A stretch of DNA of 64,000 bases from Candidatus Omnitrophota bacterium (lineage in GTDB: Bacteria; Omnitrophota; Omnitrophia; Omnitrophales; Aquincolibacteriaceae), in NCBI GenBank assembly GCA_043718225.1, contig JAYSWD010000001.1, positions 49,092 through 113,091 of the forward strand. Reading direction: 5' to 3'. Shown piece by piece: positions 1-64,000 of this stretch. The position numbers and the translations under genes were made by a program. A model generated the notes under the pieces. That model saw nothing but the letters and a program-made list of their open reading frames with translations, was not told where the DNA came from and searched no databases. The first letter of the stretch is position 1, and each line of letters begins with the position of its first letter.

Positions 1-1667
1 TGAGCTTTTGCTGGGAAAAGGAAAACGCCTGGTATGTGCCAGTTTCGGACGCAAGACATGCCGGCCCCGGAATTCCAGCCAATGTGGTTTTGGAAGCGAT
101 AAAACCCGTTTTGGAAGACGCGAAAATCGCCAAGTATGGACAAAATATTAAATATGACACGATTGTGATGAAGCGCGCGGGCGCGGAAGTCCGCGGGATT
201 ACTTTTGACACGATGATCGCGAGTTATTTAATTCAGCCGATCAAACGCAATCACAACCTTGATGACCTTGCGATGGAATATTTGTCGATGAAAAAAATTC
301 TCACAATGGCGCTTCTCGGCGAAGGCAAAAATCAAATCACGATGGATTTGGTGCCGCTCGCGCAAATCAAAGAATATGCCTGCGAAGATGCCGACGCGGT
401 TTGGCAGCTTGTGCCGGTTCTGAAACAGAAATTAAAAGAAAACAGTCTCGAAAAACTTTATGCCGATGTGGAGCTGCCACTCGCGGAAGTGCTGGCGCGC
501 TGCGAAATGAACGGCGTTAAAATCAATTCCGAATTTCTACGTGAACTGTCGATCCGCGCCAGCCGTGAAATCGAAGCGCTTGAAAAAAAAATATGGACGG
601 CTGCGGGCGGCGAATTCAATATCGGCTCGCCGAAACAGCTGGCCGAAATCCTTTTTGAAAAATTGAAATTACCGACGGTGCGTAAAACCAAAACCGGCTA
701 TTCGACGGATGCCGCCGTACTCGAAAAGCTGGCGGTTGAGCATCCGGTCGCGAGTGATGTTCTGGAATACCGCGAAAAAACGAAACTGCAGTCGACTTAT
801 CTCGATGCGCTGCCTGAAATCGTAAACCCCGAAACGGGTTTGATTCACACATCGTATAACCAGACGACCACCGATACCGGGCGTTTATCCAGCACGGAAC
901 CGAATCTGCAGAACATTCCGATAAAAACCGAAACCGGCCGACTGGTGCGCAAAGCTTTCATTTCCCGGTTTCCAAAAGGAAAAATTGTTTCGGCGGATTA
1001 TTCCCAGATTGAATTACGCGTGCTTGCGCATTATTCCGATGATCCAAATTTGAAAAAGGCTTTTGAGGAAGACCGCGACATTCACGCTTTTACGGCTACC
1101 GTGCTTTACGGTGTAAAAGAAAAAGATGTGACCCGCGAAATGCGCAATGCAGCGAAGACGATTAACTTTAGCGTGATTTACGGTAAGACGAGTTACGGCC
1201 TTTCCGGTAATCTGGGAATTTCAATAGCTGAGGCGGATTTGTTCATTAAAAATTATTTCAGTCGCTATCCGCGCGTGCATGATTTTATGGAAAGCCAGAA
1301 AGAAAAAGCAAAAGAACAGGGCTGGCTGACGACGATTCTCGGGCGGCGCTCTTATTTTCCTCAGATTCATGCGAAGAATATGATGCTGCGTAATTATGCC
1401 GAACGCGCCGCGATTAACGCGCCGCTGCAGGGTTCGGCCGCGGACCTGGTGAAAATCGCGATGATTCAGATTAATCAGGTGATGGAACAGGAAAAATATA
1501 AAAGCTTAATGATCATGCAGGTGCATGATGAACTTGTGTTTGACGTGCCTGCGGGCGAAGAAGACAAGCTGGCGAAAATGGTAAAAAAGGAAATGGAAGA
1601 AGCGTATGTCTTGCGAGTGCCTTTGAAAGCCGATGTCACGATCGGCGATTCCTGGTATAAGCAGTAA
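1..1667 (+). CDS. polA: DNA polymerase I, C-terminal part (3'-5' exo and polymerase domains); 5' end lies outside the window
   Basis: The ORF runs to the left edge. Pol A-family motifs are present (RNAAKTINFSVIYG, QVHDELVFDV) and the protein ends ..SWYKQ. Confidence 0.9.
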   Translation, partial: SFCWEKENAWYVPVSDARHAGPGIPANVVLEAIKPVLEDAKIAKYGQNIKYDTIVMKRAGAEVRGITFDTMIASYLIQPIKRNHNLDDLAMEYLSMKKILTMALLGEGKNQITMDLVPLAQIKEYACEDADAVWQLVPVLKQKLKENSLEKLYADVELPLAEVLARCEMNGVKINSEFLRELSIRASREIEALEKKIWTAAGGEFNIGSPKQLAEILFEKLKLPTVRKTKTGYSTDAAVLEKLAVEHPVASDVLEYREKTKLQSTYLDALPEIVNPETGLIHTSYNQTTTDTGRLSSTEPNLQNIPIKTETGRLVRKAFISRFPKGKIVSADYSQIELRVLAHYSDDPNLKKAFEEDRDIHAFTATVLYGVKEKDVTREMRNAAKTINFSVIYGKTSYGLSGNLGISIAEADLFIKNYFSRYPRVHDFMESQKEKAKEQGWLTTILGRRSYFPQIHAKNMMLRNYAERAAINAPLQGSAADLVKIAMIQINQVMEQEKYKSLMIMQVHDELVFDVPAGEEDKLAKMVKKEMEEAYVLRVPLKADVTIGDSWYKQ

Positions 1668-1695
1668 CATTTTGCGGCGCTCGAATAAAGAAGCA

Positions 1696-2292
1696 ATGAA
1701 AAAGCACAAAAGAAGGAAAAAATTAGTAGTCGGCATTACCGGCGGGTTCGGAACGGGGAAGAGCAAAGTCGCAGGACTTTTGCGCAAGCAGGGCTTTTTT
1801 GTTTTGGACGCGGACCGCGTAGCGCATGAAACTTTGCAGGCCACGAATCCTGTTTTTGAAAAAATCCGCGAAAAATTTTCCGACGCGTTTGTAAGCGGAT
1901 TTTTAGAGCGCCGCAAACTCGCGGAAATTGTTTTTAAAAACCCTTTGCGCTTGAAGCGCCTTGAGAAATTAATTCATCCTTATGTGCTGAAACGTCTGGT
2001 TAATGAAATCCGGAAATCAAAAAATAAAAGAATCGCCATCGAAGTTCCGCTGCTTTTTGAAGCTAAATTTCAAAAAATATTCGATTTCATCGTCACCGTT
2101 TTCGCGGGGACAAATGAAGCCGACGCCAGGCTTCAGGAACAGGGCTGGACGAAAACAGAAATCCGCCGCCGCCGCGCGGAGCAATGGCCGATTCACAAAA
2201 AAATGGCAAAGTCTGATTTTGTAATCAACAACTCGGGAACAAGAAAAGAAACAAGAAAACAAGTCCGCAAGCTTTTGAAAAAATTAACGTAA
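1696..2292 (+). CDS. coaE: dephospho-CoA kinase
   Basis: P-loop VVGITGGFGTGKS at the N-terminus and a size of ~199 aa. I chose the ATG at 1696, just after the polA stop, rather than the upstream in-frame Met that overlaps polA. Confidence 0.85.
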   Translation: MKKHKRRKKLVVGITGGFGTGKSKVAGLLRKQGFFVLDADRVAHETLQATNPVFEKIREKFSDAFVSGFLERRKLAEIVFKNPLRLKRLEKLIHPYVLKRLVNEIRKSKNKRIAIEVPLLFEAKFQKIFDFIVTVFAGTNEADARLQEQGWTKTEIRRRRAEQWPIHKKMAKSDFVINNSGTRKETRKQVRKLLKKLT

Positions 2293-2461
2293 AAAAATAA
2301 ATTTAAATCAATAAACTGATCAAAAAGTTTTAGACGCAAGGCTTGAGCGAGCGACCGCGGAGCCGTAGTAAAACCTACGGCGCACAAGGAAGCGAAGCTC
2401 GTAACGCAGCGGATAAGCTTTTTCATCGGTTTAAACAAAGAACAAAAAGGATCTAACTCAC

Positions 2462-3967
2462 ATGTCCACAAGAGAACGCCCCCCCCGCAACGATAATGGC
2501 GGTTCCCACCGCCGCCCATCTCATTCTGACCGCGACCGTCGTCCTTACGCCGGCGGAGGAGGCCAGGGCCAAGGAGGTTCTTCTTACAGTCAGGGAGGTT
2601 CCAACGGCGGTGACCGCCGTCCGCCCATGGCTCCGCGGCGCCCAAATTTCGACCGCGCAGAAGAAGGCGAAGATATGCAGCAAGTCGCTTTGAAACCCGG
2701 CGAAAAACCGCTTGATGTCGCAAGCTTGCGTAATCTTAAAGTTTTAGATTTGCAGGAACTCGCCGGAAAATTTAACATCGAAGGCATTACAGGGCTTAAA
2801 AAACAAGACCTCATGTTCAAGATTCTCGAAGCGCAAGCCAAACAATCAGGCATGATGTTCGGCGCAGGCGTGCTCGAAATTCTTGAAGACGGTTTCGGGT
2901 TTTTGCGTTCACCGGATTACAATTATCTTCCGTCACCGGATGATATTTATGTGTCTCCAAGCCAAATCCGCCGTTTTAGTTTGCGAACCGGTGATACCGT
3001 GAGCGGATTGATCCGTCCGCCGAAGGAAGGCGAAAGATATTTCGCTTTGCTCAAAGTCGAACTTGTGAACACGGAAGACCCCGAAAGTGTCCGTCACAAG
3101 ATTCCTTTCGACAATTTGACGCCGCTTTATCCGAACCGGCGCATTCAGCTTGAAACAAGCGCGGAAGATGTTTCGATGCGCGTCATGAATCTATTGACAC
3201 CGGCAGGTTTTGGCCAGCGCGGATTGATTGTGGCGCCGCCTTACAGCGGTAAAACAGTTTTGATGCAAAAAATAGCAAATAGCATTACAACGAACCATCC
3301 AGACGCATATTTAATCGTGCTTCTGATCGATGAACGCCCGGAAGAAGTTACTGACATGCAACGGTCTGTTAAGGGGGAAGTTGTGGCCTCAACCTTTGAC
3401 GAACCGGCTGAGCGCCATGTGCAGGTGGCCGAGATTGTATTGGAGAAAGCCAAGCGGCTGGTTGAGCATGGCAAAGACGTAATCATCCTTTTGGATAGCA
3501 TTACTCGTCTGGCCCGCGCTTATAACACCGTTGCACCTCACTCTGGCAAAATTTTGTCGGGTGGTGTAGACTCCAACGCTTTGCACAAGCCCAAACGCTT
3601 CTTCGGGGCCGCGCGCAACGTGGAAGAAGGCGGCAGTTTGACGATTATCGCGACTGCGCTTGTGGATACGGGATCGCGCATGGACGAAGTGATTTTTGAA
3701 GAGTTTAAGGGTACGGGCAATATGGAATTGCAGCTGGATCGCAATTTGTTCCAGCGCCGCATTTATCCGGCGATCGACGTGAAGAAGTCGAATACGCGCC
3801 GCGAAGAAGTCGTGGTGCCCGCGGACGAACTCAAACTGATGTGGATTTTGCGCAAGGTTTTGAACGAGTTGAATCCGACCGAAGCGATGGAGCTTTTGGT
3901 GGACCGCTTGAAGAAAACCAAATCCAACGCCGACTTTTTGGCGAGCATGAGCAAAGCGGATAAGTGA
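2462..3967 (+). CDS. rho: transcription termination factor Rho with an N-terminal Gly/Arg/Ser-rich low-complexity extension
   Basis: Rho N-terminal domain, RNA-binding domain and RecA-like ATPase ([24 protein letters not shown]). About 70 aa of RGG/GGS-rich sequence precede the conserved core. Confidence 0.9.
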
Positions 3968-4144
3968 CATGACGGCTTCATTTGCGGAGCGAAGCGAGCG
4001 CAAATGAAATTGCCGGAATGTCATCCCAGAAACGCGTAGCGTTATCTGGGATCCAGACAAATGAAAAATTGGATTCCCGCCGGAGTTTACCCTCGAGCGA
4101 CATCGGGGGCGGGAATGACAGAAAGATTTTACAGTATCATTTTT

Positions 4145-4168
4145 GCTCTGCGCCTTTGGCGCAACCGC
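4145..4168 (+). repeat. Family A short hairpin repeat (CTCTG-RGC-loop-GCY-CAACCGC)
   Basis: gctctgcgcctttggcgcaaccgc. Confidence 0.8.
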
Positions 4169-4245
4169 CGAAAGCAAAAAAGATTTTTTTGAAAACCGCA
4201 TGTTGAGTTTATCGAGACATGCAAAATGTGAACGAGGAAAAGAAA

Positions 4246-4614
4246 ATGAAAAAAGAAATTCACCCCGAATACCGCAAGGTCGTCTTTCGTGACGCCTCAA
4301 GCGATTTTATTCTGTTAACAAGCTCGACGGTTAAAACCACCGAAACGCATGTTTTGGACGGCGTCACTTATCCGTCATATTTGGTCGACATCACAAGCGC
4401 GTCGCACCCGTTTTTCACGGGCAAGCAGCGTATTATGGATACGGCCGGACGCATTGACCGCTTCAAGAAGAAGTTTCAGGACAAGGTCACCGTTGGCGCG
4501 AAAAGCTCTGTGGATGTGAAGGCCCAGAATGCCGCGAAGAAATCCAGCGTCGGATCGACGATCAGCGAAAAACTGAAGGCGCTTAAAGAAAAAGCCGCTG
4601 CTCAGAATTCTTAG
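4246..4614 (+). CDS. rpmE: 50S ribosomal protein L31, type B (no Cys zinc ribbon), with a Lys/Ala-rich C-terminal extension
   Basis: MKKEIHPEY...HPFFTGKQR signature with no CxxC pairs. GAGGAAAAG lies upstream of the ATG at 4246; the start could be 4219. Confidence 0.8.
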
Positions 4615-4623
4615 ACTGTTTCC

Positions 4624-4661
4624 AAAAAATCCCCGTTACTTTCGAGTAGCGGGGATTTTTC
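4624..4661 (+). terminator. Rho-independent terminator after rpmE
   Basis: aaaaaatccccgttactttcgagtagcggggattttt. Confidence 0.6.
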
Positions 4662-4668
4662 TATTTAG

Positions 4669-4692
4669 GCTCTGGGCGCTTCGCCCAACTGC
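4669..4692 (+). repeat. Family A repeat
   Basis: gctctgggcgcttcgcccaactgc. Confidence 0.8.
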
Positions 4693-4725
4693 TAACAATA
4701 ATTACATGCCGAGCTTTATCGAGGC

Positions 4726-5817
4726 GTGAAAGACATAACTGTGAAAATACGGGAAAGATTAGAAAAGCTGGTTTTAAGAAAAGGCGAGGTCGAGGCACAA
4801 TTGTCCGATCCCGTGACACTGCAGAATTCCACGCTGGTTCAAAAATTGACACGCGAACTTTCCTCAATCCGTCCGATCATTAAAAAATTCGCGGAATATA
4901 AAATGAGCGAAGCCCATCGCCACGCGCTTGACTCCGCATCCGATTCCGATCCCGAAATGGAAAAAATGATCCGCGAAGAAAAAGAAGCTCTCGACCAAAA
5001 ACTTGGAAGCCTTCAACTTGAGATGGAAGATTTATTTTTAAAGGGCAGTGAGCCCGACGCTTCGCGCGACGTGATCATGGAAATCCGCGCCGGAACAGGC
5101 GGAGAAGAAGCGGCGCTATTTGTTGGCGTGCTTGTGCGCATGTACGAATATTTCGCGGGCAAACACGGCCTTAAAACGGCGATGATGGAATCAAGCGAAA
5201 CCGAATTGGGCGGTTACAAAGAAGCTGTTTTTTCAATCGCCGGTGAAAACGCTTACAGCTACTTTCGATTTGAACGCGGCATTCATCGCGTTCAGCGGGT
5301 TCCCAAAACCGAATCCAGCGGACGCGTGCATACTTCCGCGGTTACCGTTGCGGTGCTTGCCGAAGTTTCCGAAGAAGAAGTCGAAATACTGCCGAAAGAT
5401 CTCAAAATTGACGTTTACCGTGCCGGCGGCAAAGGCGGACAGCATGTCAATAAAACCGAATCGGCTGTCCGTATTACGCATCTTCCGAGCGGTTTTGTCG
5501 TGACGTGTCAGGATGAAAGGTCCCAAATGAAGAATAAAGCCAGCGCAATGCGTGTATTGAGGGCGCGGCTTTTTGAATTCCAGCGCGCCAAGGAGCATGA
5601 CGCCCAGGCCAAGATTCGCAAAGAGCAGGTTGGAACCGGCGATAGATCGGGCAAAATACGCACCTATAACTATCCGGATCAACGGGTTACGGATCATCGA
5701 ATCGGTTTGACATTGCATAGTCTCGATGATATTCTCGACGGCTCTTTGGACCCTATTGTGGACGCCCTATGGCGCGCTGAAAGGGAAAAAAAGCTGACTC
5801 AGGCTAGCGATAGCTGA
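4726..5817 (+). CDS. prfA: peptide chain release factor 1
   Basis: GGQ motif (AGGKGGQHVNKTESAVRITHLPSG) and RF-1 domain architecture. The stop overlaps the start of prmC. Confidence 0.9.
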   Translation: MKDITVKIRERLEKLVLRKGEVEAQLSDPVTLQNSTLVQKLTRELSSIRPIIKKFAEYKMSEAHRHALDSASDSDPEMEKMIREEKEALDQKLGSLQLEMEDLFLKGSEPDASRDVIMEIRAGTGGEEAALFVGVLVRMYEYFAGKHGLKTAMMESSETELGGYKEAVFSIAGENAYSYFRFERGIHRVQRVPKTESSGRVHTSAVTVAVLAEVSEEEVEILPKDLKIDVYRAGGKGGQHVNKTESAVRITHLPSGFVVTCQDERSQMKNKASAMRVLRARLFEFQRAKEHDAQAKIRKEQVGTGDRSGKIRTYNYPDQRVTDHRIGLTLHSLDDILDGSLDPIVDALWRAEREKKLTQASDS

Positions 5818-6731
5818 TGCTGATCGGCGAAGCTTTATCTCTAGGAGAAAACCGGCTGAAACTTGCTGGCGTCCTTGAGGCTAGGACTGAATGCGAGCAT
5901 ATGTTGATGGAGCTGATGAACGCGAATCGTTCAGAAGTGCTGTTTTATATTAGCTCTGAGCAAAGCTCAACCGCGCCGTTTCATTTTGCCTCTGAGCCTT
6001 CGGCTCAAACGGCGAAGAGCAATTTGACGGCGCAGCAAGAGAAACAGTTTTTTGATTGGATTGCGAGCAGGGGAAAAAGAATTCCTTTGGCGTATTTGCT
6101 GGGCGATACGTTTTTTCATTCTTTGAAATTAAAAGTGGGACCGGGATGTTTGATTCCGCGGCCTGAAACAGAACGGTTGGTGGAAGCGGCGCTTAAGATT
6201 ATCCGCGAAGATAAATTGAATGCCCCGGTAATCATGGATATTGGAACGGGATCGGGCGCGATTGCGCTTGCGATTTTAGCCGCCGTGCCTGAGGCTAAAG
6301 CGGTGATGGTTGACTTTTCTGCGGAAGCTTTGAAGATTGCCCGTGAGAATACTGCGGAACTTGGATTTTTAGGCCGCGCTGAGTTAATTCACTCAGATTT
6401 ATATTTAAATATACCGTCTGATTTGAAAGTTAATTTGATTTTGTCGAATCCGCCCTATTTAACGGCCGAAGATTTGGCCGGCCTGCAGCCGGAAGTGGTT
6501 TTTGAGCCGCGAATGGCATTAGACGGCGGGAAAGACGGCTTGGATTTTTACCGGAAAATGATTCCGGATGCCGCAAAGTTTTTAAAGCCGCAAGGCTGGT
6601 TGGGATTTGAAGTCGGCGCCGGACAGGCCCAGGCAGTTAGCGCAGAGTTAAAGAGAAACGGTTATGAAGATCTGAGAATTATTAAAGATCATCAAGATAT
6701 AGAGCGCATAGTTTTAGCCCGAAAAGGTTGA
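5817..6731 (+). CDS. prmC: release factor glutamine N5-methyltransferase PrmC/HemK, carrying an in-frame ~20 aa insertion made of two Family A repeat copies
   Basis: NPPY motif (LSNPPYL), the SAM-binding MDIGTGSGAIA, and PLAYLLG..LIPRPETE. It aligns collinearly with E. coli PrmC except for the insertion SSTAPFHFASEPSAQTAKSN. Confidence 0.85.
   Translation: MLIGEALSLGENRLKLAGVLEARTECEHMLMELMNANRSEVLFYISSEQSSTAPFHFASEPSAQTAKSNLTAQQEKQFFDWIASRGKRIPLAYLLGDTFFHSLKLKVGPGCLIPRPETERLVEAALKIIREDKLNAPVIMDIGTGSGAIALAILAAVPEAKAVMVDFSAEALKIARENTAELGFLGRAELIHSDLYLNIPSDLKVNLILSNPPYLTAEDLAGLQPEVVFEPRMALDGGKDGLDFYRKMIPDAAKFLKPQGWLGFEVGAGQAQAVSAELKRNGYEDLRIIKDHQDIERIVLARKG
5943..5964 (+). repeat. Family A repeat, in-frame inside prmC
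   Basis: gctctgagcaaagctcaaccgc. Confidence 0.8.
5979..6004 (+). repeat. Family A repeat, in-frame inside prmC
   Basis: cctctgagccttcggctcaaacggcg. Confidence 0.75.
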
Positions 6732-6777
6732 AATGCATCGCCGGTCGGGCGTAAGCCCGGAGGCTTAAAAGATACCG

Positions 6778-8043
6778 ATGGACAAAATAATTGTAAAAGG
6801 CGGAGCCAAGTTAAAAGGCGAAGTCGAAATTTCAGGAGCAAAAAACTCCGCGCTGCCCTTGATGGCGGCGGCACTGCTTTCGCCGGATGAATCGATTTTT
6901 GAAAATGTGCCGAATCTGAGCGACATCATGACGATGTGCAAACTTTTGCGTTCGCTCGGCGCGCGTGTTACGTACGAAGACGGAACGCTTGCGATTAAGC
7001 CTGGCAAAAATTTAAAAGCATTCGCGCCTTATAAGTTAGTCAGCACGATGCGTGCTTCTGTTTGTGTTATGGGGCCATTGCTTGCACGGCTGGGTGAAAC
7101 AGAAGTTTCTTTGCCGGGCGGCTGTGTTATCGGGCCGCGTCCGATCGATTTACATTTAAAGGGCTTGGAAGCATTGGGCGCGAAGATTGAAATTCGCCAC
7201 GGTTATGTGCGTGCGAAAGCGGGACCGAAAATGCGCGGCGCGGAAATTTATCTCGGCGGGTCTTACGGCTCGTCTGTTTTGGCGACAGGCAATGTCATGA
7301 TGGCGGCGACATTGACGCCCGGTAAAACGATTATCGAAAGCGCCGCCTGCGAGCCTGAAGTTGTGGATCTCGCGAATTTTTTGAAAGCGATGGGCGCTAA
7401 AATTTCAGGTGAAGGTTCGCCGCGCATTGAAATCGAAGGCGTCAAAAAGTTGCACGGAGCCAATTATCGCGTCATACCGGATCGCATCGAAGCCGGAACT
7501 TTTATGTTTGCAGCGGCGATTACGGGCGGCGATTTGATGATTAAAAAAATGGAGCCGAGCCATCAGAACGCGGTGATTGATAAATTGCTGCAAACCGGTG
7601 TTAAAGTTGTGAAGTATAAAAACGCCGTGCGTGTTTCGCGCCGCGGAAAACTGAAAGCCGTCGATATGACGACATTGCCGTATCCGGCGTTTCCGACGGA
7701 TTTGCAGGCGCAAATGATGGCCTTGATGACAATTGCGCCGGGCATCAGCGTGATTACGGAAAAAATTTATCCGGATCGTTTCATGCATGTCAGCGAGCTC
7801 GGACGTATGGGCGCGAAGATCATTATGGAAGGCTCGACATCAGTTATTCATGGTGTAAAGAAATTGAGCGGCGCGCCGGTGATGGCATCTGATTTGCGCG
7901 CGAGCGCGGCGCTGGTTTTGGCGGGTTTGGTCGCGGACGGTGAAACGGAAATAAGCCGTGTTTATCATTTGGATCGCGGATATGACCGGTTGGAGCAGAA
8001 GCTTTTAAAAGTCGGCGCGTCTATAAGAAGAGTAAAAGAGTAA
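6778..8043 (+). CDS. murA: UDP-N-acetylglucosamine 1-carboxyvinyltransferase
   Basis: N-terminus MDKIIVKGGAKLKGEVEISGAKNSALP, EPSP-synthase-like fold, 421 aa. Confidence 0.9.
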   Translation: MDKIIVKGGAKLKGEVEISGAKNSALPLMAAALLSPDESIFENVPNLSDIMTMCKLLRSLGARVTYEDGTLAIKPGKNLKAFAPYKLVSTMRASVCVMGPLLARLGETEVSLPGGCVIGPRPIDLHLKGLEALGAKIEIRHGYVRAKAGPKMRGAEIYLGGSYGSSVLATGNVMMAATLTPGKTIIESAACEPEVVDLANFLKAMGAKISGEGSPRIEIEGVKKLHGANYRVIPDRIEAGTFMFAAAITGGDLMIKKMEPSHQNAVIDKLLQTGVKVVKYKNAVRVSRRGKLKAVDMTTLPYPAFPTDLQAQMMALMTIAPGISVITEKIYPDRFMHVSELGRMGAKIIMEGSTSVIHGVKKLSGAPVMASDLRASAALVLAGLVADGETEISRVYHLDRGYDRLEQKLLKVGASIRRVKE

Positions 8044-8067
8044 ACGCGAAGCGTTTTCTTTTACTCG

Positions 8068-8091
8068 GCTCTGCGCTTTTGGCGTAACCGC
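8068..8091 (+). repeat. Family A repeat
   Basis: gctctgcgcttttggcgtaaccgc. Confidence 0.75.
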
Positions 8092-8150
8092 GCAAAACTA
8101 GCAAATTGTAGATTAGTAGTTAGTAAGTAGTAATAAAGGGAGAAAAGAAA

Positions 8151-8408
8151 ATGGCAGTAAGAATTCGTATGAAGCGTTTTGGCGCGAAGAACCGTCCGCA
8201 ATGGCGCATTGTTGTCGCGGACGCAAAGTCACCGCGTGACGGCCGTTTCATCGAGGAAATCGGTTTTTATGACGCTCTTCCGAAAGAGGAAAAGTTTGTC
8301 TTGAAACAGGATCGTCTCGATCATTGGACCAAGGCCGGTGCTCAAGTTAGCATTTCGGTGAAAAGTCTGATTAAGAAGCAGCAGCGCAAGACCAAAGCGA
8401 AGGCGTAA
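8151..8408 (+). CDS. rpsP: 30S ribosomal protein S16
   Basis: MAVRIRMKRFGAKNRPQWRIVVAD signature. An RBS GGGAG lies upstream. Confidence 0.9.
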   Translation: MAVRIRMKRFGAKNRPQWRIVVADAKSPRDGRFIEEIGFYDALPKEEKFVLKQDRLDHWTKAGAQVSISVKSLIKKQQRKTKAKA

Positions 8409-8420
8409 CAGTTTTCTTTC

Positions 8421-8442
8421 GCTCTGGGCTTTGCCCAACCGC
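8421..8442 (+). repeat. Family A repeat
   Basis: gctctgggctttgcccaaccgc. Confidence 0.8.
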
Positions 8443-8475
8443 GACGCGGTTGTGGTGTATCCGCAGAGCAGCAAT

Positions 8476-9237
8476 ATGTTAGAAATTGATATCGTCACGT
8501 TGTTTCCGGATTTTTTCGAATCTCCGTTGAAACAGTCGCTTTTGAAGCGCGCGCAGGCCGACGGATTGATTAAAATCCGCGTGCATAATCTGCGCGATTG
8601 GGCGCGCGATAAGCATCACAAAACGGATGATTCGCCTTTTGGCGGCGGCCCCGGAATGGTGTTTAAGATCGAGCCAATGCATGAGTGCTTGAAAGAAATC
8701 GGTGCGGGAGCATGGAAAATTTTGCTCGATGCGCATGGCGAATTGCTGAAGCCAAAGTTGGCTGAAAGCCTCGCGCAGAAAAAGAAAATTGTTTTGATCG
8801 CGGGCCATTACGAAGGTATGGACTACCGCATTAAAGAACACCTGGTCGACCAAATGGTTTCGGTCGGTGACTTTATTACGATGGGCGGCGAAGCCCCGGC
8901 CTTGTGTTTGATTGAAGCGCTGACAAGGTTTGTTCCGGACGTGCTCGGAAACGAAGAATCGACGGCAGAAGAGAGTTTTAGCGGCGGGATGCTTGAATAT
9001 CCGCAGTATACGCGGCCGCGCGAATATAACGGTTGGGAAGTTCCCGAAGTTTTGTTTTCGGGAAATCATGCGAAGATAAAAAAGTGGCGTAATGAGACGG
9101 CGGAGAAATTGACGCGGAAGCACAGACCAGACTTACTACATTCTGCTTCTGCGCTGCCGGCGCAACCAGCGGATGAAGAGGGCAACAAAACCGTGAAGGT
9201 TAAGCTGAAAAGAGAAAGAGCTTCGAAAAAGAAATAA
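8476..9237 (+). CDS. trmD: tRNA (guanine37-N1)-methyltransferase
   Basis: SPOUT TrmD motifs (IVTLFPDFF, SPFGGGPGMV, LIAGHYEGMDYR). I chose the ATG at 8476 (MLEIDIV); the upstream in-frame stretch is Family A repeat sequence. The C-terminal tail contains a Family A copy in-frame. Confidence 0.85.
   Translation: MLEIDIVTLFPDFFESPLKQSLLKRAQADGLIKIRVHNLRDWARDKHHKTDDSPFGGGPGMVFKIEPMHECLKEIGAGAWKILLDAHGELLKPKLAESLAQKKKIVLIAGHYEGMDYRIKEHLVDQMVSVGDFITMGGEAPALCLIEALTRFVPDVLGNEESTAEESFSGGMLEYPQYTRPREYNGWEVPEVLFSGNHAKIKKWRNETAEKLTRKHRPDLLHSASALPAQPADEEGNKTVKVKLKRERASKKK
9147..9170 (+). repeat. Family A variant, in-frame in the trmD 3' end
   Basis: cttctgcgctgccggcgcaaccagc. Confidence 0.6.
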
Positions 9238-9250
9238 TAGTATTGTTTGG

Positions 9251-9275
9251 CCTTTGAGACGCTGTCTCAACCGGC
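9251..9275 (+). repeat. Family A-like variant
   Basis: ctttgagacgctgtctcaaccggca. Confidence 0.45.
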
Positions 9276-9313
9276 ATGCAGAGCAAAAATTTAAAGAAAT
9301 AATAATAGGAAAA

Positions 9314-9336
9314 TGCGGTTGGGCGAAAGCCCAGAG
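9314..9336 (-). repeat. Family A repeat, reverse orientation
   Basis: gcggttgggcgaaagcccagagc. Confidence 0.8.
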
Positions 9337-9354
9337 CAAAAAGGAGACAGGAAA

Positions 9355-9669
9355 ATGAATGTAATTCAAAAAATCGACGCAAAAACAAAAGCAAGCCGTC
9401 AAATCCCCGAGTTTCGCGTGGGCGACACTTTAAAAGTTCACTTGAAAGTGAAAGAGGGCAGCAAGACTCGCACGCAGATTTTCGAAGGCGTTTGTCTTCG
9501 CCGCCGCGGATCCGGTGCCGGAGCCAGCTTCGGTGTCATCAAGGATTCCCACGGCGACAAAGTGGAAAAGACTTTCCCGCTTTATACGCCCTCGATTGAA
9601 AAAATCGAAGTGACACGCACGGGTTCAGCCCGCCGCGCCAAGCTTTATTATTTGCGCGACCTGAAATAA
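9355..9669 (+). CDS. rplS: 50S ribosomal protein L19
   Basis: MNVIQKID...RVGDTLKVH signature with an RBS AAGGAGA upstream. The longer ORF start at 9313 would read through a reverse-oriented Family A repeat. Confidence 0.9.
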
Positions 9670-9690
9670 GAGCCAAGAGACTTCCTTTTT

Positions 9691-9713
9691 GCTCTGGGCT
9701 TTTGCCCAACCGC
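9691..9713 (+). repeat. Family A repeat
   Basis: gctctgggcttttgcccaaccgc. Confidence 0.8.
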
Positions 9714-9764
9714 ATGAGCTGAGCATGAGCAACTGCGGATCATTGGAAATGCTCGGATTAAGTT

Positions 9765-10508
9765 ATGGCCACAGTAGGGTCTTCCGAAACTCAAATTGAG
9801 TTATTTGATTTTGACAGGAAGGCCATTCTTTCCGGTGGTCAGGCCGAAGGCGATACTGTCGGTCGCTGGGCCGGAGTCGATGAGGCCGGCCGAGGACCGC
9901 TCGCGGGTCCTGTGGTTGCCGCCGCGGTCATTCTGATCTTTCCCGAAGGCCTTGAAGGCTTAAATGACTCCAAGAAGCTCACCGCTAAAAAACGAAAAAT
10001 GCTTTACAGCGAAATTATTTCGCGCCAGTTGGTGGGAATCGGCTTCGCCGACGAAAAAGAAATCGACACGATTAATATTCTGCGAGCGTCATTACTTGCC
10101 ATGAAGCGCGCCGTGCTTGATCTTTGCATTTCTCCGACCGGCCTTTTAATTGACGGAACTTATTCCACGGATTTACCTCTTCCGCAAAAAACAGTGATCG
10201 AAGGCGACGCCAAATCCGCGAGTATCGCCGCCGCCTCGGTCGTTGCGAAAGTCGTGCGGGACGCGTGGATGGAAAAATGTGATATCGAATATCCGCTTTA
10301 TGGTTTCGGGAAACACAAGGGCTATGGAACTAAGATTCATATGGATGCGCTAACGGAACATGGGCCATGCGCGATTCACCGCCGTAGCTTTGAGCCGGTG
10401 CGACGGCTACATTTAAGCTCTGAGCCAAGGCTCAACCGCACGGAAAATCCCAGCTCTGGAATTTTGCCCCTGTCTGCCGGCAGGCAGGCAACCACGCACA
10501 TGCCATGA
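9765..10508 (+). CDS. rnhB: ribonuclease HII with a ~35 aa C-terminal tail encoded by repeat elements
   Basis: AGVDEAGRGPLAGPVV and HRRSFEPV motifs. The tail after ..PVRRLHL is encoded by Family A copies plus a CTGCCGGCAGG palindrome. The start is uncertain, since an internal Met is possible. Confidence 0.8.
   Translation: MATVGSSETQIELFDFDRKAILSGGQAEGDTVGRWAGVDEAGRGPLAGPVVAAAVILIFPEGLEGLNDSKKLTAKKRKMLYSEIISRQLVGIGFADEKEIDTINILRASLLAMKRAVLDLCISPTGLLIDGTYSTDLPLPQKTVIEGDAKSASIAAASVVAKVVRDAWMEKCDIEYPLYGFGKHKGYGTKIHMDALTEHGPCAIHRRSFEPVRRLHLSSEPRLNRTENPSSGILPLSAGRQATTHMP
10417..10439 (+). repeat. Family A repeat, in the rnhB C-terminal tail
   Basis: gctctgagccaaggctcaaccgc. Confidence 0.8.
10469..10488. 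repeat. Family E GC palindrome (CTGYCYGCCGGCRGGCAGG)
   Basis: cctgtctgccggcaggcagg, in the rnhB tail, where it encodes ..AGRQA.. Confidence 0.55.
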
Positions 10509-10891
10509 AAATCAAACCGGTAGAGGCGGACTTTCATTTGTCGCTTGGAGACCGCGGTGAAATTATTGCCGCGGCATATCTGGTTGAAAGAGGATATAAG
10601 ATCCTGGAAAAAAAGGCGCGGACTCCTTACGGCGAACTGGACCTTATTGTGCGCACAAAGGACGCCGTGGTCTTTGTTGAGGTCAAAACAAGAAGCTCCC
10701 GGCAATTTGGCTTGCCCGAAGAAGCGGTTGAGGCTCAAAAGCAAAAGCAAATGATCCGGCTCGCGAATGGATACCTTCAAAAGAACGGCCTTTCCAAAAT
10801 GAAGGCGCGCTTTGATGTGATGTCTATACTTTATAATGGTGTCAATGAACCGCAAATCCGACACATTCAAAACGCTTTTGACGCGCAATAA
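10505..10891 (+). CDS. YraN-family (UPF0102) predicted endonuclease
   Basis: DLIVRTKDAVVFVEVKTRSS core typical of UPF0102. Its start overlaps the rnhB stop (ATGA). Confidence 0.75.
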   Translation: MKIKPVEADFHLSLGDRGEIIAAAYLVERGYKILEKKARTPYGELDLIVRTKDAVVFVEVKTRSSRQFGLPEEAVEAQKQKQMIRLANGYLQKNGLSKMKARFDVMSILYNGVNEPQIRHIQNAFDAQ

Positions 10892-10994
10892 CCTCTCAAG
10901 CGCTTAAAGGAGATGCCGATAGAAATATGCGCTGAATATGAGCAATTGCTTGAATGCGGCCTTTATTGTTCTTATAATCTGCGCCCAAGGAATT

Positions 10995-12320
10995 ATGTTT
11001 AATAAAATAAAACGTCAAAACACAGTTTGGGGAGCCGCCCTATTGGCCGTGCTTATTTTGCAGGCGGCACCGGCTTTTTCAGCCGCTCCCGACAAATATG
11101 CCCCGGTTTATGAAAAGCCGCTGAAGTCCTCGGCTTTGAAAGACCCGCTTTCTTATATTCTCGCGTTTCCTTTCGAACTCATCCGCTGGCCGATGAGCAA
11201 AAACCTTCTTTTCGTTGAGCAGCAGCATCTCGACCAAAAATTTAAATGGCTTTATACCTATCTCAAGAATCACGGTATTACGCCTTCTTTCGGTTATTCC
11301 GGAGGAACGGGATTTGAAACGGGATTGAAACTCGACCTTCCGCGGCTCACCGACTTAAAAACAAAATATCCTGATTTTATTTGGGATACGTGGATTAATT
11401 ACGGTCACGATGTTTATTTTCAAACCGGAACCGAAGTAGGCCTGGAGAAAATCGCCGGAACCGATTTTTTTGCTTCGGGCCTGGTTCAATATGAAAAACG
11501 TTTTCAGGAAGATTTTTACGGTATCGGTCCCGACACCAGCAAAGGTGAGGGAGTTTCCTACGAAATTGAAACGACAACTGTAGCCGGAAAAGCCGGATAT
11601 GAATTTTCGCCGAGTCTCAAGGCCATGACGCATATTAAGTACAGAAACATTAATGTCGGCGAAAGCGACGATGAAGGCAAAGGGCAGCTTGCCCAGTATG
11701 CCCCGGCTCGCCTGAATGGGTTTTCGGGCGACAGAATTTTGACCCTGGCGGGCGAGATCAAGCACGACACACGCGATTTTATTGACGCTCCGACCAAGGG
11801 CGGTTACCGGCAACTGTTTTTCGGCTATAACGAAGGGTTCGGAGATTCGCAGGCGCGCTATTTGACTTATCGCGCGGATATCGCGCAGTATCTAAAAGTG
11901 GGATCTGATCGCCGCATTCTCGCTTTGCGCGGATTAATGCAAATGCAGGATGAGTTTAACGGCGGTTATGTTCCTTTTTACGATTTATCTAAATTGGGCG
12001 GCTATGGAACGATGCCCCAGGTCAGCGAAACGTTGCGCAGTTACGGTGCCAACCGTTTTACCGGAAACAACCTTTTGCTTTTCAATATCGAATACCGTTT
12101 TGCGATTTGGGAGTATAAGGAATTACAGCTCGACGCCGTTCCGTTCTTGGATATCGGGCAGGTTTTCGGCGAGTGGAGCCGCTTCCAAATGAAGGATTTT
12201 AATGAGTCGTATGGTTTGGAATTCCGTGTCTATGTTGCGAGAACAGGCCTTTTAAATATTTCTGTCGCTCACGGCGACGAAGGCACGAACTTTTTTGTCC
12301 GCACCAAGAGAGCTTTTTAA
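10995..12320 (+). CDS. Omp85/surface-antigen-family outer membrane beta-barrel protein without POTRA repeats
   Basis: A signal peptide after the Met at 10995 (MFNKIKRQ..AAPAFSA), alternating beta-strand patterning, a C-terminal barrel signature and a terminal Phe (..FFVRTKRAF). Confidence 0.55.
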   Translation: MFNKIKRQNTVWGAALLAVLILQAAPAFSAAPDKYAPVYEKPLKSSALKDPLSYILAFPFELIRWPMSKNLLFVEQQHLDQKFKWLYTYLKNHGITPSFGYSGGTGFETGLKLDLPRLTDLKTKYPDFIWDTWINYGHDVYFQTGTEVGLEKIAGTDFFASGLVQYEKRFQEDFYGIGPDTSKGEGVSYEIETTTVAGKAGYEFSPSLKAMTHIKYRNINVGESDDEGKGQLAQYAPARLNGFSGDRILTLAGEIKHDTRDFIDAPTKGGYRQLFFGYNEGFGDSQARYLTYRADIAQYLKVGSDRRILALRGLMQMQDEFNGGYVPFYDLSKLGGYGTMPQVSETLRSYGANRFTGNNLLLFNIEYRFAIWEYKELQLDAVPFLDIGQVFGEWSRFQMKDFNESYGLEFRVYVARTGLLNISVAHGDEGTNFFVRTKRAF

Positions 12321-12321
12321 A

Positions 12322-13893
12322 ATGACAAGCATATTCAAAAAAATATTCGCGGCGATTCTGTTGGTTGCAGTCGCGCTGCCGTGCAATGCGCCGGCGGCAG
12401 AAACAGCCGATTACCGTAAACAGGAAACGCTGCCTTACAGAGATATTTACGAGCAAAATGTTCACAGTGAAATCGTCAATCAGCTCGACTTAAGCCGGCA
12501 GACGAGAAGGCTTTTTAACAAGCCTCTGCGCGCGGCCAATATTAATGCTTTTGATGAAGTTCCGGACTCCTCTTTTTTTACGAATCGCCACGCGCGCGCC
12601 GCTCTTTCCAAAGAGCAGCTCGCTAAAGGATTTGTTGAAAACAGCGGGCCTGATCTTGCGGGTGATTTAGCCGTGATAGGCGGAGAGATCGAAGGCGTGC
12701 ACCCAAGCTATTTTGTGAAGGATTCGCGCGGCGACCAGTATATTTTAAAATTTGATTCAGCCGAAAATCCGGAACTTTCTACCGCCGCGGAAATTATCGG
12801 CAGCCGCTTTTATCACGCGCTTGGTTATAACGTGCCGCAGTATACAATCGAGTTAATCTCGGCGGAAAAAGTAAAAGCGGCTGAAGGGTCTATGCTCCGC
12901 GATGACACGGGCTTCCGTAAACCGCTGACTCAGGAACGGCTCGATGAATATTTTCTTTTTTCGCCGCAAACCGCCGACGGATCCTACCGCGTTGCTGCAA
13001 GCAAAATTCTTACGGGAGAAAATAAAGGCTATTTCAGCCTTATCGGCCGCCGCAAAAACGACCCTGATGACATTATTAATCACCGTGACCGCAGGGAAAT
13101 CCGCGCTTTAGCCGTATTTGCCGCGTGGCTTAATAACAGCGGCGTCAGTGAAACCAATACGCTGGATGTTGTTGCGAATGAAAACGGGAAAATATTTTTA
13201 AAGCATTATTTGATTAATTTTAACGGCGTTCTCGGAAGCGCGGGACACGGGGCTAAGCCGCCGATGTACGGGCATGAATACATCGCCGATTTTAGCGACA
13301 TAGCCAAGGCCTTTTTTACATTGGGCTTTTGGGAAAAGCCCTGGCAAAAACGCTGGCGCGAAGCCGGCGAAAAACCGAATGACTCGACGGCGGTTGGATA
13401 TTTGGACAATCGCGAATTTAAGCCGGGTAAATATAAAAACCAATTACCTTACGAATCTTTTAAGCGCGTGACCCGCGCGGATGGATTTTGGGCGGCAAAG
13501 CAAATCGCCGCTTTCAGCGATGAAGATATTCGCACCATGGTCTCAGCCGGAAAATTAACTTCTTCCGAAGACGCCGAATTCATTTCAAAAAATCTTATAG
13601 AACGGCGCGATTTGATAACTCAATATTGGTTTTCGATGGCGGCGCCTTTGGATGACTTTAGCGTTGAATCCGGCAAACTCGTGTTTAAGGATTTAGCCAA
13701 GCCCGCAGCCTCTGTGTATTACGTCACAGCGTTAAATGAAAAAAATAAAGCTGTGAAGTCCTGGACGGTAAATGAACCGCGTATCAACGTAGACTCCAAT
13801 CAGACTTTAGAAGTCCGCACCTCCGAAAATGGCCCGTTTGTCCGCGTCGCTGTGAATGCGGACAATGTTCTCTCCGTTCGACACGAAGACTAA
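12322..13893 (+). CDS. hypothetical secreted protein (523 aa), signal peptide, translationally coupled to the upstream barrel gene
   Basis: The ATG at 12322 (MTSIFKKIFAAILLVAVALPCNA) comes 2 nt after the barrel gene's stop. I recognise no known family. Confidence 0.5.
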   Translation: MTSIFKKIFAAILLVAVALPCNAPAAETADYRKQETLPYRDIYEQNVHSEIVNQLDLSRQTRRLFNKPLRAANINAFDEVPDSSFFTNRHARAALSKEQLAKGFVENSGPDLAGDLAVIGGEIEGVHPSYFVKDSRGDQYILKFDSAENPELSTAAEIIGSRFYHALGYNVPQYTIELISAEKVKAAEGSMLRDDTGFRKPLTQERLDEYFLFSPQTADGSYRVAASKILTGENKGYFSLIGRRKNDPDDIINHRDRREIRALAVFAAWLNNSGVSETNTLDVVANENGKIFLKHYLINFNGVLGSAGHGAKPPMYGHEYIADFSDIAKAFFTLGFWEKPWQKRWREAGEKPNDSTAVGYLDNREFKPGKYKNQLPYESFKRVTRADGFWAAKQIAAFSDEDIRTMVSAGKLTSSEDAEFISKNLIERRDLITQYWFSMAAPLDDFSVESGKLVFKDLAKPAASVYYVTALNEKNKAVKSWTVNEPRINVDSNQTLEVRTSENGPFVRVAVNADNVLSVRHED

Positions 13894-13903
13894 GATCTCT
13901 CTA

Positions 13904-13925
13904 CTCTGAGCCTCAGCTCAACCGC
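13904..13925 (+). repeat. Family A repeat
   Basis: actctgagcctcagctcaaccgc. Confidence 0.8.
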
Positions 13926-13953
13926 AAAGTCTCATTCTAATATATAATTTGGC

Positions 13954-14979
13954 ATGACGAACTTTTCTGAAACAGTTAATTTAGCGGTAAAAAATTTACG
14001 TGATATTCTCACGTTGTCTTTTGATCACTCGGAAAATAAAGACGCGATTGTTGTCTTTGATAAAAACTGCGATTTGGCGAATTTGCTCACCGAAGCTTAC
14101 CGGCGTGTTTTGCCTCGGGCGCGGTTTATTGATTTTGAGACCATCAAACCCGAAGAAGCGTTGGCGCTTTTCGAAGTCCTCAAGCCGGGCGGCCTGGCAG
14201 TTTTAATTCAATCCACCAGCTTCCGTCTAAGTGCTTTTCGAATACGTATTGAGCTTTTCAATCTCTCGATTAAAGTGATTGAGCATCCGCATTTGAATAC
14301 CATGGAAGGCGACCAGATGCGCGTGTATGTCGATGCGCTGGCTTATGACGCGCCTTATTTCCGGAATACCGGCAATGCGCTGCGCACTCTGATTAACGGA
14401 GCTTCTTCGGGAGTTGTCGACAGCGGCGGCGATAAACTGGTTTTTGCCGCGGGTTTCGAGCCCGCAAAAATGAATGTCGGAGATTATTCAAGCATGAAAA
14501 ACATCGGCGGCCAATTTCCCATTGGCGAAGTTTTTACCGAATCAAAAAAACTGGAAGACGTCAACGGCCGCGTGCGCATTTTCGCTTTCGGCGATACGGG
14601 ATTCGTGGTGAACAAGCCGGAAAAACCGATCACACTTGTGATCGAAAATGGGCGCGTTACGGATGCGCTTGATTCGACGCCTGAATTTAATGAAGTGCTC
14701 GCGAATATTGTCGCGGATGAAAACGACGTTTGGGTGCGGGAATTGGGCTTTGGCTTAAACCGCGCATTTTCGCGCGACCGTATTGTAAGCGACATCGGAA
14801 GCTACGAGCGCATGTGCGGCGTCCATCTTTCGCTGGGCGCGAAACATTCTGTCTATGCTAAGCCCGACTTTGCTTTTTCACGCCGCACCGCACGGCATCA
14901 TGTCGATGTTTTTGCCGTAACGGAAGCGGTCATGCTTGATGAGAGGGTGATCTATAAGGACGGCGCTTGGTGTGTTTAA
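13954..14979 (+). CDS. hypothetical protein, possibly an aminopeptidase-like (M29-like) fold
   Basis: A long, well-supported ORF. The similarity to thermophilic aminopeptidases is weak and from memory only. Confidence 0.4.
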   Translation: MTNFSETVNLAVKNLRDILTLSFDHSENKDAIVVFDKNCDLANLLTEAYRRVLPRARFIDFETIKPEEALALFEVLKPGGLAVLIQSTSFRLSAFRIRIELFNLSIKVIEHPHLNTMEGDQMRVYVDALAYDAPYFRNTGNALRTLINGASSGVVDSGGDKLVFAAGFEPAKMNVGDYSSMKNIGGQFPIGEVFTESKKLEDVNGRVRIFAFGDTGFVVNKPEKPITLVIENGRVTDALDSTPEFNEVLANIVADENDVWVRELGFGLNRAFSRDRIVSDIGSYERMCGVHLSLGAKHSVYAKPDFAFSRRTARHHVDVFAVTEAVMLDERVIYKDGAWCV

Positions 14980-14991
14980 AGGGAGATTTAA

Positions 14992-15693
14992 ATGACGGAT
15001 AACAGCGAAGAAAATAAAAAAGTGGCGGCGGTATTAGGCGGTCTAGCGGATTCCGCAGGGCTAAAGGCTGAAGCGGAAAGAACGCTTTCCTCTCCGCGCC
15101 GGACCTATTCACTGTTTGGCAAAGTTCTTTTCTTTTGCATGGATTTTTTCTACGGCAAGCCGCGAACTTTTTCCAAGTTTAAAGTGCTTGAGGTGGTAGC
15201 ACGTGTGCCTTATCAGGCATGGGAGCATGTGGCCTATATTTCCATGACGCACACCTACGCATTGCCTGATTTTGCGCGCAGAATTTTTGATTTTATTCAG
15301 GAGGCGCGCCATCAGCAGGATAACGAGCAATGGCATCTGCTAATTCTTGAAGAATTAACCCAGAAAAAAGGAATCAAAGAAAATTTCTGGCTTTACCGGA
15401 TTCTCCCGCAATTCGGCGCGTTTTTTTATTACCATGTCAGCTGGCTGCTTTATGTGATTCAGCCGGCTTGGAGCTATGAACTGAACGCGGACTTTGAAGA
15501 CCATGCCGAACATGAGTACATGGAATTTGTGCGCGAAAACCCGGCTTTTGAAAACGAACCATTTGAAAGCACTTTCGAAAAAGATTACGGTTCTTTCAAA
15601 AGCTTAGCTGATTTATTGCGGCGAATCGGCTTGGATGAAAGGCAGCATAAGGAAGAAAGCATGCGAAGAATCGAAAAGGCGCGTTTCGCCTGA
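14992..15693 (+). CDS. alternative oxidase (AOX/PTOX-like) di-iron carboxylate ubiquinol oxidase
   Basis: Four AOX iron-ligand regions are present: LEVVARVP, NEQWH, EDHAEHEY and DERQH (the E...ExxH...E...ExxH pattern). The size is ~233 aa. Confidence 0.65.
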   Translation: MTDNSEENKKVAAVLGGLADSAGLKAEAERTLSSPRRTYSLFGKVLFFCMDFFYGKPRTFSKFKVLEVVARVPYQAWEHVAYISMTHTYALPDFARRIFDFIQEARHQQDNEQWHLLILEELTQKKGIKENFWLYRILPQFGAFFYYHVSWLLYVIQPAWSYELNADFEDHAEHEYMEFVRENPAFENEPFESTFEKDYGSFKSLADLLRRIGLDERQHKEESMRRIEKARFA

Positions 15694-15749
15694 CATCAAG
15701 GCTGTGAAGTTGCGCTTTAACCGGTGGATGTAGCCACAGGCCGAGGGCT

Positions 15750-15953
15750 TCATTTTTTTATTTTTAGTGACTTGAGATAAGCAAGCGCAAGATTGACGGC
15801 ATTTTTGAATGGCTTTGTATTGCGCTCCGCTTTTGCCATCCATAATCCACCTTGAGTGATAGTGTAACAAAAATCCACTAATGCCACTGCCGATGGATTT
15901 TTCTTGAGTCTGCCGACCGCCTGTTCTTTTCTGAAGAAATCAGCGAAAGCCAT
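15750..15953 (-). CDS. small hypothetical ORF (67 aa) in an otherwise empty 470 bp gap, with no clear RBS
   Basis: It is only the longest ORF in the 15694-16163 gap, and coding status is doubtful. Confidence 0.15.
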   Translation of the reverse strand: MAFADFFRKEQAVGRLKKNPSAVALVDFCYTITQGGLWMAKAERNTKPFKNAVNLALAYLKSLKIKK

Positions 15954-16163
15954 TTAAAGCCGTGCACACAGGAGAATTCGCTTTGGCTCAAGAAGGCGCT
16001 TCAGCCCGGATGACTTGGCGCATGTATGGAACAAATAATTTTATGAGTAAAGTTATCAATATTTTCATGAGTTGCGATAAAATGATAGGTGAACAATTCG
16101 AAAAAGGTCTTAATAGTTTAAAAACAATGCTTGAAAAAGCATAAACAATTTAAAAAGGAATCT

Positions 16164-16763
16164 ATGAAAAAACTAATTTTAACGCTTGGAATTTTAACGG
16201 TATTGAATGGCCAGGTTTCCTTTGCGGAAGAGGTGCCGACAGGAATGCCGCCGATGGACGAAAAAATGATTGAAGCTATGAAGCTCATGCAGCCGGGAGA
16301 AGATCATCGCAAATTGGATGTATTAGTCGGTAAGTTTAAAGCTAAGACGACAATGTGGATGAGCGCGGATGCGCCAGCTGAAATTTCGGAAGCAAGCAGC
16401 GAAACCAAATGGATTTTAGACGGACGGTTTATTCAACAGACTTTCAAAGGGCAATTTTTGGGCAGGCCCTTTGAGGGAATGGCGATCATAGGGTATGACA
16501 ATGTCGCGAAAGAATATACTTCAATTTGGATTGATAATATGGCCACAGGCGTGATGAAATCAACCGGGCAATATGATGCGGCCACGAAAACTTTCAAAGA
16601 AGAAGGTACTTTTTCTTGTCCTTTAACAGGCAAAAAAGATAATGCGCATAAGGGAATTACCAAAATTGTGGATGCTGACCATCACATTTTTGAAATGTGG
16701 CATGATGATGTGAAGACCGGTAAAAATTATAAAGCCATGGAAATCGTTTACGAGCGCGCATAA
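16164..16763 (+). CDS. secreted protein, DUF1579-like
   Basis: A signal peptide (MKKLILTLGILTVLNGQVSFA) and C-terminal similarity to DUF1579 proteins, from memory. Confidence 0.5.
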   Translation: MKKLILTLGILTVLNGQVSFAEEVPTGMPPMDEKMIEAMKLMQPGEDHRKLDVLVGKFKAKTTMWMSADAPAEISEASSETKWILDGRFIQQTFKGQFLGRPFEGMAIIGYDNVAKEYTSIWIDNMATGVMKSTGQYDAATKTFKEEGTFSCPLTGKKDNAHKGITKIVDADHHIFEMWHDDVKTGKNYKAMEIVYERA

Positions 16764-16796
16764 TTTCTCCGGCAATCAAAAATAAGGCGGTTCATA

Positions 16797-17225
16797 ATGT
16801 TTAAGAAGTTTTTCTCTGTATTGAATCATTCAACCTTCGGCGATATTGCGTTGCTTCTTTTGCGCCTCGTTACCGGTACCGCGTTTATTCTGCATGGCTG
16901 GGGCAAAATTCAGCATCCGCTTAATTGGATGGGGCCTGATGCGCCGGTTCCGGCCGTGCTGCAGTTTTTAGCGGCTTTTTCGGAATTCGGCGGGGGCATT
17001 GCGCTGATCCTCGGACTTTTGACGCCCCTTGCGGCGCTTGGACTCGCTTCCACGATGGCCGTGGCAGTGCATATGCATGCCATTGTCAGGAAAGATCCGT
17101 TTGTAAATCTGACGGGCGGCATGTCCTATGAACCCGCGCTCGGGTATTTGGCAATCGCGATTCTGATTATCGCGATGGGGCCAGGGAGATTCTCTCTCGA
17201 CTCGAAAATATTCGGTAAAAAGTAA
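16797..17225 (+). CDS. DoxX-family membrane protein
   Basis: LLLRLVTGTAFILHGWGKI and multiple TM segments, 142 aa. Confidence 0.7.
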   Translation: MFKKFFSVLNHSTFGDIALLLLRLVTGTAFILHGWGKIQHPLNWMGPDAPVPAVLQFLAAFSEFGGGIALILGLLTPLAALGLASTMAVAVHMHAIVRKDPFVNLTGGMSYEPALGYLAIAILIIAMGPGRFSLDSKIFGKK

Positions 17226-17244
17226 CAGCCTCCGTTCGGCTTTC

Positions 17245-17279
17245 GCAGCCTCAACCGGCTGTAAGACGGTTGAGGCTGC
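17245..17279 (+). terminator. 12 bp hairpin after doxX with no T-run, followed by TGCTATAAT
   Basis: gcagcctcaaccggctgtaagacggttgaggctgc. Confidence 0.4.
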
Positions 17280-17281
17280 TC

Positions 17282-17299
17282 TGCTATAATTCCACCATG
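17282..17299 (+). promoter_or_regulatory. Extended −10 box TGCTATAAT 6 nt upstream of the pabB ATG (leaderless-type arrangement)
   Basis: ctgctataattccaccATG. Confidence 0.35.
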
Positions 17300-18559
17300 A
17301 AACAGGATCGACTTTCTCCCTGGCAGGTTTATCAATCCATTTACGCCTCGCAAAAGGTGTCATTTTTTCTCGACAGCATCACTTATCAAAAGCCCAATCA
17401 GCGCTATTCTTTGATTGGCTGGAAGCCCGAAGCCGAGCTGATCCTGCATGAGAAAGATTTAAATGCCGCGGGATTAAAACGTCTGCGTGAATTTGTGCTG
17501 AAAAAAGGTTTTGTTTTCGGTTACTTCGGCTATGAAGCCGCTGCGCTATTTGATACGGTAAAGTTCAGGACTAAAAAATCTTCGGTGTATCCGGCTGTTT
17601 ATCTGGGTTGTTTTAAAAACCTCTGCCGTTATGACCATAAGCTGAAAAAATGGCATGGCCGAATTCCCACCAGTTTATCCGCGCCGCGCGAAAAACTCAA
17701 ATTCAATGGTTTTCGCCCTGAAATTTCAAAAGCCCGGTTTACGGCGAATGTGCGCCGCGCGAAAAAATATATCGAAGCGGGAGATATTTATCAGGCGAAC
17801 TTATCTCAAAAGTTTCTTTTTAATTATCAGGGCTCTCCGCTTGTGATTTATGACCGTCTGCGCCGAATCAACCCGTCGCCTTTTTCTTCATTCATTAAAA
17901 TTCGCGGGCTTGAAGTGGCGAGCTCGTCACCGGAACGGTTAGTACAAAAACGCGGAAGATTTTGTGAAACGCGCCCTATCGCAGGCACCTGTCCGCGACA
18001 TTTAAGCCTCCGCGCTAGCTGCGCGACCGGCGAACAAAAATTGGCAGAGTGGAGAGAAAAATTAATCGGCAGTAGCAAGGAACGCGCCGAACATTTAATG
18101 CTGGTTGATTTGGAAAGAAACGATTTGGGGCGTGTATGTGAATACCGCTCCGTGAAAGTGGAAGAGTTCATGACGCTTGAAAAGTATTCACATGTAGTGC
18201 ATTTGGTTTCGAGCGTCACCGGAAAACTGCGCAAAGACAAAGACGGCCTAAGCCTGCTTGCCGCGATGTTTCCCGGCGGCACGATTACGGGCTGCCCTAA
18301 AATCCGCTGCATGGAAATCATTGATGAGCTTGAGCCGTCGCGGCGGGGTCTTTATACCGGATCCATCGGCTATGTTATGCCGAACGGGGACATGGATTGG
18401 AATATTGTGATTCGCACTTTAGTTTTTAATGAGGGAAAGGGAAGCTTTCAAGTTGGAGCGGGGATTGTGCATGATTCGGAACCGGAAAAAGAATATTTAG
18501 AAACGCTCGCGAAGGGCGAAGCGATGATGCAGGCATTAGCCGAGGCAAGCGCAATCTGA
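17297..18559 (+). CDS. pabB: aminodeoxychorismate synthase component I (chorismate-binding enzyme, PabB/TrpE family)
   Basis: C-terminal chorismate-binding signature (FPGGTITGCPKIRCMEIIDELE, GLYTGSIGYV). It is adjacent to pabC and folC. Confidence 0.75.
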   Translation: MKQDRLSPWQVYQSIYASQKVSFFLDSITYQKPNQRYSLIGWKPEAELILHEKDLNAAGLKRLREFVLKKGFVFGYFGYEAAALFDTVKFRTKKSSVYPAVYLGCFKNLCRYDHKLKKWHGRIPTSLSAPREKLKFNGFRPEISKARFTANVRRAKKYIEAGDIYQANLSQKFLFNYQGSPLVIYDRLRRINPSPFSSFIKIRGLEVASSSPERLVQKRGRFCETRPIAGTCPRHLSLRASCATGEQKLAEWREKLIGSSKERAEHLMLVDLERNDLGRVCEYRSVKVEEFMTLEKYSHVVHLVSSVTGKLRKDKDGLSLLAAMFPGGTITGCPKIRCMEIIDELEPSRRGLYTGSIGYVMPNGDMDWNIVIRTLVFNEGKGSFQVGAGIVHDSEPEKEYLETLAKGEAMMQALAEASAI

Positions 18560-18562
18560 TGA

Positions 18563-18666
18563 AAAATGCTTGCTCACTGCGTTGCAAACAGCGCTCCCTT
18601 GTGCGACGTATTACCGCATACGCCTCCGCGGTCGCTTGTTTACGCCTTGTGCCCAAGCCTTTTTGA
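18563..18666 (+). repeat. Family B ~105 nt structured terminator-associated repeat (A5...CTGC.TCGTT...CCTTGTGCG...CCTCCGCGG...CGCCTTG...T5GA)
   Basis: Copy after pabB, with the conserved blocks tgcgttgcaaa, cccttgtgcg, gtattaccgcatacgcctccgcgg and cctttttga. Confidence 0.75.
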
Positions 18667-18703
18667 TCAGATTGTGTTATAAAATTATTATTTGGAGAAA
18701 TAA

Positions 18704-19564
18704 GTGAACTTTAAGTGTTATTTAGACGGAAAAGAAATTTTTGATCAGGGATTGATTTGCGCTTTTGACCAAAATGAAATTCCGGTTTTTGAATCACTGC
18801 GTGTTTATAACGGAGTTGTTTTTAGATTCGACGAGCATTTAAAACGCTTTGCCGAATCGTCAAAAGCTTGCGGATTAAATTTACCGCCTTCGGCGGTTTT
18901 GAAAACCGCGGTAGAAAAAGCTTTAAAGGCGCATAATGCGGCTGGCGGATTTATTCGCGTTAATTTCACGGATCAAAAAATTTTCATAATGATCGGGGAG
19001 CGAAAACACAAACCCGAAATTTACCGAACCGGCGTTGATCTTAAAACCTCTTCTTTCCGCATGCCGTCGCCAAGGGCCACCGATTCCCAGTCTAAAACGG
19101 GCAATTACCGTTTGCAGCTTTTAGCAACCAGAAGCGAACCACGAACCACGAGCCACGAACCACGTGGTGGCCAACAGCCACCGTACGAATGGCTTTTCCT
19201 CGATGAAAATCACTTTTTGACTGAATCGCGCGTGGGAAACTTTTTTATCGTAAAAAAAGGGGTGATTTTAACGCCCCCGGCCCGGTCGGTGCTGAATGGA
19301 ATCACTAGGGAAGTTGTGATAGAATGCGCCCGCGAATCGGGGCTTTTGGTGCAGGAAACTCCGCTGACCAGGCATGAAGCTTTCAATGCCGACGAAGCTT
19401 TCCTGACCAATACTTCGTGGGAAATTCTTCCGGTGCGTTCACTCGACGGCCGCGTGGTTCAACAAACGGTTCCCGGCCCGGTGACAAAAAAACTCACACA
19501 ATGTTTTCATAGAAAGGTGAGGGGTCGGAGGCCGACCCACTCATCCCCGCGCTGCGAAGCTTAG
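18704..19564 (+). CDS. pabC: aminodeoxychorismate lyase / class IV aminotransferase, with an in-frame heptanucleotide tandem repeat
   Basis: Class IV aminotransferase fold (ESLRVYNGVVFRFDEHLKRF..NFFIVKKGVILTP). The internal (CGAACCA)x4 repeat encodes PRTTSHEP. Confidence 0.7.
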   Translation: MNFKCYLDGKEIFDQGLICAFDQNEIPVFESLRVYNGVVFRFDEHLKRFAESSKACGLNLPPSAVLKTAVEKALKAHNAAGGFIRVNFTDQKIFIMIGERKHKPEIYRTGVDLKTSSFRMPSPRATDSQSKTGNYRLQLLATRSEPRTTSHEPRGGQQPPYEWLFLDENHFLTESRVGNFFIVKKGVILTPPARSVLNGITREVVIECARESGLLVQETPLTRHEAFNADEAFLTNTSWEILPVRSLDGRVVQQTVPGPVTKKLTQCFHRKVRGRRPTHSSPRCEA

Positions 19565-19679
19565 TCCCCGTGAAAGCGGGGAACGGGGATCTAGAAATGG
19601 ATCCCGGCTCTAGGGCCGGGATGACACTCCTGTTTATAAAAAGTAAAAATTACCGAGAGGTCAGAAAGGTTCAAATTGC

Positions 19680-21311
19680 ATGTCGTCAAAAAAAACTGCC
19701 AACCCACTGAAAAAAAATTCCGCGAAACTTTCGCGAGTTAAACGCGCGCTTATCTCTGTCTCGGATAAGGAGGGCTTAATTCCTTTCGCGAAAAATCTGC
19801 GCCGTTTCAAAGTCGAAATTATTTCCACAGGCGGCACACTCAAAGCCTTGAAAGAAGCCGGGATTCCCGCAATCGCGATTGACCAAGTTACCGGCTTTCC
19901 TGAAATGATGGACGGTCGCGTCAAAACTTTGCATCCCAAAATTCACGGCGGTCTTTTATATGTGCGCGGCAACAAGTCGCATGAAAAACAAGCCAAAGCC
20001 CACGGCATTACCGCGATTGATTTAGTGGTGGTGAATCTTTATCCGTTTGAAGCTGTTACTCAGGACCCGAACGTGGAGCTCGCGCATGCAATTGAGAATA
20101 TTGATATTGGCGGACCTTCCATGCTGCGTTCAGCCGCCAAAAATTTTAAATCAGTTACGGTCGTTACGGATCCAAATGACTATCACCGCGTACTGCTTGA
20201 GATGGACACTTATAAAGGCGCAACTTCATATGATTTGCGTTTCGAACTTGCGCGCAAAGTTTACGCACGTACATCCGCTTATGATGCGGCCATTGCGGCA
20301 CATTTGAATGCGGAAGTTTCTTCCAAAGAAGAAGTGCTGCCCGCATCGATTGTAGTAGGCCTAAAAAAAACTCAGGAATTACGCTACGGAGAAAACCCAC
20401 ATCAGCGTGCGGCATATTATTCAGTTTCCGGTTGCGCCGGAGGCGCAGAGGGAAAAAACAAGTTGGCATGGAAACAGCTGCACGGCAAAGAACTTTCTTA
20501 TAATAATTTGGTGGATATGGAAGCGGCGATCGAATGCTCCGCCGAATTTAAAGAACCCTCGATTTGCGTGATTAAACATACCAACCCATGCGGCCTGGCG
20601 CAAAATAAAAATCTCGTTCAGGCTGTGGATGAGGCGATTGATTCAGACCCCGTTTCCGCATTTGGCGGCATCGTTGGCATTAATCGCATTTGCACCGAAG
20701 AAGTCGCACAGCGGATTTTAGACCGCCTCGGTTTTTTTGAAATTATCGTTGCGCCCGGCTACAAACCGAAAGCGCTTGCAAAACTTCAGGCGCGTAAAAA
20801 TTTGCGCATTATGGAAGTTGCTGGGCTTGATAATCAATCCGGTTTTGAAATTAAATTGCTGCGCACAGGCGCATTGGTTCAGGAGAAGAATCATCCGATC
20901 CGTTTCCGGCTTGCGGAGTTCAAGAAAAACCTGAAATGGGTTACGAAACATAAACTCACTAAAGATAAATTGGATGAACTGGTTTTTGCCTATCAATGCG
21001 CGAAACTTGTGAAATCAAACGCGATTGTTTTGACACAAGGTTTTAAAACCGTCGGTGTGGGTGCGGGTCAAATGTCGCGGGTCGACTCGACAAAAATCGC
21101 CTGTGATAAAGCCGGCGCGAAAACACGCGGCGCTTTCGTCGGCAGTGATGCATTCTTTCCGATGCCTGACTCAATCGAATATGCCGCAAAGTTCGGCATT
21201 GAAGCTATCATCCAGCCGGGTGGATCGATCAAAGATCAAGATGCGATTGATACTTGCAATAAACTGGGAATAGCCATGGTCTTCACTGGCGAACGACACT
21301 TCAAACATTAA
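19680..21311 (+). CDS. purH: bifunctional AICAR transformylase / IMP cyclohydrolase
   Basis: MGS-like N-terminus (KRALISVSDKEGL) and AICARFT domain, 543 aa. Confidence 0.9.
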   Translation: MSSKKTANPLKKNSAKLSRVKRALISVSDKEGLIPFAKNLRRFKVEIISTGGTLKALKEAGIPAIAIDQVTGFPEMMDGRVKTLHPKIHGGLLYVRGNKSHEKQAKAHGITAIDLVVVNLYPFEAVTQDPNVELAHAIENIDIGGPSMLRSAAKNFKSVTVVTDPNDYHRVLLEMDTYKGATSYDLRFELARKVYARTSAYDAAIAAHLNAEVSSKEEVLPASIVVGLKKTQELRYGENPHQRAAYYSVSGCAGGAEGKNKLAWKQLHGKELSYNNLVDMEAAIECSAEFKEPSICVIKHTNPCGLAQNKNLVQAVDEAIDSDPVSAFGGIVGINRICTEEVAQRILDRLGFFEIIVAPGYKPKALAKLQARKNLRIMEVAGLDNQSGFEIKLLRTGALVQEKNHPIRFRLAEFKKNLKWVTKHKLTKDKLDELVFAYQCAKLVKSNAIVLTQGFKTVGVGAGQMSRVDSTKIACDKAGAKTRGAFVGSDAFFPMPDSIEYAAKFGIEAIIQPGGSIKDQDAIDTCNKLGIAMVFTGERHFKH

Positions 21312-21320
21312 GATTCGATG

Positions 21321-21426
21321 AAAAAACATCATCTGCTTCGTTCCAAACTTCGCAATCTGCGTGCTGCGTATTACCGCATACGCCTCCTTAATTGCTCGTT
21401 TGCGCCTTGCATCTAATGCTTTTTGA
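21321..21426 (+). repeat. Family B repeat
   Basis: Copy after purH: ctgcttcgttccaaa ... gcgtattaccgcatacgcctcc ... tgcgccttgca ... ctttttga. Confidence 0.75.
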
Positions 21427-21444
21427 TCGAATCTTCCACTCGAT

Positions 21445-22722
21445 ATGAATTATAAAGAATCGCTCCGTTACTTAAATTCTTTCATAAACTATGAGAAGAC
21501 TCCGCCGAAAAGCCATGCCGAGCTCAATCTTGAGCGCATGCGCCACGGTCTTGATGCTTTAAGCCACCCCGAGACAAATTTTTTTCCGGTTTTAATCGCG
21601 GGCACGGTCGGCAAAGGTTCAACCGGATTTTTTTTGGAGCAGATTCTTCAAAGCTCGAAAATATCTGCGGGCTTCTATCACTCTCCGCATATCGATGATA
21701 TTCGCGAGCGCATTCGTGTCCGCGGTGAAATGCTTTCAGAAAAAAAATGGGCTGAGGGCGTCACGCAAATTCAAAAACTTTTAAGGCAAAAACCTTTTCC
21801 AGAAAAATCGGGGACACCGACTTTCTTCGAAATGTTGACCTTGCTCGCGATTTGGATTTTTGCGGAACAAAAAATAAGAATCGGAATTTTCGAAATCGGT
21901 ATGGGCGGCAGGCTGGATGCGACCAATATTTTGGAAGCGCCGCTTTGTATTTTGACACGCATCGATTTTGACCATCAAGCTTTTTTAGGAAATACGCTGT
22001 CAAAAATCGCGCGGGAAAAAGCGGGCATTATTAAGTCAGCATCGGTTGTCGTTGCGGAGCCCCAGAATACCGACATATTGCAAATTTTTAGGAAGACTTT
22101 GTCAAAGCAAGGCCGCTTGATTATTTCCAAGCCCGTTTCTTTTCAACCCGGGTTGAACGGCGCATTTCAAAAGAAAAACGCCGGCAATGCTCAAGCGGCG
22201 GCAAAAATACTGGCGGAGCAATTTGATTTTTCGGTTAAAACGAAGGATATCAAAAAAGGCTTAAGCCAAAAAATATGGCCCGGAAGAATAGAAGTCTGCC
22301 GTTCCGGCAAACGCCAATTTTTAATGGATGCCGCGCACAATCCTGTGGGCTGCGAGGCTTTGGTGCAAACGCTCGCGGGCATGAAAAAGAAGCCGGCATA
22401 TATTCTTTTCAGCGTTTTACGGGATAAGGACAGCGTGGCCATGCTCAAGGCGTTGTCACAATTGAATATTCCCATTATTGTGGCGCCTTTGAAGCATGCG
22501 CGTTCCAAAAAACTGGCCGATTTGGCGGCGGAAGCGGAAGCCTATTTTGACCGGGTCATTCCATCGAAAAATAGTGCGCATGCGTTGGAAATTTTGAAGA
22601 AAATGGTCCGGCCGGCAGAAAGAGTTTTAGTCACCGGATCCTTTTATTTGTTAGGCGAAATTAGAAAAACCCTAAAAACCGCGCAGGTTCTTGAACCTGC
22701 GCGGTTAAAAGAGGGGCAATGA
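21445..22722 (+). CDS. folC: folylpolyglutamate synthase / dihydrofolate synthase
   Basis: Mur-ligase P-loop (IAGTVGKGST) and FolC architecture, within a folate gene neighbourhood. Confidence 0.85.
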   Translation: MNYKESLRYLNSFINYEKTPPKSHAELNLERMRHGLDALSHPETNFFPVLIAGTVGKGSTGFFLEQILQSSKISAGFYHSPHIDDIRERIRVRGEMLSEKKWAEGVTQIQKLLRQKPFPEKSGTPTFFEMLTLLAIWIFAEQKIRIGIFEIGMGGRLDATNILEAPLCILTRIDFDHQAFLGNTLSKIAREKAGIIKSASVVVAEPQNTDILQIFRKTLSKQGRLIISKPVSFQPGLNGAFQKKNAGNAQAAAKILAEQFDFSVKTKDIKKGLSQKIWPGRIEVCRSGKRQFLMDAAHNPVGCEALVQTLAGMKKKPAYILFSVLRDKDSVAMLKALSQLNIPIIVAPLKHARSKKLADLAAEAEAYFDRVIPSKNSAHALEILKKMVRPAERVLVTGSFYLLGEIRKTLKTAQVLEPARLKEGQ

Positions 22723-24095
22723 CAGAAAGTTTCGAAGATACAATCGCGGCCATCGCGACGCCGGTAGGCGAAGGCGGGATTGCGGTGATCCGCGTTAGCG
22801 GTGCCGCGTCTTTTTCTATTGTCCAAAAGATTTTTTACCCCGCAAAAGAGCAGGAGCTTAAAAATGCCGCGACGCATACGATCCACTTTGGTCAAATCGT
22901 CGGAAACGGCAAAACCGTGGATCAGGTTTTAGTTAGCCTTTTTAAAAATCCGCACAGTTATACCGGCGAAGAAACAGTCGAAATCAGCTGCCACGGCGGG
23001 TTAGTTGTGTCGCGTAAAATTTTGGAACTGCTTTATCAGTCCGGCGCGCGACCCGCGGAACCCGGTGAATTCACCAAGCGCGCATTTCTCAATGGCAAAA
23101 TTGATTTGACGCAGGCGGAAGCGGTGCTTGATTTGATTCGCGCCAAAAGCGATCGCGCACGCGAAATCGCAGTGCGGCAGCTTTCCGGCGCGCTTTCACG
23201 GCGCTTTAAAGACTTGCGTGACCGCATTATGAGCGTTTACGCGAATATGGAAGCATACTTGGACTTTCCTGATGAAGATTTAGAAATTGATATCCGCGAA
23301 GGCATGCAGAATCAGCTTACTGAAATAGAAAAAACGATGCGGACATTGATCAGCGGATTTTCGAAAAACAGTTTATTGCGCGAAGGCGCGTCAATTGTTC
23401 TGGCGGGAAAACCGAACGCGGGCAAGTCATCGCTTTTTAACGCGCTGCTTGAGCGTGACCGTGCGATTGTTTCCGATATTCCGAATACCACCCGTGATGT
23501 GATCGAAGAGCCGCTTGAAATCGGCGGATTTTGGCTGCGCCTTGCGGATACCGCGGGAATTGTTTCAACGCCCGAACATCCGCTGGATGAAATCAGCATG
23601 CGCCGCAGCCGCGAAGCGATCGAAAAATGTCATTTAGTTTTATTTATCGCGGATGGTTCGCGGCCTCTCGAAGAAGCGGATCGGACGGTGCTTTCTAGAA
23701 TTCCTGCCGGAAAGCCAAAATTTATTTTAACGAACAAGTCTGATTTACCGCAGCGACTTTCAAAGGAAAACCTCAAAGAGCTAGGCGAGACAATCGCGGT
23801 TTCAACCAAAACCGGACAAGGGCTGGATGTTTTGGAAGCACAGCTTGCTGCGTTTTTAGAAAAAAACACTTCCGATAACGGCGAGCAAATTACAAAGCTG
23901 CGCCATCAAAATGCATTAAACCAAGCGCTCGATGCGCTGGCGCGTGCGCGTATGGCCTATGATCAAAAGCTTTCATTGGAATTTGTGACGTTAGACCTGA
24001 AAGCGGCAATTGACGCGCTCGGAGAATTGATCGGCACTGTCTACTCGGAAGATTTATTGGATGTTATCTTTGCCCAATTCTGCATCGGTAAATAA
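22719..24095 (+). CDS. mnmE: tRNA modification GTPase MnmE
   Basis: GTPase motifs (GKPNAGKSSLFN, DTAG) and the C-terminal FCIGK signature. The start overlaps the folC stop. Confidence 0.9.
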   Translation: MTESFEDTIAAIATPVGEGGIAVIRVSGAASFSIVQKIFYPAKEQELKNAATHTIHFGQIVGNGKTVDQVLVSLFKNPHSYTGEETVEISCHGGLVVSRKILELLYQSGARPAEPGEFTKRAFLNGKIDLTQAEAVLDLIRAKSDRAREIAVRQLSGALSRRFKDLRDRIMSVYANMEAYLDFPDEDLEIDIREGMQNQLTEIEKTMRTLISGFSKNSLLREGASIVLAGKPNAGKSSLFNALLERDRAIVSDIPNTTRDVIEEPLEIGGFWLRLADTAGIVSTPEHPLDEISMRRSREAIEKCHLVLFIADGSRPLEEADRTVLSRIPAGKPKFILTNKSDLPQRLSKENLKELGETIAVSTKTGQGLDVLEAQLAAFLEKNTSDNGEQITKLRHQNALNQALDALARARMAYDQKLSLEFVTLDLKAAIDALGELIGTVYSEDLLDVIFAQFCIGK

Positions 24096-24210
24096 AAATT
24101 CATTGAAAACTTTCCGTCTGCGTTGTTGCGAACTGCGCTTTGTCGTGCGGCGTATTACCGCAGACGCCTCCTCCCGCACTTATTCGCGCCCAGCATCTAG
24201 GGATTTTTGA
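24096..24210 (+). repeat. Family B repeat
   Basis: First of two tandem copies after mnmE: tctgcgttgttgcgaa ... gcggcgtattaccgcagacgcctcc ... atttttga. Confidence 0.7.
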
Positions 24211-24225
24211 ATGAATCGCGAGTGA

Positions 24226-24330
24226 TTCGGCATTATCTGCGGTGTTGCGCCCATCGCTTCTTTACTCGGCGTATTGCCCCGATATGCCTCCGCAGAAGGT
24301 CGAGCGCGCCTTGCCGCTGAACTTTTTTGA
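24226..24330 (+). repeat. Family B repeat
   Basis: Second tandem copy after mnmE: tctgcggtgttgcgc ... ggcgtattgcccc ... cctccgc ... gcgcgccttgcc ... cttttttga. Confidence 0.65.
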
Positions 24331-24411
24331 GAAGAAATTAACAGACGAAGGTTTTCTCAAAAAAAGCCGAAAATCTAAAGTGGATTTTAAAATTAACAAG
24401 CCAAGCAAAGC

Positions 24412-26151
24412 ATGAACTCCGACGAACAAATTACAAAAGACCAGCTGTTTTCACGCATTAAGCAGCGGAAGCAGCTGCTTGTTAAAAGACAAATGGTTGT
24501 GGCGGTGCTAGCCCTTGTTTTTGGCGGCCTGTTTGCAATGAAGGTTTTTGAACCGCTCGAATTTTTTTTCCTGGATAGCTGGCTTTCGCGGGCGCAGTGG
24601 AAAACAGAAACGAGCGTTGTTTTGGTGCCGATTACGGAAAAAAGCATTCAGCTCATCGGTAAATTGCCCTGGCCTCCTTCCCAGTATTCCGCAGTCCTGG
24701 AACTTTTAGCTGCTTGGAATGCGCGTGCTGTTTATATTGACCGTCATTTTGCGGAAAATTGGCCTGCCGAAGAATGGCAGCCGCTTTTAAAAATATTGCT
24801 AAAACGCAAAATCCCTGTTTTTTTTGCTTCCGGTGAATCATCCGGAGGGAAGACGATGAACTATCGAAATCCGCTTTCAGATTCAAAACCAGACACGGTT
24901 GATCTGCCGAAACAAATCAGTAAATATGCATTTTTTGGACACCGGGAATTAATGTCAGGGAAAGATCATGTTTTTCGCTTTTGGCAGCCCTGGATTAAAG
25001 ACAGCCGGGGGTTGACCCATCATTTAGCAGCATTGACCATGCTTATGGATCTCCGTTTTAATTTCAAGGACCGGGCGCTCGTGCGGTCATCAAGAAAAGA
25101 AATGCGGTTAATTCCCTGGAACCGTGTTCGCTTCGAAACTTGGCCACGTGTCGAGTTTTCGGATTTAATGCAAAACTATGTTCCCGCGCGCGACGGAATT
25201 CCTTCGCTGCTACCCACCACTTTATTTAATGACAAAGTTATTTTTATCGGCCAGGTGGATGAACCGCACGCAGGCTCAGGGTTAACGCCATGGAGAGAAG
25301 CCGTTGCTCCGATTGAAACCATGGCTGCAATTTATGACGGCTTGGGACGGCCGGGGTGGAACCTGAGTGTGATGGCGCCTTTTTGGGGATGCATTGTGTT
25401 TTTTATTTTGGTTGCGGGCCTGTTGATTGCATGGGTCGGAGTTTGCGCCGGAATGCGCTTTTGGCTGGGTTGGTTTGGACTGCTTTTTCTCGTGGCTTTG
25501 ACATGGGGCAGTTTTGTATTTTTCAAAACATGGTTTCCTTTTGCCGGGGTATTTTTGTTTTTATTAATTGCGGGTGCGGTTCTTTTTGCTTTTGAATCGA
25601 TTTATGCAGCGGGCGAACGCTCGGCATTATTTCACTTTGCGACGCGCGACGGATTAACAAATATTTATTCCATCCGTCATTTTCGTTTGATAATGAATCA
25701 AGTTACCCGTGAAGCGGCGATGAGATCCGAAGCATTGGCGGTTATTTTAATCGACATCGATTATTTCAAAAAAATCAATGACAGCTACGGCCATGCGGCG
25801 GGAGATAGGGTGATAAAAAAAACGGCGGAAGTGATCGAGGCGTCAATCAGGCAAAAAAGGACCTTTAAAGACGTTGATTTTCTTGCGCGGTATGGTGGTG
25901 AAGAATTTATCATTTTAATGCGCCGATCTTCGCTTGAAAATGCGGGCTTGGTTGCTGAGCGGATTCGAAACGCAATCGGACAAACGCATTTTGAGTGGCA
26001 GCTTAAGCGCGTTTTTGTAACTGTAAGTTTGGGCGTCGCCGTATTACATGAAGGTGAAAATGTTCCCGACCCCATGGTGCATCGAGCCGACAAGGCGCTT
26101 TATCGCGCCAAAGAAGCCGGGCGTAATTGTGTTTGTGTCGAGGAAGTGTAA
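24412..26151 (+). CDS. membrane diguanylate cyclase: CHASE2-like periplasmic sensor, TM bundle and GGDEF domain
   Basis: The N-terminal TM and ~250 aa periplasmic region are followed by three or four TM segments and a GGDEF domain (RYGGEEFIIL). Confidence 0.75.
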   Translation: MNSDEQITKDQLFSRIKQRKQLLVKRQMVVAVLALVFGGLFAMKVFEPLEFFFLDSWLSRAQWKTETSVVLVPITEKSIQLIGKLPWPPSQYSAVLELLAAWNARAVYIDRHFAENWPAEEWQPLLKILLKRKIPVFFASGESSGGKTMNYRNPLSDSKPDTVDLPKQISKYAFFGHRELMSGKDHVFRFWQPWIKDSRGLTHHLAALTMLMDLRFNFKDRALVRSSRKEMRLIPWNRVRFETWPRVEFSDLMQNYVPARDGIPSLLPTTLFNDKVIFIGQVDEPHAGSGLTPWREAVAPIETMAAIYDGLGRPGWNLSVMAPFWGCIVFFILVAGLLIAWVGVCAGMRFWLGWFGLLFLVALTWGSFVFFKTWFPFAGVFLFLLIAGAVLFAFESIYAAGERSALFHFATRDGLTNIYSIRHFRLIMNQVTREAAMRSEALAVILIDIDYFKKINDSYGHAAGDRVIKKTAEVIEASIRQKRTFKDVDFLARYGGEEFIILMRRSSLENAGLVAERIRNAIGQTHFEWQLKRVFVTVSLGVAVLHEGENVPDPMVHRADKALYRAKEAGRNCVCVEEV

Positions 26152-26184
26152 AATAATTTTTTTTATAAACAAAAATAAAGCTCG

Positions 26185-27960
26185 ATGATCAATTTAGACG
26201 AGCCCCTTACAACCGACCAGCTCTTTAGCCGTACCAAGCAGCGTCAGAATCTTTTAATTAAACGCCAAATTTTAACGTCAGTTTGCGCGCTGGTTTTCGG
26301 TGTGTTGCTTTTTTCGCGAACACTTGAACCGTTAGAGACAGCGCTTCTCGATGGATGGCTTTCGCGCACGCAGACAGAGGGCGCGCCGAAAATTGTTCTC
26401 ATTTCTGTTTCCGGCAAAAGCATCAGTCAAATCGGCAAATGGCCCTGGCCGCCTTTTCAGCATGCCGTGATGCTTGAATTACTTCAGCGCTTTGGAGCGC
26501 GTTCGGTTTATATTGACCATCCTTTTTCTGAAGCGTGGCGGGAAGAAGAGCAAAAACCGCTTACAACCGTTCTTGCCCGGCATCAAATGCCGGTTTTTTT
26601 TGCCGCGAATTACAGTCCTCGTTTTGAAAACGCCGGTCCCGGCCTTACGATTTTAAAGCAAGAAGGCCCGGCAAAAATGGAATGGGTGCGGCCTGTTCCG
26701 GAAATCGCGGAACTTGCGGCCTTCGGACACCGGCAGCTCAAGCCCGAACAAGACAGGGTTTTTCGCTTTTGGCAGCCGTGGCTGGAAGGACAGGAAGTTT
26801 CTTACCCACTTGCCGCGGTTAAGATGAACATGGAAACGCAAGCGAACCTTCGCGACAGCTCGCTGCTCAATTCTAACGAAACAGGAAAGCGTTTAATTCC
26901 CTGGAACCAAGCGCGTTATAAAAGTTGGCTGCGAATTGAATTTTCAGATTTAGTGGAAAGTTACCTGGCGATGCGCGAAGGCATGCGCCCCGCGATAACA
27001 GCCGAGATCTTTAAAGGCCGCGATGCTTTTATCGGCCTCGCGGATGAAGCCCAAGCGTTTTCAGGTTTGACACCGTGGCATCAAACCGTTTTTCCTTTTG
27101 AAGTTATGGCGGCCATTTTTGACGGGTTAAATCATCCGGGCCACAACATACGCCGCGTGGCGGGCGCGTATGCTCCGCTTATTTTTCTGCTTGCCGCGGC
27201 CGGAGTGCTTATTTTTTGCACAGGCAGAGCGGTTGGCCCTTTTTTTTGGATGGTTTGGGCAGGATTACTTTTCGGCGTGGTTTTAGCCTGGGCTATTTTC
27301 GTTTTTTTATTGATTTGGCTGCCTTGCGCGGCAGTGCTTTTATTTCTTTTAGTTTCAGGCGCGGCTATTTTTGCTTTTGACGCTTTGCATGCAAGACAGC
27401 AGCATTCGGCTCTTTTTCACCTCGCCACGCGCGATGGATTAACCAATTTATATGTGATCCGGCATTTTCGCGTCATCATGAATCAACTGACGCGCGAGGC
27501 CTGTGCTCGCAAAGAGCCGATTGCGGTTATTCTCATGGACATCGATCATTTCAAAATAATCAACGACACTTATGGCCACCCCGCGGGGGACATGGTGTTG
27601 AAAAAAACCGCACAGGCGATACAGGCCGCGGTCCGTCAAAAACGAATGTTTAAAGACATCGATTTTGTCGCGCGTTATGGCGGAGAAGAATTTATTGTCC
27701 TTGTCCGGCGCAATTCGCTTGAAATGGTATCTTCTAGGATCGCGGAACGGATTCGAAAGGCGATTCAGGAAACTCATTATGAATGGGAAGGAGAGCGCAT
27801 TTTTGTGACCGCCAGTTTTGGTGTTGCGGTTTTAAATGAAGGTGAAAATATTCCCGATGCCATGGTTCACCGCGCGGATAAAGCGCTTTATCTCGCGAAG
27901 CAAAATGGCCGTAACCGGGTTTGCACTGAGAACGATGTCAGGGGTGTCAAGGAAGCCTGA
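26185..27960 (+). CDS. membrane diguanylate cyclase, tandem paralog of the preceding gene
   Basis: It has the same architecture and is collinear with 24412-26151 (DQLFSRTKQR.., RYGGEEFIVL). I judge roughly 45% identity by eye. Confidence 0.75.
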   Translation: MINLDEPLTTDQLFSRTKQRQNLLIKRQILTSVCALVFGVLLFSRTLEPLETALLDGWLSRTQTEGAPKIVLISVSGKSISQIGKWPWPPFQHAVMLELLQRFGARSVYIDHPFSEAWREEEQKPLTTVLARHQMPVFFAANYSPRFENAGPGLTILKQEGPAKMEWVRPVPEIAELAAFGHRQLKPEQDRVFRFWQPWLEGQEVSYPLAAVKMNMETQANLRDSSLLNSNETGKRLIPWNQARYKSWLRIEFSDLVESYLAMREGMRPAITAEIFKGRDAFIGLADEAQAFSGLTPWHQTVFPFEVMAAIFDGLNHPGHNIRRVAGAYAPLIFLLAAAGVLIFCTGRAVGPFFWMVWAGLLFGVVLAWAIFVFLLIWLPCAAVLLFLLVSGAAIFAFDALHARQQHSALFHLATRDGLTNLYVIRHFRVIMNQLTREACARKEPIAVILMDIDHFKIINDTYGHPAGDMVLKKTAQAIQAAVRQKRMFKDIDFVARYGGEEFIVLVRRNSLEMVSSRIAERIRKAIQETHYEWEGERIFVTASFGVAVLNEGENIPDAMVHRADKALYLAKQNGRNRVCTENDVRGVKEA

Positions 27961-28022
27961 AACTTTCGCGTGGGTGGACACTCTGATTTCTCTGCGCTAC
28001 CATATGCCTCTTGCACAACCGG

Positions 28023-28109
28023 GGAGAGGTGGCAGAGTGGTTGAATGCGCTAGTCTCGAAAACTGGTATGCCCGCAAGGGTATCGGGGGTTCGAATCCCC
28101 CCCTCTCCG
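28023..28109 (+). tRNA. tRNA-Ser (anticodon CGA), class II with a long variable arm
   Basis: Acceptor GGAGAGG/CCTCTCC, anticodon loop CTCGAAA, T-arm GGGGGTTCGAATCCCCC, discriminator G. CCA is not encoded. Confidence 0.85.
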
Positions 28110-28230
28110 GTTCTAAATATGCCCTTGCCTGCTGCGTTACGCTCCCTCAAATTTTCTCAACGTACATTTTAAGGTAAGCCTTAAAAATTTTCGGTCGCAA
28201 GCCTTGCATTCAAGGGCATCTTTAGAACCG
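28110..28230 (+). repeat. Family B-like variant directly after tRNA-Ser, enclosed by a 19 bp inverted repeat (ggttctaaatatgcccttg / caagggcatctttagaacc)
   Basis: cctgctgcgttacgctccct ... cgcaagccttgcattca, inside a long stem. Confidence 0.6.
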
Positions 28231-28236
28231 CTAAAT

Positions 28237-28407
28237 GGAGTGGGGATTCGAAGTGAGGAGCCCAAACCATCAAGTTGACCGAAGGAAAAATCTGACTTAA
28301 TGTCAGGTTTTGAAAGAGGGAAGACAAGGGGCGACGAGTGGCCGACCTGGAAAGAGTGCGGCGACTAGCCGACACGAATGGAGGGCGCCGTTAATCCCCC
28401 TCTCTCC
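28237..28407 (+). repeat. Family C ~170 nt tRNA-downstream element whose 3' end near-duplicates the tRNA-Ser T-arm and acceptor 3' half
   Basis: Shares aaatctgacttaatgtcag and agtgcggcgactagccgacacgaatgga with the copy at 34901-35068. It ends aatccccctctctccg, compared with aatcccccctctccg in the tRNA. Confidence 0.6.
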
Positions 28408-28508
28408 GTATCGATTCCGCTAATTGAAATCATGCTTGCTAGAACAGAGTGGCGTTAATTCCCTGGCAGATGCTTTTATTTTATTTGAAGAGGGAACGCT
28501 CTCACGTT

Positions 28509-30062
28509 ATGATTTCCCCAATGAATTTCACTGCGAAACGCTCGCCGTCCTTTATTTTAATTTTATTTTTTCCGCTTATTTTGCTTTCTGCATGCTCCAA
28601 GAAAAATGAAGTTTCACCTGCCGTAGATACGCTTATTTTAAAAAACGGCGGAAAAATTCAATGCGAAATTATTAAAGAAGATGAAACAAAAATAACCGTT
28701 CAATATCAGGGCGGGCTGGTCGATTTCACGCGCGCGGAAATTCAAACGATTTTGCATGATCAGCAAACCGTGAAAACGGAAGATGGTATTGAGACCTCAG
28801 TTGATCGCGGCGAGACCCGGCTTGCGAAGAATTATCCTTATGTGCGCACAACGGATGGCAAGGCGCATTATGGCAAGAAGCTTCGCAAGGAAGGCGCCAA
28901 TTTTATTTTTGAAAGCGCGGATGAAGCGTCTGAAACGATTCCTCAAGATAAAATCGAAAAAATACTGCTTTGGCCCGCCGCGGATCAAAAAACTTTAAGT
29001 AAAGATTTTCAAAAAATGATCGAGAAAAATCCAAAAAAAATTTACCATTTAGACCCTTACGTTATTTATTCGGATGTGGAATCCTCGGATTTTGTCTTAT
29101 ATCGCAATGCCGTTGAGGGTGCTTATCATCGTTTCATGACTTATTTTTTTGAATTGGTGGATACCGAGCACGCGCCAGATTGGGGGCTGGGCGTAATTCT
29201 CTACGGTAAGTACGAGGATTATCTTAAAAGCGGAGGGCCGCCTAAAACGGCGGGATATTATCGGTCCGATGATCACGTTTTGCGGCTTTACAATGTCCGC
29301 GAAATGGAAATGGTCAAATGGGTTTTGGGAGTGGAAGAAAAATTTGGATCCGAGGTCGGAAAAAAATTAACCAATATCGAGGCTTCAAACAGCGGGGCTG
29401 AAACCGGTAAATGGCGGGCTTATGACTTTTATGAGAAGCTTCAACACGCGGTTGAAAAAGACCGGCTGCGCATCGAACAAACCGCCCGCTCGGAAACCAT
29501 GGAAACAATTCGGCATGAAGGCACGCATCAGATTTTAAATTTATTTGGAATTGACCGGGATTTTCGTGGAGTTTGGTTTTCTGAAGGAATGGCGGATTAT
29601 CTTTCTCCCTCCGAGCCGAATGGGATTGTGCTCAGCCGCATGATGTCGCTTAAATCGGAATTGGAAGATGGGCATAAACTTCTTCCGTTGGATTACATGA
29701 TGAGCATGCCTTCCGGCGGACATATTTATAATTTCAAAGATTTTCATCTTACGGGCCAGTTTTATTCTCAGAGCTGGGCGTTTGTCCACATGTTGATGAA
29801 TCATTATCGCGTGCCTTTTATAGCCTATATGGCGGAGCTCAAGGTGCAGGATAAAAAATTTGATGTGACGCAAGACAAGGCTCTTTTCCAGAAACATATC
29901 GGTAAAAAGCTTTCCGAGCTGGATGAAGAGCTTGAGGCTTATGTCGCTGAACTTGGCAGTCAAATGGATGAAGAGGAGTATCTCTTTTTCAAACATGCGG
30001 GGCTTAGGGGCCAGCAGCAAAAAAAAGACTTTGAGGACTCGATTCAAAACCTGCGGCATTGA
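28509..30062 (+). CDS. lipoprotein with an HExxH zinc-metallopeptidase motif (DUF1570-like)
   Basis: Lipobox LLSAC after the Met at 28509, and IRHEGTHQ as an HExxH motif. The nearest family match is uncertain. Confidence 0.5.
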   Translation: MISPMNFTAKRSPSFILILFFPLILLSACSKKNEVSPAVDTLILKNGGKIQCEIIKEDETKITVQYQGGLVDFTRAEIQTILHDQQTVKTEDGIETSVDRGETRLAKNYPYVRTTDGKAHYGKKLRKEGANFIFESADEASETIPQDKIEKILLWPAADQKTLSKDFQKMIEKNPKKIYHLDPYVIYSDVESSDFVLYRNAVEGAYHRFMTYFFELVDTEHAPDWGLGVILYGKYEDYLKSGGPPKTAGYYRSDDHVLRLYNVREMEMVKWVLGVEEKFGSEVGKKLTNIEASNSGAETGKWRAYDFYEKLQHAVEKDRLRIEQTARSETMETIRHEGTHQILNLFGIDRDFRGVWFSEGMADYLSPSEPNGIVLSRMMSLKSELEDGHKLLPLDYMMSMPSGGHIYNFKDFHLTGQFYSQSWAFVHMLMNHYRVPFIAYMAELKVQDKKFDVTQDKALFQKHIGKKLSELDEELEAYVAELGSQMDEEEYLFFKHAGLRGQQQKKDFEDSIQNLRH

Positions 30063-30140
30063 GTCTGATGCATTTTCGAATCTATAAGACTTTCTTTTTA
30101 TTCAGAAATTAATTTGGTCTTCAAAAAACTTGATTTGAGT

Positions 30141-30178
30141 TTGCTCGGACAGTCCTCGCTTCGCTGCGGAACTCGCAA
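30141..30178 (+). repeat. Family D 35 nt motif (GCTCRRACAGTCCTCG.CTTCGC.TGCGGAACTCGC), left end of a ~410 bp element
   Basis: ttgctcggacagtcctcgcttcgctgcggaactcgcaa, enclosed by the ACTTGATT / AATCAAGT stem. Confidence 0.6.
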
Positions 30179-30513
30179 CTCCCAATCAAGTTTTCTGAAA
30201 ATATCCTCGCAAGTGGGGGTGTAGGCTGTAAGCAGAGAAAAAAGGCTGAGCCACGCTCTTCGTCAAAATGCGATAGAGTTAAATAAAAACGATATCCCTC
30301 GAACTTCAAAGAATTTTCCCATGATCTTTTTTCATGGCGCTGCTGAGCCGCGCCATGAAAAAGTATTATTGGAAACTTCACCAGCTGGTTCGAGGTATTT
30401 AATTAGCAAAAGAACGCGGAGCTTTCGAGTAAGTTGATATGCGCAACTTGTTTCTCCTTTCATAGCCCACATCCCCATCTTTGTTGCTATGTCGTCAGGG
30501 CAGAGGCTTAGCA

Positions 30514-30551
30514 TGCGAGTTCCGCAGGCCAAAGGCCGAGGACTGTTTGAG
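30514..30551 (-). repeat. Family D motif, inverted copy at the right end of the element
   Basis: The reverse complement reads gctcaaacagtcctcggcctttggcctgcggaactcgc. Confidence 0.6.
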
Positions 30552-30651
30552 CAGGCGAAGCTTCTGCTCGGGCGACCAAGCTATTTTATAAAAGAGATTA
30601 TTTTTTGAATACAAGAGCTAGTTACCATTCACTATCCACGAGTCACAATTC

Positions 30652-30672
30652 GCTGCTATAATGACCCCCATG
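30652..30672 (+). promoter_or_regulatory. Extended −10 box TGCTATAAT 7 nt upstream of the second dnaX ATG (leaderless-type arrangement)
   Basis: gctgctataatgacccccATG. Confidence 0.35.
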
Positions 30673-32436
30673 GCAGCCAAAGAATCTCCCAAACCCTCAG
30701 GTTATCTTGTTTTCGCGCGTAAATACCGCCCTCAGACTTTTGACGAAGTCGTCGGGCAGCAATCCACGCTGACAACGCTTAAAAACGCGCTGGCTTCGGG
30801 ACGTATCCCGCAAAGTTTTATTTTCTCAGGTTCCCGCGGCGTCGGAAAGACATCCGTCGCGCGTATTCTCGCGAAAGCTTTGAACGCGTCCGGCGGAGCA
30901 AACCCCGATTTTGACCGTAAAGACGCGGCTGCCCGTGAAATTGAAGAAGGCCGCTCCATGGATGTGCTTGAAATTGACGGCGCATCCAATCGCGGCATCG
31001 AAGAAATCCGTTCCTTGCGCGAAACCGTTAAATTCAAACCCGCATCCGGCGCGTATAAAATTTATATTATCGATGAAGTCCATATGCTCACAACCGAAGC
31101 GTTCAATGCTTTGCTCAAAACGCTTGAAGAGCCGCCACCGCATGTAAAATTTATTTTCGCGACAACTGAAATTCACAAAGTGCCGCTGACGATTCTTTCG
31201 CGCTGTCAGCGTTTTCATTTTCGCCGGCTCACCGCGGATGAAATTGTTGAGAAACTGGTCGATATCGCGAAAATTGAAAAAATCAAATGCGACAAAGACG
31301 CACTTTATTTAATCGCGCGCGCGAGTGACGGAGCGCTGCGTGACGCTGAAAGCCTGCTGGATCAAATTTCCAGTTTTTCCGACGGTGAAATTAAAGAAGA
31401 ATCCGTTCTGACATTGCTCGGAATTGCCTCCGACAAAATCAATGAAACTCTGATCGAAGCGGTGAAGGCGCGCAGCGGCCAGGATATTTTGGCCGTGATT
31501 CAATCTTTTTATGAAAGTGGCGGCGACTTGCTTCAGCTTTCGCGCGGATTTTTTGAAATTTTAAGGCATTTGCTTGTGCTGCAGCATGTCAAAGACACAC
31601 AGGGTTTAATCGAAGCGGGACCCGCGATGCTTGAAATGTTGAAAAAACATAAAGCCTCTTTTAGCGAAGCCGAAATTTTACTCGGCCTTGCCATCTTCCA
31701 AAACCTGCAGGCTGATTTGCGCCGGCCCGTAACCGCGCCGCGCTTCATGGTTGAAGCCGCTTTTTTAAAATTGATTTATGCCGACGGCATGCGTTCCGTA
31801 AACGAACTGATTTCTAATTTCTCCCTGCCTGCCGCCCGGCCGGTGAGCGAGCCGCAACCGGCAATACCAAAACGAAATATTTCTTCTGCTCCGGCTCAGC
31901 AAAACGTTCCACAGCCGCCGATTAAATCTCAGTCTGTCGCTCCGGTAAAACCTTCAACATACAATGAACCCAAAGCGCAGATCCAACCTAGGGTTGGTGG
32001 CTCGGGAACAGAGACGCTGGTTGCGCCTTTGGCGCAGAAGCAAAATGAAATAGCAATTGAACAGGTTAAGACGGCTTGGCCGAACGTGATTGAATCCGTC
32101 AAACAAAAGCGCATGTCCACCGGCATTTTTCTTTCCGAGGCCGAACCTGTCGAAGTAGATGACACTGTGATTATTTTAGGGCTTCCCGAAGAGTTTAAAT
32201 TTCATAAGGAGAGCCTTGAAAAAGATAACAATAAAAAACTGGTCGAAGATTGTTTTTCAGAAAGTATCGGAACCAAAGTCCGCGTGCGTTTTGTCGTGAC
32301 ACAGCAAGCTGCCGTCGAAAGACCGGCACCCCGGCCCGTGACGCTTCCTTCGGAGTCCGAAAAACGGGAGCTGCCAGATATTATTACGAAAGCGCTGGAT
32401 GTTTTTGACGGCGCTAAAATCGTTCGTGCTGAATAA
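30661..32436 (+). CDS. dnaX: DNA polymerase III subunit gamma/tau
   Basis: AAA+ clamp-loader motifs (GSRGVGKTS, DEVHMLT, SRCQRF). The start may be the second ATG at 30670. Confidence 0.9.
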   Translation: MTPMAAKESPKPSGYLVFARKYRPQTFDEVVGQQSTLTTLKNALASGRIPQSFIFSGSRGVGKTSVARILAKALNASGGANPDFDRKDAAAREIEEGRSMDVLEIDGASNRGIEEIRSLRETVKFKPASGAYKIYIIDEVHMLTTEAFNALLKTLEEPPPHVKFIFATTEIHKVPLTILSRCQRFHFRRLTADEIVEKLVDIAKIEKIKCDKDALYLIARASDGALRDAESLLDQISSFSDGEIKEESVLTLLGIASDKINETLIEAVKARSGQDILAVIQSFYESGGDLLQLSRGFFEILRHLLVLQHVKDTQGLIEAGPAMLEMLKKHKASFSEAEILLGLAIFQNLQADLRRPVTAPRFMVEAAFLKLIYADGMRSVNELISNFSLPAARPVSEPQPAIPKRNISSAPAQQNVPQPPIKSQSVAPVKPSTYNEPKAQIQPRVGGSGTETLVAPLAQKQNEIAIEQVKTAWPNVIESVKQKRMSTGIFLSEAEPVEVDDTVIILGLPEEFKFHKESLEKDNNKKLVEDCFSESIGTKVRVRFVVTQQAAVERPAPRPVTLPSESEKRELPDIITKALDVFDGAKIVRAE

Positions 32437-32437
32437 C

Positions 32438-32525
32438 GGTGACAAGGTGACATGTGACAAGTGACCGAAATAAAAAATCGAGCGATATCTTTTATCCGTC
32501 ACCCGTCATCCGTCACCCGTCACTT
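32438..32525. promoter_or_regulatory. Mirrored arrays of four GTGAC(A) direct repeats at 8 bp period filling the dnaX-recR spacer
   Basis: ggtgacaaggtgacatgtgacaagtgacc, then a central ATAAAA..gatatc..TTTTAT palindrome, then ccgtcacccgtcatccgtcacccgtcac. Confidence 0.5.
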
Positions 32526-32530
32526 CTCTT

Positions 32531-33130
32531 ATGAAGGCATATCACGATACTTTAAATGAACTGATCGAAGCCATTGCCGAACTGCCCGGCCTCGGGAAGC
32601 GTTCGGCCGAGCGTATCGCGATGTATCTGTTGAAAGCGGAGAAAAGCGAATGCCTGCGCCTTTCCGAATTAATTATACAGCTGCGCGACAAAACTCAATT
32701 TTGCAAAATCTGCAATCATTACAGCGACGGCGAGATTTGTCCGGTTTGCGCTGACCCGAGCCGCGACACAGGCCTGATTTGTGTTGTGGAAGATCCGCGT
32801 GATTTAATCGCGCTTGAAAAGACCGGAACTTATTCGGGGCAGTACCATGTTTTGCTCGGCGTGATTTCGGCTTTGGACGGTATCGGACCCGAAGAGATTC
32901 AGCTCGCGGGGCTTTTAGAGCGCGTCAAGAAAGGTAAAATCCGCGAAGTCATTCTAGCGACGAATCCCAACACCGAAGGCGACACGACCGCTTTCTATAT
33001 CACAAAGATTTTAAAACCGCTCGGCATTAAAACTACGCGCATCGCCCGCGGAGTGCCGGTGGGCAATCATCTCGAATATACCGATGCCGCGACTTTATCC
33101 CGCGCCCTCGAAGGCCGAGTGACAGCTTGA
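32531..33130 (+). CDS. recR: recombination protein RecR
   Basis: C4 zinc finger (CKICNHYSDGEICPVC) plus Toprim domain. No ybaB-like gene lies between dnaX and recR. Confidence 0.9.
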   Translation: MKAYHDTLNELIEAIAELPGLGKRSAERIAMYLLKAEKSECLRLSELIIQLRDKTQFCKICNHYSDGEICPVCADPSRDTGLICVVEDPRDLIALEKTGTYSGQYHVLLGVISALDGIGPEEIQLAGLLERVKKGKIREVILATNPNTEGDTTAFYITKILKPLGIKTTRIARGVPVGNHLEYTDAATLSRALEGRVTA

Positions 33131-33139
33131 AGACCGCTG

Positions 33140-33245
33140 AAAAAAGTCATTTGCCGCGTTGCAAACCTCGCTTCCTCCCGCGATGTATTACCGAATACAC
33201 CTTGGTCGGGCGCTTGTTTGCGCCTTGCAACTGATCTTTTTTGAT
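33140..33245 (+). repeat. Family B repeat
   Basis: Copy after recR: ttgccgcgttgcaaa ... cttcctcccgcgatgtattaccgaatacacc ... tgcgccttgca ... cttttttga. Confidence 0.75.
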
Positions 33246-33282
33246 CAGTCTTTCCAAAATGAGGTTTTAAAAAGGAGATTTT

Positions 33283-33837
33283 GTGAAAAAAACAGCGGTT
33301 TTTATTTTAATGGTAATCGCTGGCATGTCTTTGGCATGGGCGCAAGAAACAACAGAAGAGTGGACCGCGGCAAGAATGGAATATGCCAAATCAAAAAACT
33401 ATAATTCACTTATCCAGAGCAGCTCAGAGAGAAAGGCAGTGATGGAGGCCTTTAAAGCCGAAGATTATGAAAAAACAATTAATTTAGGGTTGAAATGGCT
33501 GGAAAAAAATCCGACAGATATTAGAGGGCTGCATGTTGTCGGAGTTTCATACGATAAATTGGGAAAAATAGAAGAAGCTAAAAAATATTTGAATAACCGC
33601 AACAAAATCTGCGATTCAATCGCCGCTTCAGGTGACGGGCGTACGCTCGAAACCGCTTTTTTAATGTTATCAACTGCAGAAGTCCATGATTTTATAAATA
33701 TTCTTGGCGCTCAAAACTGTAAATACGTTTTGCAGCCAGGCGGCGGTGATCGGGCTGATTGTAATACTCCCGAGGGCCGTGAGATTTCTATCTATTTCAA
33801 ATATATTTCCGAATATTGGTCGGGCTTACTGAGATAA
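33283..33837 (+). CDS. hypothetical secreted protein (184 aa)
   Basis: Signal peptide MKKTAVFILMVIAGMSLAWA, a TPR-like helical region and a Cys-containing C-terminus. Confidence 0.5.
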   Translation: MKKTAVFILMVIAGMSLAWAQETTEEWTAARMEYAKSKNYNSLIQSSSERKAVMEAFKAEDYEKTINLGLKWLEKNPTDIRGLHVVGVSYDKLGKIEEAKKYLNNRNKICDSIAASGDGRTLETAFLMLSTAEVHDFINILGAQNCKYVLQPGGGDRADCNTPEGREISIYFKYISEYWSGLLR

Positions 33838-33855
33838 TTCAAATTAAGGAAAAGA

Positions 33856-34650
33856 ATGAAGTCTTTTGAAGGTAAGACAGTTTTAATTACGGGCGCGTCT
33901 TCGGGTATCGGAAAAGTTTTCGCGGAAAAGTTCGCGGCATCCAAAGCCAAAATTTTATTGACTGCGCGCCGCGAAGACAGGCTCCATCAATTATCCAAAG
34001 ATTTATCCGCGCGTTACGGTGTTGAAGTTCATTATTTAAAAGCTGATTTGTGCGCCGCGGACGCGCCGCGGCAGATTTATGAATGGTCGAAATCCGGAAA
34101 TTTTAAAGTGGACCTGCTCGTGAATAACGCGGGCTTCGGACGTTACGGCCGCTTTGACGAAATGCCGGCGGAGGAACTGCAGGCGATGATGCAGGTGAAT
34201 ATTCAGTCGCTTGTCTGGCTGACGCGCCTTTATTTGCCCGAAATTAAATCACGCAAGGGCGGTATTATTCAAATTGCTTCTACAGCAGCCTTTCAGCCGC
34301 TGCCGTATCTCGCGCTGTATGCTGCGACGAAATCATTCGTTAAAAGTTTTTCCGAAGCGATTTGGTCCGAAAACCGCGACGTGCGGATTTTCTGTTTATG
34401 TCCCGGCAACACGCAGTCGGAGTTTCACGATCTTGCGGGAATTCATCAGAAAAAAGTTTTTTTGCGCGCTTCGACTGAAGACCTTGTCCAGTACGGGCTC
34501 AATAAATTTTTAAATTCAAACAACCCCACAGGAGTTCACGGATGGGCCAATGCCGGCGTGGCCTTTTCCAACCGCTTGATTCATACGCGGCTTGGGCTTT
34601 GGGTTGCGCGTAAAATCTATGAAATCCGCACGGAAAATAAGCAGAAATAG
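33856..34650 (+). CDS. short-chain dehydrogenase/reductase (SDR)
   Basis: TGASSGIG Rossmann motif, NNAG and a YxxxK-type catalytic region. Confidence 0.85.
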   Translation: MKSFEGKTVLITGASSGIGKVFAEKFAASKAKILLTARREDRLHQLSKDLSARYGVEVHYLKADLCAADAPRQIYEWSKSGNFKVDLLVNNAGFGRYGRFDEMPAEELQAMMQVNIQSLVWLTRLYLPEIKSRKGGIIQIASTAAFQPLPYLALYAATKSFVKSFSEAIWSENRDVRIFCLCPGNTQSEFHDLAGIHQKKVFLRASTEDLVQYGLNKFLNSNNPTGVHGWANAGVAFSNRLIHTRLGLWVARKIYEIRTENKQK

Positions 34651-34702
34651 AGCTTAAACATTGATTCTGAGACTCGTCTTGATTAGAATACCGCTCTCTT
34701 GC

Positions 34703-34773
34703 GCGGGTATTGCTTAATGGTAAAGCGCTAGCCTTCCAAGCTAGTTATGAGGGTTCGATTCCCTCTACCCGCT
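34703..34773 (+). tRNA. tRNA-Gly (anticodon TCC)
   Basis: Acceptor GCGGGTA/TACCCGC, anticodon loop CTTCCAA, T-arm GAGGGTTCGATTCCCTC. Confidence 0.8.
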
Positions 34774-34897
34774 CTCGGTTTCTAAAAAGAACCGTCTGCT
34801 GCGTTATCACCTTCGCTCCCTTGTGCGGAGTAATTAGCATTACACCTCCGCGATCGCTCGGCGACGCCTTGCATTCAGGCTCTTTTGAGAAACCGAG
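34774..34897 (+). repeat. Family B repeat directly after tRNA-Gly, enclosed by a 20 bp inverted repeat (ctcggtttctaaaaagaaccg / ggctcttttgagaaaccgag)
   Basis: tctgctgcgttatcaccttcgctcccttgtgcgg ... cacctccgcg ... cgccttgcattca. Confidence 0.7.
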
Positions 34898-34900
34898 CGG

Positions 34901-35068
34901 ATAACGGGGGAATCGAACGGGAGGCGCGATTAGTTTTAATGATTTAGTATGAAAAAATCTGACTTAATGTCAGATTTTTTTGTGATAAATGCGTTATGAG
35001 CGCCGGGAGGCGAGTCGAAGTAAGTGCGGCGACTAGCCGGCACGAATGAAGACCGCTCGATTCCTTGT
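34901..35068 (+). repeat. Family C element downstream of tRNA-Gly
   Basis: Blocks gggggaatcgaac, aaaatctgacttaatgtcagatttttt and agtgcggcgactagccggcacgaatgaag. It ends ..cgattcc. Confidence 0.6.
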
Positions 35069-35151
35069 GTTTTTAATCACTTAAAAAATGATCTAACCCA
35101 TTCATATTAAATGACTTCCAGCTTGAATACAAGGCCTGCCTGAGCCATTCT

Positions 35152-35179
35152 TTGACTTTTGACCTGAAAAACCTATAAT
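35152..35179 (+). promoter_or_regulatory. Sigma70-like promoter of the nusA-infB operon (TTGACT-16-TATAAT)
   Basis: TTGACT at 35152 and TATAAT at 35174. Confidence 0.45.
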
Positions 35180-35246
35180 AACCCCGTTTTGACGCCCGAA
35201 AACTACTAGGGCGAACGCAGTCATTTTAATGTTTTAGATTTTGATA

Positions 35247-35278
35247 AGAAGTGGGCTTTGACCCACTTCTTTTTTTTC
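35247..35278 (+). terminator. Leader hairpin plus T-run between the promoter and nusA (attenuator-like)
   Basis: agaagtgggctttgacccacttcttttttttt: a 9 bp stem followed by T8, 43 nt before the nusA ATG. Confidence 0.5.
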
Positions 35279-35320
35279 CGCTGAAAGTGTTTTGTTCGCT
35301 TTGCGAACCGGGGAGCATGT

Positions 35321-36586
35321 ATGTCGCAGGAGCTTTTGTCATCGTTGGAATATATCGAAAAAGAAAAGGGCGTTTCGCGCGAAGTCCTTTTTGACGCGAT
35401 TCGTCACGCCTTAATTTCCGCTTTACGTAAATCTTTTCCACAGTACGGCGAAGATTTTGACGTGCAAATCGATCCTCAAACGATGCGCATTCAATTATTG
35501 CGCGCCGGAAAACCTTTTCAAGATCCGCATTTCGGGCGCATCGCCGCACAAACCGCGAAGCAGGTCATCATTCAGAAAATCCGCGAAGCACAGCGGGATT
35601 CTATTTTTGATGAATTTACCGCGAAGCAAGGCGATATCGTGAACGGTACCGTTCATCGCGTGGACGCGCGCGCCATTGTTGTGGACTTCGGAAAAACTGA
35701 AGGAATTCTGCCTGCCCGTGAAATGTCCCCGGCGGATCAATACCGCCAAGGCAATGTCATCCGCGCTTTTGTGCTCGAAGTGAATCGTACGCCGCGCGGC
35801 CCGGAAATCATTCTTTCTCGCACGCATCCTGATTTCGTAAAAAAACTTTTTGAGCTCGAAGTTCCCGAAATCGCGGACAAACTTGTTTTGATTAAGGGCG
35901 TCGCGCGTGAGGCGGGCTCGCGCAGCAAGGTCGCCGTTGTTTCTTCGGATCCCAAAATCGACTGCGTTGGTTCCTGTGTGGGCGTACGCGGGCAGCGCGT
36001 GAAGAATATCGTGCGCGAACTGGAAGGCGAAAAAATTGATATTGTTCCGTACTCCGAAAAAATCGAAGAATTTATTAAAAGCGCGATGTCGCCGGCGGAA
36101 ATTTTTGAAATGAAACTTGACCGTCAGCGGCTAGTTGCCGACTTGCTTGTTAAAGATGACCAGCTTTCGCTGGCGATTGGAAAGCGGGGACAAAATGTGC
36201 GCCTTGCTTCCAAACTTGTGGGATGGACGATTGATGTTCGCAGCGAAGGCCAGCGCGCGGCTCTGGACGTGCTGCCCGGAATTGATGCCGCGGTGATTCA
36301 AACATTGAAGGCCGGCGGAATTTTATCTATCAAAGATGTTTTGAAGTCATCTCCCGAACAGCTGTCGCAGATTGCCGGGCTCGACTTGGCAACCGCGCAA
36401 AAAATTTTACAAGCCGCGGAAGCAACCAAGGCCGTAAAAGTTGAACCGGAAAAAGAAATACCAGTCGCAACTGAAAATATTGATGCGGTATCCGAAAATG
36501 AAAGTCCCGCTGTGGACAGTCAGCCCGAAGCAGAGAAGCCGTCTCATTCTTCCTCTGAGCCCTTGGCTCAACCGGATAAGGACTAA
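35321..36586 (+). CDS. nusA: transcription termination/antitermination factor NusA, C-terminal tail ending in a Family A repeat
   Basis: NusA N-terminal, S1 and two KH domains. The tail ..SSEPLAQPDKD is encoded by the CTCTGAGC..GCTCAACCGG element. Confidence 0.9.
   Translation: MSQELLSSLEYIEKEKGVSREVLFDAIRHALISALRKSFPQYGEDFDVQIDPQTMRIQLLRAGKPFQDPHFGRIAAQTAKQVIIQKIREAQRDSIFDEFTAKQGDIVNGTVHRVDARAIVVDFGKTEGILPAREMSPADQYRQGNVIRAFVLEVNRTPRGPEIILSRTHPDFVKKLFELEVPEIADKLVLIKGVAREAGSRSKVAVVSSDPKIDCVGSCVGVRGQRVKNIVRELEGEKIDIVPYSEKIEEFIKSAMSPAEIFEMKLDRQRLVADLLVKDDQLSLAIGKRGQNVRLASKLVGWTIDVRSEGQRAALDVLPGIDAAVIQTLKAGGILSIKDVLKSSPEQLSQIAGLDLATAQKILQAAEATKAVKVEPEKEIPVATENIDAVSENESPAVDSQPEAEKPSHSSSEPLAQPDKD
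36553..36576 (+). repeat. Family A repeat, in the nusA C-terminal tail
   Basis: cctctgagcccttggctcaaccgg. Confidence 0.75.
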
Positions 36587-36591
36587 TTATT

Positions 36592-38856
36592 ATGCGCGTT
36601 CATGAGCTTGCGAAGCAAATTGATAAAACGAGCAAAGAGATTATCGCTGAATTTGAAAAAATCGGCGTTTCCTTAAAGAGCCATATGTCTGTTATTCCCG
36701 ACGGAGCACTGCATCAATTAGCCTCTGCGTCTGCGACGAAACCGGCGGCAACAGCACCACAGTCCGTTCCAAAAAATGAAGAAGCAAAACAAAAAACAGC
36801 AGCCGGTAAAGCTTCTGCCCCCGCGCCAAAAGCGCAGCCGGCAGCAGCCAAACAAAAAGAAACCCCTAAAAAAGAAATCGCGCCCGCTCCGACGGTTGCC
36901 GCTCCTGTTGTTAAAAAAGAAGAGATAAAGCCCGTGGCGGAAGTAAAAGCGCCTGCGCCCGCAGCCGCTTCCATTGCCGCAGCCGTGCCGAAAGCAGCGT
37001 CTGCGCCGGCACCTGTTCCGTCTCGCTCTGCCTCTGGGCCTGCAGCCCAACCGACAAAAACGCCATATGAACGGCCGCGCGTGGAAGAAGTTCTGCCTCA
37101 AAAAGTGACATTGGCATTCCCGATTACGGTCGGAAATTTTTCTCAAGCCACTGGCCGCAAGGTCGCGGAAATTATTAAAACTCTGATGAAAATCGGCGTT
37201 ATGGCAAATGTGAACCAGCTCCTCAACGAAGAAATCGGAATGGGGCTCGCTTCCGCGTTAAGCATTGAAATTGAAAAAGAACAGGATGAAATCGAAGCTT
37301 TGCTGCGTGACTCGGCTCAGAGCGAAGACCCTACAAAATTAAAATTCCGTCCTCCCGTTGTAACAATGATGGGCCATGTTGATCACGGCAAAACATCACT
37401 TTTAGATGCGATCCGCAAAACGAGCGTCGCTTCCCGTGAAAAAGGATTTATTACGCAGCATATCGGCGCTTATGGCGTAGATGTTCCGGGCAAAGGGCAT
37501 GTGACTTTTCTTGATACACCGGGCCACGAAGCTTTTACCGCCATGCGTGCGCGCGGCGCGAACGTGACGGACATTGTGGTGCTTGTGGTTGCGGCGGATG
37601 ACGGCATTATGCCCCAAACAGTGGAGGCGATCGCGCATGCGCGCGAAGCCGGTTGTCCTATTATCGTCGCGATCAATAAAATTGATTTACCCGCGTCGAA
37701 TCTTGAAAAAGTAATGGGCGGCTTACAGAAAGCTGATTTAACTCCCGAAGAATGGGGCGGAAAAACGATTTGCGTGAAAGTCTCCGCGAAAACCGGTGCC
37801 GGAATCGACGAGCTTTTGGATATGCTTTTGCTGCAAGCGGAAGTTTTGGAATTAAAAGCTAACCCCGACCGTTTTGCAGTGGGAACTATTATTGAAGGCC
37901 ACTTGTCAAAAGGCAGCGGCCCCGCGGCAACCGTGATCGTTCAGAACGGAACTTTGAAAACAGGCGATATTATCGTCGCAGGCCCGAACATGGGCCGCGT
38001 ACGCGCGCTGCGTGATGATTTGGGTAAACATATGAAAGAAGCGGGACCGTCTTATGCCGCGGAAGTCATGGGGCTTGACGGCGTACCCGCCGCGGGCGAA
38101 ATTTTTCACGTTGCGCCGGATGAAAAAATCGCGCGCCGTTTCGCGGAAAAGAAAAGACTCGAATTGCGCGAAAAAGAGATGCATTCGGCCAGCAAACATA
38201 TGTCGCTTGAAAGTGTTTACGAAAAAATTTCCGAAGGTAATTTTAAAGAACTTAAATTAATTGTTAAAGCGGACGTGCAGGGTTCGATCGAAGCTTTGCG
38301 CGACGCTCTCGAGCGCCTTTCAACCGAAATGTGCCGTGTCCATATTATTCACAGCGTTGCCGGCGGCATCAATGAATCCGACGTCATGCTTGCGGCGGCG
38401 AGTGACGCCATCATTATCGGTTTTCATGTGCGCGCGGACGCGAAAGCCAAAGTGCTTGCGGACCGCGAAGGCGTGGATTTACGCTATTATGGAATTATTT
38501 ATGAAGCCGTAGAGAACGTAAAAATGGCCATGGAAGGAATTCTATCACCGACGCTTACGGAAAAAATAGTCGGGACGATTGAAGTTCGCCAGATTTTCAA
38601 ATCTTCAAAAGTAGGCACAATCGGCGGCGCTAAAGTTAAAAAAGGCACGGTCACACGCTCCAATCAAATCCGCGTACTGCGCGACAATGTGGTGTTGTTT
38701 GAAGGTAAGCTGGCATCGCTTAAGCGTTTCAAGGATGACGTTCGTGAGGTCAAAGAAGGCTTCGAATGCGGCGTTGCGGTGGAAGGCTTTAATGATTTGC
38801 AGCCCGGAGATCTTATAGAAGCTTTCCATATTGAAAAAACTGCGACCAAACTTTAA
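36592..38856 (+). CDS. infB: translation initiation factor IF-2
   Basis: Ala/Pro-rich N-terminal region, a G-domain (GHVDHGKTSLLD, DTPGHEAF, NKID) and C-terminal domains. Confidence 0.9.
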   Translation: MRVHELAKQIDKTSKEIIAEFEKIGVSLKSHMSVIPDGALHQLASASATKPAATAPQSVPKNEEAKQKTAAGKASAPAPKAQPAAAKQKETPKKEIAPAPTVAAPVVKKEEIKPVAEVKAPAPAAASIAAAVPKAASAPAPVPSRSASGPAAQPTKTPYERPRVEEVLPQKVTLAFPITVGNFSQATGRKVAEIIKTLMKIGVMANVNQLLNEEIGMGLASALSIEIEKEQDEIEALLRDSAQSEDPTKLKFRPPVVTMMGHVDHGKTSLLDAIRKTSVASREKGFITQHIGAYGVDVPGKGHVTFLDTPGHEAFTAMRARGANVTDIVVLVVAADDGIMPQTVEAIAHAREAGCPIIVAINKIDLPASNLEKVMGGLQKADLTPEEWGGKTICVKVSAKTGAGIDELLDMLLLQAEVLELKANPDRFAVGTIIEGHLSKGSGPAATVIVQNGTLKTGDIIVAGPNMGRVRALRDDLGKHMKEAGPSYAAEVMGLDGVPAAGEIFHVAPDEKIARRFAEKKRLELREKEMHSASKHMSLESVYEKISEGNFKELKLIVKADVQGSIEALRDALERLSTEMCRVHIIHSVAGGINESDVMLAAASDAIIIGFHVRADAKAKVLADREGVDLRYYGIIYEAVENVKMAMEGILSPTLTEKIVGTIEVRQIFKSSKVGTIGGAKVKKGTVTRSNQIRVLRDNVVLFEGKLASLKRFKDDVREVKEGFECGVAVEGFNDLQPGDLIEAFHIEKTATKL

Positions 38857-38957
38857 TTCGCTGAAAAATGTTCATCTGCTTCGTCAGTCGCTTCGCTTCC
38901 TTGTGCGGGTATTGCCGCATACGCCTCCGCGGGCGCTCGCGACTTCCTCGCGTCTAA
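38854..38957 (+). repeat. Family B repeat
   Basis: Copy after infB: atctgcttcgtcag ... cttccttgtgcgggtattgccgcatacgcctccgcggg ... tttttttga. Confidence 0.75.
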
Positions 38958-39002
38958 ATTTTTTTGAGCGAATTTAATATTTTTTGAATTTAGGAATTAT
39001 TT

Positions 39003-39398
39003 ATGCAGGGAAAAAGAGTTGATCGCGTGGGCCAGCTGGTTCAACAGGAAATGAGCAAGCTGATTTTAGGGCGCACCAAAGACCCCCGGATTGGATTTAC
39101 AACCGTGACGCATGTAAAAATGACGGCTGATTTAAAATCGGCGGTTGTGTTTGTCAGCGTCATGGGCACTGAAAAAATAAAACAAAATACGATCGCGGGA
39201 CTTGAACATGCGCGCGGTTTTTTTCAGCATGAAATCGGCGAAGCTCTTAAGCTGCGGTTTACTCCTAAAATCCAATTTGAACTTGACCGCTCCATTGACC
39301 GCAGTTTGGAAATCGATCAAATCTTAAAGAAAGTGACCCCGGCCAATTTGCCGGCGGAATCATCGGCTGAATTATCACAAGAAGAGGACGCTTCATGA
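39003..39398 (+). CDS. rbfA: ribosome-binding factor A
   Basis: RbfA KH-like core (RVGQLVQQEMSKLI, LRFTPKIQFELD). Confidence 0.85.
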   Translation: MQGKRVDRVGQLVQQEMSKLILGRTKDPRIGFTTVTHVKMTADLKSAVVFVSVMGTEKIKQNTIAGLEHARGFFQHEIGEALKLRFTPKIQFELDRSIDRSLEIDQILKKVTPANLPAESSAELSQEEDAS

Positions 39399-40138
39399 GC
39401 ACGCCCGTGCCACTTTCCGTGTCAGCGGATATTAACGGTATTTTGCTGGTTGATAAGCCTACCGGATGGACTTCGCATGATGTCTGTGCTTTTGTGCGCG
39501 GACGTTTTAGGATTCCGAAAGTTGGGCATGCCGGAACGCTTGATCCCAATGCAACCGGGCTTTTAGTATTGCTTTTGGGCCGGTTTACGCGCCAGTCCGC
39601 AGATTGGAGTTCTTGCGACAAAGATTATGAAGGGGCCATGGAACTTGGCGTCGAAACAGACAGCCACGACCGCCAGGGCAAGGTCACGAGAGAAGCTCCT
39701 GCGGATCACATCACTGAAGCGGCCGTCAAAGACGGAATGAAAAAATTTGTCGGAGAAATCATGCAGATTCCGCCGATGGTCTCGGCTGTAAAGCACCAGG
39801 GCAAACGTTTGTATGAACTCGCGCGCAAAGGACAAGTGGTCGAACGCGAAAGCCGTCCCGCGATTGTGTATGGCTGGGATTTTCTGGAAAAGAACGGCAA
39901 TTTCATCAAATTTAAATGTTCCGTTTCCAAAGGAACTTATGTGCGTACGCTTGCCGATGATTTGGGCCATCAATTAGGCTGCGGCGCGGTACTCGCTGAA
40001 TTGCGGCGCACGCGTTGCGGCCCTTTCAAAATTGAAAACAGCGTCCGCGTGGATCAGCTCAAAGAAATGCTCAGCGAAGATTTTCCCGCGCGTGTGCTGA
40101 TTCCTTCCGCCGCTGCAGCGAAGCCGCCGATTCAATAA
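39395..40138 (+). CDS. truB: tRNA pseudouridine(55) synthase
   Basis: Catalytic motif GHAGTLDPNATGLLVL. The start overlaps the rbfA stop. Confidence 0.9.
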   Translation: MSTPVPLSVSADINGILLVDKPTGWTSHDVCAFVRGRFRIPKVGHAGTLDPNATGLLVLLLGRFTRQSADWSSCDKDYEGAMELGVETDSHDRQGKVTREAPADHITEAAVKDGMKKFVGEIMQIPPMVSAVKHQGKRLYELARKGQVVERESRPAIVYGWDFLEKNGNFIKFKCSVSKGTYVRTLADDLGHQLGCGAVLAELRRTRCGPFKIENSVRVDQLKEMLSEDFPARVLIPSAAAAKPPIQ

Positions 40139-40142
40139 AAGC

Positions 40143-41132
40143 ATGCGGATTTTTAAGGTAACGGCGTCATTTAAAAAAATTACCAAACGGCCGCTTGTTC
40201 TTGCGCTCGGAAATTTTGACGGTATTCACCGGGGGCATCAAAAGCTTTTAGATTATGTTGTCAGCCAGGCAAAGAAACTGCATGGTTGCGCGGCAGTGTT
40301 TACTTTTCAAGAGCATCCGCAAGCGATTTTGCATCCGGAACATGCGCCCGAAAGCCTGCAAGCGCTTGAGCAAAAACTGGCGCTTTTCCGAGCGCGCGGA
40401 ATCGAGATTTCTTTTTTACAGAATTTTGATTCGCGTTTTTCGATGCTTTCGGCGGAAGAGTTTGTAAAAAAAATTCTTGTTAAGCAGCTTGGCATTCGCG
40501 AGATTTGCCTCGGTTATAACGCGCGTTTTGGCCGCGGGCGGGAAGGCGATGCAGATCTTCTCCGTAAGCTGGGCAAAGAATGCGGTTTTAAGGTTTTTCA
40601 GGCGCGGCCTGTCGCTTGGCGGGGAGTGCCGGTTTCAAGTACGGCGGTCAGAAAAGCCGTACATGCGGGGAAAATGAACCTCGCGGCGCAATTATTGGGG
40701 CGGCCGTGGAGCGTAGCGGGTATCATCAAGCGCGGAAGTGCGCGCGGGGAAAAACTGGGGTTTGCTACGGCGAACATGGATTTAAATAAATATGCACGCC
40801 CGGCTTTTGGAGTTTATGCCGTCCATGTGCTGCTACATAATATTGCCTCTGCGCCTAAGGCGCAACCGGCGCAGCGTCGTTCAGCCTCTGGGCTCACCCA
40901 ACCGGCATTTTGCAACGGTGTGGCGAATTTTGGATTGAGGCCTACTTTTGGAGGAACGGTAAAGCCTGTTTTGGAAACCCATCTTTTTAATTTTAAGAAA
41001 AACATTTACGGAAAAAAAATAGAAGTATTTTTTGTGAAGCGCCTGAGAAATGAAAAAAAATTTACCTCCAAAGAAGAGCTCGCGAAACAAATTCAAAAAG
41101 ATATTCGTGCCGCGAAGGTCGCGTTGAAATAA
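40143..41132 (+). CDS. ribF: bifunctional riboflavin kinase / FMN adenylyltransferase, with a ~20 aa in-frame insertion made of two Family A repeats
   Basis: N-terminal FMNAT (GNFDGIHRGHQ) and C-terminal riboflavin kinase (GVYAV..GVANFGLRPTF). The insertion ASAPKAQPAQRRSASGLTQPA sits in a loop that is absent from E. coli RibF. Confidence 0.85.
   Translation: MRIFKVTASFKKITKRPLVLALGNFDGIHRGHQKLLDYVVSQAKKLHGCAAVFTFQEHPQAILHPEHAPESLQALEQKLALFRARGIEISFLQNFDSRFSMLSAEEFVKKILVKQLGIREICLGYNARFGRGREGDADLLRKLGKECGFKVFQARPVAWRGVPVSSTAVRKAVHAGKMNLAAQLLGRPWSVAGIIKRGSARGEKLGFATANMDLNKYARPAFGVYAVHVLLHNIASAPKAQPAQRRSASGLTQPAFCNGVANFGLRPTFGGTVKPVLETHLFNFKKNIYGKKIEVFFVKRLRNEKKFTSKEELAKQIQKDIRAAKVALK
40846..40870 (+). 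repeat. Family A repeat, in-frame inside ribF
   Basis: gcctctgcgcctaaggcgcaaccggc. Confidence 0.75.
40884..40906 (+). repeat. Family A repeat, in-frame inside ribF
   Basis: gcctctgggctcacccaaccggc. Confidence 0.75.
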
Positions 41133-41134
41133 AA

Positions 41135-41791
41135 ATGAATCAAAAAAAAAGTTCTTACAAGCTTCCGGTTGATAGACGCGCGTTCCCCGGTGTTGTTTTG
41201 CTTATTATTTTAAGTGGAATCAGTTTATTTTTGGTTCCGGCGAACATTGTTTTTTTTGCGACGTTGTTTTGCCTGTTTTTGCACGTTTCTTTTTTTCGTG
41301 ATCCTTGCCGCAAACCGGCGGGTGAGGGCGTCCTGTCGCCGGCGGACGGCAAAATTATCGAAATCAGCATATGCGATGAACCGCGTTTTATAGGCGCTAA
41401 AGCGGTCAAAATCGGAATTTTCCTTTCCGTTTTGAATGTGCATGTGAACCGCATGCCCTGGAACGGTACTTTGGAGTGGCAGGAACATGTCCCCGGAAAA
41501 TTTCTCGACGCGCGTGACCCGGAATCGTCCAAGCAGAATGAAAGCAATTGGATGGGCTATTATGATGGCAGCCGAAAGTTTATTGTGAGGCAGATTTCCG
41601 GGATGATCGCGCGGCATATTCACTGGGATGTTAAAAAGGGCGAAACGCTTGCGCGGGGCGCTAAAATAGGTATGATTTGCTATGGATCCCGGGCGGAACT
41701 TTATCTTCCGGCGGAAGAATTTGAAACCTCGGTTCATCTGGGGGATGATGTGAAATCAGCCGAAACGGTCGTGGGAGTATGGAAAAAATAA
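41135..41791 (+). CDS. psd: phosphatidylserine decarboxylase (short/archaeal-type proenzyme)
   Basis: SPADGKI, VHVNRMP and the C-terminal GSR self-cleavage-like region, with pssA adjacent. Confidence 0.75.
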   Translation: MNQKKSSYKLPVDRRAFPGVVLLIILSGISLFLVPANIVFFATLFCLFLHVSFFRDPCRKPAGEGVLSPADGKIIEISICDEPRFIGAKAVKIGIFLSVLNVHVNRMPWNGTLEWQEHVPGKFLDARDPESSKQNESNWMGYYDGSRKFIVRQISGMIARHIHWDVKKGETLARGAKIGMICYGSRAELYLPAEEFETSVHLGDDVKSAETVVGVWKK

Positions 41792-42516
41792 ACGAACGCA
41801 CAAAACGGAAAATGAGATTCGCGCCGGCTGATGCCGCGACATCCATGAACTTGGTTTGCGGACTGCTGTCGATGGTGATGGCGGCGCATGATCAGCCGTA
41901 TCATGCGATTTGGCTGATTGTGATGGCGATGGTGTTTGATTCGGTGGACGGCAATCTTGCCAAGATGTTCAACACCGTTTCGGAATTTGGCCGTGAGCTC
42001 GATTCGCTCGCCGATATGGTTTCATTCGGAACCGCGCCCGCTTTTCTATTCGCGGAATTATTTATTCAGCCGGAATTTTCATTTATCGCTTTTTTAGCGC
42101 CGGCAACTTATACAGTTTGTGCCGCAATAAGGCTTGCGCGCTTTAATCTTCGTCCGCCAATGAAGGGCTATTTTCAGGGGTTGCCGTCGCCTTCCGCGGC
42201 TTTGGGAGTAGTCATGTTTGCGCTCGCGGGACTTCATAATGGCTGGTTCGGTTACCCGCTTTTCTCAGGAATTTCACTTTTGTTCATGGGCAGCCTGGCA
42301 GTTTTAATGGTGAGCTATATTCCTTATCCTAAACCCTTCGGTGAATCCTATGAGATTTGGAAACCTTTTATGGCATTGGCTGGAACAGCTTTTCTTTTAT
42401 CTTGGGCGGTGTTTGACCGCGAGATTGGGTTTTTGACTTTGATGCTGGTCTACATAATTGGCTCACCCTTTTACGGTCTTTCGCTTAGCAAAAAGGCACA
42501 AACCGCACTTAATTGA
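41779..42516 (+). CDS. pssA: CDP-alcohol phosphatidyltransferase (phosphatidylserine synthase-like)
   Basis: CDP-OH P-transferase motif D..DG..AK...G...D...D and multiple TM segments. The start overlaps the psd 3' end. Confidence 0.75.
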   Translation: MEKINERTKRKMRFAPADAATSMNLVCGLLSMVMAAHDQPYHAIWLIVMAMVFDSVDGNLAKMFNTVSEFGRELDSLADMVSFGTAPAFLFAELFIQPEFSFIAFLAPATYTVCAAIRLARFNLRPPMKGYFQGLPSPSAALGVVMFALAGLHNGWFGYPLFSGISLLFMGSLAVLMVSYIPYPKPFGESYEIWKPFMALAGTAFLLSWAVFDREIGFLTLMLVYIIGSPFYGLSLSKKAQTALN

Positions 42517-42531
42517 TTGCCGGTTTGTTTT

Positions 42532-42553
42532 GCTCTGACCCCTGGCTTAGCCG
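42532..42553 (+). repeat. Family A-like variant
   Basis: gctctgacccctggcttagccg. Confidence 0.4.
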
Positions 42554-42730
42554 AATACCTGAGACATAACCATTGATATAGAATATAGTTACATTAACTT
42601 AGCATAAGTGTACTTCGAAAGATTAACGGCTGAGCCTTCCAATATAAATCTTTACAATTTTAAACCGCCTAGAGTACAATCCTCGGCTCAAAGAAGAAGA
42701 ATCAAGACAGACGAAGAGGAATAAAAAAAC

Positions 42731-43000
42731 ATGGCATTGACGAAAGAAAAAAAGAAAGAAACGATCGACAAATTTAAGATCAACAAGAACGATGCCGGCT
42801 CTGCTGCCGTTCAGGTTGCCATTTTAACCGAAAGAATTAATGGTCTTTCCGGTCATTTTGAAAAAAATAAAAAAGATAATCATTCCCGTCGCGGACTTTT
42901 GACGATGGTTGCCCGCCGTAAGACACTTTTGACTTACGTGATGCGGCAAGATCCGAAGAAACATGCGGATCTCCTCGAAAAGCTGAATCTGCGCAAGTAA
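42731..43000 (+). CDS. rpsO: 30S ribosomal protein S15
   Basis: GSAAVQVAILTERINGLSGHF signature, 89 aa. Confidence 0.9.
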   Translation: MALTKEKKKETIDKFKINKNDAGSAAVQVAILTERINGLSGHFEKNKKDNHSRRGLLTMVARRKTLLTYVMRQDPKKHADLLEKLNLRK

Positions 43001-43016
43001 GCACTGTTTTGTTTTT

Positions 43017-43039
43017 GCTCTGCGTTGAATACAACCGCA
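43017..43039 (+). repeat. Family A degenerate copy in the rpsO-pnp spacer
   Basis: gctctgcgttgaatacaaccgc. Confidence 0.55.
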
Positions 43040-43089
43040 CTGCGATACACTTCAAATTATTAACAACTAACACAAACGGAATTTAATTT

Positions 43090-45279
43090 ATGTTGAACCC
43101 TAAGCAAGTGTCTTTCAATCTCGGCGGACGCGAATATATTCTTGAAACAGGTAAAGTTGCCCGTCAGGCCAGCGGGTCAGTGCTCGTAAAATGTGGCGAC
43201 AGCGTTGTGCTTGTCGCGGTTGTCGGCGCTCCGGAATCGGAAACTCCACGCGATTTTTTTCCTTTAACCGTGGATTTTCGTGAACGCGCTTATGCCGCAG
43301 GCCGTTTTCCGGGCGGATATTTCAAGCGTGAAGGCAAAGCATCCGAGCGCGAAGTTTTAGTTTCGCGTTTGATTGACCGCCCGATCCGCGCGCTTTTCCC
43401 TAAGAATTACCGCAGCGAAGTCAGCGTTTCGATCATGGTGCTTTCATCTGATCCCGATGCACAGACCGATATCATGGCGATGATCGGAGCTTCGGCTGCG
43501 ATTCACATCTCAGACATTCCTTTTGCCGAACCGATGGGTTCGGTGCGTGTCGGACTCATTGACGGTAACTTTGTCATTAATCCATCCGCCGCGGAACTTG
43601 AAACCAGCGATTTGGATCTTGTTATGGCCGGCACTAAAAATGCCGTCGGCATGCTTGAAGCGGGCGCAAATGAAATTTCCGAAGAAAAAGTTTTCGAAGC
43701 GATTCAATTCGGCCATAAAGCCATTCAGGAAGTTATTGCCGCGCAGCAAAAACTTTTTGACTTGGTGAAACCGATTAAGCGTGTTGTTAAAGGCGTTCAG
43801 ATCAACGAAGAATACGTGAATAAAATCACCGAAAGCCTCGGCTCTGAATTTAAGAATGTTTTCGGCAAGAAAACAAAAGTTGAGCAGGATGCAGTTTTAG
43901 GCGCGATTAAAGAAAAAGCGCTCGCGCTTTTTGACACTACAAGCGCCGATTTTAAGAAAGCCGATTTCATCGAAGCTTTCGCTAAAGTTGAAAAGAAAAA
44001 AGTCCGCGAAGGATATATTAAGGACAACAAGCGCGTCGACGGCCGCGGTTTCTACGATATTCGCCAAATTGTATGCGAAGTCGGAATGCTGCCCCGCACA
44101 CACGGTTCCTCGCTTTTTACACGCGGTCAAACGCAGAGTTTGGGCGTTGCGACGCTTGGCACAGGCCAGGACGAGCAGACGGTTGATTTGCTGCATGGGC
44201 CGACTTCCAAGAGTTTCCTTTTGCATTACAACTTTCCTTCATTTAGCGTGAATGAATCCAAGCCGGATCGCGGGCCGGGCCGCCGCGAAGTAGGGCATGG
44301 CGCATTGGCAGAACGGGCTTTATCGCCTGTGATTCCTTCGCCTGAAGATTTTCCGTACACCATTCGCGTTGTTTCCGATATTTTGGAATCAAACGGTTCA
44401 AGTTCAATGGCGAGTGTTTGCGCCGGAACTTTGGCTTTGATGGATGCAGGCGTACCGATTAAGTCGCCAGTTTCCGGAATCGCGATGGGCCTTGTTACCG
44501 ACGGCGATGAATTCCGTGTATTAACGGACATTGCCGGTATCGAAGACCATCTGGGCGATATGGATTTCAAAGCCGCCGGAACAATCAACGGTCTTACGGC
44601 AATTCAAATGGATTTGAAGCTTTCGGGAATCAGTGAAAAAATTCTCAAAACAGCTTTTGATGATTCGAAAAAAGCGCGCCTCACGATCATGAAACTTTTG
44701 ACGGATTGCATCTCTGAGCCGAAAAAAGAAGTTTCCGAATTCGCTCCGCGTATTACGACCATCCAGGTTGATCCCGAGAAAATCGGCGAAATCATCGGCC
44801 CTGGCGGAAAGAATATCCGTAAGCTTGTCGAAGAAACCGGCGCCAAGATTGATATTTCCGATGACGGCAGCATCAATATTTCCGCGGTTAATAAAACCAG
44901 CGTCGATGCCGCAATCGCCAAAATTCAATCGATTACCGAAGAACCCGAAGTCGGCAAAACCTATGACGCGGAAGTGAAGAAGCTGACATCGTTCGGCGCA
45001 TTCTGCGAAATTATTCCGGGCAAAGACGGATTGTTGCACGTTTCTGAAATGGCCGACGGCTTTGTGAAAAGCCCCGGTGATTATTTGAAAGTGGGCGACA
45101 AAGTTACCGTTCAGGTTGTCGGTGTTGATGACCGCGGCAAAGTTTCTTTGAGTGTGAAAGCGATTAATCCTGCGGGACTTCCGCTTTTGCCTGAAAGCGA
45201 ACGCGTTATGATCGAAGCTGAAGCTCCGCGCGGTGACCGCGGCGGACGCGGCGGCGGTTTTCGCGGCGGTAGACGCTGA
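43090..45279 (+). CDS. pnp: polyribonucleotide nucleotidyltransferase (PNPase)
   Basis: Two RNase PH domains, a KH and an S1 domain, and an RGG-rich C-terminus, downstream of rpsO. Confidence 0.9.
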   Translation: MLNPKQVSFNLGGREYILETGKVARQASGSVLVKCGDSVVLVAVVGAPESETPRDFFPLTVDFRERAYAAGRFPGGYFKREGKASEREVLVSRLIDRPIRALFPKNYRSEVSVSIMVLSSDPDAQTDIMAMIGASAAIHISDIPFAEPMGSVRVGLIDGNFVINPSAAELETSDLDLVMAGTKNAVGMLEAGANEISEEKVFEAIQFGHKAIQEVIAAQQKLFDLVKPIKRVVKGVQINEEYVNKITESLGSEFKNVFGKKTKVEQDAVLGAIKEKALALFDTTSADFKKADFIEAFAKVEKKKVREGYIKDNKRVDGRGFYDIRQIVCEVGMLPRTHGSSLFTRGQTQSLGVATLGTGQDEQTVDLLHGPTSKSFLLHYNFPSFSVNESKPDRGPGRREVGHGALAERALSPVIPSPEDFPYTIRVVSDILESNGSSSMASVCAGTLALMDAGVPIKSPVSGIAMGLVTDGDEFRVLTDIAGIEDHLGDMDFKAAGTINGLTAIQMDLKLSGISEKILKTAFDDSKKARLTIMKLLTDCISEPKKEVSEFAPRITTIQVDPEKIGEIIGPGGKNIRKLVEETGAKIDISDDGSINISAVNKTSVDAAIAKIQSITEEPEVGKTYDAEVKKLTSFGAFCEIIPGKDGLLHVSEMADGFVKSPGDYLKVGDKVTVQVVGVDDRGKVSLSVKAINPAGLPLLPESERVMIEAEAPRGDRGGRGGGFRGGRR

Positions 45280-45287
45280 TTCGTTTT

Positions 45288-45310
45288 GCCTCTGCGCAAA
45301 GCGCAACCGA
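45288..45310 (+). repeat. Family A repeat
   Basis: gcctctgcgcaaagcgcaaccga. Confidence 0.75.
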
Positions 45311-45326
45311 CGACAATTATATTTTT

Positions 45327-45358
45327 GCTCTGAGCTGCGCTCAACCGCGGCTCAGAGC
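45327..45358 (+). repeat. Family A repeat with a head-to-head partial inverted copy
   Basis: gctctgagctgcgctcaaccgcggctcagagc. Confidence 0.8.
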
Positions 45359-45390
45359 AAACTTTTTTTAGGGAAACTGTTTTTATTTAG

Positions 45391-45412
45391 TTCTGGGCTT
45401 CGCCCAACCACA
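45391..45412 (+). repeat. Family A repeat
   Basis: ttctgggcttcgcccaaccaca. Confidence 0.7.
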
Positions 45413-45423
45413 GGAAGAGAAAT

Positions 45424-45870
45424 ATGAGCATGCAAATCTCCGTTAAAACATTGCCGCATTTTGAGGGTTTGGAGCTTCCTAAATATCAGACCGAGGGGTC
45501 AGCCGGTTTAGATCTTACGGCGGCATGCCGCGAGGATATTATTATTCGCTGCGGAGAACGCAAGCTTGTCCCTACGGGAATGTGCATCTCCATTCCGCAA
45601 AATTACGAAGTTCAAATCCGTCCGCGCAGCGGCCTCGCCTTGAAAAATGGCATCACATTGCCTAACTCACCGGGCACGATTGATTCGGATTACCGCGGCG
45701 AGCTGCAGGTGATTTTAATGAATCTTGGAAATGAACCCTTTACGGTCAAACGCGGTATGCGTATCGCTCAAATGATTGCCGCGCCTGTTGTCAAAGCCAA
45801 TTTGGTGTCTGTCGACAACTTGGAAGACACGGTTAGAGCCGCGGGCGGCTTTGGCAGCACAGGACATTAA
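45424..45870 (+). CDS. dut: dUTP diphosphatase
   Basis: dUTPase motifs (GSAGLDL, RPRSGLA, GTIDSDYRGE). Confidence 0.9.
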   Translation: MSMQISVKTLPHFEGLELPKYQTEGSAGLDLTAACREDIIIRCGERKLVPTGMCISIPQNYEVQIRPRSGLALKNGITLPNSPGTIDSDYRGELQVILMNLGNEPFTVKRGMRIAQMIAAPVVKANLVSVDNLEDTVRAAGGFGSTGH

Positions 45871-45963
45871 GCAAGTTTCTGCGCATAATAAACTGCGTTT
45901 AGTGCTTAGGAATTTCAAGCATCTTTCCGATAATATGAGAGCTCTATCTCAATTGTTGTTTTG

Positions 45964-45989
45964 GTTCTGCGCTTTTGGCGCAACCACGG
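45964..45989 (+). repeat. Family A repeat
   Basis: gttctgcgcttttggcgcaaccacgg. Confidence 0.7.
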
Positions 45990-46022
45990 TAAAATTTCTA
46001 AAATAACTTTATATTGGCTTAA

Positions 46023-46046
46023 GCGGTTGAGCCTTCAGCTCAGAGC
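46023..46046 (-). repeat. Family A repeat, reverse orientation
   Basis: gcggttgagccttcagctcagagc. Confidence 0.8.
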
Positions 46047-46056
46047 AAAAAATATC

Positions 46057-48450
46057 ATGCGAAAAGAACGAATCAATGAAATCTGGGGCGTGTTTTTTTT
46101 GCTGTTGGGCCTTTTTGCTCTTTGCAGTCTGATCGGTTTCAACCGGCTTGATATTCCTTTTTATACCTCGCATCCGAATAATCCCGTCAAAAATTACACG
46201 GGCATTATCGGAGCCTACACTTCGTTCGGACTTTATCTCAGTTTTGGCTGGAGCGCATTTGTTGTTCCTATTCTTTTTTTAATTTGGGCTTGGAGTTTTC
46301 TTAAGCAGCGTGTTCCGGATAAACGTTTTTTAAAATTTCTCGGCCTTTTCGCGGCGATAGCGGCGAGCGCCACTCTTTTTTCGGTTTTAGCTTCCGACGA
46401 AAATCGTATTACCGCGGGCGGCTGCCTCGGGCATGTGACGGCAACTTATCTGCTGAAATATTTCGGATTTGCGGGAAGTCTGATCGTTTCTTTTTGCACA
46501 TTGATGCTCGCGCTTATTTTAGCGACGGACTATCTGCTTTTCCCGCTTATTGAAGCGGTGGCACAGCTTGCCGCTCATGCGCTTATGGGTGTGTGGCCTT
46601 ATTTTTCGCGCGCCGGCGAAGCTTTTGCGGGCATTTTTTCTTTTTTGAGTAAAACCGATGAACGCCCGAAGAAAAGCCGCGAGCCGCATGTCAAAGCTGA
46701 AAAAGAAAAGCCCCTGCCCGGCCGGCAGGCAGGCAAGAAAGAAACGGAAGTACCAAGGCCCGCTTTGGACGCAAAAATTCTCAACCAGCCGATTAAAGTA
46801 AAAGCTTACCGTCCGGAAGCCGGTGCCGAAGAATTAAAACAGAAAGAAATGTTAGCTGCCGCGGAAACAGCGAGATCCGCGAGTAAGCCCGCCATTCTCA
46901 AAGCAAAATTAGACCAGCCTAAAGCCGAGGCTCCTGTGTCCGAAGATTCTTTTAAAGGCGTGATCGGATCCGCGGCAAAGAAAAAATATGTTCTGCCGCC
47001 GCCGAGCCTTTTAACACGCCCGCCCGCGGCGAAAGCTTCGAATGATAATCTCGAAGCGAATTCAAAAATTATTGAGCAAACCTTGTCTGAGTTCGGCATC
47101 GAGGTGAAGGTCACCGAAGTTGAGCAGGGCCCCGTCATCACCCGTTATGAACTCTTGCCCGCGCCCGGTGTGAAGCTGAATTCAATTTCCAATCTCGCGG
47201 ACAACCTGGCTTTGGCGCTAAAAGCGTCGAGCGTGCGCATGATTATTCCGATTCCGGGTAAATCGGCGGTGGGGATTGAAATTCCGAACTCCGTAACCAA
47301 CATGGTTTATTTGCGCGAGCTTGTGGAAACGCCCGAATTTAATGCCGGCAAGCATCCGCTGCCGCTTATCTTAGGCAAAGACACAAGCGGACGGCCTTTG
47401 CTATCCGATTTAAGCGGAATGCCGCATATGCTGGTTGCGGGAACCACGGGCAGCGGAAAAACAGTTTGCGTGAACGCGATTATCGGCGGCTTGCTTTTTT
47501 CAAAAACACCCGATGAGCTTAAATTTGTGATGGTTGATCCGAAGATGGTGGAAATGGCGGTTTACAATAAAATTCCGCATATGTTGACGCCGGTTGTGAC
47601 TGATGTCAGAAAAGCCGCGCACGCGATCAATTGGGTGGTGCAAGAAATGGAAAAGAGATACCGGCTTTTATCGACTGTCGGCGTAAGAAACATCAGCGCG
47701 TTCAACGCGCGCGTGATCAGCGAAGAAGATCAGCTGCAGCTTGATATCGCGGACGCGAAGACTTCAGAAAATCTTATTCCGGCAAAGCTGCCTTACATTG
47801 TGGTGATCATCGACGAGCTTGCGGATTTGATGATGACGATGCGTGATAAAGTCGAAGGACCGATTTGCCGCCTGGCGCAGCTTTCGCGTGCGGTCGGGAT
47901 TCATTTGATTCTCGCCACACAGCGCCCGTCGGTGGATGTTATCACGGGTGTAATCAAGGCGAATTTTCCGGCGCGTATTTCATTTAAGGTTTCTTCCAAA
48001 GTGGATTCACGCACGGTTTTGGACGGAAATGGCGCGGATCAACTGCTCGGCAAAGGTGACCTGTTGTTTTTAAAGCCGGGAGAAGCGAAGTTAATTCGCG
48101 GCCAGGCGCCGTTTGTTTCGGATGAAGAAATACGTGACGTTGTCGACTACTGGGCAAAGCAGGGCAATCCGGAATTTCTTCAGGAATTAATCGCGCCGGT
48201 TGAAAAAAAAGCGGGCGAGGGCAGCGGTGAAAAAGATGAGCTTTACGACGAAGCCCTGCGGGTAGTCGTCGAAACGCGAGTTGCTTCCACATCCAATCTG
48301 CAGCGCCGCATGGGGCTTGGCTATACGCGCGCCGCGCGAATTATGGACCAGCTTGAATCTCAGGGCGTAATAGGCCCTTCGCAGGGCGCCAAAGCGCGCG
48401 AAGTCTATATGCCCAATCCCAATGCCGAAACTCCTGCCACCACCGAATAA
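46057..48450 (+). CDS. ftsK: DNA translocase FtsK
   Basis: N-terminal TM segments, a Pro/Ala/Lys-rich linker, a motor domain (GTTGSGKT Walker A) and a gamma winged-helix C-terminus. I chose the start at 46057 (MRKERINEIW). Confidence 0.85.
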   Translation: MRKERINEIWGVFFLLLGLFALCSLIGFNRLDIPFYTSHPNNPVKNYTGIIGAYTSFGLYLSFGWSAFVVPILFLIWAWSFLKQRVPDKRFLKFLGLFAAIAASATLFSVLASDENRITAGGCLGHVTATYLLKYFGFAGSLIVSFCTLMLALILATDYLLFPLIEAVAQLAAHALMGVWPYFSRAGEAFAGIFSFLSKTDERPKKSREPHVKAEKEKPLPGRQAGKKETEVPRPALDAKILNQPIKVKAYRPEAGAEELKQKEMLAAAETARSASKPAILKAKLDQPKAEAPVSEDSFKGVIGSAAKKKYVLPPPSLLTRPPAAKASNDNLEANSKIIEQTLSEFGIEVKVTEVEQGPVITRYELLPAPGVKLNSISNLADNLALALKASSVRMIIPIPGKSAVGIEIPNSVTNMVYLRELVETPEFNAGKHPLPLILGKDTSGRPLLSDLSGMPHMLVAGTTGSGKTVCVNAIIGGLLFSKTPDELKFVMVDPKMVEMAVYNKIPHMLTPVVTDVRKAAHAINWVVQEMEKRYRLLSTVGVRNISAFNARVISEEDQLQLDIADAKTSENLIPAKLPYIVVIIDELADLMMTMRDKVEGPICRLAQLSRAVGIHLILATQRPSVDVITGVIKANFPARISFKVSSKVDSRTVLDGNGADQLLGKGDLLFLKPGEAKLIRGQAPFVSDEEIRDVVDYWAKQGNPEFLQELIAPVEKKAGEGSGEKDELYDEALRVVVETRVASTSNLQRRMGLGYTRAARIMDQLESQGVIGPSQGAKAREVYMPNPNAETPATTE
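46713..46733. repeat. Family E-like GC palindrome inside the ftsK linker
   Basis: cctgcccggccggcaggcagg, encoding LPGRQAGK. Confidence 0.4.
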
Positions 48451-48456
48451 ACCATT

Positions 48457-48564
48457 GAAAAAGGGCTTCTGCGTCGTTGCAAAAATCTCACTTCCTTGTG
48501 CGGCGCACGTTTCTAGTACGCCTCCGCGGGCGTTCGTTGGCGCCTTGCATAACCACCTTTTTGA
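48457..48564 (+). repeat. Family B repeat
   Basis: Copy after ftsK: ttctgcgtcgttgcaaaa ... cttccttgtgcgg ... tacgcctccgcggg ... gcgccttgca ... cctttttga. Confidence 0.75.
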
Positions 48565-48603
48565 ATGCCTTTTGTGTTTTGAGATTCTGCAAATGAGGCA
48601 TTT

Positions 48604-48624
48604 GCGGTTGAGCTTGCTCAGAGC
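48604..48624 (-). repeat. Family A repeat, reverse orientation
   Basis: gcggttgagcttgctcagagc. Confidence 0.8.
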
Positions 48625-48686
48625 CAAATATAGAAGGGGAGCGCTGGTTTTCGGGGATGTCAAACCAACGCTCCCGGGGTTGATCA

Positions 48687-48706
48687 CCTGCCCGCCGGCG
48701 GGCAGG
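48687..48706. repeat. Family E GC palindrome, perfect over 20 nt
   Basis: cctgcccgccggcgggcagg. Confidence 0.55.
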
Positions 48707-48829
48707 GAAGGTTAACAAAATAATTAAAGCAATCCTCGTGCCATGTTTTTTCTCAAGAGAGCGGGTGCATGGAATAGGTTTTTTTGAACATTTATGTGTT
48801 TTTGGTGATAGTTTTTGTGGGCTTGAAAA

Positions 48830-48990
48830 GCAACAATGTCCCGTCCAACTTGTTTTTAAGCCCGACACAGCACCGAGGTATATTCTTATATCGCCTATAG
48901 CGATTTAAATTTTAACGAAGGGCCAGGTCCGTCCGACTTGTTTTTAAACCGGACACGGCACGGAGCATTGTTTTCAAATGGCTTTAAGCC
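48830..48990 (+). promoter_or_regulatory. Two ~40 nt direct repeats plus short palindromes, ~200-330 bp upstream of phoB
   Basis: Repeat 1 (48838-48877) is gtcccgtccaacttgtttttaagcccgacacagcaccgagg. Repeat 2 (48926-48966) is gtccgtccgacttgtttttaaaccggacacggcacggagc. The palindromes atcgcctatagcgat and aatggctttaagccatt lie alongside, and the pair is flanked by caacaatg / cattgtt. Confidence 0.4.
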
Positions 48991-49162
48991 ATTTGAATTA
49001 AAAGGAAGCGCCAGTGTCAAGAACGTGTAAATTCATTTTCCGCCTCTCGCAATCAAAGGCGCACTTGTGTATGATTCACCGAGGAAGAAGCCGGTTTTAA
49101 GAAATTAAGTGATAGTAATAAAGCTTAAACCTTATCACTTATAACTTATTACCAAAGGACCC

Positions 49163-49864
49163 ATGCCTAAAAAAATTCTGATTGTTGAAGACGAGCCGGC
49201 CATTCACGAGCTTGTAAAATATAACCTTCAAAAAGAAGGTTATACGGTTCTATCCGCTTATGACGGGAGCGCGGGCGCTGATGTAGCCCGCGATCAAAAG
49301 CCGGATTTGATTTTACTCGATATTATGCTGCCTAAAATGGATGGTATCGAAGTTTGCAAAATGCTTAAAAGCAATACGCGCACCTCTGGCATTCCGATTA
49401 TTATGGTGACCGCAAAATCTGAGGAAGCCGATAAGGTTTTAGGCCTTGAAATCGGAGCGGACGATTACCTAGCTAAGCCATTCGGAGTCCGCGAGCTTTT
49501 GGCGCGCATCAAAGCTGTTTTGCGCCGGCAAAAGAAAAGCGGGAGTTCAGGCGGAAAAGAGTTGTTTGAGCTGGGCGAACTTATTTTGGATGACGGAAGG
49601 CATGAGGCGACTTTAAAGGGCAAGCCTCTTTACCTGACCTCAAAAGAATATGATTTGCTTAAAGCCTTGCTTGAGGCAGACGGACGTGTTCTAAGCCGCG
49701 ACCAGCTGCTTGACCAGGTATGGGGTTATGAGCACTCCGAAAACATCGAAACCCGCACCATCGATATGCATGTCGGGCAATTACGCAAGAAACTAAAAAC
49801 CGAATCCGAACGGATTATTACGGTTAAAAATGTCGGCTACCGGATCGAACCTGATTCCCGATGA
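49163..49864 (+). CDS. phoB: OmpR/PhoB-family response regulator
   Basis: The receiver domain aligns closely with E. coli PhoB (ILIVEDE, LILLDIMLP, GADDYLAKPF). A winged-helix C-terminus follows. Confidence 0.8.
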   Translation: MPKKILIVEDEPAIHELVKYNLQKEGYTVLSAYDGSAGADVARDQKPDLILLDIMLPKMDGIEVCKMLKSNTRTSGIPIIMVTAKSEEADKVLGLEIGADDYLAKPFGVRELLARIKAVLRRQKKSGSSGGKELFELGELILDDGRHEATLKGKPLYLTSKEYDLLKALLEADGRVLSRDQLLDQVWGYEHSENIETRTIDMHVGQLRKKLKTESERIITVKNVGYRIEPDSR

Positions 49865-51135
49865 GTTTGTCCGCCGTTAGTTTTCTTCTCGGCCTCTTAA
49901 TCGTTTCATTCGTTTCCTTGCTTTTGCTCGGGAGAAAGGCGGGGCAAGACCGCAAAACTCTGGATGCGTGCTCCGAGCTTCTTCAAGATATTTTTAAAAT
50001 GATGGGCGAGCCTTCCACGGTGACGCGCATTCTTTCCCAGGAAACGCCCGATCAGGAATTAACGCGCCTCAAATATCTACTCGAAAAAAAAGTTCACGCA
50101 GCCCTTTTAGAAAACACCGCGTTGAAATTTATCTTGAGCGGGTTACCGGACGGGTTAATCGCGGTGGACGCAGCGCGGAATGTTCTTTTTTGTAATCGCG
50201 AGTATTGCGAATTAGCGGCGCTGCCTGTCGAAACGCATGAAGGAAAAAAACTGTTTGAGATTTTACGGTATCACATTGCGCTGACCGAGGCCGAAAAATT
50301 TCTGAATAAAACACAAAACAACTTTTTTGAAACCGAACTTTTAACGGGCGCGGGCAAAACATTGCGCATGCGCATTGTGCGGCTGCAGCAAGAGTCATCG
50401 CTCACGGCTATTTTTGTTTTTTCCGATATTTCAGACCTGAAAAAACTAGAAACGATGCGGCGTGATTTTGTGGCAAATGTGTCGCATGAGTTACGCACCC
50501 CTTTGACCTCAATACATGGGTTCATCGAAACGCTTCTGGACGGCGCGGGAGAAGAGGCGGTAACGCGCAAGAAATTTTTAAATTTAATGAAAACCGATTC
50601 GGAGCGGCTGCGCCGGCTGATCGAAGATTTATTGACCCTTTCGCGCGTAGAAAGCCAGACTCGCGATTTTGAAAAACGACCGCTTAATGCAGAAGCTGAA
50701 ATACACGCAGTTCTTGAGCTTTTTGAGCTTCGTTTGCGGCAAAAAAAGCTGATTCTAAAAAAACAAACTGAACCTAATTTGACTTTAACGGCAAATCAAG
50801 ACCAGTTTCGCCAGGTGCTTATTAACTTATTGGACAACGCCGTTAAATTTACTCCCGAAGACGGGGTGATTTCAATTTCAGCTGCCTCTTCCACGAATGA
50901 ACAAATCGAAATTCGGGTCGCGGATTCAGGTCCGGGAATTCATCCCGATAATCACGAAAAAGTATTTCAAAGATTTTTCCGAGAAGACAAAGCGCGTTCA
51001 CGTGAGACAGGCGGTACCGGGCTTGGGCTTGCGATTGTGAAACATATCATGGAAGCCCATCGAGGGCGGGCGCGTTGTGAAGCTGCGCCTGATAAACGCG
51101 GTTCGGTTTTTATTCTTTCATTTCCTTCCAATTAA
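49861..51135 (+). CDS. phoR: sensor histidine kinase (PhoR-like)
   Basis: N-terminal TM, a PAS-like region, HisKA (SHELRTPL) and HATPase_c (GGTGLGLAIV). It overlaps the phoB stop. Confidence 0.75.
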   Translation: MSLSAVSFLLGLLIVSFVSLLLLGRKAGQDRKTLDACSELLQDIFKMMGEPSTVTRILSQETPDQELTRLKYLLEKKVHAALLENTALKFILSGLPDGLIAVDAARNVLFCNREYCELAALPVETHEGKKLFEILRYHIALTEAEKFLNKTQNNFFETELLTGAGKTLRMRIVRLQQESSLTAIFVFSDISDLKKLETMRRDFVANVSHELRTPLTSIHGFIETLLDGAGEEAVTRKKFLNLMKTDSERLRRLIEDLLTLSRVESQTRDFEKRPLNAEAEIHAVLELFELRLRQKKLILKKQTEPNLTLTANQDQFRQVLINLLDNAVKFTPEDGVISISAASSTNEQIEIRVADSGPGIHPDNHEKVFQRFFREDKARSRETGGTGLGLAIVKHIMEAHRGRARCEAAPDKRGSVFILSFPSN

Positions 51136-51187
51136 GATCCTGCAAAGCTCTTTGCATTAAATAAAATTGGGATGTGCTCATAAAAGG

Positions 51188-51238
51188 AATACAAATTTAC
51201 TCAAAAGTTGCCTTTTTAGGAAAAACTCGTAAATTCGT
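51188..51238. terminator. Long AT-rich hairpin between the convergent phoR and membrane-transporter genes
   Basis: ggaatacaaatttac ... gtaaattcgtattcc: a 14/15 bp stem with a 28 nt loop. Confidence 0.4.
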
Positions 51239-51247
51239 ATTCCTTAT

Positions 51248-52306
51248 TTAAAACCCATAAGCAAGCGCAAGTCCGCCGATCAAAAGCCCTAATGCTAGCT
51301 TAATAACCTTAATCACAATGACATCGCGCTTGGGATAAGGCAAGAGAGGCAGAATTCCGTGGCCTTCCTGAACGATCGAATTTGCGAGTAAAATCGAAAA
51401 GGGAATTGCGCCTTGCGAAAAAAGAACCGCGAAAGTTAAATGCGGGCCCGAAACGGGAAGCAGACCGATTAGCAAAGCAAAAACCAGCGTCTGCCAGAGG
51501 TTTTGGCTCAGCCAGGAATGCAGCCCCACATATTGCCCGCCCACTTTTAAAAGCAGTAGGGTTCCGGCTGTCCAAAGAGCGAATTTTGGTAAATGATGTT
51601 TGATGATATGCTCCCAAACATGTTCCTCAAGATAATGTCCGGAAGTTTTTAGGAAAATCCAAAGTGAAGAAAGCAGCGCGAAAGCGGTGAACCATGTTTC
51701 GCCGCGCTCATGTTGGCCGTGGCTTTCATGCGCATGGCCTATAAATTCAGGGTGATGGATCCAGCCGAGAATCAGCGCGGCAGAGAGGCTCAGCATAATG
51801 GCGGAAAGAATCCAGCGCAGGTTCGCGGCTGAAATTGAATAACCGGATTTTTCATGATGATGGGAATGGTCACTGTCTTCGCCGTGCATCGGTAATTCAT
51901 GGAAAAGAGGAGAAGTTTTTTCAAAATTTGGAAAGAAACGGTCAAAAAGCGCGCCTACAGAAAAACCGAGAATGATCAGCAGGGCAAAAAGAAAAAGCGC
52001 CTTTTGAGGAAAAAGCGCGAGCATAAAAAACCCCTCATCGCCGGTTGCCGCGATCATTCCCGCCAAAAGCGCACCGAATGAGTAAAGACGATGAGTGTAA
52101 AGCGAAACGTTGATAAAAGAGCCAAAACAGCCTGGAAGCCCCCCCAGAACCGTTGCTGAAACATATTGGTGATGAGGATGTTTCTTCAGGTGTTCCGCCG
52201 CGCGGCCATGCGTTAAAGTATTAAGATAGTCCGCCCAAAGCAGCATCACAAAAGCGAGCGCGAGAAACCAAATGGTGTCGTTCAGTAAATCCATTAGAAA
52301 AACCAT
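51248..52306 (-). CDS. polytopic membrane protein with His-rich loops (putative heavy-metal transporter)
   Basis: About ten predicted TM segments and the loops EDSDHSHHHEKSG and GHAHESHGQHERGE. Confidence 0.45.
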   Translation of the reverse strand: MVFLMDLLNDTIWFLALAFVMLLWADYLNTLTHGRAAEHLKKHPHHQYVSATVLGGLPGCFGSFINVSLYTHRLYSFGALLAGMIAATGDEGFFMLALFPQKALFLFALLIILGFSVGALFDRFFPNFEKTSPLFHELPMHGEDSDHSHHHEKSGYSISAANLRWILSAIMLSLSAALILGWIHHPEFIGHAHESHGQHERGETWFTAFALLSSLWIFLKTSGHYLEEHVWEHIIKHHLPKFALWTAGTLLLLKVGGQYVGLHSWLSQNLWQTLVFALLIGLLPVSGPHLTFAVLFSQGAIPFSILLANSIVQEGHGILPLLPYPKRDVIVIKVIKLALGLLIGGLALAYGF

Positions 52307-52409
52307 ATTTGTATTGTAGCAGGATCACTGGGGTCAGAGCAGCTGTTTCACTTGTTTGCGTAGCAAAACTTTCTGTCCCCAGCGAGTGATGCAGTATAAT
52401 TCCAAGTAT

Positions 52410-53117
52410 ATGAAGCAAGATTTACAGGAAAGACAAATCGGCTCGCCCTTGGTTCCGCCGCATGGCGAAAAGAAAGTGCTGCTGCATTCCTGCTGCGCGC
52501 CTTGTTCGGGCTCAGTAATCGAAGATATGCATAAAGCGGGGATTGAGCTCACGGTTTATTTTTATAATCCCAACATTCATCCCATCGAAGAATACCTTTT
52601 GCGCAAAGATGAAAATATCCGCTATGCCGAAAAATTAGGAATTCCTTTTATTGACGCGGATTACGATGACAAACGCTGGTTTGAAACGATGAAAGGCCAT
52701 GAGCGTGACCCGGAGCGAGGTGAGCGCTGTTCCATGTGTTTTGAAATGCGTTTCGTCAAAACCGCGGAATACGCGGCGCAAAATGATTTTAAAGTGATTA
52801 CAAGCTGTCTGGGCATTTCACGCTGGAAAGATTTTAATCAAGTGACGAATGCCGGTATCAAAGCCGCGTCGCTTTATCCCGGTGTTAAGTATTGGGATTA
52901 TAATTGGCGCAAAGAAAATGGTTCGTCACGCATGATTGAAATATCTAAGAAAGAAGAATTTTATCAACAGCAGTATTGCGGTTGCGCGTACTCTCTGCGC
53001 GATACCAACGCATGGCGTGTTTCGAAGGGGCGCGACAAAGTCGAATTAGGCAAAGATTATTATAAGGCCGCTGAAAAATCCGCCGAAATTTGCCGCAATC
53101 CTATCGGATTAAAATAA
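52410..53117 (+). CDS. queH: epoxyqueuosine reductase QueH (DUF208)
   Basis: Conserved Cys pattern HSCCAPCS...CSMCFEMR...CGCAYS. Confidence 0.7.
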
Positions 53118-53147
53118 AAAACCCCGGGCCGAAGCCCGGGGTTTTTG
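53115..53147. terminator. Bidirectional intrinsic terminator between queH (+) and the small minus-strand ORF
   Basis: aaaaaaccccgggccgaagcccggggttttt. Confidence 0.8.
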
Positions 53148-53163
53148 AATTTCTTAGATTCGA

Positions 53164-53448
53164 TTAAATTTTCCCGTCCCACCGGCCGCCTTTACGGTCA
53201 ATGAGAGCATCCCAACCCGACCAAAGCTGGAATATGCCTGTTAAGCCGAGTGCGGCATGAGTCCAATTTTTCTTTGGAGGATTTCCGTTGATGTATTGTC
53301 CAATGCCTGGCCACACAAGAAGTGATAATAAACCAGTAACTACGGTTTTTCCTCTAATTTCTCCATGAGTTGCGGTGTTAACAGCCCAAGCACTGGGAGA
53401 AGCGAGTAATGTGAACGCGATCAAGAGCACGGCGAATATTTTCTTCAT
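53164..53448 (-). CDS. small exported/membrane protein (94 aa)
   Basis: A signal or anchor MKKIFAVLLIAFTLLASPSAWA plus a second hydrophobic segment. It shares a bidirectional terminator with queH. Confidence 0.45.
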   Translation of the reverse strand: MKKIFAVLLIAFTLLASPSAWAVNTATHGEIRGKTVVTGLLSLLVWPGIGQYINGNPPKKNWTHAALGLTGIFQLWSGWDALIDRKGGRWDGKI

Positions 53449-53569
53449 AGAGGCTCCCTTATTTGTGTTATTTATTGCAAATCGATTCATTGAATGCGCT
53501 TCCATCATAGGATTCAGAAACGCGATTTACAATCTATTTAAAAAAAAGGCATCGAGTATAATAAGCTGC

Positions 53570-54526
53570 ATGAAAAACAACTTTGACCACGTCCTTTTGA
53601 TCGGTTTTGGCGGGCCTGAAAAGACCGAAGATGTCATGCCTTTTCTGCGCCAGGTGACCGCGGGCCGCGATGTTCCGGATGAGCGTCTGCAATCCGTAGC
53701 AAAGCATTATGAAATGATTGGCGGCAAATCGCCTTACAACGCATGGGCTTCGCGGCTGCAAAAGGATCTCGCCAAACTGCTCGGCACCGAACGGCCCGTT
53801 TTTTTGAGCTATCGTAATACCGCGCCGTTTTTAAAAGATGTGTTGCTTGATATTCATGACCGCGGCCTGAAAAAAGGAGTCGGGGTTATTCTCGCGCCTT
53901 TCCGCAGTCCCGTGAGCTGCCGGCGTTATAAAGAAAACATCCATGAGGCGCTGCATCAAAACGGCATCATGGATTTAAATTATATTTATCTGCCCGCCTG
54001 GTATCACCACCCGGAGCTTATTAAAATCATTTCCGACGCCGTTAAGGGTGCGGTACAAAAAATTCCTTCCGGTATCCGGCAGGGGACGGAAGTTATTTTT
54101 ACATGCCACTCCATTCCGTTGATGATGGAAAAGGACTGCCACATTTGTATTTTTAGTGCTGAATATGAAGCGGCGAGCAGATTAGTCGCGGATAGCGCGG
54201 GTTTGTTTGATTGGAAACATGTTTATCAGTCTCGGAGCGGCAATCCCGAACAGCCGTGGCTTGAACCGGATATTCTTGCGACGATTAAGGCCGCCGCGGC
54301 TTCAGGCAAGAAAGCTGTTCTGGTCATTCCGATGGGCTTTTTGAGCGATAACGCGGAAGTTTTATATGATCTTGATATTGAAGCTAAAAAATTAGCGGAA
54401 GAATTGGGCCTTCAATTTTACCGCGTTCCAACGCCCGGTAATCATAAAGCGCTTACGGAGCTTTTCGCGGACCTAATTCAGGATGTTTTAAAAAGCGGCC
54501 GCAATAAAAATACCTGTTCGGTTTAA
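53570..54526 (+). CDS. hemH: ferrochelatase
   Basis: LLIGFGGPE N-terminus and chelatase fold, ~318 aa. It could be a coproporphyrin-type enzyme. Confidence 0.7.
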   Translation: MKNNFDHVLLIGFGGPEKTEDVMPFLRQVTAGRDVPDERLQSVAKHYEMIGGKSPYNAWASRLQKDLAKLLGTERPVFLSYRNTAPFLKDVLLDIHDRGLKKGVGVILAPFRSPVSCRRYKENIHEALHQNGIMDLNYIYLPAWYHHPELIKIISDAVKGAVQKIPSGIRQGTEVIFTCHSIPLMMEKDCHICIFSAEYEAASRLVADSAGLFDWKHVYQSRSGNPEQPWLEPDILATIKAAAASGKKAVLVIPMGFLSDNAEVLYDLDIEAKKLAEELGLQFYRVPTPGNHKALTELFADLIQDVLKSGRNKNTCSV

Positions 54527-54531
54527 TTTTT

Positions 54532-54553
54532 GCTCTGAGCTACGCTCAGCCGC
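54532..54553 (+). repeat. Family A repeat
   Basis: gctctgagctacgctcagccgc. Confidence 0.75.
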
Positions 54554-54585
54554 GATTTAATTTGCTTTGGGGCGCAATTGCGTTT

Positions 54586-55797
54586 TTAATCTTTGAATTC
54601 TTCTTCCATCAGTTCGGGCAAAAAGGAAAGCGAATCTTCCTGTCGGACATCCGGCAGGCCTTTTTGTTTGTGAAGTGATTCAATTTTCTTCAGCGGCTTT
54701 TCCAGTTTGTTTTGGCGTGTCGTCGTCAGCAAATCAAACTCTTCCTTTGCCTTTTCAAGTTTGTCGCCCAGGCTTTCCATTTTCTTGGTGTATTCGCCCC
54801 ATTGTTTTTTGAATTCAACCAGCAGGGAGAGAATTTCATTCGAGGTTTTTTCGAGAGAAAAATTATCGACCGCCTGGCGAATGACGGCAAGCACGGCGAA
54901 TAACGTTAGCGGAGAACAGAACACAACTTTGTTTTTCAGGCCTTCTTCCAGAAGGTTTTGATTTTTTTCATGAATAAAAGAATAAATCGTTTCATTAGGT
55001 ATAAACAATAAAACGTAATCCAGCGTGCTTTGATCCGGATCAATGTAATCGCGCGTCGTCACTTCTTTAATACGCGCCTTCACGTCCCTGAAAAAACTGT
55101 TCAAACAACTTTCTTTTTCGACTTCGCCCGCGGCTTCCAAGTATTTGCTGTAATTCGCCGCCGGAAATTTGACGTCCATGTTCAATTTTAAATTTTTAGG
55201 CAAAAGAAAAGTAAAGTCGGGCCGCGAGCCGGCGGATTCAATCGTTTTTTGCTTGAGGTAATTGATGTTTTCGATAAATCCGGCGATACGGAGAATGTCT
55301 TCCGCGATTCTTTCGCCCCATTGTCCGCGGGCTTTGTTGTTTGACAGCGCTTCATTCAGAGTTTGTGTGGTGCGGATCAGGTCGGAGGTTCTTTCGTTCG
55401 TTGTTTTTAGCTGATTCGTCAATTCTCCAAATTTTTGTTCGCGGTCTTTTTCAAGCGCGCTGACAAGCTTTGTAACGTCTTCTAATTTTTTAGAAACCTG
55501 GGAAATATCTTTCTCGATCAGCTGCTTTTTTTTATCGAGTTCAGCGGAATTGGTGCCAGTCTGGCTTTCCAATTTTTCTTTCGCGAGCTTTAAAAATTCC
55601 GAAGAGTTCTGAGAAAGTGCTTCGAGCGATAGTTTGCCGAAACTGTTTTGGAGCTGAATTTGGGACTCCTGGAACATTTCTGAAGCGAGGTCTTTGGCGG
55701 TTTGATGGCGATACAGTTTTAAAATGTATGCCAGCCCCAAACCCAAAACAAGCCCGGCTCCGAACACCAAAACAAAAGTCAATAAAGAGGTCGTCAT
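54586..55797 (-). CDS. rmuC: DNA recombination protein RmuC
   Basis: N-terminal TM, a long coiled coil and a C-terminal RmuC nuclease-like domain (DYVLLFIPNETIYSF). Confidence 0.75.
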   Translation of the reverse strand: MTTSLLTFVLVFGAGLVLGLGLAYILKLYRHQTAKDLASEMFQESQIQLQNSFGKLSLEALSQNSSEFLKLAKEKLESQTGTNSAELDKKKQLIEKDISQVSKKLEDVTKLVSALEKDREQKFGELTNQLKTTNERTSDLIRTTQTLNEALSNNKARGQWGERIAEDILRIAGFIENINYLKQKTIESAGSRPDFTFLLPKNLKLNMDVKFPAANYSKYLEAAGEVEKESCLNSFFRDVKARIKEVTTRDYIDPDQSTLDYVLLFIPNETIYSFIHEKNQNLLEEGLKNKVVFCSPLTLFAVLAVIRQAVDNFSLEKTSNEILSLLVEFKKQWGEYTKKMESLGDKLEKAKEEFDLLTTTRQNKLEKPLKKIESLHKQKGLPDVRQEDSLSFLPELMEEEFKD

Positions 55798-55858
55798 AGC
55801 CGAAATTATACAACAGAGGCCCGCGAGGGGATGCTATACTTTTTTTAAGAGGTTATTC

Positions 55859-56485
55859 ATGGATTTTGCGATTCTTTGTTTTTCATCTTTGATGGCGATA
55901 GTCGATCCGATCGGGTTAATACCCGCTTTTTTGGCGATTACCCCGGGAAAGTCCGCCGCCGACCGGGTGCGTATTTCCGCAATGGCCTGCACATTAACCT
56001 TTCTTGTTCTCTCCGTTTTTGCCTTTTTTGGAAAGGTGATTCTCAAGCTGCTTTCGGTTACTTTGCCGGCCTTCCAAATCGCGGGGGGAATACTGCTTTT
56101 TTTCATCGCGATTGATATGTTGAACGCCCGGATGACGGGTGTCAGACAGACCCAGGAAGAACAGGATGAAGGCGCGGATAAAACCGATATTGCCGTCACG
56201 CCGCTGGCGATACCCATGCTCGCCGGGCCCGGTGCGATCACCACGGTCATGATTTTAGCGAATCATGTTACTAGCTGGATGGACGGGATGGTGATGCTGC
56301 TTGCGATTCTATCCGTATCGCTCATTTCATTTTTTGTTTTCTATATGGTTTCGATGCGGGCGACGCTTATAAGCGGCATTGTCCAAAAGATTTTTACTCG
56401 CCTGATGGGGCTTTTGCTGGCCGCCATGTCGGTTCAATTTATCCTGAATGGCTTGGCCGAATCCGGTTTGTTAAGCTCCTTTTAG
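55859..56485 (+). CDS. MarC-family (UPF0056) membrane protein
   Basis: MDFAILCFSSLMAIVDPIGLIPAFLAIT, six TM segments. Confidence 0.75.
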   Translation: MDFAILCFSSLMAIVDPIGLIPAFLAITPGKSAADRVRISAMACTLTFLVLSVFAFFGKVILKLLSVTLPAFQIAGGILLFFIAIDMLNARMTGVRQTQEEQDEGADKTDIAVTPLAIPMLAGPGAITTVMILANHVTSWMDGMVMLLAILSVSLISFFVFYMVSMRATLISGIVQKIFTRLMGLLLAAMSVQFILNGLAESGLLSSF

Positions 56486-56574
56486 TCCGCAATTTACTTT
56501 TACCCCCCTCCCATGTAATATAGCGCTCCCGTTTCGGGCGATTGACGCTTTTATTGTTAGTTAAGGAGGACATT

Positions 56575-57195
56575 ATGATTGAATTATATTATGCCGCGCC
56601 GTCGATTTATGGCCGCAAAGTTTTGGCTGTTTTGGATGAAAAGAACCTGGATTACACAATTAAAAATATCGCTTGGGGCGACAATAAAAAAGAAGAATAT
56701 TTGAAGCTTAATCCCAACGGTGAGTTTCCGACAATGACCGATGACGGGGAGACTATCTATGAGTCAACCGCGATCATTGAGTATCTGAACGATGAATATC
56801 CCGAGCCCGCGCTTTTGCCGGAAGCTTCCGCGGAACGCGCCCGCGTCCGTATCGTCAGTGCTTATTGCGATTTGCATTTTTACAAGGCGGTCATTAAATG
56901 CGTCCTCAAAAAACGCGCGAACGAAGAAATCACGGAAGAATTAATCGCGGGCGTTGCCGAAGGCGTGAAGCGTCTTGATACTTATCTCGGCAAGCAAGAA
57001 TATATCGCCGGAAAATTTTCTTTAGCGGATTGCACCGTCATGGCGGGGCTGGCTTCTTTGGAGGGGCTCGCAATAGCCGACAAAGTCGGTATCACGCCTA
57101 AGCTTCGCCAATATTGGGATCGTCTGAAAAGACGCCCCGGCTATAAAGGCGCTAGTCTTTTTACCGTCAAAGAAGAAACTGTCGTATCACAATAA
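56575..57195 (+). CDS. glutathione S-transferase family protein
   Basis: A GST N-terminal thioredoxin-like fold (IELYYAAPSIYGRKV) and C-terminal helical domain. The Met at 56575 follows an RBS AAGGAGGA. Confidence 0.7.
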   Translation: MIELYYAAPSIYGRKVLAVLDEKNLDYTIKNIAWGDNKKEEYLKLNPNGEFPTMTDDGETIYESTAIIEYLNDEYPEPALLPEASAERARVRIVSAYCDLHFYKAVIKCVLKKRANEEITEELIAGVAEGVKRLDTYLGKQEYIAGKFSLADCTVMAGLASLEGLAIADKVGITPKLRQYWDRLKRRPGYKGASLFTVKEETVVSQ

Positions 57196-57257
57196 AAAGC
57201 AGGCTCTTTATGTCAAGAGCTGTTCATTCCAACACAATAACTGGAAGGATATAGCAG

Positions 57258-57677
57258 ATGAAAGTTTTGAAGGAATTTAAAGACTTCGCGATGAAGGGCA
57301 ATGTGGTCGATATGGCTGTCGGTGTCATTATCGGCGGCGCGTTCGGAAAAATCGTAAGTTCGCTCGTCAATGACATCATCATGCCGCCTATCGGCAAGCT
57401 TCTAGGCGGTGTGGATTTCACCAGCTTGTTTATCGATATGAGCGGTGTCGGATACGCTTCATTGGCCGAGGCCCAGAAGGCCGGCGCCGCGACGATTAAT
57501 TACGGTGTGTTCTTGAACACGATTATTAATTTCGTTATTGTCGCCTTCTGTTTGTTCCTTGTGATCAAAGGCATGAATGCGCTGAAGAAAAAAGAAGAGG
57601 CCAAACCCGGAGTTCCGGTTGCGGCGCCGCGTAATGAAATCTTGCTTGAAGAAATCCGCGACCTGTTACGTAAATAA
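57258..57677 (+). CDS. mscL: large-conductance mechanosensitive channel
   Basis: [33 protein letters not shown] signature. Confidence 0.9.
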
Positions 57678-57681
57678 TTAA

Positions 57682-57701
57682 CTCTGCGCTACGCGCAACC
57701 G
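57682..57701 (+). repeat. Family A repeat
   Basis: ctctgcgctacgcgcaaccg. Confidence 0.7.
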
Positions 57702-57710
57702 TAAATTACT

Positions 57711-57741
57711 AGGGCGGCGCTAATAGCGCCGCCCTTTTTTA
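57711..57741 (+). terminator. Rho-independent terminator after mscL
   Basis: agggcggcgctaatagcgccgcccttttttt: an 11 bp GC stem plus T6. Confidence 0.85.
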
Positions 57742-57757
57742 TTTAACCTAAGAAAAA

Positions 57758-57793
57758 CTCCCGGGGTTAGGAGTGATCTCCTAACCCCGGGAG
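57758..57793. promoter_or_regulatory. Perfect 14 bp inverted repeat upstream of the MFS transporter gene
   Basis: ctcccggggttagg agtgatct cctaaccccgggag, with no T-run. Confidence 0.4.
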
Positions 57794-57823
57794 TTGAGAT
57801 GGTTCAGAATGAAATTATTTTCG

Positions 57824-57845
57824 TGGTTGAGCCATAGGCTCAGAA
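57824..57845 (-). repeat. Family A repeat, reverse orientation
   Basis: tggttgagccataggctcagaa. Confidence 0.7.
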
Positions 57846-57865
57846 CAAAAGCAACACTGATCTGG

Positions 57866-59170
57866 ATGCCGGAAAAACACCGTAAAAGCCTCGAGGCTTC
57901 CTGGAAGGAAGGCATTCCCGGCAATATCATGCTGACCTTGACGGAGTTCTATCTTACGCCTTACGCGCTTTTCCTCGGCGCGCCGCATGCCGCGATCGGT
58001 ATGCTCGTGGCATGGCCCAGCCTGTTAGGGTCTTTTTTCCAATTATTCGCGGCGGAAAGAGTTCGGCACGCCAAGAGCCGGCTGAAATTTTTGATTACCA
58101 TGGCCCGCGTTCAGGGATTTTTACTGATAGCGTCCGCGGGACTTTGTTTTTGGAAAGGCATGATTCCGGTTTTTATTTTAACGCTGATTACGGTTTTATT
58201 TAAAATCGTCGGCAACTGGATCGCCGCCGCCTGGGGCAGTTTGATGAGCGATTATCTTGAACCGCATGAACGCGGGCGCTATATGGGCGACCGCCAATTG
58301 ATTGTCGGGCTGGCTGGAATGGCGGCTTTATTTACCGCGGGAATTTTTCTGGATTGGGTTCGCCCTTATTCCGCACGGCTTGGATTCGGCCTGCTTTTTC
58401 TTTTGACCGGAATAGCAAGGCTGATTTCAGCGCATCTTTTTCGCCATATGGAAGATATTCCTTATGAAGAAAAACCCGAAAGCCGGTTTACGTTTTGGAT
58501 GTTTATCAAACGTTTTCGGCAAAGCAACTTCGTCAGGTTCGTCATGTTTTCGGCGGGAATTATGTTCGCGACGCAGATTTCCGCGCCCTACTTCGGTGTT
58601 TATATGCTGGAAGATTTAAAATTTAATTATTTCCAGTACATGTCTATTTACCTGGTGGTTATCATCGCCGTTCTGGCCGGCTCGCCGTTATGGGGCCGCA
58701 TTGCCGATCGTGTGGGCAATGCGCGCGTGCTTAAATTAACGGGCGGATTGATTCCGCTTATTCCGCTTCTCTGGTGCCTTTCGACGAACTGGTATTTTTT
58801 GCTCGCCGTCCAGATGTTCGGCGGATTTATTTGGGGCGGTTACAACCTTTGCTCCGCCAATTTTATTTTGGACAGCGTCCGGCCCGAAAAGCGCGTGCGC
58901 TGTTTAAGTTATTTCAATCTGATCAGCGGCACGGCACTTTTTTTAGGCGCGTCTTTGGGAGGCTTTCTCGCGGAACGGCTTCCACCGCTGAACGGGTACT
59001 CGATGATCACTTTATTTTTGGTTTCAGGTATATTGCGGCTTTTTTTCTATGCGCTTCCGCTGAACCGTTTTAAGGAAGTACGCGCGCATGTGCAGAAGGT
59101 TTCAAGCCGGGAATTATTTTTCAGCGTGCTCGGAATTCAGGTAACGCCTTCGGCCCAAGAGCAGGATTAA
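57866..59170 (+). CDS. MFS-family transporter
   Basis: Twelve predicted TM segments and an MFS-like loop motif. The start at 57866 is downstream of a reverse Family A repeat. Confidence 0.65.
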   Translation: MPEKHRKSLEASWKEGIPGNIMLTLTEFYLTPYALFLGAPHAAIGMLVAWPSLLGSFFQLFAAERVRHAKSRLKFLITMARVQGFLLIASAGLCFWKGMIPVFILTLITVLFKIVGNWIAAAWGSLMSDYLEPHERGRYMGDRQLIVGLAGMAALFTAGIFLDWVRPYSARLGFGLLFLLTGIARLISAHLFRHMEDIPYEEKPESRFTFWMFIKRFRQSNFVRFVMFSAGIMFATQISAPYFGVYMLEDLKFNYFQYMSIYLVVIIAVLAGSPLWGRIADRVGNARVLKLTGGLIPLIPLLWCLSTNWYFLLAVQMFGGFIWGGYNLCSANFILDSVRPEKRVRCLSYFNLISGTALFLGASLGGFLAERLPPLNGYSMITLFLVSGILRLFFYALPLNRFKEVRAHVQKVSSRELFFSVLGIQVTPSAQEQD

Positions 59171-59181
59171 CAGCAGTGGAA

Positions 59182-60123
59182 TTAAAAGGAACCGGGCCGC
59201 GGGTCATGGGGTTCGCCGGGCTTTTTATGCAATATCGAAACAAGAATTGACACCCCGATCAGCCCCGCCACGACCCCAAGCGAAATGCCGATCGGAATAT
59301 GATAGTAATGCGAAATCAGCATTTTGACGCCGATGAAAGCCAGTACCGCGGAAAGCCCGAATTTTAAATATTCGAACATTTTAATGACGCCTGCCAAAGC
59401 GAAATAAAGCGACCGCAGTCCAAGAATCGCAAAAATATTCGAAGTGTAAACAATAAAAGAATCTTTGCTGATCGCAAGCACCGCCGGAATCGAATCCATG
59501 GCAAAAACAAGATCGGTGAGCTCAACGCAGATCAAAGCGACAAACAGCGGCGTGATGAATGTCTTGCCGTCGATTTTTAGAATAAACCGCCCGTTCTCGG
59601 CGTTAGGCGCGACCGGAAACATTTTCGTGACGAGTTTCAAGACGGGGTTTTTTTCGGGATGCATTTCCTTTTCTTTTTCAAAAGCCATTTTCAGGCCGGT
59701 ATAAAGCAGGAAAGCGCCAAAAATATAAATAATAAAATGGAATTTATTGATGAGAAAAAGGCCGGCTGTAATAAAGAAAGCGCGCATTACTAGCGCGCCG
59801 AGAATGCCCCAGAATAAAATTTTATGCTGATATTGGTCCGGTACGCGGAAATATTGAAAAATGAGAATGAAAACAAAGAGATTGTCTACGGACAAGGATT
59901 CTTCAATCAAGTACGCGGCAAAAAACTCCAAGGCGGATTGCTGGCCTTTAACAAAAAAGACACCGATTCCGAAAAGAACGGCCAGCGAAATCCAAAAGGC
60001 GCTTTGCCATAAAGCCTCTTTAACTTTTATGGCATGCGGCCGCTTATGCATAAGGGTTAGATCCAGCGTCAAAAGTGTAATGACGGCGGCATTAAATAAA
60101 ATCCAAGGCCAAAGGGTATTCAT
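59182..60123 (-). CDS. TerC-family integral membrane protein
   Basis: TerC signature (ESLSVDNLFVF, DLVFAMDSIPAVLAI). Confidence 0.75.
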   Translation of the reverse strand: MNTLWPWILFNAAVITLLTLDLTLMHKRPHAIKVKEALWQSAFWISLAVLFGIGVFFVKGQQSALEFFAAYLIEESLSVDNLFVFILIFQYFRVPDQYQHKILFWGILGALVMRAFFITAGLFLINKFHFIIYIFGAFLLYTGLKMAFEKEKEMHPEKNPVLKLVTKMFPVAPNAENGRFILKIDGKTFITPLFVALICVELTDLVFAMDSIPAVLAISKDSFIVYTSNIFAILGLRSLYFALAGVIKMFEYLKFGLSAVLAFIGVKMLISHYYHIPIGISLGVVAGLIGVSILVSILHKKPGEPHDPRPGSF

Positions 60124-60207
60124 GGGGAGAGATCATAACTGCCGTTTGACTTCCAATCAAGTGAGAATAGAATAAGCCCTGTTATAAACAAGTTTTTGGG
60201 AGGAATT

Positions 60208-60675
60208 ATGAAGATTGATATCGGAATTGAAAAAAAGGACCGCAAAGAAATCGCCGACGGGCTTTCGAAGCTGCTGGCAGACACTTACACGCTTTATCTT
60301 AAAACGCATAATTTTCATTGGAATGTAACGGGGCCGATGTTCCAAACATTACATCTTATGTTTGAAACGCAATACAACGAACTTGCGCTTGCGGTTGATT
60401 TAATCGCGGAACGAATCCGTGCTTTGGGTTTTCCCGCGCCGGGAAGCTATAAAGAGTTTTCCAAGCTGGCCTCGATTAAAGAAGCGAGCGGTGTTCCCAA
60501 AGCCACCGATATGATCCGTCAGCTGGTTGACGGGCAGGAAGCGGTTGTTCGAACCGCGCGCGCGGTATTTCCCGCGGTGGAACGGGTGAGCGATGAACCG
60601 ACGGCGGATCTTTTAACGCAGCGCATGCAGATACACGAAAAAACGGCTTGGATGCTGAGAAGTTTAATAAGCTGA
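60208..60675 (+). CDS. dps: Dps (DNA protection during starvation) ferritin-like protein
   Basis: [23 protein letters not shown] ferroxidase-centre motifs. Confidence 0.85.
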
Positions 60676-60736
60676 TTTTTTCCTGTCATTTCCAGCTTAG
60701 TCGAGAGTCTATAAGGCTCAAAAAAATTCTATCGCT

Positions 60737-60772
60737 GGCTCAAACAGTCCTCGGCTTCGCCTGCGGAACTCG
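60737..60772 (+). repeat. Family D motif, third copy between dps and the R-M island
   Basis: gctcaaacagtcctcggcttcgcctgcggaactcgc, enclosed by the ctcaaaaaaattctatc / gataggatttttttgag stem. Confidence 0.6.
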
Positions 60773-61068
60773 CCATTGATAGGATTTTTTTGAGTTCATC
60801 GCTCAAGGGGTGGAGGCTTAAAAAGGAGAAACAAGGCGAAGAATGCCGAGTTGCTCGAAGGCGCTTTTATTTTATCTGCGGATACCTGCCTCGAATCTTT
60901 GAATAGTTTCCCATCATACGGTCTTTCCTCGATTCCACGCGAATCGCGGAAAGACGGACGTATCTCCGTCCTTTGGCGGAGGCGCTAAAGGAGGCGGGGA
61001 TTGACTCACATGCTGCGCAGTGGTATCAAAATAGTAGTTAGTATTTTTTATTTAAGCCGATAACTCTT

Positions 61069-61680
61069 TTGATGAAAATCATAAAAATAACCACGCTTAT
61101 TGAATCTGGGCCTTTTTCCAAATCAGATATCTTGGAAAAAATTCTTAAAGAAATTTATTCCTCCATCGAGAAAATTGAACACCCAAAAGGATCTGGTAAA
61201 TTTATTTTACATGACCAATGCGGAAAGAAGCGGGGCGAAGGTAATGGCGTTAAACCCATTAAGCTATTGTGCATGAAATTTTTAAAGCAGGCGGGATGGG
61301 AGTTGGAAACCAGAGAGCCGGTATCCTCTGAAAAGCACCCTGGCCCTATCGATGCCGCACTGAAAGTGGCGGGAAGATTATTTTGTTTTGAATGGGAAAC
61401 TGGAAATATTTCGTCTAGCCATAGAGCCTTAAATAAAATGGCAATAGGCATTTTGAAAGGGCGACTTATAGGTGGAGTATTAGTTTTGCCATCAAGGGCA
61501 ATGTATCATTACCTTACCGATCGAGTTGGAAATTTTCAAGAAATAGAGCCTTACTTTCTTTTGTGGAAATCGTTATCTGTTAAAGAGGGTTATCTCGCGG
61601 TAATTGAAATTGAACATGACGGAGTGAGTAAAAAAGTAAAACGAATACCCAAAGGGACAGATGGGCGAGCGTTAAATTAA
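61069..61680 (+). CDS. Type II restriction endonuclease, BamHI-like
   Basis: Collinear similarity to R.BamHI as I remember it, including PID...FEWETGNISSSHRALNKM (the D/E.E catalytic triad), YLTDRVGNFQEIEPYF and IPKGTDG. GC is about 35% against roughly 50% for the window. Confidence 0.7.
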   Translation: MMKIIKITTLIESGPFSKSDILEKILKEIYSSIEKIEHPKGSGKFILHDQCGKKRGEGNGVKPIKLLCMKFLKQAGWELETREPVSSEKHPGPIDAALKVAGRLFCFEWETGNISSSHRALNKMAIGILKGRLIGGVLVLPSRAMYHYLTDRVGNFQEIEPYFLLWKSLSVKEGYLAVIEIEHDGVSKKVKRIPKGTDGRALN

Positions 61681-62829
61681 AAGCAAATTTTCTTTTTTGT
61701 TTTGTTCTATTCGTCTAATGATGGGGAAGCAGTCTTCGATTTCGCACCCAATCCACCGACGCTTTAGTCTTTCTGCTGCATAGTAAGTGGTCCCACCGCC
61801 ACCAAATGGATCAAAAACCAAATCATTTTCCTGAGTCGCAATTTTTAAGACGCGCTCAAGCAATTTGACAGATAATTCATTTGCTGGACGAGCTTTGTTT
61901 TTTTTGTGACGCACAGGAGGAATATCATCCCACACATCTGTAAGATTTAATCCCAACGGATTTAAAAATTTTCTATGCCCGCCATAATCTTTTATATCGC
62001 CACCGCAATGTCTGCATTTTGGAATGGGGACGCGCAGATGATTAAAAGTTTGAGGCTTGCCCTTGGTGAAATAGAGCAAACTGTAGTGCGAGGGGTACAA
62101 ACGGCCCGGAATGGGAAGGGAAAGCTTGATGTTGACGGCGATCCAGTGGCGAAATGTTAATTGTTTAATGAGAAACGAAGAGTAGTAAACATTCCATTTT
62201 GGGATGTTGTATACAAAAAGACTTCCTCCTGGCTTTAATATGCGAACGCATTCTTCCAGCCACTGATATGACCACTGTAAATATTTTTCTTCCGCTAGAT
62301 TGTCGTTAACTTTCGCACCATAGTTTTTATTTAAATTAAATGGCGGGTCAGCAAAAATGCAGTCGATGGATTCAGTGTCAATTTTAGGGAGCAGGTCTAA
62401 ACAGTCGGCTTTATACAATTTTCCCAAAGAGCTTTCATAGATAGGTTGCAATGACTTCTCTTCTTGGATTTCTCTTTCATAGTTATAGACAGAGAAACTT
62501 TCCCGCAAAACAGAGGCAGCTTCTGATGGGTGCTCGTGAAAAATTTTGTAAATATCTTTTGGTAATTTTCCAGTAGCCAGGCGCAGACGATCGATGTCTT
62601 GTTTGAAGTATTTAGATACTTTTTTAAGAAGTTTGTCTGAAGGCGGAACAGAGCCCTTTTCAACTCGGCTTAGATAAGCGTGGTCGACTTGAATTTTTTC
62701 TGAAAACTTTCGAATGCTGAGCTTTTGATTCAATCTAATTTTTTTGATTACATTTTGAGGAGCCAAGATTTCTCCAGGTGTTGACTTGATTTGTCCACAC
62801 ATTGTTGCATTTTTAAGACGACCTTGCAA
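61672..62829 (-). CDS. DNA methyltransferase (beta-class amino-MTase, N4-cytosine or N6-adenine) with an N-terminal XRE-type HTH
   Basis: Motif IV DPPF (IFADPPFNLN) precedes motif I FDPFGGGGTT, which marks the beta class. The N-terminal IKKIRLNQKLSIRKFSEKIQVDHAYLSRVEKG is an HTH. The gene is convergent with the R gene and overlaps it. Confidence 0.75.
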   Translation of the reverse strand: MQGRLKNATMCGQIKSTPGEILAPQNVIKKIRLNQKLSIRKFSEKIQVDHAYLSRVEKGSVPPSDKLLKKVSKYFKQDIDRLRLATGKLPKDIYKIFHEHPSEAASVLRESFSVYNYEREIQEEKSLQPIYESSLGKLYKADCLDLLPKIDTESIDCIFADPPFNLNKNYGAKVNDNLAEEKYLQWSYQWLEECVRILKPGGSLFVYNIPKWNVYYSSFLIKQLTFRHWIAVNIKLSLPIPGRLYPSHYSLLYFTKGKPQTFNHLRVPIPKCRHCGGDIKDYGGHRKFLNPLGLNLTDVWDDIPPVRHKKNKARPANELSVKLLERVLKIATQENDLVFDPFGGGGTTYYAAERLKRRWIGCEIEDCFPIIRRIEQNKKENLLLI

Positions 62830-62870
62830 ATACTTTTCTTAAGAGATCGGCAAAATTTGGAGTATTTTCC

Positions 62871-62946
62871 TGACTGCCGGTCGGCAGACAAAAGTATTTC
62901 GAATTAGTCTTTGGTCGTTGGTCCCTTCCCTGCCGGCAGGCAAGGG
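62871..62946. repeat. Two Family E GC palindromes at the right border of the R-M island
   Basis: tgactgccggtcggcagaca and cccttccctgccggcaggcaaggg. Confidence 0.5.
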
Positions 62947-62958
62947 ATAATCGTGAGT

Positions 62959-64000
62959 CTAGCTGACTTGCAGCAGCAGGCCTTTGAGGTATTCGCCTTC
63001 GGGGTGATAAATCGAAACTGGATGGTCGAGAGCATGGCCGGTTTTGGTGAGGATTTTCACCGCGCGCTTCGCGTCTTTTGCGGCACCGAAGATAATCTTT
63101 TGAAATAAATCCGGGCTAATAAATGAAGAGCAAGATGCCGTATAAAGAAAACCACCAGACGCAATCTTCTTCATAGCTTCCAAATTAATATCTTTGTAGC
63201 CGCGCGCGGCCTGTTGAATTTGGTTTTTGTTTTTACAGAAAGCCGGAGGATCCAAAATAATCAGGTCGGGTTCAAAAACATTTTCCCTTAAAAACTCAAA
63301 GACGTCTCTTTTTTCAATAAAGTGCGGAATCTTTGGAAAGTTAAGGCGCATATTCTCTTCGGCGGCTTCTGTGGCGAATTCAGAAATATCGACGGACATA
63401 ATTTCTTTGGCATGGCCGGCGGCCGCGGCGACCGAGAACCCGCCGCTATAACAAAAACAATCGAGAACTTTTCTGTCTTTCGCGATGCCGCGGATCAAAT
63501 TTCTGTTTTCGCGTTGATCTAAAAAGAAGCCCGTTTTCTGAGTCGTTTTCCAGTCAATCAAAAAATGCAGCGCATTTTCTGAAATTTCTGTTTGATCGGG
63601 AAGCGTTCCCGCCAAAATAGTATTTTCATTTTTTAAGCCTTCCAATTCACGTTCTTTCATGCCTTTTTCAAAAACGGCGCGGAGCGGAAAAAGATTTTTA
63701 AAAACTGAGAGAATTTCCTTTTTGTATTTATCTATGCCCGCGGTTGAAAATTGCAATACAAGAACATCGCAATAAAGGTCGGCGGTTAACCCGGGCAATC
63801 CGTCGCCCTCGGAATTAATTAACCGGCAGGCGTTTGTTTGATTATTTAAAATTTGGATTTTGCGCAGCGAAACCGCGGACTCAATTTTATTTTTTAAAAA
63901 ATCCGTGTTAATTTCGGTTTTTTCGAATGCCAGCATGCGGACCGTGATTTGAGATTTGGGATTAAAGTAGCCGATTCCTAAAAAGTCGCCCGAAGCCGAT
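62959..64000 (-). CDS. rlmI: 23S rRNA m5C methyltransferase RlmI-like (PUA plus SAM-MTase); the 5' end continues beyond the window
   Basis: LDCFCYSGGFSVAAA, DLIILDPPAFCK, a PUA-like N-terminal region. The reading frame stays open past 64000 and aligns with E. coli RlmI. Confidence 0.75.
   Translation of the reverse strand, partial: SASGDFLGIGYFNPKSQITVRMLAFEKTEINTDFLKNKIESAVSLRKIQILNNQTNACRLINSEGDGLPGLTADLYCDVLVLQFSTAGIDKYKKEILSVFKNLFPLRAVFEKGMKERELEGLKNENTILAGTLPDQTEISENALHFLIDWKTTQKTGFFLDQRENRNLIRGIAKDRKVLDCFCYSGGFSVAAAAGHAKEIMSVDISEFATEAAEENMRLNFPKIPHFIEKRDVFEFLRENVFEPDLIILDPPAFCKNKNQIQQAARGYKDINLEAMKKIASGGFLYTASCSSFISPDLFQKIIFGAAKDAKRAVKILTKTGHALDHPVSIYHPEGEYLKGLLLQVS

What the first reader, a model, noticed from the sequence alone, without database searches (positions are those of the whole stretch)
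4145..57845. Pervasive 22-26 nt hairpin repeat, at least 27 copies in 64 kb, with an RPE-like habit of sitting in-frame inside genes
A motif with conserved flanks CTCTG and CAACCGC around a short GC stem (RGC, a 3-6 nt loop, GCY) recurs about every 2.4 kb. It appears in both orientations in intergenic spacers. It also appears inside open reading frames, where it is consistently read in one frame as ..(A/E/G)(L/P)x(A/T)QP... A short, oriented, structured repeat that tolerates translation is reminiscent of Rickettsia palindromic elements. I know of no published family with this consensus.
Basis: seen in the sequence. Interest (0 to 1): 0.85.

Follow-up and report, generated by a model that had tools for sequence, protein, structure and literature searches.

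The report
Small mobile hairpin repeat inside genes
A roughly 22-base DNA hairpin with fixed flanks occurs 31 times in this 64 kb piece of an uncultured Omnitrophota bacterium, 12 of them translated in frame inside essential genes; it behaves like the known REP and RPE palindromic repeats but belongs to a family I could not find described.

Summary
A covariance model built from 23 copies finds 31 copies in the window (E <= 0.0012), followed by a clear score gap. It finds none in 548 kb of syntenic DNA from more distant relatives.

The element has a T-rich arm of about 14 nt. This is followed by CTC, a 5-6 bp hairpin (TG-N-GC(C)/(G)GC-N'-CA) and ACCG(G)C.

The window comes from an Omnitrophota genome about 80% identical in DNA to MAG GFS_2494. 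The family occurs in at least seven related assemblies.

Twelve window copies lie inside genes: prmC x2, trmD, rnhB, a pabB-like gene, purH, dnaX, nusA, infB x2 and ribF x2. Orthologues lacking the family are shorter at exactly these places for prmC, trmD, rnhB and ribF.

Sense-strand coding copies are almost always read as ..S-(E/G/A)-P-x-A-Q-P... About half of the intergenic copies start within 26 nt after a stop codon.

Copies at the same site in different species keep the flanks but differ in stem sequence, with both arms changed together. Other sites show gain, loss or flipped orientation.

My best reading is a new family of REP-like mobile palindromes. Intragenic REPs and RPEs are already known, so I rate it a new member of a known kind. 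It lacks the GTAG/CGTC tags of known REPs, and no transposase was found.

The parts
4132..4175 (+). copy, intergenic rho | rpmE2
   Evidence: R1 48.5 bits; CTCTGCGCCTTTGGCGCAACCGC
4656..4698 (+). copy, intergenic rpmE2 | prfA (variant CAACTG)
   Evidence: R1 36.8 bits
5940..5975 (+). copy inside prmC, codons 42-53, read SSEQSSTA
   Evidence: R1 28.1 bits; part of a 20-aa insertion absent from 5 orthologues
5976..6019 (+). copy inside prmC, codons 54-68, read ASEPSAQTA
   Evidence: R1 47.7 bits
6734..6776 (-). copy, intergenic prmC | murA (stem CGGGC/GCCCG)
   Evidence: R1 35.8 bits
8055..8097 (+). copy starting 12 nt after the murA stop
   Evidence: R1 24.3 bits
8408..8448 (+). copy in the 5' UTR of trmD (inside an over-extended TTG ORF)
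   Evidence: R1 35.7 bits; the TrmD profile starts at residue 18 of that ORF
9133..9176 (+). copy inside the trmD C-terminal region, read HSASALPAQPAD
   Evidence: R1 21.4 bits; about 10 aa absent from orthologues
9238..9281 (+). copy starting at the trmD stop codon
   Evidence: R1 35.1 bits
9309..9350 (-). copy in the 5' UTR of rplS, 6 nt before the ATG, followed by AGGAG
   Evidence: R1 43 bits
9678..9719 (+). copy starting 9 nt after the rplS stop
   Evidence: R1 38.1 bits
10404..10445 (+). copy inside the rnhB C-terminal extension, read SSEPRLNR
   Evidence: R1 40.7 bits; orthologues end about 22 aa earlier
13890..13931 (+). copy whose T-rich arm overlaps the stop of ORF 12295-13893
   Evidence: R1 32.6 bits
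17994..18037 (+). copy inside the chorismate-binding (pabB/trpE-like) gene, codons 242-256, other frame (LRASCATG), stem CGCGC/GCGCG
   Evidence: R1 34.2 bits
20421..20464 (-). antisense copy inside purH, read SGCAGGAEGKNK
   Evidence: R1 38.3 bits; lies in a loop 4 aa longer than in PDB 9ou7
32010..32053 (-). antisense copy inside the dnaX linker, read LVAPLAQKQNE
   Evidence: R1 32.5 bits; between domain III and DnaX_C; no copy in the dnaX of L110
36539..36582 (+). copy inside the nusA C-terminal tail, read SSEPLAQPD, 10 nt before the infB ATG
   Evidence: R1 43.1 bits; same site occupied in 4 genomes, with paired stem changes
36709..36752 (+). copy inside the infB N-terminal region (one stem mismatch)
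   Evidence: R1 22.9 bits; orthologous copies in L107, L109 and L110
37018..37061 (+). copy inside the infB N-terminal region, read ASGPAAQPT
   Evidence: R1 38.2 bits; the GFS_2494 orthologue has TGCGC/GCGCA instead of TGGGC/GCCCA
40833..40876 (+). copy inside ribF, read ASAPKAQPA
   Evidence: R1 41.9 bits; absent from close orthologues; pLDDT < 50 loop
40877..40912 (+). second copy inside ribF, read ASGLTQPA
   Evidence: R1 22.1 bits
42520..42560 (+). decayed relic after the pssA stop
   Evidence: R1 only 7.7 bits; intact copies at this site in L107 and L109
43004..43044 (+). copy after the rpsO stop, stem partly broken
   Evidence: R1 23.6 bits
45276..45317 (+). copy whose arm overlaps the pnp stop
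   Evidence: R1 42.2 bits; same site in L109 and L110 with different, fully paired stems
45318..45354 (+). copy, intergenic pnp | dut, head-to-tail with the previous one
   Evidence: R1 27.5 bits
45377..45417 (+). variant copy (TTCTG..CAACCA) 7 nt before dut
   Evidence: R1 23.9 bits
45951..45993 (+). variant copy, intergenic dut | ftsK
   Evidence: R1 24.4 bits
46016..46059 (-). copy in the 5' UTR of ftsK; its A-rich end reaches the ATG
   Evidence: R1 38.6 bits; GFS_2494 has a + copy in this spacer
48598..48637 (-). copy after ftsK, next to a 110-nt repeat
   Evidence: R1 36.3 bits; conserved in GFS_2494
54519..54559 (+). copy whose arm overlaps the ferrochelatase stop (variant CAGCCG)
   Evidence: R1 41.4 bits
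57668..57708 (+). copy whose arm overlaps the mscL stop, followed by a canonical terminator
   Evidence: R1 31.5 bits; the core is absent from L037 at this site
57817..57859 (-). copy (variant) in the 5' UTR or start of the MFS transporter gene
   Evidence: R1 28.7 bits; present in L037, replaced by a + copy in GFS_2494

Best explanation
This is a family of REP-like miniature palindromic repeats specific to one clade of Omnitrophota.

**What is shown.**
- The unit that comes and goes is a 20-24 nt core. It has fixed single-stranded flanks, CTC and ACCG(G)C, around a 5-6 bp GC-rich hairpin. One base pair of the hairpin is free to be any Watson-Crick pair.
- The core almost always lies directly 3' of a T-rich stretch of about 14 nt.

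**What is inferred.**
- Copies spread at the DNA level through a hairpin-recognising enzyme encoded elsewhere in the genome. The most likely candidate is a RAYT/IS200-type HUH tyrosine transposase working on single-stranded DNA. It would insert next to T-runs without a target duplication.
- Purifying selection then filters the insertions. Copies survive just after stop codons and in 5' UTRs.
- Copies also survive in loop, linker and tail-coding parts of genes. There the sense copies are nearly all in the one frame that reads as small polar residues (S-E/G/A-P-x-A-Q-P). This frame bias indicates they are translated.
- Once in place, a copy can persist across speciation with the hairpin kept intact by changes on both arms. 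The cause is either selection on the structure or hairpin-templated (template-switch) repair.
- As part of mRNA, the stem-loop at gene ends probably acts like REPs do, as a 3' barrier or punctuation within operons.
For: - **A real, structured, abundant repeat.** There are 31 copies in the window, with controls near zero. Covariation is strong. Hairpin energies are -5 to -10 kcal/mol.
- **Clade-restricted.** About 119 copies occur in 347 kb of the window plus loci from relatives. None occur in syntenic relatives whose MurA is 73% identical or less.
- **Turnover.**
  - The pnp-dut, dut-ftsK and mscL-MFS spacers differ in copy number and orientation between the window and GFS_2494.
  - The rpsM-rpsK spacer holds a sense copy in one genome and an antisense copy in another.
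  - L111 has its own copy at the end of truB.
  - Decayed relics sit after pssA and rpsO in the window.
  - After mscL, L037 keeps the T-run and the downstream sequence but lacks exactly the core. L110 keeps the T-rich arm without the core after rpsO and after pssA.
- **Coding insertions.**
  - PrmC is 20 aa longer, TrmD about 10 aa longer, and RnhB has a tail about 22 aa longer than five orthologues each.
  - The RibF loop is short in close relatives, holds one copy in GFS_2494 and two copies in the window.
  - The RibF insert is a pLDDT < 50 loop between two strands.
- **Frame bias.** 25 sense coding copies are in frame 'xxC TCT GNG', against 6 and 1 in the other two frames.
- **Stop-codon proximity.** In 29 of 61 intergenic copies, the core starts 1-26 nt after the stop codon of a co-oriented gene.
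- **Persistence with paired changes.** This is seen in the nusA tail (4 genomes, including a U.G intermediate), infB, ribF, and after pnp and mscL (one added base pair).
- **Behaviour matches published REPs.** These show intragenic copies, positions within 20 bp after ORF ends, and supplied stop codons (PMC3733652).
Against: - No transposase was found. tblastn with RAYT and IS200 TnpA sequences, recalled from memory, found nothing in the window plus 109 loci. No transposase domain was found in the window's genes. Only about 0.35 Mb of the relevant genomes was in hand.
- The element lacks the GTAG or CGTC tag that defines the known REP super-families.
- Inverted doublets (REPIN-like) are a minority: 8 head-to-tail, 8 convergent and 4 divergent close pairs.
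- No recent insertion between near-identical strains was seen, so mobility is inferred from differences between species.
- Flanks are nearly invariant at orthologous copies, with 1 difference in 132 positions. Paired stem changes are also seen. Both would be expected equally of a host-selected functional site. That count is biased, because only copies still recognised by the model were compared.
- Whether the T-rich arm is a target or part of the element is unresolved. Each copy in a head-to-tail pair has its own arm.
Confidence: 0.6

Rival explanations
1. The motif is a host-selected functional site rather than a selfish repeat. It would be a protein-binding hairpin in mRNA or DNA that punctuates operons, for example by protecting 3' ends, directing processing or controlling translation at gene boundaries. 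It would have been recruited repeatedly because it is useful. This reading can coexist with a mobile origin.
For: - Flanks CTCTG and CAACCG are nearly invariant at orthologous copies, while stems co-vary and loops drift.
- The copy in the nusA tail, 10 nt upstream of infB, is kept in four genomes.
- Half of the intergenic copies lie within 26 nt after a stop codon, and orientation follows the neighbouring gene in 74% of cases.
- Almost every spacer of the ribosomal-protein operons and of the rpmE2-prfA-prmC-murA-trmD-rplS-rnhB stretch carries one.
Against: - Copies decay at some sites (after pssA and rpsO in the window) and flip orientation at others.
- Twelve copies sit in protein loops, where an operon-punctuation role makes little sense.
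- G.T and A.C mismatches are equally frequent, so there is no sign that only the sense RNA is under selection.
- Syntenic relatives do without the motif entirely.
- Orientation relative to transcription cannot be separated from orientation relative to replication.
Confidence: 0.27
2. The motif is a DNA-level orientation or uptake signal, such as a DNA uptake sequence or a replication-oriented motif like KOPS or Chi. Its coding copies would be tolerated in permissive frames.
For: - Density is high, at one copy per 2 kb.
- There is a strand bias: 72% of copies lie on the G-rich strand.
- Coding copies show a frame bias, as is known for uptake sequences (general knowledge).
Against: - Uptake and polarity signals are fixed words. 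Here a stem position takes all four base pairs with its partner, and the loop is free.
- The motif is strongly concentrated in spacers: by the ORF map, 62% of copies lie in about 13% of the sequence, and about half of the intergenic copies start just after a stop codon.
- The strand bias is equally explained by gene orientation.
Confidence: 0.04
3. The motif is an intrinsic transcription terminator or attenuator hairpin.
For: It is a GC-rich hairpin near gene ends.
Against: - The T-run lies 5' of the hairpin, not 3'.
- The copy after mscL is itself followed by a canonical terminator, GGGCGGCGC..GCGCCGCCCTTTTTT.
- Copies lie inside genes and in both orientations.
- Invariant unpaired flanks are not a feature of terminators.
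Confidence: 0.03

Closest known systems
REP / REPIN elements with RAYT transposases (Enterobacteria, Pseudomonas; the GTAG and CGTC super-families of Di Nocera et al. 2013, PMC3733652)
   Same: - It is a 20-40 nt GC-rich stem-loop with short conserved unpaired ends.
- Hundreds of dispersed copies are implied.
- Copies are mostly in spacers between co-directional genes and close to the upstream stop codon.
- Some copies are intragenic and in frame.
- Singletons and dimers both occur.
- Copy content varies between related species.
   Different: - It has neither a GTAG nor a CGTC tag. The ends are CTC and ACCG(G)C.
- A T-rich stretch always precedes it.
- Head-to-tail pairs are as common as inverted ones. 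They are described as negligible for the CGTC families (PMC3733652; the passage read does not give the figure for GTAG families).
- About 39% of window copies are intragenic.
- No RAYT was found in the sequence available.
Rickettsia palindromic elements (RPE; Ogata et al. 2000, as summarised in PMC3184786 and PMC3733652)
   Same: - It is a palindromic repeat inserted in frame into housekeeping genes.
- It is tolerated as extra loop or tail peptides.
- It is also found in spacers.
   Different: - RPE-1 is 105-146 bp; this element is a 20-24 nt core, or about 40 nt with its arm.
- It occurs in a different phylum.
[quoted passage not shown]
- No shared sequence is evident.
Intragenic GTAG REPs of Opitutus terrae (Verrucomicrobia, in the PVC group in which PMC3733652 found GTAG repeats)
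   Same: The genome has many REP copies inside known protein genes, sometimes two per gene (PMC3733652).
   Different: - The tag and consensus differ.
- The genes hit there are mainly DNA repair genes. Here they are translation, nucleotide and cofactor genes.
IS200/IS605-family single-strand transposition
   Same: This is inferred only. The element combines a hairpin with short flanking guide-like bases. At one clean site the core is present or absent directly 3' of a short T-rich sequence with no target duplication. There is also a strand bias.
   Different: - It has a single hairpin, not two distinct ends.
- There is no transposase gene nearby.
- The mechanism is untested.

Membership tests
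REP (repetitive extragenic palindromes) | Short (20-40 bp) GC-rich palindrome able to form a stem-loop | tested here: met
   The core is 20-24 nt with a 5-6 bp stem. 96.8% of stem cells pair across 119 copies, and energies are -5 to -10 kcal/mol.
REP (repetitive extragenic palindromes) | High copy number, dispersed, mostly intergenic and close to the 3' ends of ORFs | tested here: met
   There are 31 copies in 64 kb. By a crude ORF map, 74 of 119 copies are intergenic in sequence that is about 87% coding. In 29 of 61 intergenic copies the core starts within 26 nt after a stop codon.
REP (repetitive extragenic palindromes) | Conserved GTAG or CGTC tetranucleotide at one end (PMC3733652) | tested here: not met
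   Column counts over 119 copies give the ends ...TTTTKS-CTCTG and CAACCG(G)C. Neither GTAG, CGTC nor their complements appear.
REP (repetitive extragenic palindromes) | Association with a RAYT (Y1 HUH transposase) gene flanked by copies | tested here: inconclusive
   tblastn with RAYT and IS200 TnpA (sequences recalled from memory) found nothing in the window plus 109 loci. ORFs lying between inverted copies are ribosomal proteins, MurA and the like. Whole genomes could not be scanned.
REPIN | Two REPs in inverted orientation forming the mobile doublet | tested here: not met
   There are only 20 close pairs among 119 copies: 8 head-to-tail, 8 convergent (several 59-71 nt apart) and 4 divergent. 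Most copies are singletons.
Rickettsia palindromic elements (RPE-1) | Palindromic element of about 105-146 bp | tested here: not met
   The conserved unit is about 40 nt including the arm. The RPE size is from PMC3184786.
Rickettsia palindromic elements (RPE-1) | In-frame insertion into protein-coding genes that stay intact | tested here: met
   Twelve window copies lie in full-length genes. Insertions are confirmed against orthologues for prmC, trmD, rnhB and ribF.
Rickettsia palindromic elements (RPE-1) | Sequence similarity to RPE consensus sequences | not tested
   No RPE sequences were available in the tools. Rfam gave no match to the window apart from two tRNAs.
Intrinsic terminator | GC-rich hairpin followed by a U-run | tested here: not met
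   The T-run is 5' of the hairpin in 119 copies. A separate canonical terminator follows the mscL copy.
DNA uptake sequence (DUS/USS) | Fixed 9-12 nt word without a requirement for pairing | tested here: not met
   A stem position varies through all four pairs, with only one non-paired (U-C) copy among 117 scored, and the loop is free in sequence and length.
IS200/IS605-type single-strand transposition (mechanistic analogy) | Insertion 3' of a short specific target without duplication, with precise presence or absence | tested here: inconclusive
   One clean empty site exists (L037 after mscL). Two or three further sites keep the T-rich arm without the core (L110 after rpsO and pssA; L111 ribF loop). 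Only 11 of 203 TTTTTG sites are occupied. Loss cannot be told from gain.

The most novel reading that the evidence does not exclude
The 20-24 nt core is a self-contained mobile hairpin, among the smallest mobile units described. It would be moved by a still unidentified hairpin-specific enzyme that inserts it next to T-runs. The host would have co-opted it as a structural signal kept intact by paired substitutions, even inside the coding sequence of essential genes such as nusA, infB and ribF. The same core with different outer flanks in a second, differently labelled MAG would then mark a wider enzyme-hairpin system.
Probability: 0.2. Interest if true: 0.7.

Novelty: new member of a known kind. 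Interest (0 to 1): 0.45.

Why it matters
- **Annotation.** Proteins of this clade carry inserts and tails of about 4-22 residues that are repeat-derived. Gene callers will over-extend ORFs across copies in 5' UTRs.
- **Insertion tolerance.** Housekeeping proteins (PrmC, TrmD, RNase HII, PurH, DnaX, NusA, IF-2, RibF) show where an insertion is tolerated and in which reading frame.
- **Evolution of structure.** Paired stem changes at orthologous copies, including inside coding sequence, offer a clean case for separating selection on structure from hairpin-templated mutation.
- **Mechanism.** If the enzyme that moves the core is found, it would extend the REP/RAYT picture to a third class of terminal tag and to a phylum known only from metagenomes.

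Tried and rejected
- **Source contig.** Exact look-up of window proteins to get the source contig failed. The cluster look-up gave only 'NCBI, contig 155,721 bp'.
- **Transposase search.** tblastn with E. coli RAYT and IS200 TnpA, both recalled from memory, found nothing with E below about 1. ORFs flanked by inverted copies were ordinary housekeeping genes.
- **Viral contigs.** The scan gave mostly single chance matches. It served only as a negative control.
- **Closer relatives.** The metagenome scan with MurA found none above 73% identity. These loci lack the family, and I used them as outgroups.
- **RNA versus DNA selection.** G.T and A.C stem mismatches are equally common, so this test was uninformative.
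- **Transcription versus replication orientation.** The two are confounded: there are 9 and 7 discordant copies.
- **Empty versus filled sites at 80% identity.** The GST-mscL spacer shows replacement by unrelated sequence of the same length, not a clean gap. The ribF and dnaX loops are too diverged to fix boundaries.
- **Rejected readings.**
  - Promoter reading of the reverse strand: rejected because most copies would then fire antisense to the genes.
  - Sigma-54 promoter: rejected because the GG/GC spacing does not fit.
  - Terminator: rejected because the T-run lies on the wrong side of the hairpin.
  - Uptake sequence: rejected because the stem co-varies.

Full report
**Check of the observation**

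CTCTG..CAACCG occurs 19 times. A scan requiring a perfect hairpin between CTC and ACCG gives about 24 convincing copies.

I aligned 23 copies (A4) and built a covariance model, R1. Run over the window without filters, it returns 31 matches with E <= 0.0012. The next match is at E = 0.1, so there is a clear gap. Of the 31, 24 are on the + strand and 7 on the - strand.

Two controls support the count. The model finds 0 matches (E <= 0.01) in 548 kb of syntenic loci from more distant relatives. It finds 4 matches (E <= 0.001) in 578 kb of viral contigs that had been preselected for the core pattern.

**Anatomy**

Column counts over 119 copies from the window and relatives (A8) give this layout:
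- a T-rich arm of about 14 nt, roughly C-Y-G-T-T-T-N-N-T-T-T-T-K-S;
- the almost invariant CTCTG;
- one free base N, then GC and often a further C;
- a loop of 2-4 nt;
- (G)GC, the complement N', and CAACCG;
- an optional G, then C.

The stem is T-A, G-C, N-N', G-C, C-G, sometimes with a sixth pair.
- The N-N' pair takes all four Watson-Crick forms (AU 56, CG 35, GC 16, UA 9). Of the 119 copies, one has a non-pair (U-C) there and two have a gap.
- In all, 96.8% of stem cells pair, against 81.5% in column shuffles and 16-50% with slid partners.
- The hairpins are modest, at -5 to -10 kcal/mol.
- G.T and A.C mismatches are equally rare. The data therefore do not say whether one RNA strand or the DNA is the relevant molecule.

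**Where the window comes from**

The genes are ordinary chromosomal housekeeping genes, almost all on the + strand. They include polA, coaE, rho, rpmE2, prfA, prmC, murA, trmD, rplS, rnhB, yraN, a pabB-like gene, purH, mnmE, dnaX, recR, nusA, infB, rbfA, truB, ribF, psd, pssA, rpsO, pnp, dut, ftsK and mscL.

It returned repeated hits only in four MAGs:
- Candidatus Omnitrophota bacterium GFS_2494 (JAYTHE01);
- Omnitrophica UBA2337 (DDUN01);
- SRP300315_co1_21 (CAZLTL01);
- SRP135725_co2_92 (CAZSVD01).

The window is about 77-89% identical in DNA to syntenic GFS_2494 contigs. The window's RibF is in the protein collection from an NCBI contig of 155,721 bp, but that contig itself could not be retrieved.

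The model finds 85 copies in 272 kb of loci from these MAGs. It also finds copies in three metagenome contigs whose RibF is 60-69% identical: L109, L110 and L111. Syntenic prfA-prmC-murA-trmD-rnhB-yraN loci whose MurA is 73% identical or less have none. The family is therefore clade-specific.

**Copies inside genes**

After correcting ORF starts using profile matches, 12 of the 31 copies lie inside genes:
- prmC x2;
- the trmD C-terminal region;
- the rnhB tail;
- the pabB-like gene;
- purH (antisense);
- the dnaX linker (antisense);
- the nusA tail;
- infB x2;
- ribF x2.

Four copies lie within the 5' end of an over-extended ORF. Those before trmD, rplS and ftsK are really in 5' UTRs. The one at the MFS transporter gene is in its 5' UTR or at its start, because the start codon is not settled.

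Alignment with five orthologues from genomes lacking the family shows where the extra sequence sits:
- PrmC has a 20-residue insertion exactly at the two copies.
- TrmD has an insertion of about 10 residues.
- RnhB has an extension of about 22 residues.

In RibF, the loop between GVYAV and GVxNFG is 12 residues in close relatives such as P0006. It is 25 residues in GFS_2494, which has one copy, and 31 residues in the window, which has two. In an AlphaFold model with mean pLDDT 86.7, residues 235-251 have pLDDT below 50 and form a loop between two strands.

The purH copy lies in a loop only 4 residues longer than in a solved PurH structure. The dnaX copy lies in the Pro/Ala/Gln-rich linker.

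All 10 sense coding copies in the window that have the usual TG...CA stem are read in the frame xxC TCT GNG. This gives peptides such as SSEPLAQPD, ASGPAAQPT and ASAPKAQPA. The pabB-like copy uses another frame.

I also made a crude ORF map of the 119 copies.
- It puts 25 sense coding copies in the usual frame, against 6 and 1 in the other two.
- Most of those 6 lie at ORF starts and are doubtful.
- One of the other frames is closed by CTC-TGA in the A-type stem.
- The other would encode hydrophobic residues (I-F-A-L), so selection on the translated product explains the bias (inference).

**Copies between genes**

In 29 of 61 intergenic copies that have a co-oriented upstream gene, the core starts 1-26 nt after that gene's stop codon. 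In five window copies, the T-rich arm starts at or overlaps the stop codon: trmD, ORF 12295-13893, pnp, ferrochelatase and mscL.

Some reverse-oriented copies lie directly before start codons: rplS, ftsK, the MFS gene, and rpsK in L023.

Copies occupy almost every spacer from 4 to 10.5 kb in the window and in the ribosomal-protein operons of two relatives.

Orientation follows the nearest gene in 74% of copies and the G-rich strand in 72%. The two cannot be separated with these data.

The copy after mscL is followed by a separate canonical terminator. The element is therefore not itself the terminator.

**Persistence and turnover**

Several sites are occupied in three or four species: the nusA tail, the first infB site, and the sites after pssA, rpsO and pnp. 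At these sites CTCTG and CAACCG are unchanged, with 1 difference in 132 compared positions. That count is biased, because only copies still recognised by the model were compared.

The stems at these sites differ, but with both arms changed:
- **nusA tail:** GAGCC/GGCTC, GAGTC/GACTC, and the intermediate GAGTC/GGCTC.
- **First infB site:** TGTGCC/GGCACA, TGCGGC/GCCGCA and TGCGCC/GGCGCA.
- **Second infB site:** TGGGC/GCCCA against TGCGC/GCGCA.
- **ribF:** TGCGCC/GGCGCA against TGTGCC/GGCACA.
- **After pnp:** TGCGC/GCGCA, TGATCC/GGATCA and TGTGCC/GGCACA.
- **After mscL:** one base pair added.

Other sites show change instead:
- The window has three copies between pnp and dut, where GFS_2494 has none recognisable.
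- The dut-ftsK and mscL-MFS spacers hold copies of different orientation in different genomes.
- The rpsM-rpsK spacer has a sense copy in one genome and an antisense copy in another.
- L111 has a private copy at the end of truB.
- The window's copies after pssA and rpsO are decaying.

One site is a clean present/absent pair. After mscL, L037 has the T-run joined directly to the sequence that follows the core in the window. L110 likewise keeps the arm without the core after rpsO and pssA.

So the core is the unit of gain or loss. Whether the arm is a target or part of the element remains open, because each member of a head-to-tail pair has its own arm.

**Mechanism**

The following points are shown:
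- It is a clade-specific, abundant hairpin with fixed flanks.
- Copy number, position and orientation change between species.
- Coding copies are insertions relative to outgroups and are read in a preferred frame.
- Some copies persist with paired stem changes.

The following points are inferred:
- Spread occurs through a hairpin-recognising single-strand DNA enzyme of the RAYT/IS200 type, next to T-runs.
- Selection filters copies by position and frame.
- The hairpin is maintained by selection or by template-switch repair within the palindrome. The added base pair after mscL fits a templated event better than two independent insertions.
- The element has a REP-like effect on mRNA ends.

I found no transposase in the window. 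I also found none in about 0.35 Mb of related sequence. This is the main gap.

**Comparison with what is known**

Di Nocera et al. 2013 (PMC3733652) describe REPs as 20-40 bp stem-loops tagged by GTAG or CGTC. They report REPs lying within 20 bp of upstream ORF ends, sometimes supplying stop codons. They also report REPs entirely inside known genes, most numerous in Opitutus terrae and Rickettsia conorii, and they note that untagged REP-like families exist. Delihas 2011 (PMC3184786) lists RPE at about 105-146 bp and reviews in-frame fusions of repeats.

The present element shares the behaviour of these families. It does not share the tags, the RPE size, or the predominance of inverted dimers.

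No paper in the searchable library links Omnitrophota with REP or RAYT. The main Omnitrophota genomics paper does not mention repeats or transposases.

**Verdict**

This is a real and well-defined repeat family. I classify it as a new family of REP-like palindromic elements with an unusually high intragenic share and good evidence that the hairpin is maintained. Its habit of sitting in frame inside genes is not new in kind. Interest is moderate. It would be higher if the moving enzyme or a host function were identified.

Noticed in passing
window 2320-2440, 18581-18680, 21341-21433, 24125-24217, 33133-33250, 34803-34895, 38860-38975, 48457-48570: A second, unrelated dispersed repeat of about 110 nt has at least 8 intergenic copies. 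It begins ..TGAAAAA.. and ends ..CTTTTTGATCG, with a conserved centre CGTATTACCGCATACGCCTCCGCGGGCGCT. It is also present in GFS_2494, UBA2337 and SRP300315 loci. The copy after ftsK is more conserved between the window and GFS_2494 than the neighbouring coding sequence. It has no Rfam match, and its folding is only weakly better than shuffles (z = -1.6). It may be a MITE or a small RNA family.
   Followed up: partly
L016 6148-6171(-), L051 254-276(+), L093 3602-3624(+): A MAG labelled 'uncultured Rickettsiales bacterium SRP287051_co2_205' carries the same core, CTCTGAGC..GCTCAACCG. It is embedded in different conserved outer flanks: TTTxTCCGGxTCG before the core and CTCCCGCGTAA after it. One copy occurs in each of three loci. 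This may be a sister family, or a sign that the core module is more widespread.
   Followed up: partly
window 61069-62829: A BamHI-like restriction endonuclease gene (+) lies next to an HTH plus N6/N4 DNA methylase gene (-). They sit in the lowest-GC part of the window (0.425) and are probably a horizontally acquired restriction-modification system.
   Followed up: no
window 48841-49014: There is a tandem duplication of an 86-88 nt unit (74% identical) in the long spacer between ftsK and the response-regulator gene. This region is not shared with GFS_2494.
   Followed up: no
window 24412-26151 and 26185-27960: Two adjacent paralogous CHASE2-GGDEF diguanylate cyclase genes lie here. Their DNA is about 70% identical in stretches.
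   Followed up: no
L023 and L080 (ribosomal-protein operon loci of GFS_2494 and SRP300315_co1_21): Nearly every spacer of the rpmJ-rpsM-rpsK-rpsD-rpoA region carries a hairpin copy, with 9 and 8 copies per 8 kb. This suggests enrichment in highly expressed operons.
   Followed up: partly
window 57710-57740 and 57750-57790: Between the two copies flanking the mscL-MFS spacer lie a canonical intrinsic terminator and a second perfect 15-bp palindrome (CTCCCGGGGTTAGGAG..CTCCTAACCCCGGGAG). The palindrome is absent from both relatives.
   Followed up: no

What the first reader, a model, noticed from the sequence alone, without database searches (positions are those of the whole stretch)
5940..6010. 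Two tandem repeat copies form a 20 aa in-frame insertion inside PrmC
From memory, the ORF aligns with E. coli PrmC as ..RSEVLFYISSEQ[insert]LTAQQEKQFFDWIASRGKRIPLAYLLG against ..RTFILAFGETQ-LTDEQCQQLDALLTRRRDGEPIAHLTG. The extra 60 nt (SSTAPFHFASEPSAQTAKSN) are exactly two Family A elements. Reading frame and downstream homology are both preserved. This implies a tolerated mobile-element insertion in an essential translation-factor methyltransferase.
Basis: partly seen in the sequence, partly recalled or inferred. Interest (0 to 1): 0.8.

Follow-up and report, generated by a model that had tools for sequence, protein, structure and literature searches.

The report
Hairpin repeats read through inside prmC
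Two copies of a small hairpin-forming DNA repeat that litters this Omnitrophota genome sit in frame inside the release-factor methyltransferase gene and add about 21 residues to a surface loop; this is a real but previously described kind of event (REP-like repeats inside genes).

Summary
Window 5936-6018 carries two head-to-tail copies of a ~36-40 nt repeat (T-rich leader, CTCTG, 6-bp stem with a free loop, CAACCGC). The family has 27 strong copies in 64 kb (16 strict matches against 0.01 expected). The hairpin is supported by covariation. Both copies lie in frame in prmC (5817-6731) and add ~21 aa compared with E. coli PrmC and with close relatives whose site is empty.

These were two separate events. 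The downstream copy is shared, nucleotide for nucleotide, with five related assemblies. The upstream copy is seen only in this genome. Other relatives carry copies at other prmC positions (aa ~113, ~126, the C-terminus), so the repeat has entered this gene repeatedly.

The insert is a low-confidence coil between helices 3 and 4 of the N-terminal helical bundle, not the inter-domain linker. Codons on both sides remain under purifying selection.

Other housekeeping genes in the window carry copies too (TrmD, RNase HII, NusA, IF-2, DnaX, RibF, PurH), nearly always in the one frame that encodes Ser/Pro/Ala/Gln.

The closest known things are intragenic REPs and Rickettsia palindromic elements. The GTAG/CGTC tag is absent, and no transposase was found. 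A block of synonymous-site identity around the shared copy is unexplained.

The parts
5817..6731 (+). prmC (release-factor N5-glutamine methyltransferase), 304 aa. Its start overlaps the prfA stop by 1 nt.
5936..5974 (+). Upstream repeat unit (core 5954-5972, CTCTGAGC-AAA-GCTCAACC), read as ..ISSEQSSTA... Seen only in this genome.
   Evidence: (22.3 bits).
5972..6018 (+). Downstream repeat unit (core 5990-6010, CTCTGAGCC-TTC-GGCTCAAAC), read as ..FHFASEPSAQTAK... The outer 8-bp stem 5974-5981/6007-6014 encloses the inner hairpin. This copy is shared with L081, L084, L089, L090 and L091.
   Evidence: (45.8 bits).
6735..6781 (-). Degenerate relic copy in the prmC-murA spacer.
   Evidence: 20.4 bits, E 0.002; sequence.
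4128..4174 (+). Family copy in the rho-rpmE spacer. This is the best-scoring copy, and its position is conserved in more distant relatives (L001, L003, L084, L087).
   Evidence: (52.4 bits).
4652..4698 (+). Family copy in the rpmE-prfA spacer.
8051..8097 (+). Family copy, 26 nt after the murA stop.
8404..8448 (+). Family copy, 14 nt after the rpsP stop.
9129..9175 (+). Family copy inside the trmD C-terminal tail (SASALPAQP), after the Pfam domain ends.
9309..9354 (-). Family copy upstream of rplS, in inverted orientation.
   Evidence: (I5).
9674..9719 (+). Family copy, 23 nt after the rplS stop.
10400..10445 (+). Family copy inside the rnhB C-terminal tail (LSSEPRLN).
13886..13931 (+). Family copy, 11 nt after a stop codon.
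20422..20468 (-). Family copy inside purH, in inverted orientation (GCAGGAEG). About 4 extra residues compared with solved PurH.
32011..32057 (-). Family copy inside the dnaX inter-domain linker, in inverted orientation (VAPLAQKQNE).
36535..36581 (+). Family copy forming the last residues of nusA (SSSEPLAQPDKD*).
36705..36751 (+). Family copy in the infB N-terminal variable region (LASASATKP).
37014..37060 (+). Second family copy in the infB N-terminal region (SASGPAAQP).
40829..40875 (+). Family copy inside the ribF flavokinase domain (IASAPKAQP). About 10 extra residues compared with solved RibF.
43000..43044 (+). Family copy, 18 nt after the rpsO stop.
45272..45417 (+). Three head-to-tail copies (cores 45290, 45328, 45391) between pnp and dut.
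45947..46063 (.). Inverted pair of copies (45947-45993 on +, 46017-46063 on -) upstream of the Pfam-supported start of ftsK.
48598..48641 (-). Family copy in a spacer. The overlapping 126-aa ORF has no Pfam support.
54515..54559 (+). Family copy, 7 nt after the ferrochelatase stop.
57664..57708 (+). Family copy, 5 nt after the mscL stop.
57817..57863 (-). Family copy at or upstream of the start of an MFS transporter gene.

Best explanation
The segment consists of two head-to-tail units of a lineage-specific, REP-like dispersed hairpin repeat. Each unit is about 36-40 nt: a T-rich leader of roughly CYGTnTCnTTTTGC, then CTCTG, then a 6-7 bp stem with a free 3-5 nt loop, then CAACCGC.

The family is mainly extragenic. 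It sits a few nucleotides after stop codons in housekeeping operons, mostly in the direction of transcription. Copies that land inside genes survive only where the protein tolerates them (surface loops, linkers, termini), and only in the reading frame that yields a small polar Ser/Pro/Ala/Gln peptide.

In prmC, an older copy entered the loop between helices 3 and 4 of the N-terminal bundle. A second copy was later added next to it in this genome. Both are transcribed and translated as part of a functional PrmC.

- **Shown:** the family, the hairpin, the presence/absence polymorphism, repeated independent hits in prmC, the frame bias, and purifying selection on both sides of the insert.
- **Inferred:** how the copies spread. 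I think the most likely route is copy-and-paste of the hairpin as single-stranded DNA by an enzyme acting in trans (HUH/Y1-type, as proposed for REPs), helped by homologous recombination between lineages. That PrmC stays active is also inferred.
For: **Family and chance.** 16 strict matches against 0.01 expected. 27 copies at 32-52 bits.

**Hairpin.** 95.5% of cells are paired, against 23-44% when the register is slid. The third stem pair is A-T in 10 copies, C-G in 10 and G-C in 6, with 1 unpaired.

**Mainly extragenic.** 10 of 27 copies are firmly intragenic, against 88.5% coding sequence (p = 3e-10). Nine copies lie 5-26 nt after a stop codon.

**Insertion polymorphism in prmC.** Empty, one-copy and two-copy alleles exist. 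Relatives carry copies at other prmC sites.

**Recurring variants.** The same loop variants (AGCCTTCGGCT and AGCAAAGCT) occur side by side at a different prmC site in L086.

**Lineage restriction.** 78 of 80 genome loci have no strict match. The covariance model hits only close relatives. Only 3 of 80 sampled metagenome pattern hits are real.

**Frame bias.** All 8 same-strand intragenic copies in the window, and all but one of those in relatives' prmC, are in the TCT-GNG frame. The other frames give Cys/Trp/Leu/Arg or a stop.

**Structure.** The insert is a coil with pLDDT below 50 between helix 38-49 and helix 72-84, and the overall fold matches 2b3t_A with TM 0.80.

**Selection.** dN/dS is below 1 on both sides of the insert.

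**Other genes.** RibF has about +10 aa and PurH about +4 aa exactly at their copies.

**Precedent.** Intragenic REP dimers encoding 20-30 aa, and sub-families with alternative complementary stem residues, are described in PMC3733652.
Against: - No transposase of any kind occurs among 53 window ORFs scanned with Pfam.
- No RAYT homologue occurs in any sequence held. However, only about 200 kb of this clade was available.
- The GTAG or CGTC tag that defines the described REP superfamilies is absent.
- Copies are mostly single or head-to-tail, not the inverted dimers typical of REPINs.
- Loops vary freely while stems and flanks are held. One orthologous spacer copy (rho-rpmE) has kept its hairpin through compensatory changes in relatives that otherwise have few copies. 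The shared prmC copy sits in a block with almost no synonymous change. These three points fit selection on the sequence or structure better than passive junk.
- In relatives, elements in the prmC-murA spacer are accompanied by 27-63 nt duplications of the murA 5' end. A Y1 transposase would not produce these.
- Translation of the insert and activity of the protein are not shown.
Confidence: 0.75

Rival explanations
1. The repeat is a host cis-acting RNA or DNA signal, for example an mRNA 3'-end, processing or stability hairpin, or the binding site of one protein that marks translation-related operons. On this reading the copies inside genes, including prmC, are kept because they act at the nucleotide level and are not merely tolerated. 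This does not exclude a mobile origin.
For: - Stems and flanks are conserved while loops drift.
- Nine copies lie 5-26 nt after stop codons, and 21 of 27 are co-oriented with transcription.
- Copies cluster in the rho-rpmE-prfA-prmC-murA-rpsP-trmD-rplS-rnhB and nusA-infB-rbfA-truB-ribF...rpsO-pnp-dut operons.
- The rho-rpmE copy is retained, with compensatory stem changes, in L001, L003 and L087, where the family is otherwise rare.
- The shared prmC copy shows no synonymous change between the window and L084, although gene-wide pS is 0.64. Third-position identity is 0.9-1.0 over about 40 codons in filled alleles only.
- The region folds better than shuffled sequence, z = -2.3 to -3.3.
Against: - There is no Rfam match even at permissive thresholds.
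- The hairpin is preceded, not followed, by the T-run, so it is not an intrinsic terminator.
- Presence is highly variable between genomes with ~90% identical MurA. This includes empty sites and different copies at the same spacer, which is unusual for a required signal.
- Near-total identity over ~110 nt, unpaired positions included, looks more like a recently exchanged tract than structural constraint.
- The strong reading-frame filter shows that selection acts on the peptide.
Confidence: 0.2
2. The insert is not made of mobile DNA. On this reading it arose in place, by tandem duplication or slippage within a fast-evolving, low-complexity PrmC loop, and its resemblance to the dispersed repeat is convergent or comes from gene conversion.
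For: - The two units are adjacent and 78% identical over 23 nt.
- PrmC evolves fast in this clade (46-66% identity while MurA is ~90%).
- Local duplications do occur next to elements in relatives.
Against: - Both units score as full family members with the family-wide flanks.
- The same two loop variants occur together at a non-homologous prmC site in L086, and similar ones occur in spacers.
- The family occurs in spacers, on both strands and in several frames.
- The chance expectation for the motif is 0.01 per window.
Confidence: 0.04
3. The feature is an artefact or a dead gene. Either the upstream copy is a misassembly across a short repeat in a metagenome-assembled genome, or prmC is a pseudogene, or it restarts downstream of the insert.
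For: - The exact two-copy junction has no match in the metagenome collection, and the protein is known from a single contig.
Against: - A 36-nt repeat is shorter than a sequencing read, and the insertion keeps the frame.
- The one-copy allele was assembled independently at least five times.
- The ORF is intact, with all catalytic motifs.
- dN/dS is below 1 upstream of the insert.
- There is no Met between the insert and residue 140.
Confidence: 0.04

Closest known systems
Intragenic REPs (GTAG- and CGTC-tagged palindromic repeats; Di Nocera et al. 2013, PMC3733652)
   Same: - Palindromic units of 20-40 nt with 5-9 bp stems and short loops.
- Sub-families that differ by complementary stem residues.
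- Located mostly within ~20 nt downstream of ORFs.
- A minority of copies lie inside genes. These are often dimers encoding 20-30 aa, sometimes twice in one ORF. They are reported in the PVC bacterium Opitutus terrae among others.
   Different: - There is no unpaired GTAG or CGTC tag.
- A conserved T-rich leader is part of the unit.
- Copies are single or head-to-tail, not head-to-head dimers.
- No RAYT was found.
- The host is an uncultured Omnitrophota lineage.
Rickettsia palindromic elements (RPE; Ogata et al. 2000, as summarised in PMC10969869)
   Same: - Palindromic repeats inserted in frame into many unrelated housekeeping genes.
- They encode a family-typical peptide that is tolerated at the protein surface.
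- The truB and dnaE/dnaX-type genes are also hit.
   Different: - RPEs are ~100-150 bp and add ~30-50 aa.
- Here the unit is ~36-40 nt and adds 7-12 aa.
- There is no sequence similarity.
REPIN-RAYT systems (Bertels and Rainey 2011, PMC3116915; PMC8266576)
   Same: A short hairpin with conserved flanks, present in high copy number, inherited vertically within a lineage, and probably dependent on an enzyme acting in trans.
   Different: - The replicative unit of a REPIN is an inverted REP doublet. Here inverted pairs are the exception (9309/9674 and 45947/46017).
- No RAYT was detected.
Uptake signal sequences of Pasteurellaceae (from my own knowledge of the field, not checked here)
   Same: - An asymmetric conserved core with a T-rich flank.
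- Many copies lie inside genes in preferred reading frames and in the less constrained parts of proteins.
- Spread involves recombination between lineages, which could explain the shared identical tract.
   Different: - Uptake sequences arise by substitution and do not lengthen proteins.
- They contain no hairpin.
- Here the copies are length-changing insertions.

Membership tests
REP superfamilies (GTAG / CGTC tagged) | Short (20-40 bp) palindromic unit with a stem of 5-13 bp and a short loop, in many copies | tested here: met
   6-bp core stem with 95.5% of cells paired. 27 copies in 64 kb.
REP superfamilies (GTAG / CGTC tagged) | Conserved unpaired GTAG (or CGTC) tetranucleotide at one end | tested here: not met
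   The flanks are CTCTG and CAACCGC, and their inner TG/CA are base-paired. GTAG, CGTC or their complements occur near only 4 of 27 copies, at inconsistent positions.
REP superfamilies (GTAG / CGTC tagged) | Predominantly extragenic, close to the 3' end of the upstream ORF | tested here: met
   10 of 27 copies are intragenic against 88.5% coding sequence, p = 3e-10. Nine copies lie 5-26 nt after a stop codon.
REP superfamilies (GTAG / CGTC tagged) | Association with a RAYT (Y1/HUH transposase) gene in the genome | tested here: inconclusive
   None among the window ORFs. None by phmmer with E. coli RayT in about 1.7 Mb of held sequence. The rest of the genome could not be read.
REPIN | Two REPs in inverted orientation forming the replicative unit | tested here: not met
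   21 of 27 copies are on the + strand. Tandem copies are head-to-tail with a 36-38 nt period. Only two inverted pairs exist.
Rickettsia palindromic elements | Palindromic element of ~100-150 bp inserted in frame, encoding a conserved peptide | tested here: not met
   In-frame insertion and a family-typical peptide are met. However, the unit is only ~36-40 nt and its sequence is unrelated.
MITE | Terminal inverted repeats and fixed-length target-site duplications | tested here: not met
   The unit has no TIRs beyond the single hairpin. Flanking duplications are seen only occasionally and vary in length: 15 nt in the window (borderline) and 27-63 nt in relatives.
PrmC/HemK (the host gene) | N-terminal five-helix bundle, beta-hairpin, and a class I MTase domain with a SAM-binding GxGxG motif and NPPY | tested here: met
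   Pfam PrmC_N and MTS domains. DIGTGSG and NPPY are invariant. The model matches 2b3t_A with TM 0.80.
Rfam families | A match to any curated RNA family | tested here: not met
   Only two tRNAs reach the gathering threshold. Nothing is credible in 4000-10600 at E <= 1.

The most novel reading that the evidence does not exclude
The repeat would be an undescribed class of hairpin element that is neither GTAG- nor CGTC-tagged and does not depend on a RAYT. It would spread both within genomes and between related genomes. Filled alleles would convert empty ones by homologous recombination and drag along flanking coding sequence. That would explain the ~110-nt tract that is almost identical in five otherwise diverged prmC genes, and the mosaic N-terminus of this genome's prmC. 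Its insertions would sometimes come with duplications of the adjacent gene's 5' end. It may at the same time have been recruited as an operon-internal RNA signal in translation-related operons.
Probability: 0.15. Interest if true: 0.65.

Novelty: new variant of a known kind. Interest (0 to 1): 0.4.

Why it matters
- It extends the known phenomenon of selfish palindromic DNA inside protein-coding genes to an uncultured phylum (Omnitrophota), with an unusually small unit of 7-12 residues per copy.
- One gene, prmC, has been hit independently at four or more positions in closely related genomes. That makes it a natural experiment on which loops of a methyltransferase accept extra peptide.
- There are practical consequences. 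Such repeats inflate apparent protein divergence (PrmC is 46-66% identical where neighbouring genes are 82-95%). They create spurious ORFs and start-site errors in MAG annotation, and they may mark recombination junctions.
- If the synonymous-site island reflects allele conversion, or a functional RNA embedded in coding sequence, the elements would be more than junk DNA.

Tried and rejected
- **Rfam.** The gathering-threshold search of the whole window and the permissive search of 4000-10600 matched nothing at the repeats.
- **Intrinsic terminator or promoter reading.** Rejected from the sequence: the T-run precedes the hairpin, and there is no -10-like element at a fixed distance.
- **Search for a mobilising enzyme.** Pfam on 53 window ORFs found no transposase. 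E. coli RayT searched by phmmer against 15,886 six-frame ORFs of everything held gave no hit even at E <= 10.
- **Independent confirmation of the two-copy junction.** No exact match in metagenome contigs. The P0001 gene record is not in the contig index.
- **General pattern scan of metagenomes.** This was mostly chance hits. Only L107, L111 and L163 carry real copies.
- **A longer composite element.** The conserved tract upstream of the shared copy occurs only in prmC and is not dispersed.
- **An outer leader-tail stem as a family feature.** It is present in the prmC downstream copy and a few others but is not general (inspection).
- **A partial rpmE 5' duplicate upstream of the 4128-4174 copy.** Not significant: 142 of 500 shuffles score as well.
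- **A second hairpin peptide (PPPAGGRE / ELPPTGGQ) in relatives' PrmC.** This is a different GC-rich hairpin with no counterpart in the window.
Full report
**What is at 5940-6010**

The window comes from an Omnitrophota metagenome-assembled genome. The PrmC homologues that carry a name are labelled Candidatus Omnitrophota, and the nearest genome locus is Ca. Omnitrophica UBA2337. The ORF 5817-6731 (304 aa) follows prfA, with a 1-nt overlap, and precedes murA. It is PrmC/HemK. It has the PrmC_N and MTS Pfam domains and its best solved homologues are HemK structures. An AlphaFold model (mean pLDDT 79.6) superposes on E. coli PrmC from the RF1 complex, 2b3t_A, with TM 0.80.

**The repeat family is real**

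- The pattern CTCTGNGC-N2-8-GCNCAACC occurs 16 times in the window, against 0.01 expected from shuffles.
- Relaxed criteria and a covariance model built on 27 copies recover all 27 at 32-52 bits, plus a few degenerate relics.
- The unit is about 36-40 nt: a T-rich leader (roughly CYGTnTCnTTTTGC), then CTCTG, then a stem and loop, then CAACCGC. Head-to-tail copies repeat every 36-38 nt.
- The hairpin is supported by covariation. 95.5% of cells are paired, against 23-44% when the 3' partner is slid. The third stem pair is A-T in 10 copies, C-G in 10 and G-C in 6, with one exception.
- Loops vary freely.

**The two copies in prmC**

The cores are 5954-5972 (CTCTGAGC-AAA-GCTCAACC) and 5990-6010 (CTCTGAGCC-TTC-GGCTCAAAC). 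Both are on the coding strand, 36 nt apart, and read as ..YISSEQSSTAPFHFASEPSAQTAKSN... An alignment with 29 relatives and E. coli HemK puts ~21 extra residues at this point. The HMMER alignment to E. coli HemK resumes at query residue 68, which equals E. coli residue 45.

The detail that the 60 nt it marked are 'exactly two elements' is not. The two units span about 5936-6018, the first leader overlaps codons that are ordinary PrmC, and the gap placement in a protein alignment is arbitrary.

**It is an insertion, and in fact two insertions**

DNA of the relatives shows three states:

| State | Loci | Sequence at the site |
|---|---|---|
| Empty | L082, also L001 and L002 | ..GTT TAC TTG CGC AAG CAG GAT GCG CTT.. 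(L082) |
| One copy | L081, L084, L089, L090, L091 | GCC TCT GAG CCT TCG GCT CAA ACG .. |
| Two copies | the window only | the shared copy plus AG CTCTGAGCAAAGCTCAACC GCG upstream of it |

The window adds 9 codons compared with the one-copy alleles and 21 compared with the empty allele. These genomes are close relatives (MurA about 90%, PrfA 82-88% and Rho 86-95% identical), while PrmC is only 46-66% identical.

The same family occupies other prmC positions in other relatives:

| Locus | Position of copies |
|---|---|
| L086 | tandem pair at aa 113 and 126, with the same two loop variants in reverse order |
| L088 | aa 45, aa 126 and the C-terminus |
| L084 | C-terminal tail (..GSGLRPTAGT*) |
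| L087 | two further sites |

The repeat has therefore entered this one gene many times.

**Where the insert sits in the protein, and whether it is translated**

In the model, residues 50-71 are coil, with pLDDT below 50 for residues 53-65. They lie between helix 38-49 and helix 72-84. That is inside the N-terminal five-helix bundle, which the literature describes as involved in RF binding (PMC3152332). It is not the linker to the MTase domain, which is the beta-hairpin at about 86-106.

The evidence that the whole ORF is translated:
- The 45 codons upstream of the insert have pN 0.24-0.39 against pS 0.55-0.83 in seven comparisons, and the rest of the gene is likewise constrained.
- ECEHMLM, DIGxGSG and NPPY are invariant.
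- There is no Met between the insert and residue 140.

An internal restart or a pseudogene is therefore unlikely. Translation itself is not shown.

**The wider picture in the window**

- Only 10 of 27 copies are firmly inside genes, although 88.5% of the window is coding (p = 3e-10).
- Nine copies lie 5-26 nt after a stop codon.
- 21 of 27 copies are on the + strand, as are nearly all genes.

The intragenic copies sit in these places:

| Gene | Position of the copy |
|---|---|
| TrmD, RNase HII, NusA | C-terminal tails |
| IF-2 | N-terminal variable region (two copies) |
| DnaX | inter-domain linker |
| RibF | a flavokinase loop, about 10 extra residues |
| PurH | a loop, about 4 extra residues |

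All eight same-strand intragenic copies use the frame TCT-GNG, which gives (A)S-x-P-x-A-Q-P. All but one of those in relatives' prmC do the same. The other frames would give Cys/Trp/Leu/Arg-rich peptides or a TGA stop. The inverted copies use the one open hydrophilic reverse frame or a stop-free variant. This filter is what one expects if the copies are translated and only harmless peptides survive.

**Distribution**

The family is lineage-restricted.
- 78 of 80 PrmC-bearing loci from other Omnitrophota and other phyla have no strict match.
- The covariance model hits only the close relatives, plus one copy each in L001-L003.
- Only 3 of 80 sampled metagenome pattern hits are real family members.
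- The single copies in the copy-poor relatives are mostly at one conserved position, the rho-rpmE spacer. There the stem has changed by compensatory substitutions (CGCC/GGCG against CGCAC/GTGCG).

**Mechanism**

What is shown is a dispersed hairpin repeat with insertion polymorphism and recurrent variants at non-homologous sites. How it moves is inferred. The anatomy most resembles REPs, for which mobilisation of single-stranded hairpins by RAYT transposases is the accepted proposal (PMC3116915, PMC8266576). But I found no transposase in the window and no RAYT homologue in any sequence held. The GTAG/CGTC tag is absent. I therefore describe it as REP-like, not as a member of those superfamilies.

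Two observations point to recombination or replication-based processes as well.

1. Among the one-copy alleles, third-codon-position identity is 0.89-1.0 over about 40 codons ending at the hairpin, against 0.5-0.65 elsewhere in the gene. Empty alleles show no such island. The upstream part of the tract is unique to prmC. The window shares only the hairpin and 22 nt downstream, and its N-terminal 45 codons are much more diverged from L081 (pS 0.73) than the rest of the gene (0.37-0.41). That suggests a mosaic with a junction at the repeat. Near-total identity that includes unpaired positions favours a recently exchanged tract over structural constraint, but I cannot decide between the two.
2. 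In L081, L084, L086 and L087 the prmC-murA spacer contains 27-63 nt duplicates of the murA 5' end, each ending at an element. A Y1 transposase would not make these.

**Comparison with what is known**

Repeats inside genes are established.
- Rickettsia palindromic elements are the classic case (summarised in PMC10969869).
- Di Nocera et al. (PMC3733652) list GTAG and CGTC REPs inside genes in several species, including Opitutus terrae. More than half of those are dimers encoding 20-30 aa, and sub-families differ by complementary stem residues.

The present case matches that description closely. What is new is the host phylum, the sequence family (no tag, a T-rich leader, head-to-tail arrangement), the small unit size, and the density of independent hits in one gene.

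**Verdict**

The finding is real and correctly read in its essentials. It is a new variant of a known kind of feature. It is of moderate interest, and it leaves one unexplained feature: the synonymous-site island.

Noticed in passing
Window 18562-18693, 21341-21433, 24106-24217, 33139-33249, 34784-34918, 38864-39008, 48517-48564; inverted copy at 2293-2423: A second, unrelated dispersed repeat family of about 90-130 nt (..GTATTACCGCATACGCCTCCGCG..CGCCTTGCA..TTTTTGA). It lies in spacers immediately upstream of + strand genes. There is no Rfam match. It could be a promoter or leader element, or a small RNA.
   Followed up: no
L081 708-830, L084, L089, L090, L091 (prmC codons ~25-66): An island of near-complete synonymous-site identity (third-position identity 0.89-1.0 against 0.5-0.65 gene-wide). 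It is found only in alleles carrying the shared hairpin copy and is absent from empty alleles. It contains its own 7-bp hairpin, CTGAACG-TTACA-CGTTCAG. It could be a recombination or co-conversion tract, or an embedded functional RNA.
   Followed up: partly
L084 6738-6931, L086 2814-2934, L087 2724-2811, L081 1621-1746: The prmC-murA spacer in relatives holds partial duplicates of the murA 5' end (27-63 nt, 73-93% identical to the resident gene). Each is followed by a repeat element, and together they create a short upstream ORF that ends on the TAA overlapping the real murA start (ATGGATAA).
   Followed up: partly
Window 9228-9242 and 9293-9307: A 15-nt direct repeat (14 of 15 identical, A-rich) flanks a degenerate family copy (9243-9275) plus a fragment of an inverted copy, just after the trmD stop. 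It could be a target duplication or chance.
   Followed up: partly
Window 34703-34773 (tRNA) and 34878-34918: An inverted copy of the 3' end of the tRNA gene lies about 100 nt downstream of it (41 nt, 76% complementary), with a member of the second repeat family between them. It could be a remnant of an integration site.
   Followed up: no
Window 48841-49014: Two tandem 88-nt units (74% identical) upstream of a response-regulator/histidine-kinase pair (49163-51135).
   Followed up: no
Window 24412-26151 and 26185-27960: Two adjacent paralogous CHASE2-GGDEF diguanylate cyclase genes, ~73% identical at the DNA level over long stretches.
   Followed up: no
L001 3009-3317: In Ca. Omnitrophica UBA2337 the rho gene has about 250 extra nucleotides between residues 419 and 438 of the window's Rho. 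I did not examine what they are.
   Followed up: no
L081, L001, L086 (prmC, between SDLF and NPPY): Relatives carry a different GC-rich hairpin insert (CCGCC..GGCGG, read as PPPAGGRE / ELPPTGGQ) in a loop of the MTase domain. The window has no counterpart.
   Followed up: partly
Window 3982-4206 and 48488-48868: ORFs of 74 and 126 aa without Pfam support overlap repeat copies in spacers. They are probably spurious ORFs created or extended by the repeats, which is a likely source of annotation errors in such genomes.
   Followed up: partly

What the first reader, a model, noticed from the sequence alone, without database searches (positions are those of the whole stretch)
10410..10508. RNase HII and NusA (and probably TrmD) carry C-terminal tails written by repeat elements
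After the conserved RNase HII end (HRRSFEPVRRL), the frame continues ~35 codons through a Family A copy, a partial copy and a CTGCCGGCAGG palindrome, then runs into the yraN ATG. NusA ends ..SSEPLAQPDKD on a Family A copy (36553-36576). The TrmD tail contains ..SALPAQP.. from a variant copy (9147-9170). The repeat insertions have displaced native stop codons and created low-complexity C-terminal extensions.
Basis: partly seen in the sequence, partly recalled or inferred. Interest (0 to 1): 0.6.

Follow-up and report, generated by a model that had tools for sequence, protein, structure and literature searches.

The report
Repeat hairpins translated into protein tails
A short hairpin DNA repeat that litters this Omnitrophota genome has landed inside at least eight housekeeping genes, where it is translated into floppy tails and loop inserts; this is a small-scale analogue of the palindromic elements known from Rickettsia.

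Summary
After ...HRRSFEPVRRL, the rnhB frame stays open for 32 codons (10410-10505). It runs through a full Family A copy, a partial copy and a 20-nt palindrome, and stops on the TGA that overlaps the yraN ATG.

Family A is a real dispersed element: TCTG-NGC-loop-GCN-CAACC with a T-rich 5' flank. The window has 22 core matches against 0.02 in shuffles, and the two free stem bases are complementary in 22 of 22.

Close relatives show every state of the rnhB/yraN junction: empty, one copy read in either of two frames, copy plus palindrome, and this window's two copies. The RnhB tail is therefore an element-encoded passenger, and it is predicted to be disordered.

NusA and TrmD are only partly as claimed. 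Relatives without the repeat already have tails. The element supplies the last ~14 residues of NusA and ~8-10 residues inside the TrmD tail.

The effect is not limited to C-termini. Copies also sit in frame inside PrmC, RibF, IF2, DnaX and PurH.

Native stop codons were not shown to be displaced. The closest known analogues are REP elements and Rickettsia palindromic elements, so I rate this a new member of a known kind. Orthologous coding copies keep their hairpin through compensatory changes, which leaves open a functional element.

The parts
9765..10508 (+). rnhB (RNase HII), 247 aa; residues 216-247 are the repeat-encoded tail
   Evidence: ORF. Pfam RNase_HII covers residues 36-211. In the AlphaFold model the 10-residue blocks from residue 221 on average pLDDT 46-51 and have no secondary structure.
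10410..10505 (+). RnhB tail, 32 codons: HLSSEPRLNRTENPSSGILPLSAGRQATTHMP
   Evidence: Absent or different in 29 close relatives.
10406..10445 (+). Full Family A copy (core TCTGAGCCAAGGCTCAACC, 10419-10437), read as S-E-P-R-L-N-R; belongs to a 36-nt segment with no counterpart in L003 (gap in the alignment)
   Evidence: Covariance model hit, 35.8 bits, E 4e-6. Junction alignment.
10452..10469 (+). Partial, degenerate Family A copy (AGCTCTGGAATTTTGCCC); I read it as the counterpart of the single copy at this junction in L003
10469..10493 (+). 20-nt palindrome CCTGTCTGCC/GGCAGGCAGG nested before the CAACC end of the second copy; also present in L003
   Evidence: Rare elsewhere in the window.
10505..10891 (+). 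yraN (UPF0102); its ATG overlaps the rnhB stop (ATGA)
8476..9237 (+). trmD; its tail ...HRPDLLHSASALPAQPADEEGNK... contains a copy
9148..9167 (+). Family A core inside the TrmD tail (TCTGCGCTGCCGGCGCAACC = S-A-L-P-A-Q-P)
   Evidence: Perfect core. L154 has a copy with a different but paired stem at the same place. Covariance-model score is weak, 10.7 bits.
35321..36586 (+). nusA; the last ~14 residues (PSHSSSEPLAQPDK) are element-encoded
36538..36580 (+). Extended 43-nt Family A copy at the nusA 3' end (core 36554-36573); shared with L071 and L155
   Evidence: family D3; 28.7 bits.
37017..37059 (+). Family A copy in the IF2 N-terminal linker (S-G-P-A-A-Q-P); a diverged second copy lies at 36724-36743
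   Evidence: 23.3 bits. The matching copy in L155 has a compensatory stem change.
40848..40905 (+). Two tandem Family A copies forming a 19-residue insert in the RibF riboflavin-kinase domain
   Evidence: (26.7 bits). In the model the insert is a loop with pLDDT below 50 between strands 223-231 and 255-264.
5955..6010 (+). Two Family A copies forming a 19-residue insert in the PrmC N-terminal domain
   Evidence: The insert is absent from PrmC of L003 and L005.
32019..32038 (-). Family A copy, minus orientation, in the DnaX linker (LVAPLAQK)
   Evidence: The window has 11 extra residues here relative to L071.
20430..20449 (-). Family A copy, minus orientation, in a variable PurH loop (SGCAGGAEG)
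   Evidence: (25 bits). The loop is 4-5 residues longer than in solved PurH structures.
8423..8440 (+). Typical intergenic copy, 14 nt after the rpsP stop
9317..9335 (-). Intergenic copy between trmD and rplS; L004 has a copy in the same spacer and orientation
9693..9711 (+). Intergenic copy 23 nt after the rplS stop, upstream of rnhB; L152, L154 and L004 have a copy in the same spacer

Best explanation
Family A is a short (about 25-43 nt) dispersed hairpin repeat of a narrow Omnitrophota lineage. Its form is 5'-(CGTNTCATTYTTGC)-TCTG-NGC(C)-loop-(G)GCN-CAACCGS. In the window it mostly sits in intergenic spacers, and about half of the intergenic copies lie 5-23 nt after a stop codon.

Some genes leave no spacer: rnhB and yraN overlap in ATGA, and nusA and infB are 5 nt apart. 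Some proteins have disordered tails, linkers or surface loops. In those places copies end up inside the ORF and are simply translated.

The RnhB tail is the extreme case. Two copies plus a nested palindrome lie upstream of a stop at the conserved position, which gives 32 extra residues predicted to be disordered. In NusA and TrmD the element contributes 8-14 residues to tails that already existed.

Shown: repeat identity, presence/absence polymorphism, use of different reading frames in relatives, and predicted disorder.

Inferred: the peptides are passengers without a protein-level function. Only tolerable frames and positions survive; in this window every plus-strand coding copy is read as TCT-GNG, giving S-x-P-x-A-Q-P-like peptides. 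The element spreads like a REP-type element, by a trans-acting enzyme or by recombination between copies.
For: Real repeat with a paired stem:
- 22 core matches against 0.02 in shuffles; the free stem bases pair in 22 of 22.
- With only TCTG and CAACC fixed, 21 of 30 sites have a fully complementary 3-bp stem. Nine stem types occur across genomes.
- A model trained on intergenic copies recovers the coding copies.

Lineage-restricted:
- Hits occur in close relatives L004, L071, L151-L155.
- No hits in the roughly 36 more distant Omnitrophota loci searched in the same 418-kb call.

RnhB junction series:
- L152 and L004 are empty; L151, L153 and L154 have one copy; L005 has a degenerate copy; L003 has a copy plus the palindrome; the window has two copies plus the palindrome.
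- Relatives translate the copy in two different frames, GSGPLPNR or ALGFRPTA. About half of 29 relatives have short tails without a repeat.

Internal inserts absent from orthologues:
- PrmC +19 aa, RibF +19 aa, DnaX +11 aa.

Predicted disorder: RnhB tail blocks average pLDDT 46-51; RibF insert below 50.

Frame: all 10 plus-strand coding copies in the window are read as TCT-GNG (plus reading).

Intergenic bias: 18 of about 30 copies lie in the ~10% of the window that is non-coding, and 9 of them lie 5-23 nt after a stop.
Against: - No transposase of the RAYT/IS200 type turned up among the 27 window ORFs scanned or in the gene tables of related loci. No target-site duplication could be defined. 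The mode of spread is therefore unproven.
- Orthologous coding copies keep the hairpin through compensatory changes, and the nusA 3' end is more conserved than the tail upstream of it. This suggests constraint on the element, so 'pure passenger' may be incomplete.
- The IF2 copy at 37033 is not a net insertion relative to L071.
- The PurH case rests on a borderline model score (E 1.2e-3) and distant comparators only.
- No protein-level data show that the tails are actually made or stable.
Confidence: 0.8

Rival explanations
1. Family A is a functional cis-element: an RNA or single-stranded-DNA hairpin bound by a specific protein, for example a marker of cistron ends for mRNA processing or stability. 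Selection maintains it even where it overlaps coding sequence, so the tails and inserts are forced dual-coding segments rather than selfish insertions.
For: - Orthologous coding copies differ by compensatory stem changes that alter amino acids but keep the pairing. nusA: AGCC/GGCT against AGTC/GACT. ribF: CGCC/GGCG against TGCC/GGCA. infB: GGC/GCC against CGC/GCG. trmD: CGC/GCG against AGG/CCT.
- The last ~50 nt of nusA are about 94% identical between the window and L071, while the tail upstream has diverged with indels.
- Copies occupy the same spacers (trmD-rplS, rplS-rnhB) in genomes whose RnhB is only 76-84% identical to the window's.
- Half of the intergenic copies lie 5-23 nt after a stop.
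- The single-stranded flanks are invariant while the loops vary freely.
Against: - Presence/absence polymorphism at the same junction, and degenerate copies (L005, L154), show the element is dispensable there.
- About a quarter of the copies are in the opposite orientation.
- The hairpin has only 5-6 bp, and no copy coincides with a terminator-like site.
- No Rfam family matches.
- Compensatory changes can also arise without selection, by quasi-palindrome template switching or by gene conversion between copies.
Confidence: 0.25
2. The tail arose by loss of the rnhB stop codon and read-through into a repeat that already lay in an intergenic spacer. This is the first reader's 'displaced stop' model, as opposed to insertion upstream of a retained stop.
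For: - Family A copies typically sit a few nucleotides after stop codons, so one mutation could absorb them into an ORF.
- In L003 and L005 the rnhB frame runs 14 nt into yraN and ends ...YEN*, so a different stop is used there.
Against: - The empty-site relatives L152 and L004 have no spacer at all: ATGA overlap in L152, TAG plus 1 nt in L004.
- The window, L151, L153 and L154 all terminate on a TGA in the same ATGA overlap with yraN as the empty-site L152.
Confidence: 0.12
3. The S-x-P-x-A-Q-P peptides are a selected protein motif, such as a docking or modification site added to several housekeeping proteins, and the DNA similarity is secondary.
For: - All 10 plus-strand coding copies in the window use the same frame.
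- NusA, PrmC and IF2 share a 13-residue peptide pattern, P-[SF]-[HR]-[SF]-[SA]-S-[EG]-P-x-A-Q-[PT].
Against: - Relatives read the RnhB copy in a second frame (ALGFRPTA) or lack it entirely.
- The minus-orientation copies in PurH and DnaX encode unrelated peptides.
- Orthologous copies change residues (P to S, A to T) while keeping the base pairing.
- Most copies are intergenic.
- The segments are predicted to be disordered.
Confidence: 0.03
4. Artefact: an assembly or frameshift error, or chance low-complexity similarity.
For: The source is a metagenome-assembled genome. Exact-sequence look-ups for RibF, PrmC and NusA found no record among the indexed assemblies.
Against: - The identical RnhB protein occurs in two independent Logan assemblies.
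- An identical RibF is recorded from NCBI.
- Sister genomes carry copies at the same sites.
- Core statistics: 22 matches against 0.02 expected.
Confidence: 0.02

Closest known systems
Rickettsia palindromic elements (RPEs; Ogata et al. 2000, as summarised in PMC10969869)
   Same: Both are dispersed palindromic repeats inserted in frame into many unrelated housekeeping genes, and both are translated into extra peptide segments. Here the segments fall in tails, linkers and surface loops without breaking the host fold. The frequency is high: 8 of about 58 ORFs in this window.
   Different: RPEs are about 100-150 bp and were reported as ten families in an alphaproteobacterial intracellular parasite (PMC10969869). 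Family A is 25-43 nt and encodes 7-14 residues. It has one simple 5-6 bp hairpin with invariant flanks, occurs in Omnitrophota, and is still predominantly intergenic. No sequence relationship to RPEs was tested or is expected.
REP / REPIN elements mobilised by RAYT transposases (own knowledge: Nunvar et al. 2010; Bertels and Rainey 2011)
   Same: Family A is a 20-40 nt imperfect palindrome with conserved flanking bases. It has many dispersed copies, mostly just downstream of stop codons inside operons. Some copies form inverted doublets (45966+/46025-; L154 1120-/1157+). Both orientations occur.
   Different: There is no GTAG-type head. No RAYT gene was found in the DNA available. REPs are extragenic by definition, whereas about 40% of the Family A copies in this window are translated.
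MITE/ERIC/BOX-type repeats that form ORF fusions (review PMC10969869)
   Same: These are non-autonomous repeats that occasionally create in-frame fusions with host ORFs.
   Different: MITEs have terminal inverted repeats and target-site duplications and are usually longer than 100 bp. Neither feature is detectable here.
REP sequences close to stop codons that affect translation of the upstream gene (own knowledge: Liang, Rudd and Deutscher 2015, not re-read here)
   Same: A hairpin repeat sits within about 5-25 nt of stop codons.
   Different: Any effect on termination or tmRNA tagging is untested for Family A. In rnhB and nusA the hairpin lies upstream of the stop.

Membership tests
REP/RAYT system | Short (20-40 nt) imperfect palindrome, repeated and dispersed, mainly extragenic | tested here: met
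   About 30 copies in 64 kb, 18 of them intergenic in the ~10% of the window that is non-coding. Genome-wide copy number could not be tested.
REP/RAYT system | Conserved GTAG-like head next to the hairpin | tested here: not met
   The conserved flanks are GCTC-TG... and ...CA-ACCGC. There is no GTAG.
REP/RAYT system | Cognate RAYT (Y1 transposase) gene, usually flanked by REPs | tested here: inconclusive
   No Y1_Tnp hit among the 27 window ORFs scanned. The ORF flanked by five copies (45424-45870) is a dUTPase. No such gene appears in the gene tables of related loci. The rest of the genome was not available.
REP/RAYT system | Inverted doublets (REPINs) | tested here: inconclusive
   Some inverted pairs exist (45966+/46025-, 57683+/57825-, L154 1120-/1157+), but most copies are single.
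Rickettsia palindromic elements | In-frame insertion into unrelated protein-coding genes, translated with the host protein | tested here: met
   PrmC, TrmD, RnhB, PurH, DnaX, NusA, IF2 and RibF carry copies. Inserts are absent from orthologues in PrmC, RibF and DnaX. Translation is inferred from the open frames only.
Rickettsia palindromic elements | Element of about 100-150 bp with sequence homology to an RPE family | tested here: not met
   Length was tested: Family A is 25-43 nt, against ~150 bp for RPEs (PMC10969869). Sequence homology to RPE families was not tested.
Rickettsia palindromic elements | Insertions fall in surface-exposed segments compatible with the host fold | tested here: met
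   The RibF insert is a loop with pLDDT below 50 between two strands. The RnhB tail is predicted to be disordered. The other copies lie in the DnaX and IF2 linkers and in NusA and TrmD tails that are compositionally biased and variable among relatives.
MITE | Terminal inverted repeats and target-site duplication | tested here: not met
   The only inverted repeat is the 5-6 bp hairpin. No duplication is visible at filled against empty rnhB junctions, though divergence limits this test.
Intrinsic terminator | GC-rich hairpin followed by a U-tract | tested here: not met
   The T-run precedes the hairpin. None of the 27 terminator-like sites in 3900-14100 coincides with a copy.
Known RNA family (Rfam 15) | Match to a curated covariance model | tested here: not met
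   Only two tRNAs pass the gathering thresholds in the window. Region 4100-10600 at E up to 1 gives two sub-threshold matches, far below gathering, only one of which (Thr_leader, 4622-4690) extends over part of a copy.

The most novel reading that the evidence does not exclude
The Family A hairpin is a functional, lineage-specific cis-element recognised as RNA or single-stranded DNA, for example as punctuation at cistron ends for mRNA processing. Selection on it would be strong enough to keep it by compensatory substitution even inside essential ORFs. NusA, IF2, RibF and TrmD would then carry truly dual-coding segments whose amino-acid sequence is dictated by nucleic-acid structure.
Probability: 0.22. 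Interest if true: 0.7.

Novelty: new member of a known kind. Interest (0 to 1): 0.45.

Why it matters
- Short REP-like hairpins, not only the long Rickettsia elements, can be written into the proteins of essential genes. Here the frequency is about 1 gene in 7 in this window, in a poorly studied phylum.
- For annotation: odd low-complexity tails and loop inserts in Omnitrophota proteins should be read as repeat passengers, not as new domains. Gene ends at ATGA overlaps are especially exposed.
- For evolution: the rnhB/yraN junction gives a stepwise series, from empty through one copy and nested palindrome to two copies, of how coding sequence is created from selfish or structural DNA.
- The compensatory changes in orthologous coding copies give a concrete test of whether nucleic-acid structure constrains protein sequence here.

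Tried and rejected
- My first regex inventory required stem complementarity, so it was circular for covariation. It also missed the TrmD copy through greedy matching. I replaced it with an unconstrained core search with shuffles and a flanks-only search.
- Covariance model R1 gives the TrmD copy only 10.7 bits and the first IF2 copy 8.4 bits. I kept these two copies on the basis of core and stem evidence and the presence of a copy at the same site in a sister genome, not on the model score.
- Rfam found nothing relevant, either at gathering thresholds on the whole window or at E up to 1 on 4100-10600.
- The RAYT/transposase hunt by Pfam on 27 ORFs found none. The ORF surrounded by five copies is a dUTPase.
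- The terminator scan found no overlap with any copy.
- The RNA fold of the tail region 10395-10520 is not more stable than shuffles (z = -1.5).
- The CTGCCGGCAGG palindrome is not a family of its own in the window. One other perfect site lies at 62929-62940.
- The literature search on REP and stop codons did not return the paper I had in mind, so that point rests on my own knowledge.
- I ran no further search on PurH or TrmD, because the verdict would not change.

Full report
**Context.** The window comes from an Omnitrophota genome. The closest RnhB relatives include Candidatus Omnitrophica UBA2337 and several proteins labelled Omnitrophota. A sister genome, GCA_043732705.1, is syntenic over 16 kb. 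The finding lies in the run murA-rpsP-trmD-rplS-rnhB-yraN, all on the + strand. The window has about 58 ORFs, 50 of them on the + strand, and is about 89% coding.

**1. The observation.**
- rnhB is 9765-10508 (247 aa), with Pfam RNase_HII over residues 36-211.
- After ...HRRSFEPVRRL the frame continues for 32 codons: HLSSEPRLNRTENPSSGILPLSAGRQATTHMP, 10410-10505.
- It ends on a TGA that overlaps the yraN ATG as ATGA.
- The tail DNA contains a full repeat copy (core 10419-10437), a partial copy (10452-10469), and the palindrome CCTGTCTGCC/GGCAGGCAGG (10469-10488) followed by CAACC.
- NusA ends ...PSHSSSEPLAQPDKD on a copy at 36554-36573.
- TrmD carries TCTGCGCTGCCGGCGCAACC at 9148-9167, read as SALPAQP.

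**2. Family A is a real structured repeat.**
- An alignment of 13 intergenic copies shows invariant GCTC-TG-N-GC ... GC-N-CA-ACCGC. The loop is free (3-5 nt) and the 5' flank is T-rich.
- My first inventory required pairing, so I repeated it without that constraint. The core TCTG-N-GC-N(2-7)-GC-N-CA[AG]CC occurs 22 times, against 0.02 in 200 dinucleotide shuffles. The two free N are complementary in 22 of 22: 9 A-T, 8 C-G and 5 G-C.
- With only TCTG and CAACC fixed, 21 of 30 sites have a perfect 3-bp stem. Across related genomes nine stem types occur, each with a perfect complement.
- A covariance model built only from intergenic copies finds 25 sites at E below 0.02. These include rnhB (35.8 bits), nusA (28.7), ribF (26.7), purH (25.0) and infB (23.3).
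- Three coding copies (NusA, PrmC, IF2) also share a longer 43-nt form at 70-81% identity (family D3).
- No Rfam family matches.
- The hairpins are not terminator-like, because the T-run precedes the stem.

**3. Distribution.**
- About 30 copies lie in the window.
- 18 are intergenic, and 9 of those lie 5-23 nt after the upstream stop.
- 12 are inside ORFs.
- Roughly a quarter are in minus orientation.
- The family occurs in close relatives: L154 has 10 model hits in 6.2 kb and L155 has 11 in 16.4 kb. L152, L151, L153, L004 and L071 also have hits.
- No hit fell in the more distant Omnitrophota loci included in the 418-kb search.
- In the trmD-rplS and rplS-rnhB spacers, related genomes also carry a copy.

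**4. RnhB tail.** The rnhB/yraN junction in eight genomes forms a series:

| Genome | State of the junction |
|---|---|
| L152, L004 | No repeat and no spacer: ATGA overlap (L152), or TAG plus 1 nt (L004) |
| L151, L153, L154 | One copy |
| L005 | One degenerate copy |
| L003 | One copy with the 20-nt palindrome nested before CAACC |
| Window | The L003 state plus a further 36-nt segment holding a complete copy |

- Among 29 relatives at 70-87% identity, the stretch after ...SF.PV has a median length of 12 residues and a maximum of 29. In the window it is 35.
- About 14 relatives have short tails with no repeat.
- Eight read the copy as G-S-G-P-L-P-N-R and four read it in another frame as A-L-G-F-R-P-T-A.
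- The DNA element is therefore the conserved entity, and the peptide is incidental.
- The AlphaFold model has a confident core and a tail whose blocks average pLDDT 46-51 with no secondary structure.
- The identical protein appears in two independent assemblies.
- The window, L151, L153 and L154 terminate on a TGA in the same ATGA overlap as the empty-site L152. I therefore infer insertion upstream of a retained stop, forced by the lack of any non-coding space, rather than displacement of the stop.

**5. NusA.**
- All 26 other relatives examined have a ~40-residue acidic tail after the HhH domain and no repeat. A typical ending is ...EKAPEAEKGQEEAGG.
- The window, L071 (85% identity) and L155 share ...PEAEKPSHSSSE[PS]L[AT]QP[DE]K[DE]. 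The 43-nt element replaces or extends only the last residues.
- This 3' segment is about 94% identical between the window and L071, while the tail upstream has diverged with indels.

**6. TrmD.**
- Relatives without the copy still have Lys-rich tails of 22-26 residues.
- The window and L154 have a copy right after HRPDLL: window stem CGC/GCG, L154 stem AGG/CCT.
- The 'probably TrmD' claim holds, but as an insert within a native tail.

**7. Beyond C-termini.**
- PrmC has a 19-residue insert made of two copies that is absent in L003 and L005.
- RibF has a 19-residue insert made of two tandem copies in a beta-hairpin loop of the kinase domain. Most relatives at 57-70% identity lack it, and the nearest relative has a shorter version. 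In the model the insert has pLDDT below 50.
- DnaX has a minus-strand copy in its linker, next to an 11-residue gap in L071.
- IF2 has one clear copy and one diverged copy in its N-terminal linker; L155 has three.
- PurH has a minus-strand copy in a variable loop that is 4-5 residues longer than in solved structures.
- All 10 plus-strand coding copies in the window are read as TCT-GNG.
- Of the other two frames, CTC-TGA is a stop when N is A. The remaining frame would give Leu/Arg-rich peptides. The frame bias is therefore plausibly a tolerance filter (inference).

**8. A sign of constraint.**
- Coding copies at matching sites in sister genomes differ by paired changes that alter the protein but keep the stem. 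nusA: AGCC/GGCT against AGTC/GACT, giving P to S and A to T. ribF: CGCC/GGCG against TGCC/GGCA. infB: GGC/GCC against CGC/GCG. trmD: as described in section 6.
- This could reflect selection on an RNA or single-stranded-DNA hairpin. It could also reflect quasi-palindrome correction or gene conversion between copies. I could not separate these possibilities.

**9. Comparison with known systems.**
- In behaviour this matches Rickettsia palindromic elements, which insert in frame into many unrelated genes (PMC10969869). In anatomy and position it matches REP elements.
- It is not a member of either family. It is several-fold shorter than RPEs and comes from a different phylum.
- It lacks the GTAG head of REPs, and no RAYT was found in the DNA available.
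- It lacks the inverted terminal repeats and target-site duplications of MITEs.

**Verdict.** This is a new member of a known kind, of moderate interest. One open question is worth testing: whether the hairpin is functional.

Noticed in passing
window 18562-18673, 21341-21433, 24106-24217, 24283-24330, 33139-33244, 34784-34895, 38864-38974, 48517-48564: A second dispersed repeat ('Family B'), about 110 nt, found on the + strand; the copies checked lie in spacers a few nucleotides after a stop codon. It has the form GAAAAA...long imperfect hairpin with apex GTATTACCGCATAC...TTTTTGA. RNAalifold on six copies predicts 41 pairs, 22 of them with compensatory changes. No Rfam match.
   Followed up: partly
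L072-L096 (RibF loop equivalent to window 40830-40910): The same RibF beta-hairpin loop carries long, unrelated Cys/Arg-rich inserts in more distant Omnitrophota, for example RCPLPVARCAKKW and RCALRVARCANQW. This suggests that other palindromic repeats have colonised the same loop in other lineages.
   Followed up: no
L004 1944-2021: A Family A copy between rplS and rnhB has a 41-nt insertion inside its loop. The L003 and window rnhB copies have a 20-nt palindrome nested before CAACC. Copies seem to be targets for further insertions.
   Followed up: no
window 45291-45409 and 45966-46044: Five Family A copies surround the dUTPase gene (45424-45870): three in tandem upstream, and an inverted pair downstream before ftsK. 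The sister genome L155 has no copy in the pnp-dut spacer.
   Followed up: partly
window 24412-26151 and 26185-27960: Two adjacent paralogous genes (579 and 591 aa) share segments at about 72-74% nucleotide identity with an offset of about 1785 nt (families D6, D7, D16, D18). They were not identified.
   Followed up: no
window 48841-49014: Two tandem 86-nt units at 74% identity lie in the spacer upstream of a response-regulator gene (family D13).
   Followed up: no
window 61069-61680: An ORF with a full-length match to the BamHI restriction endonuclease family (PF02923, E 1.7e-58).
   Followed up: no
window 8408-8476: rpsP is followed directly by trmD, 67 nt later, with no rimM between them. 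The same holds in relatives L003, L004, L005 and L152.
   Followed up: no
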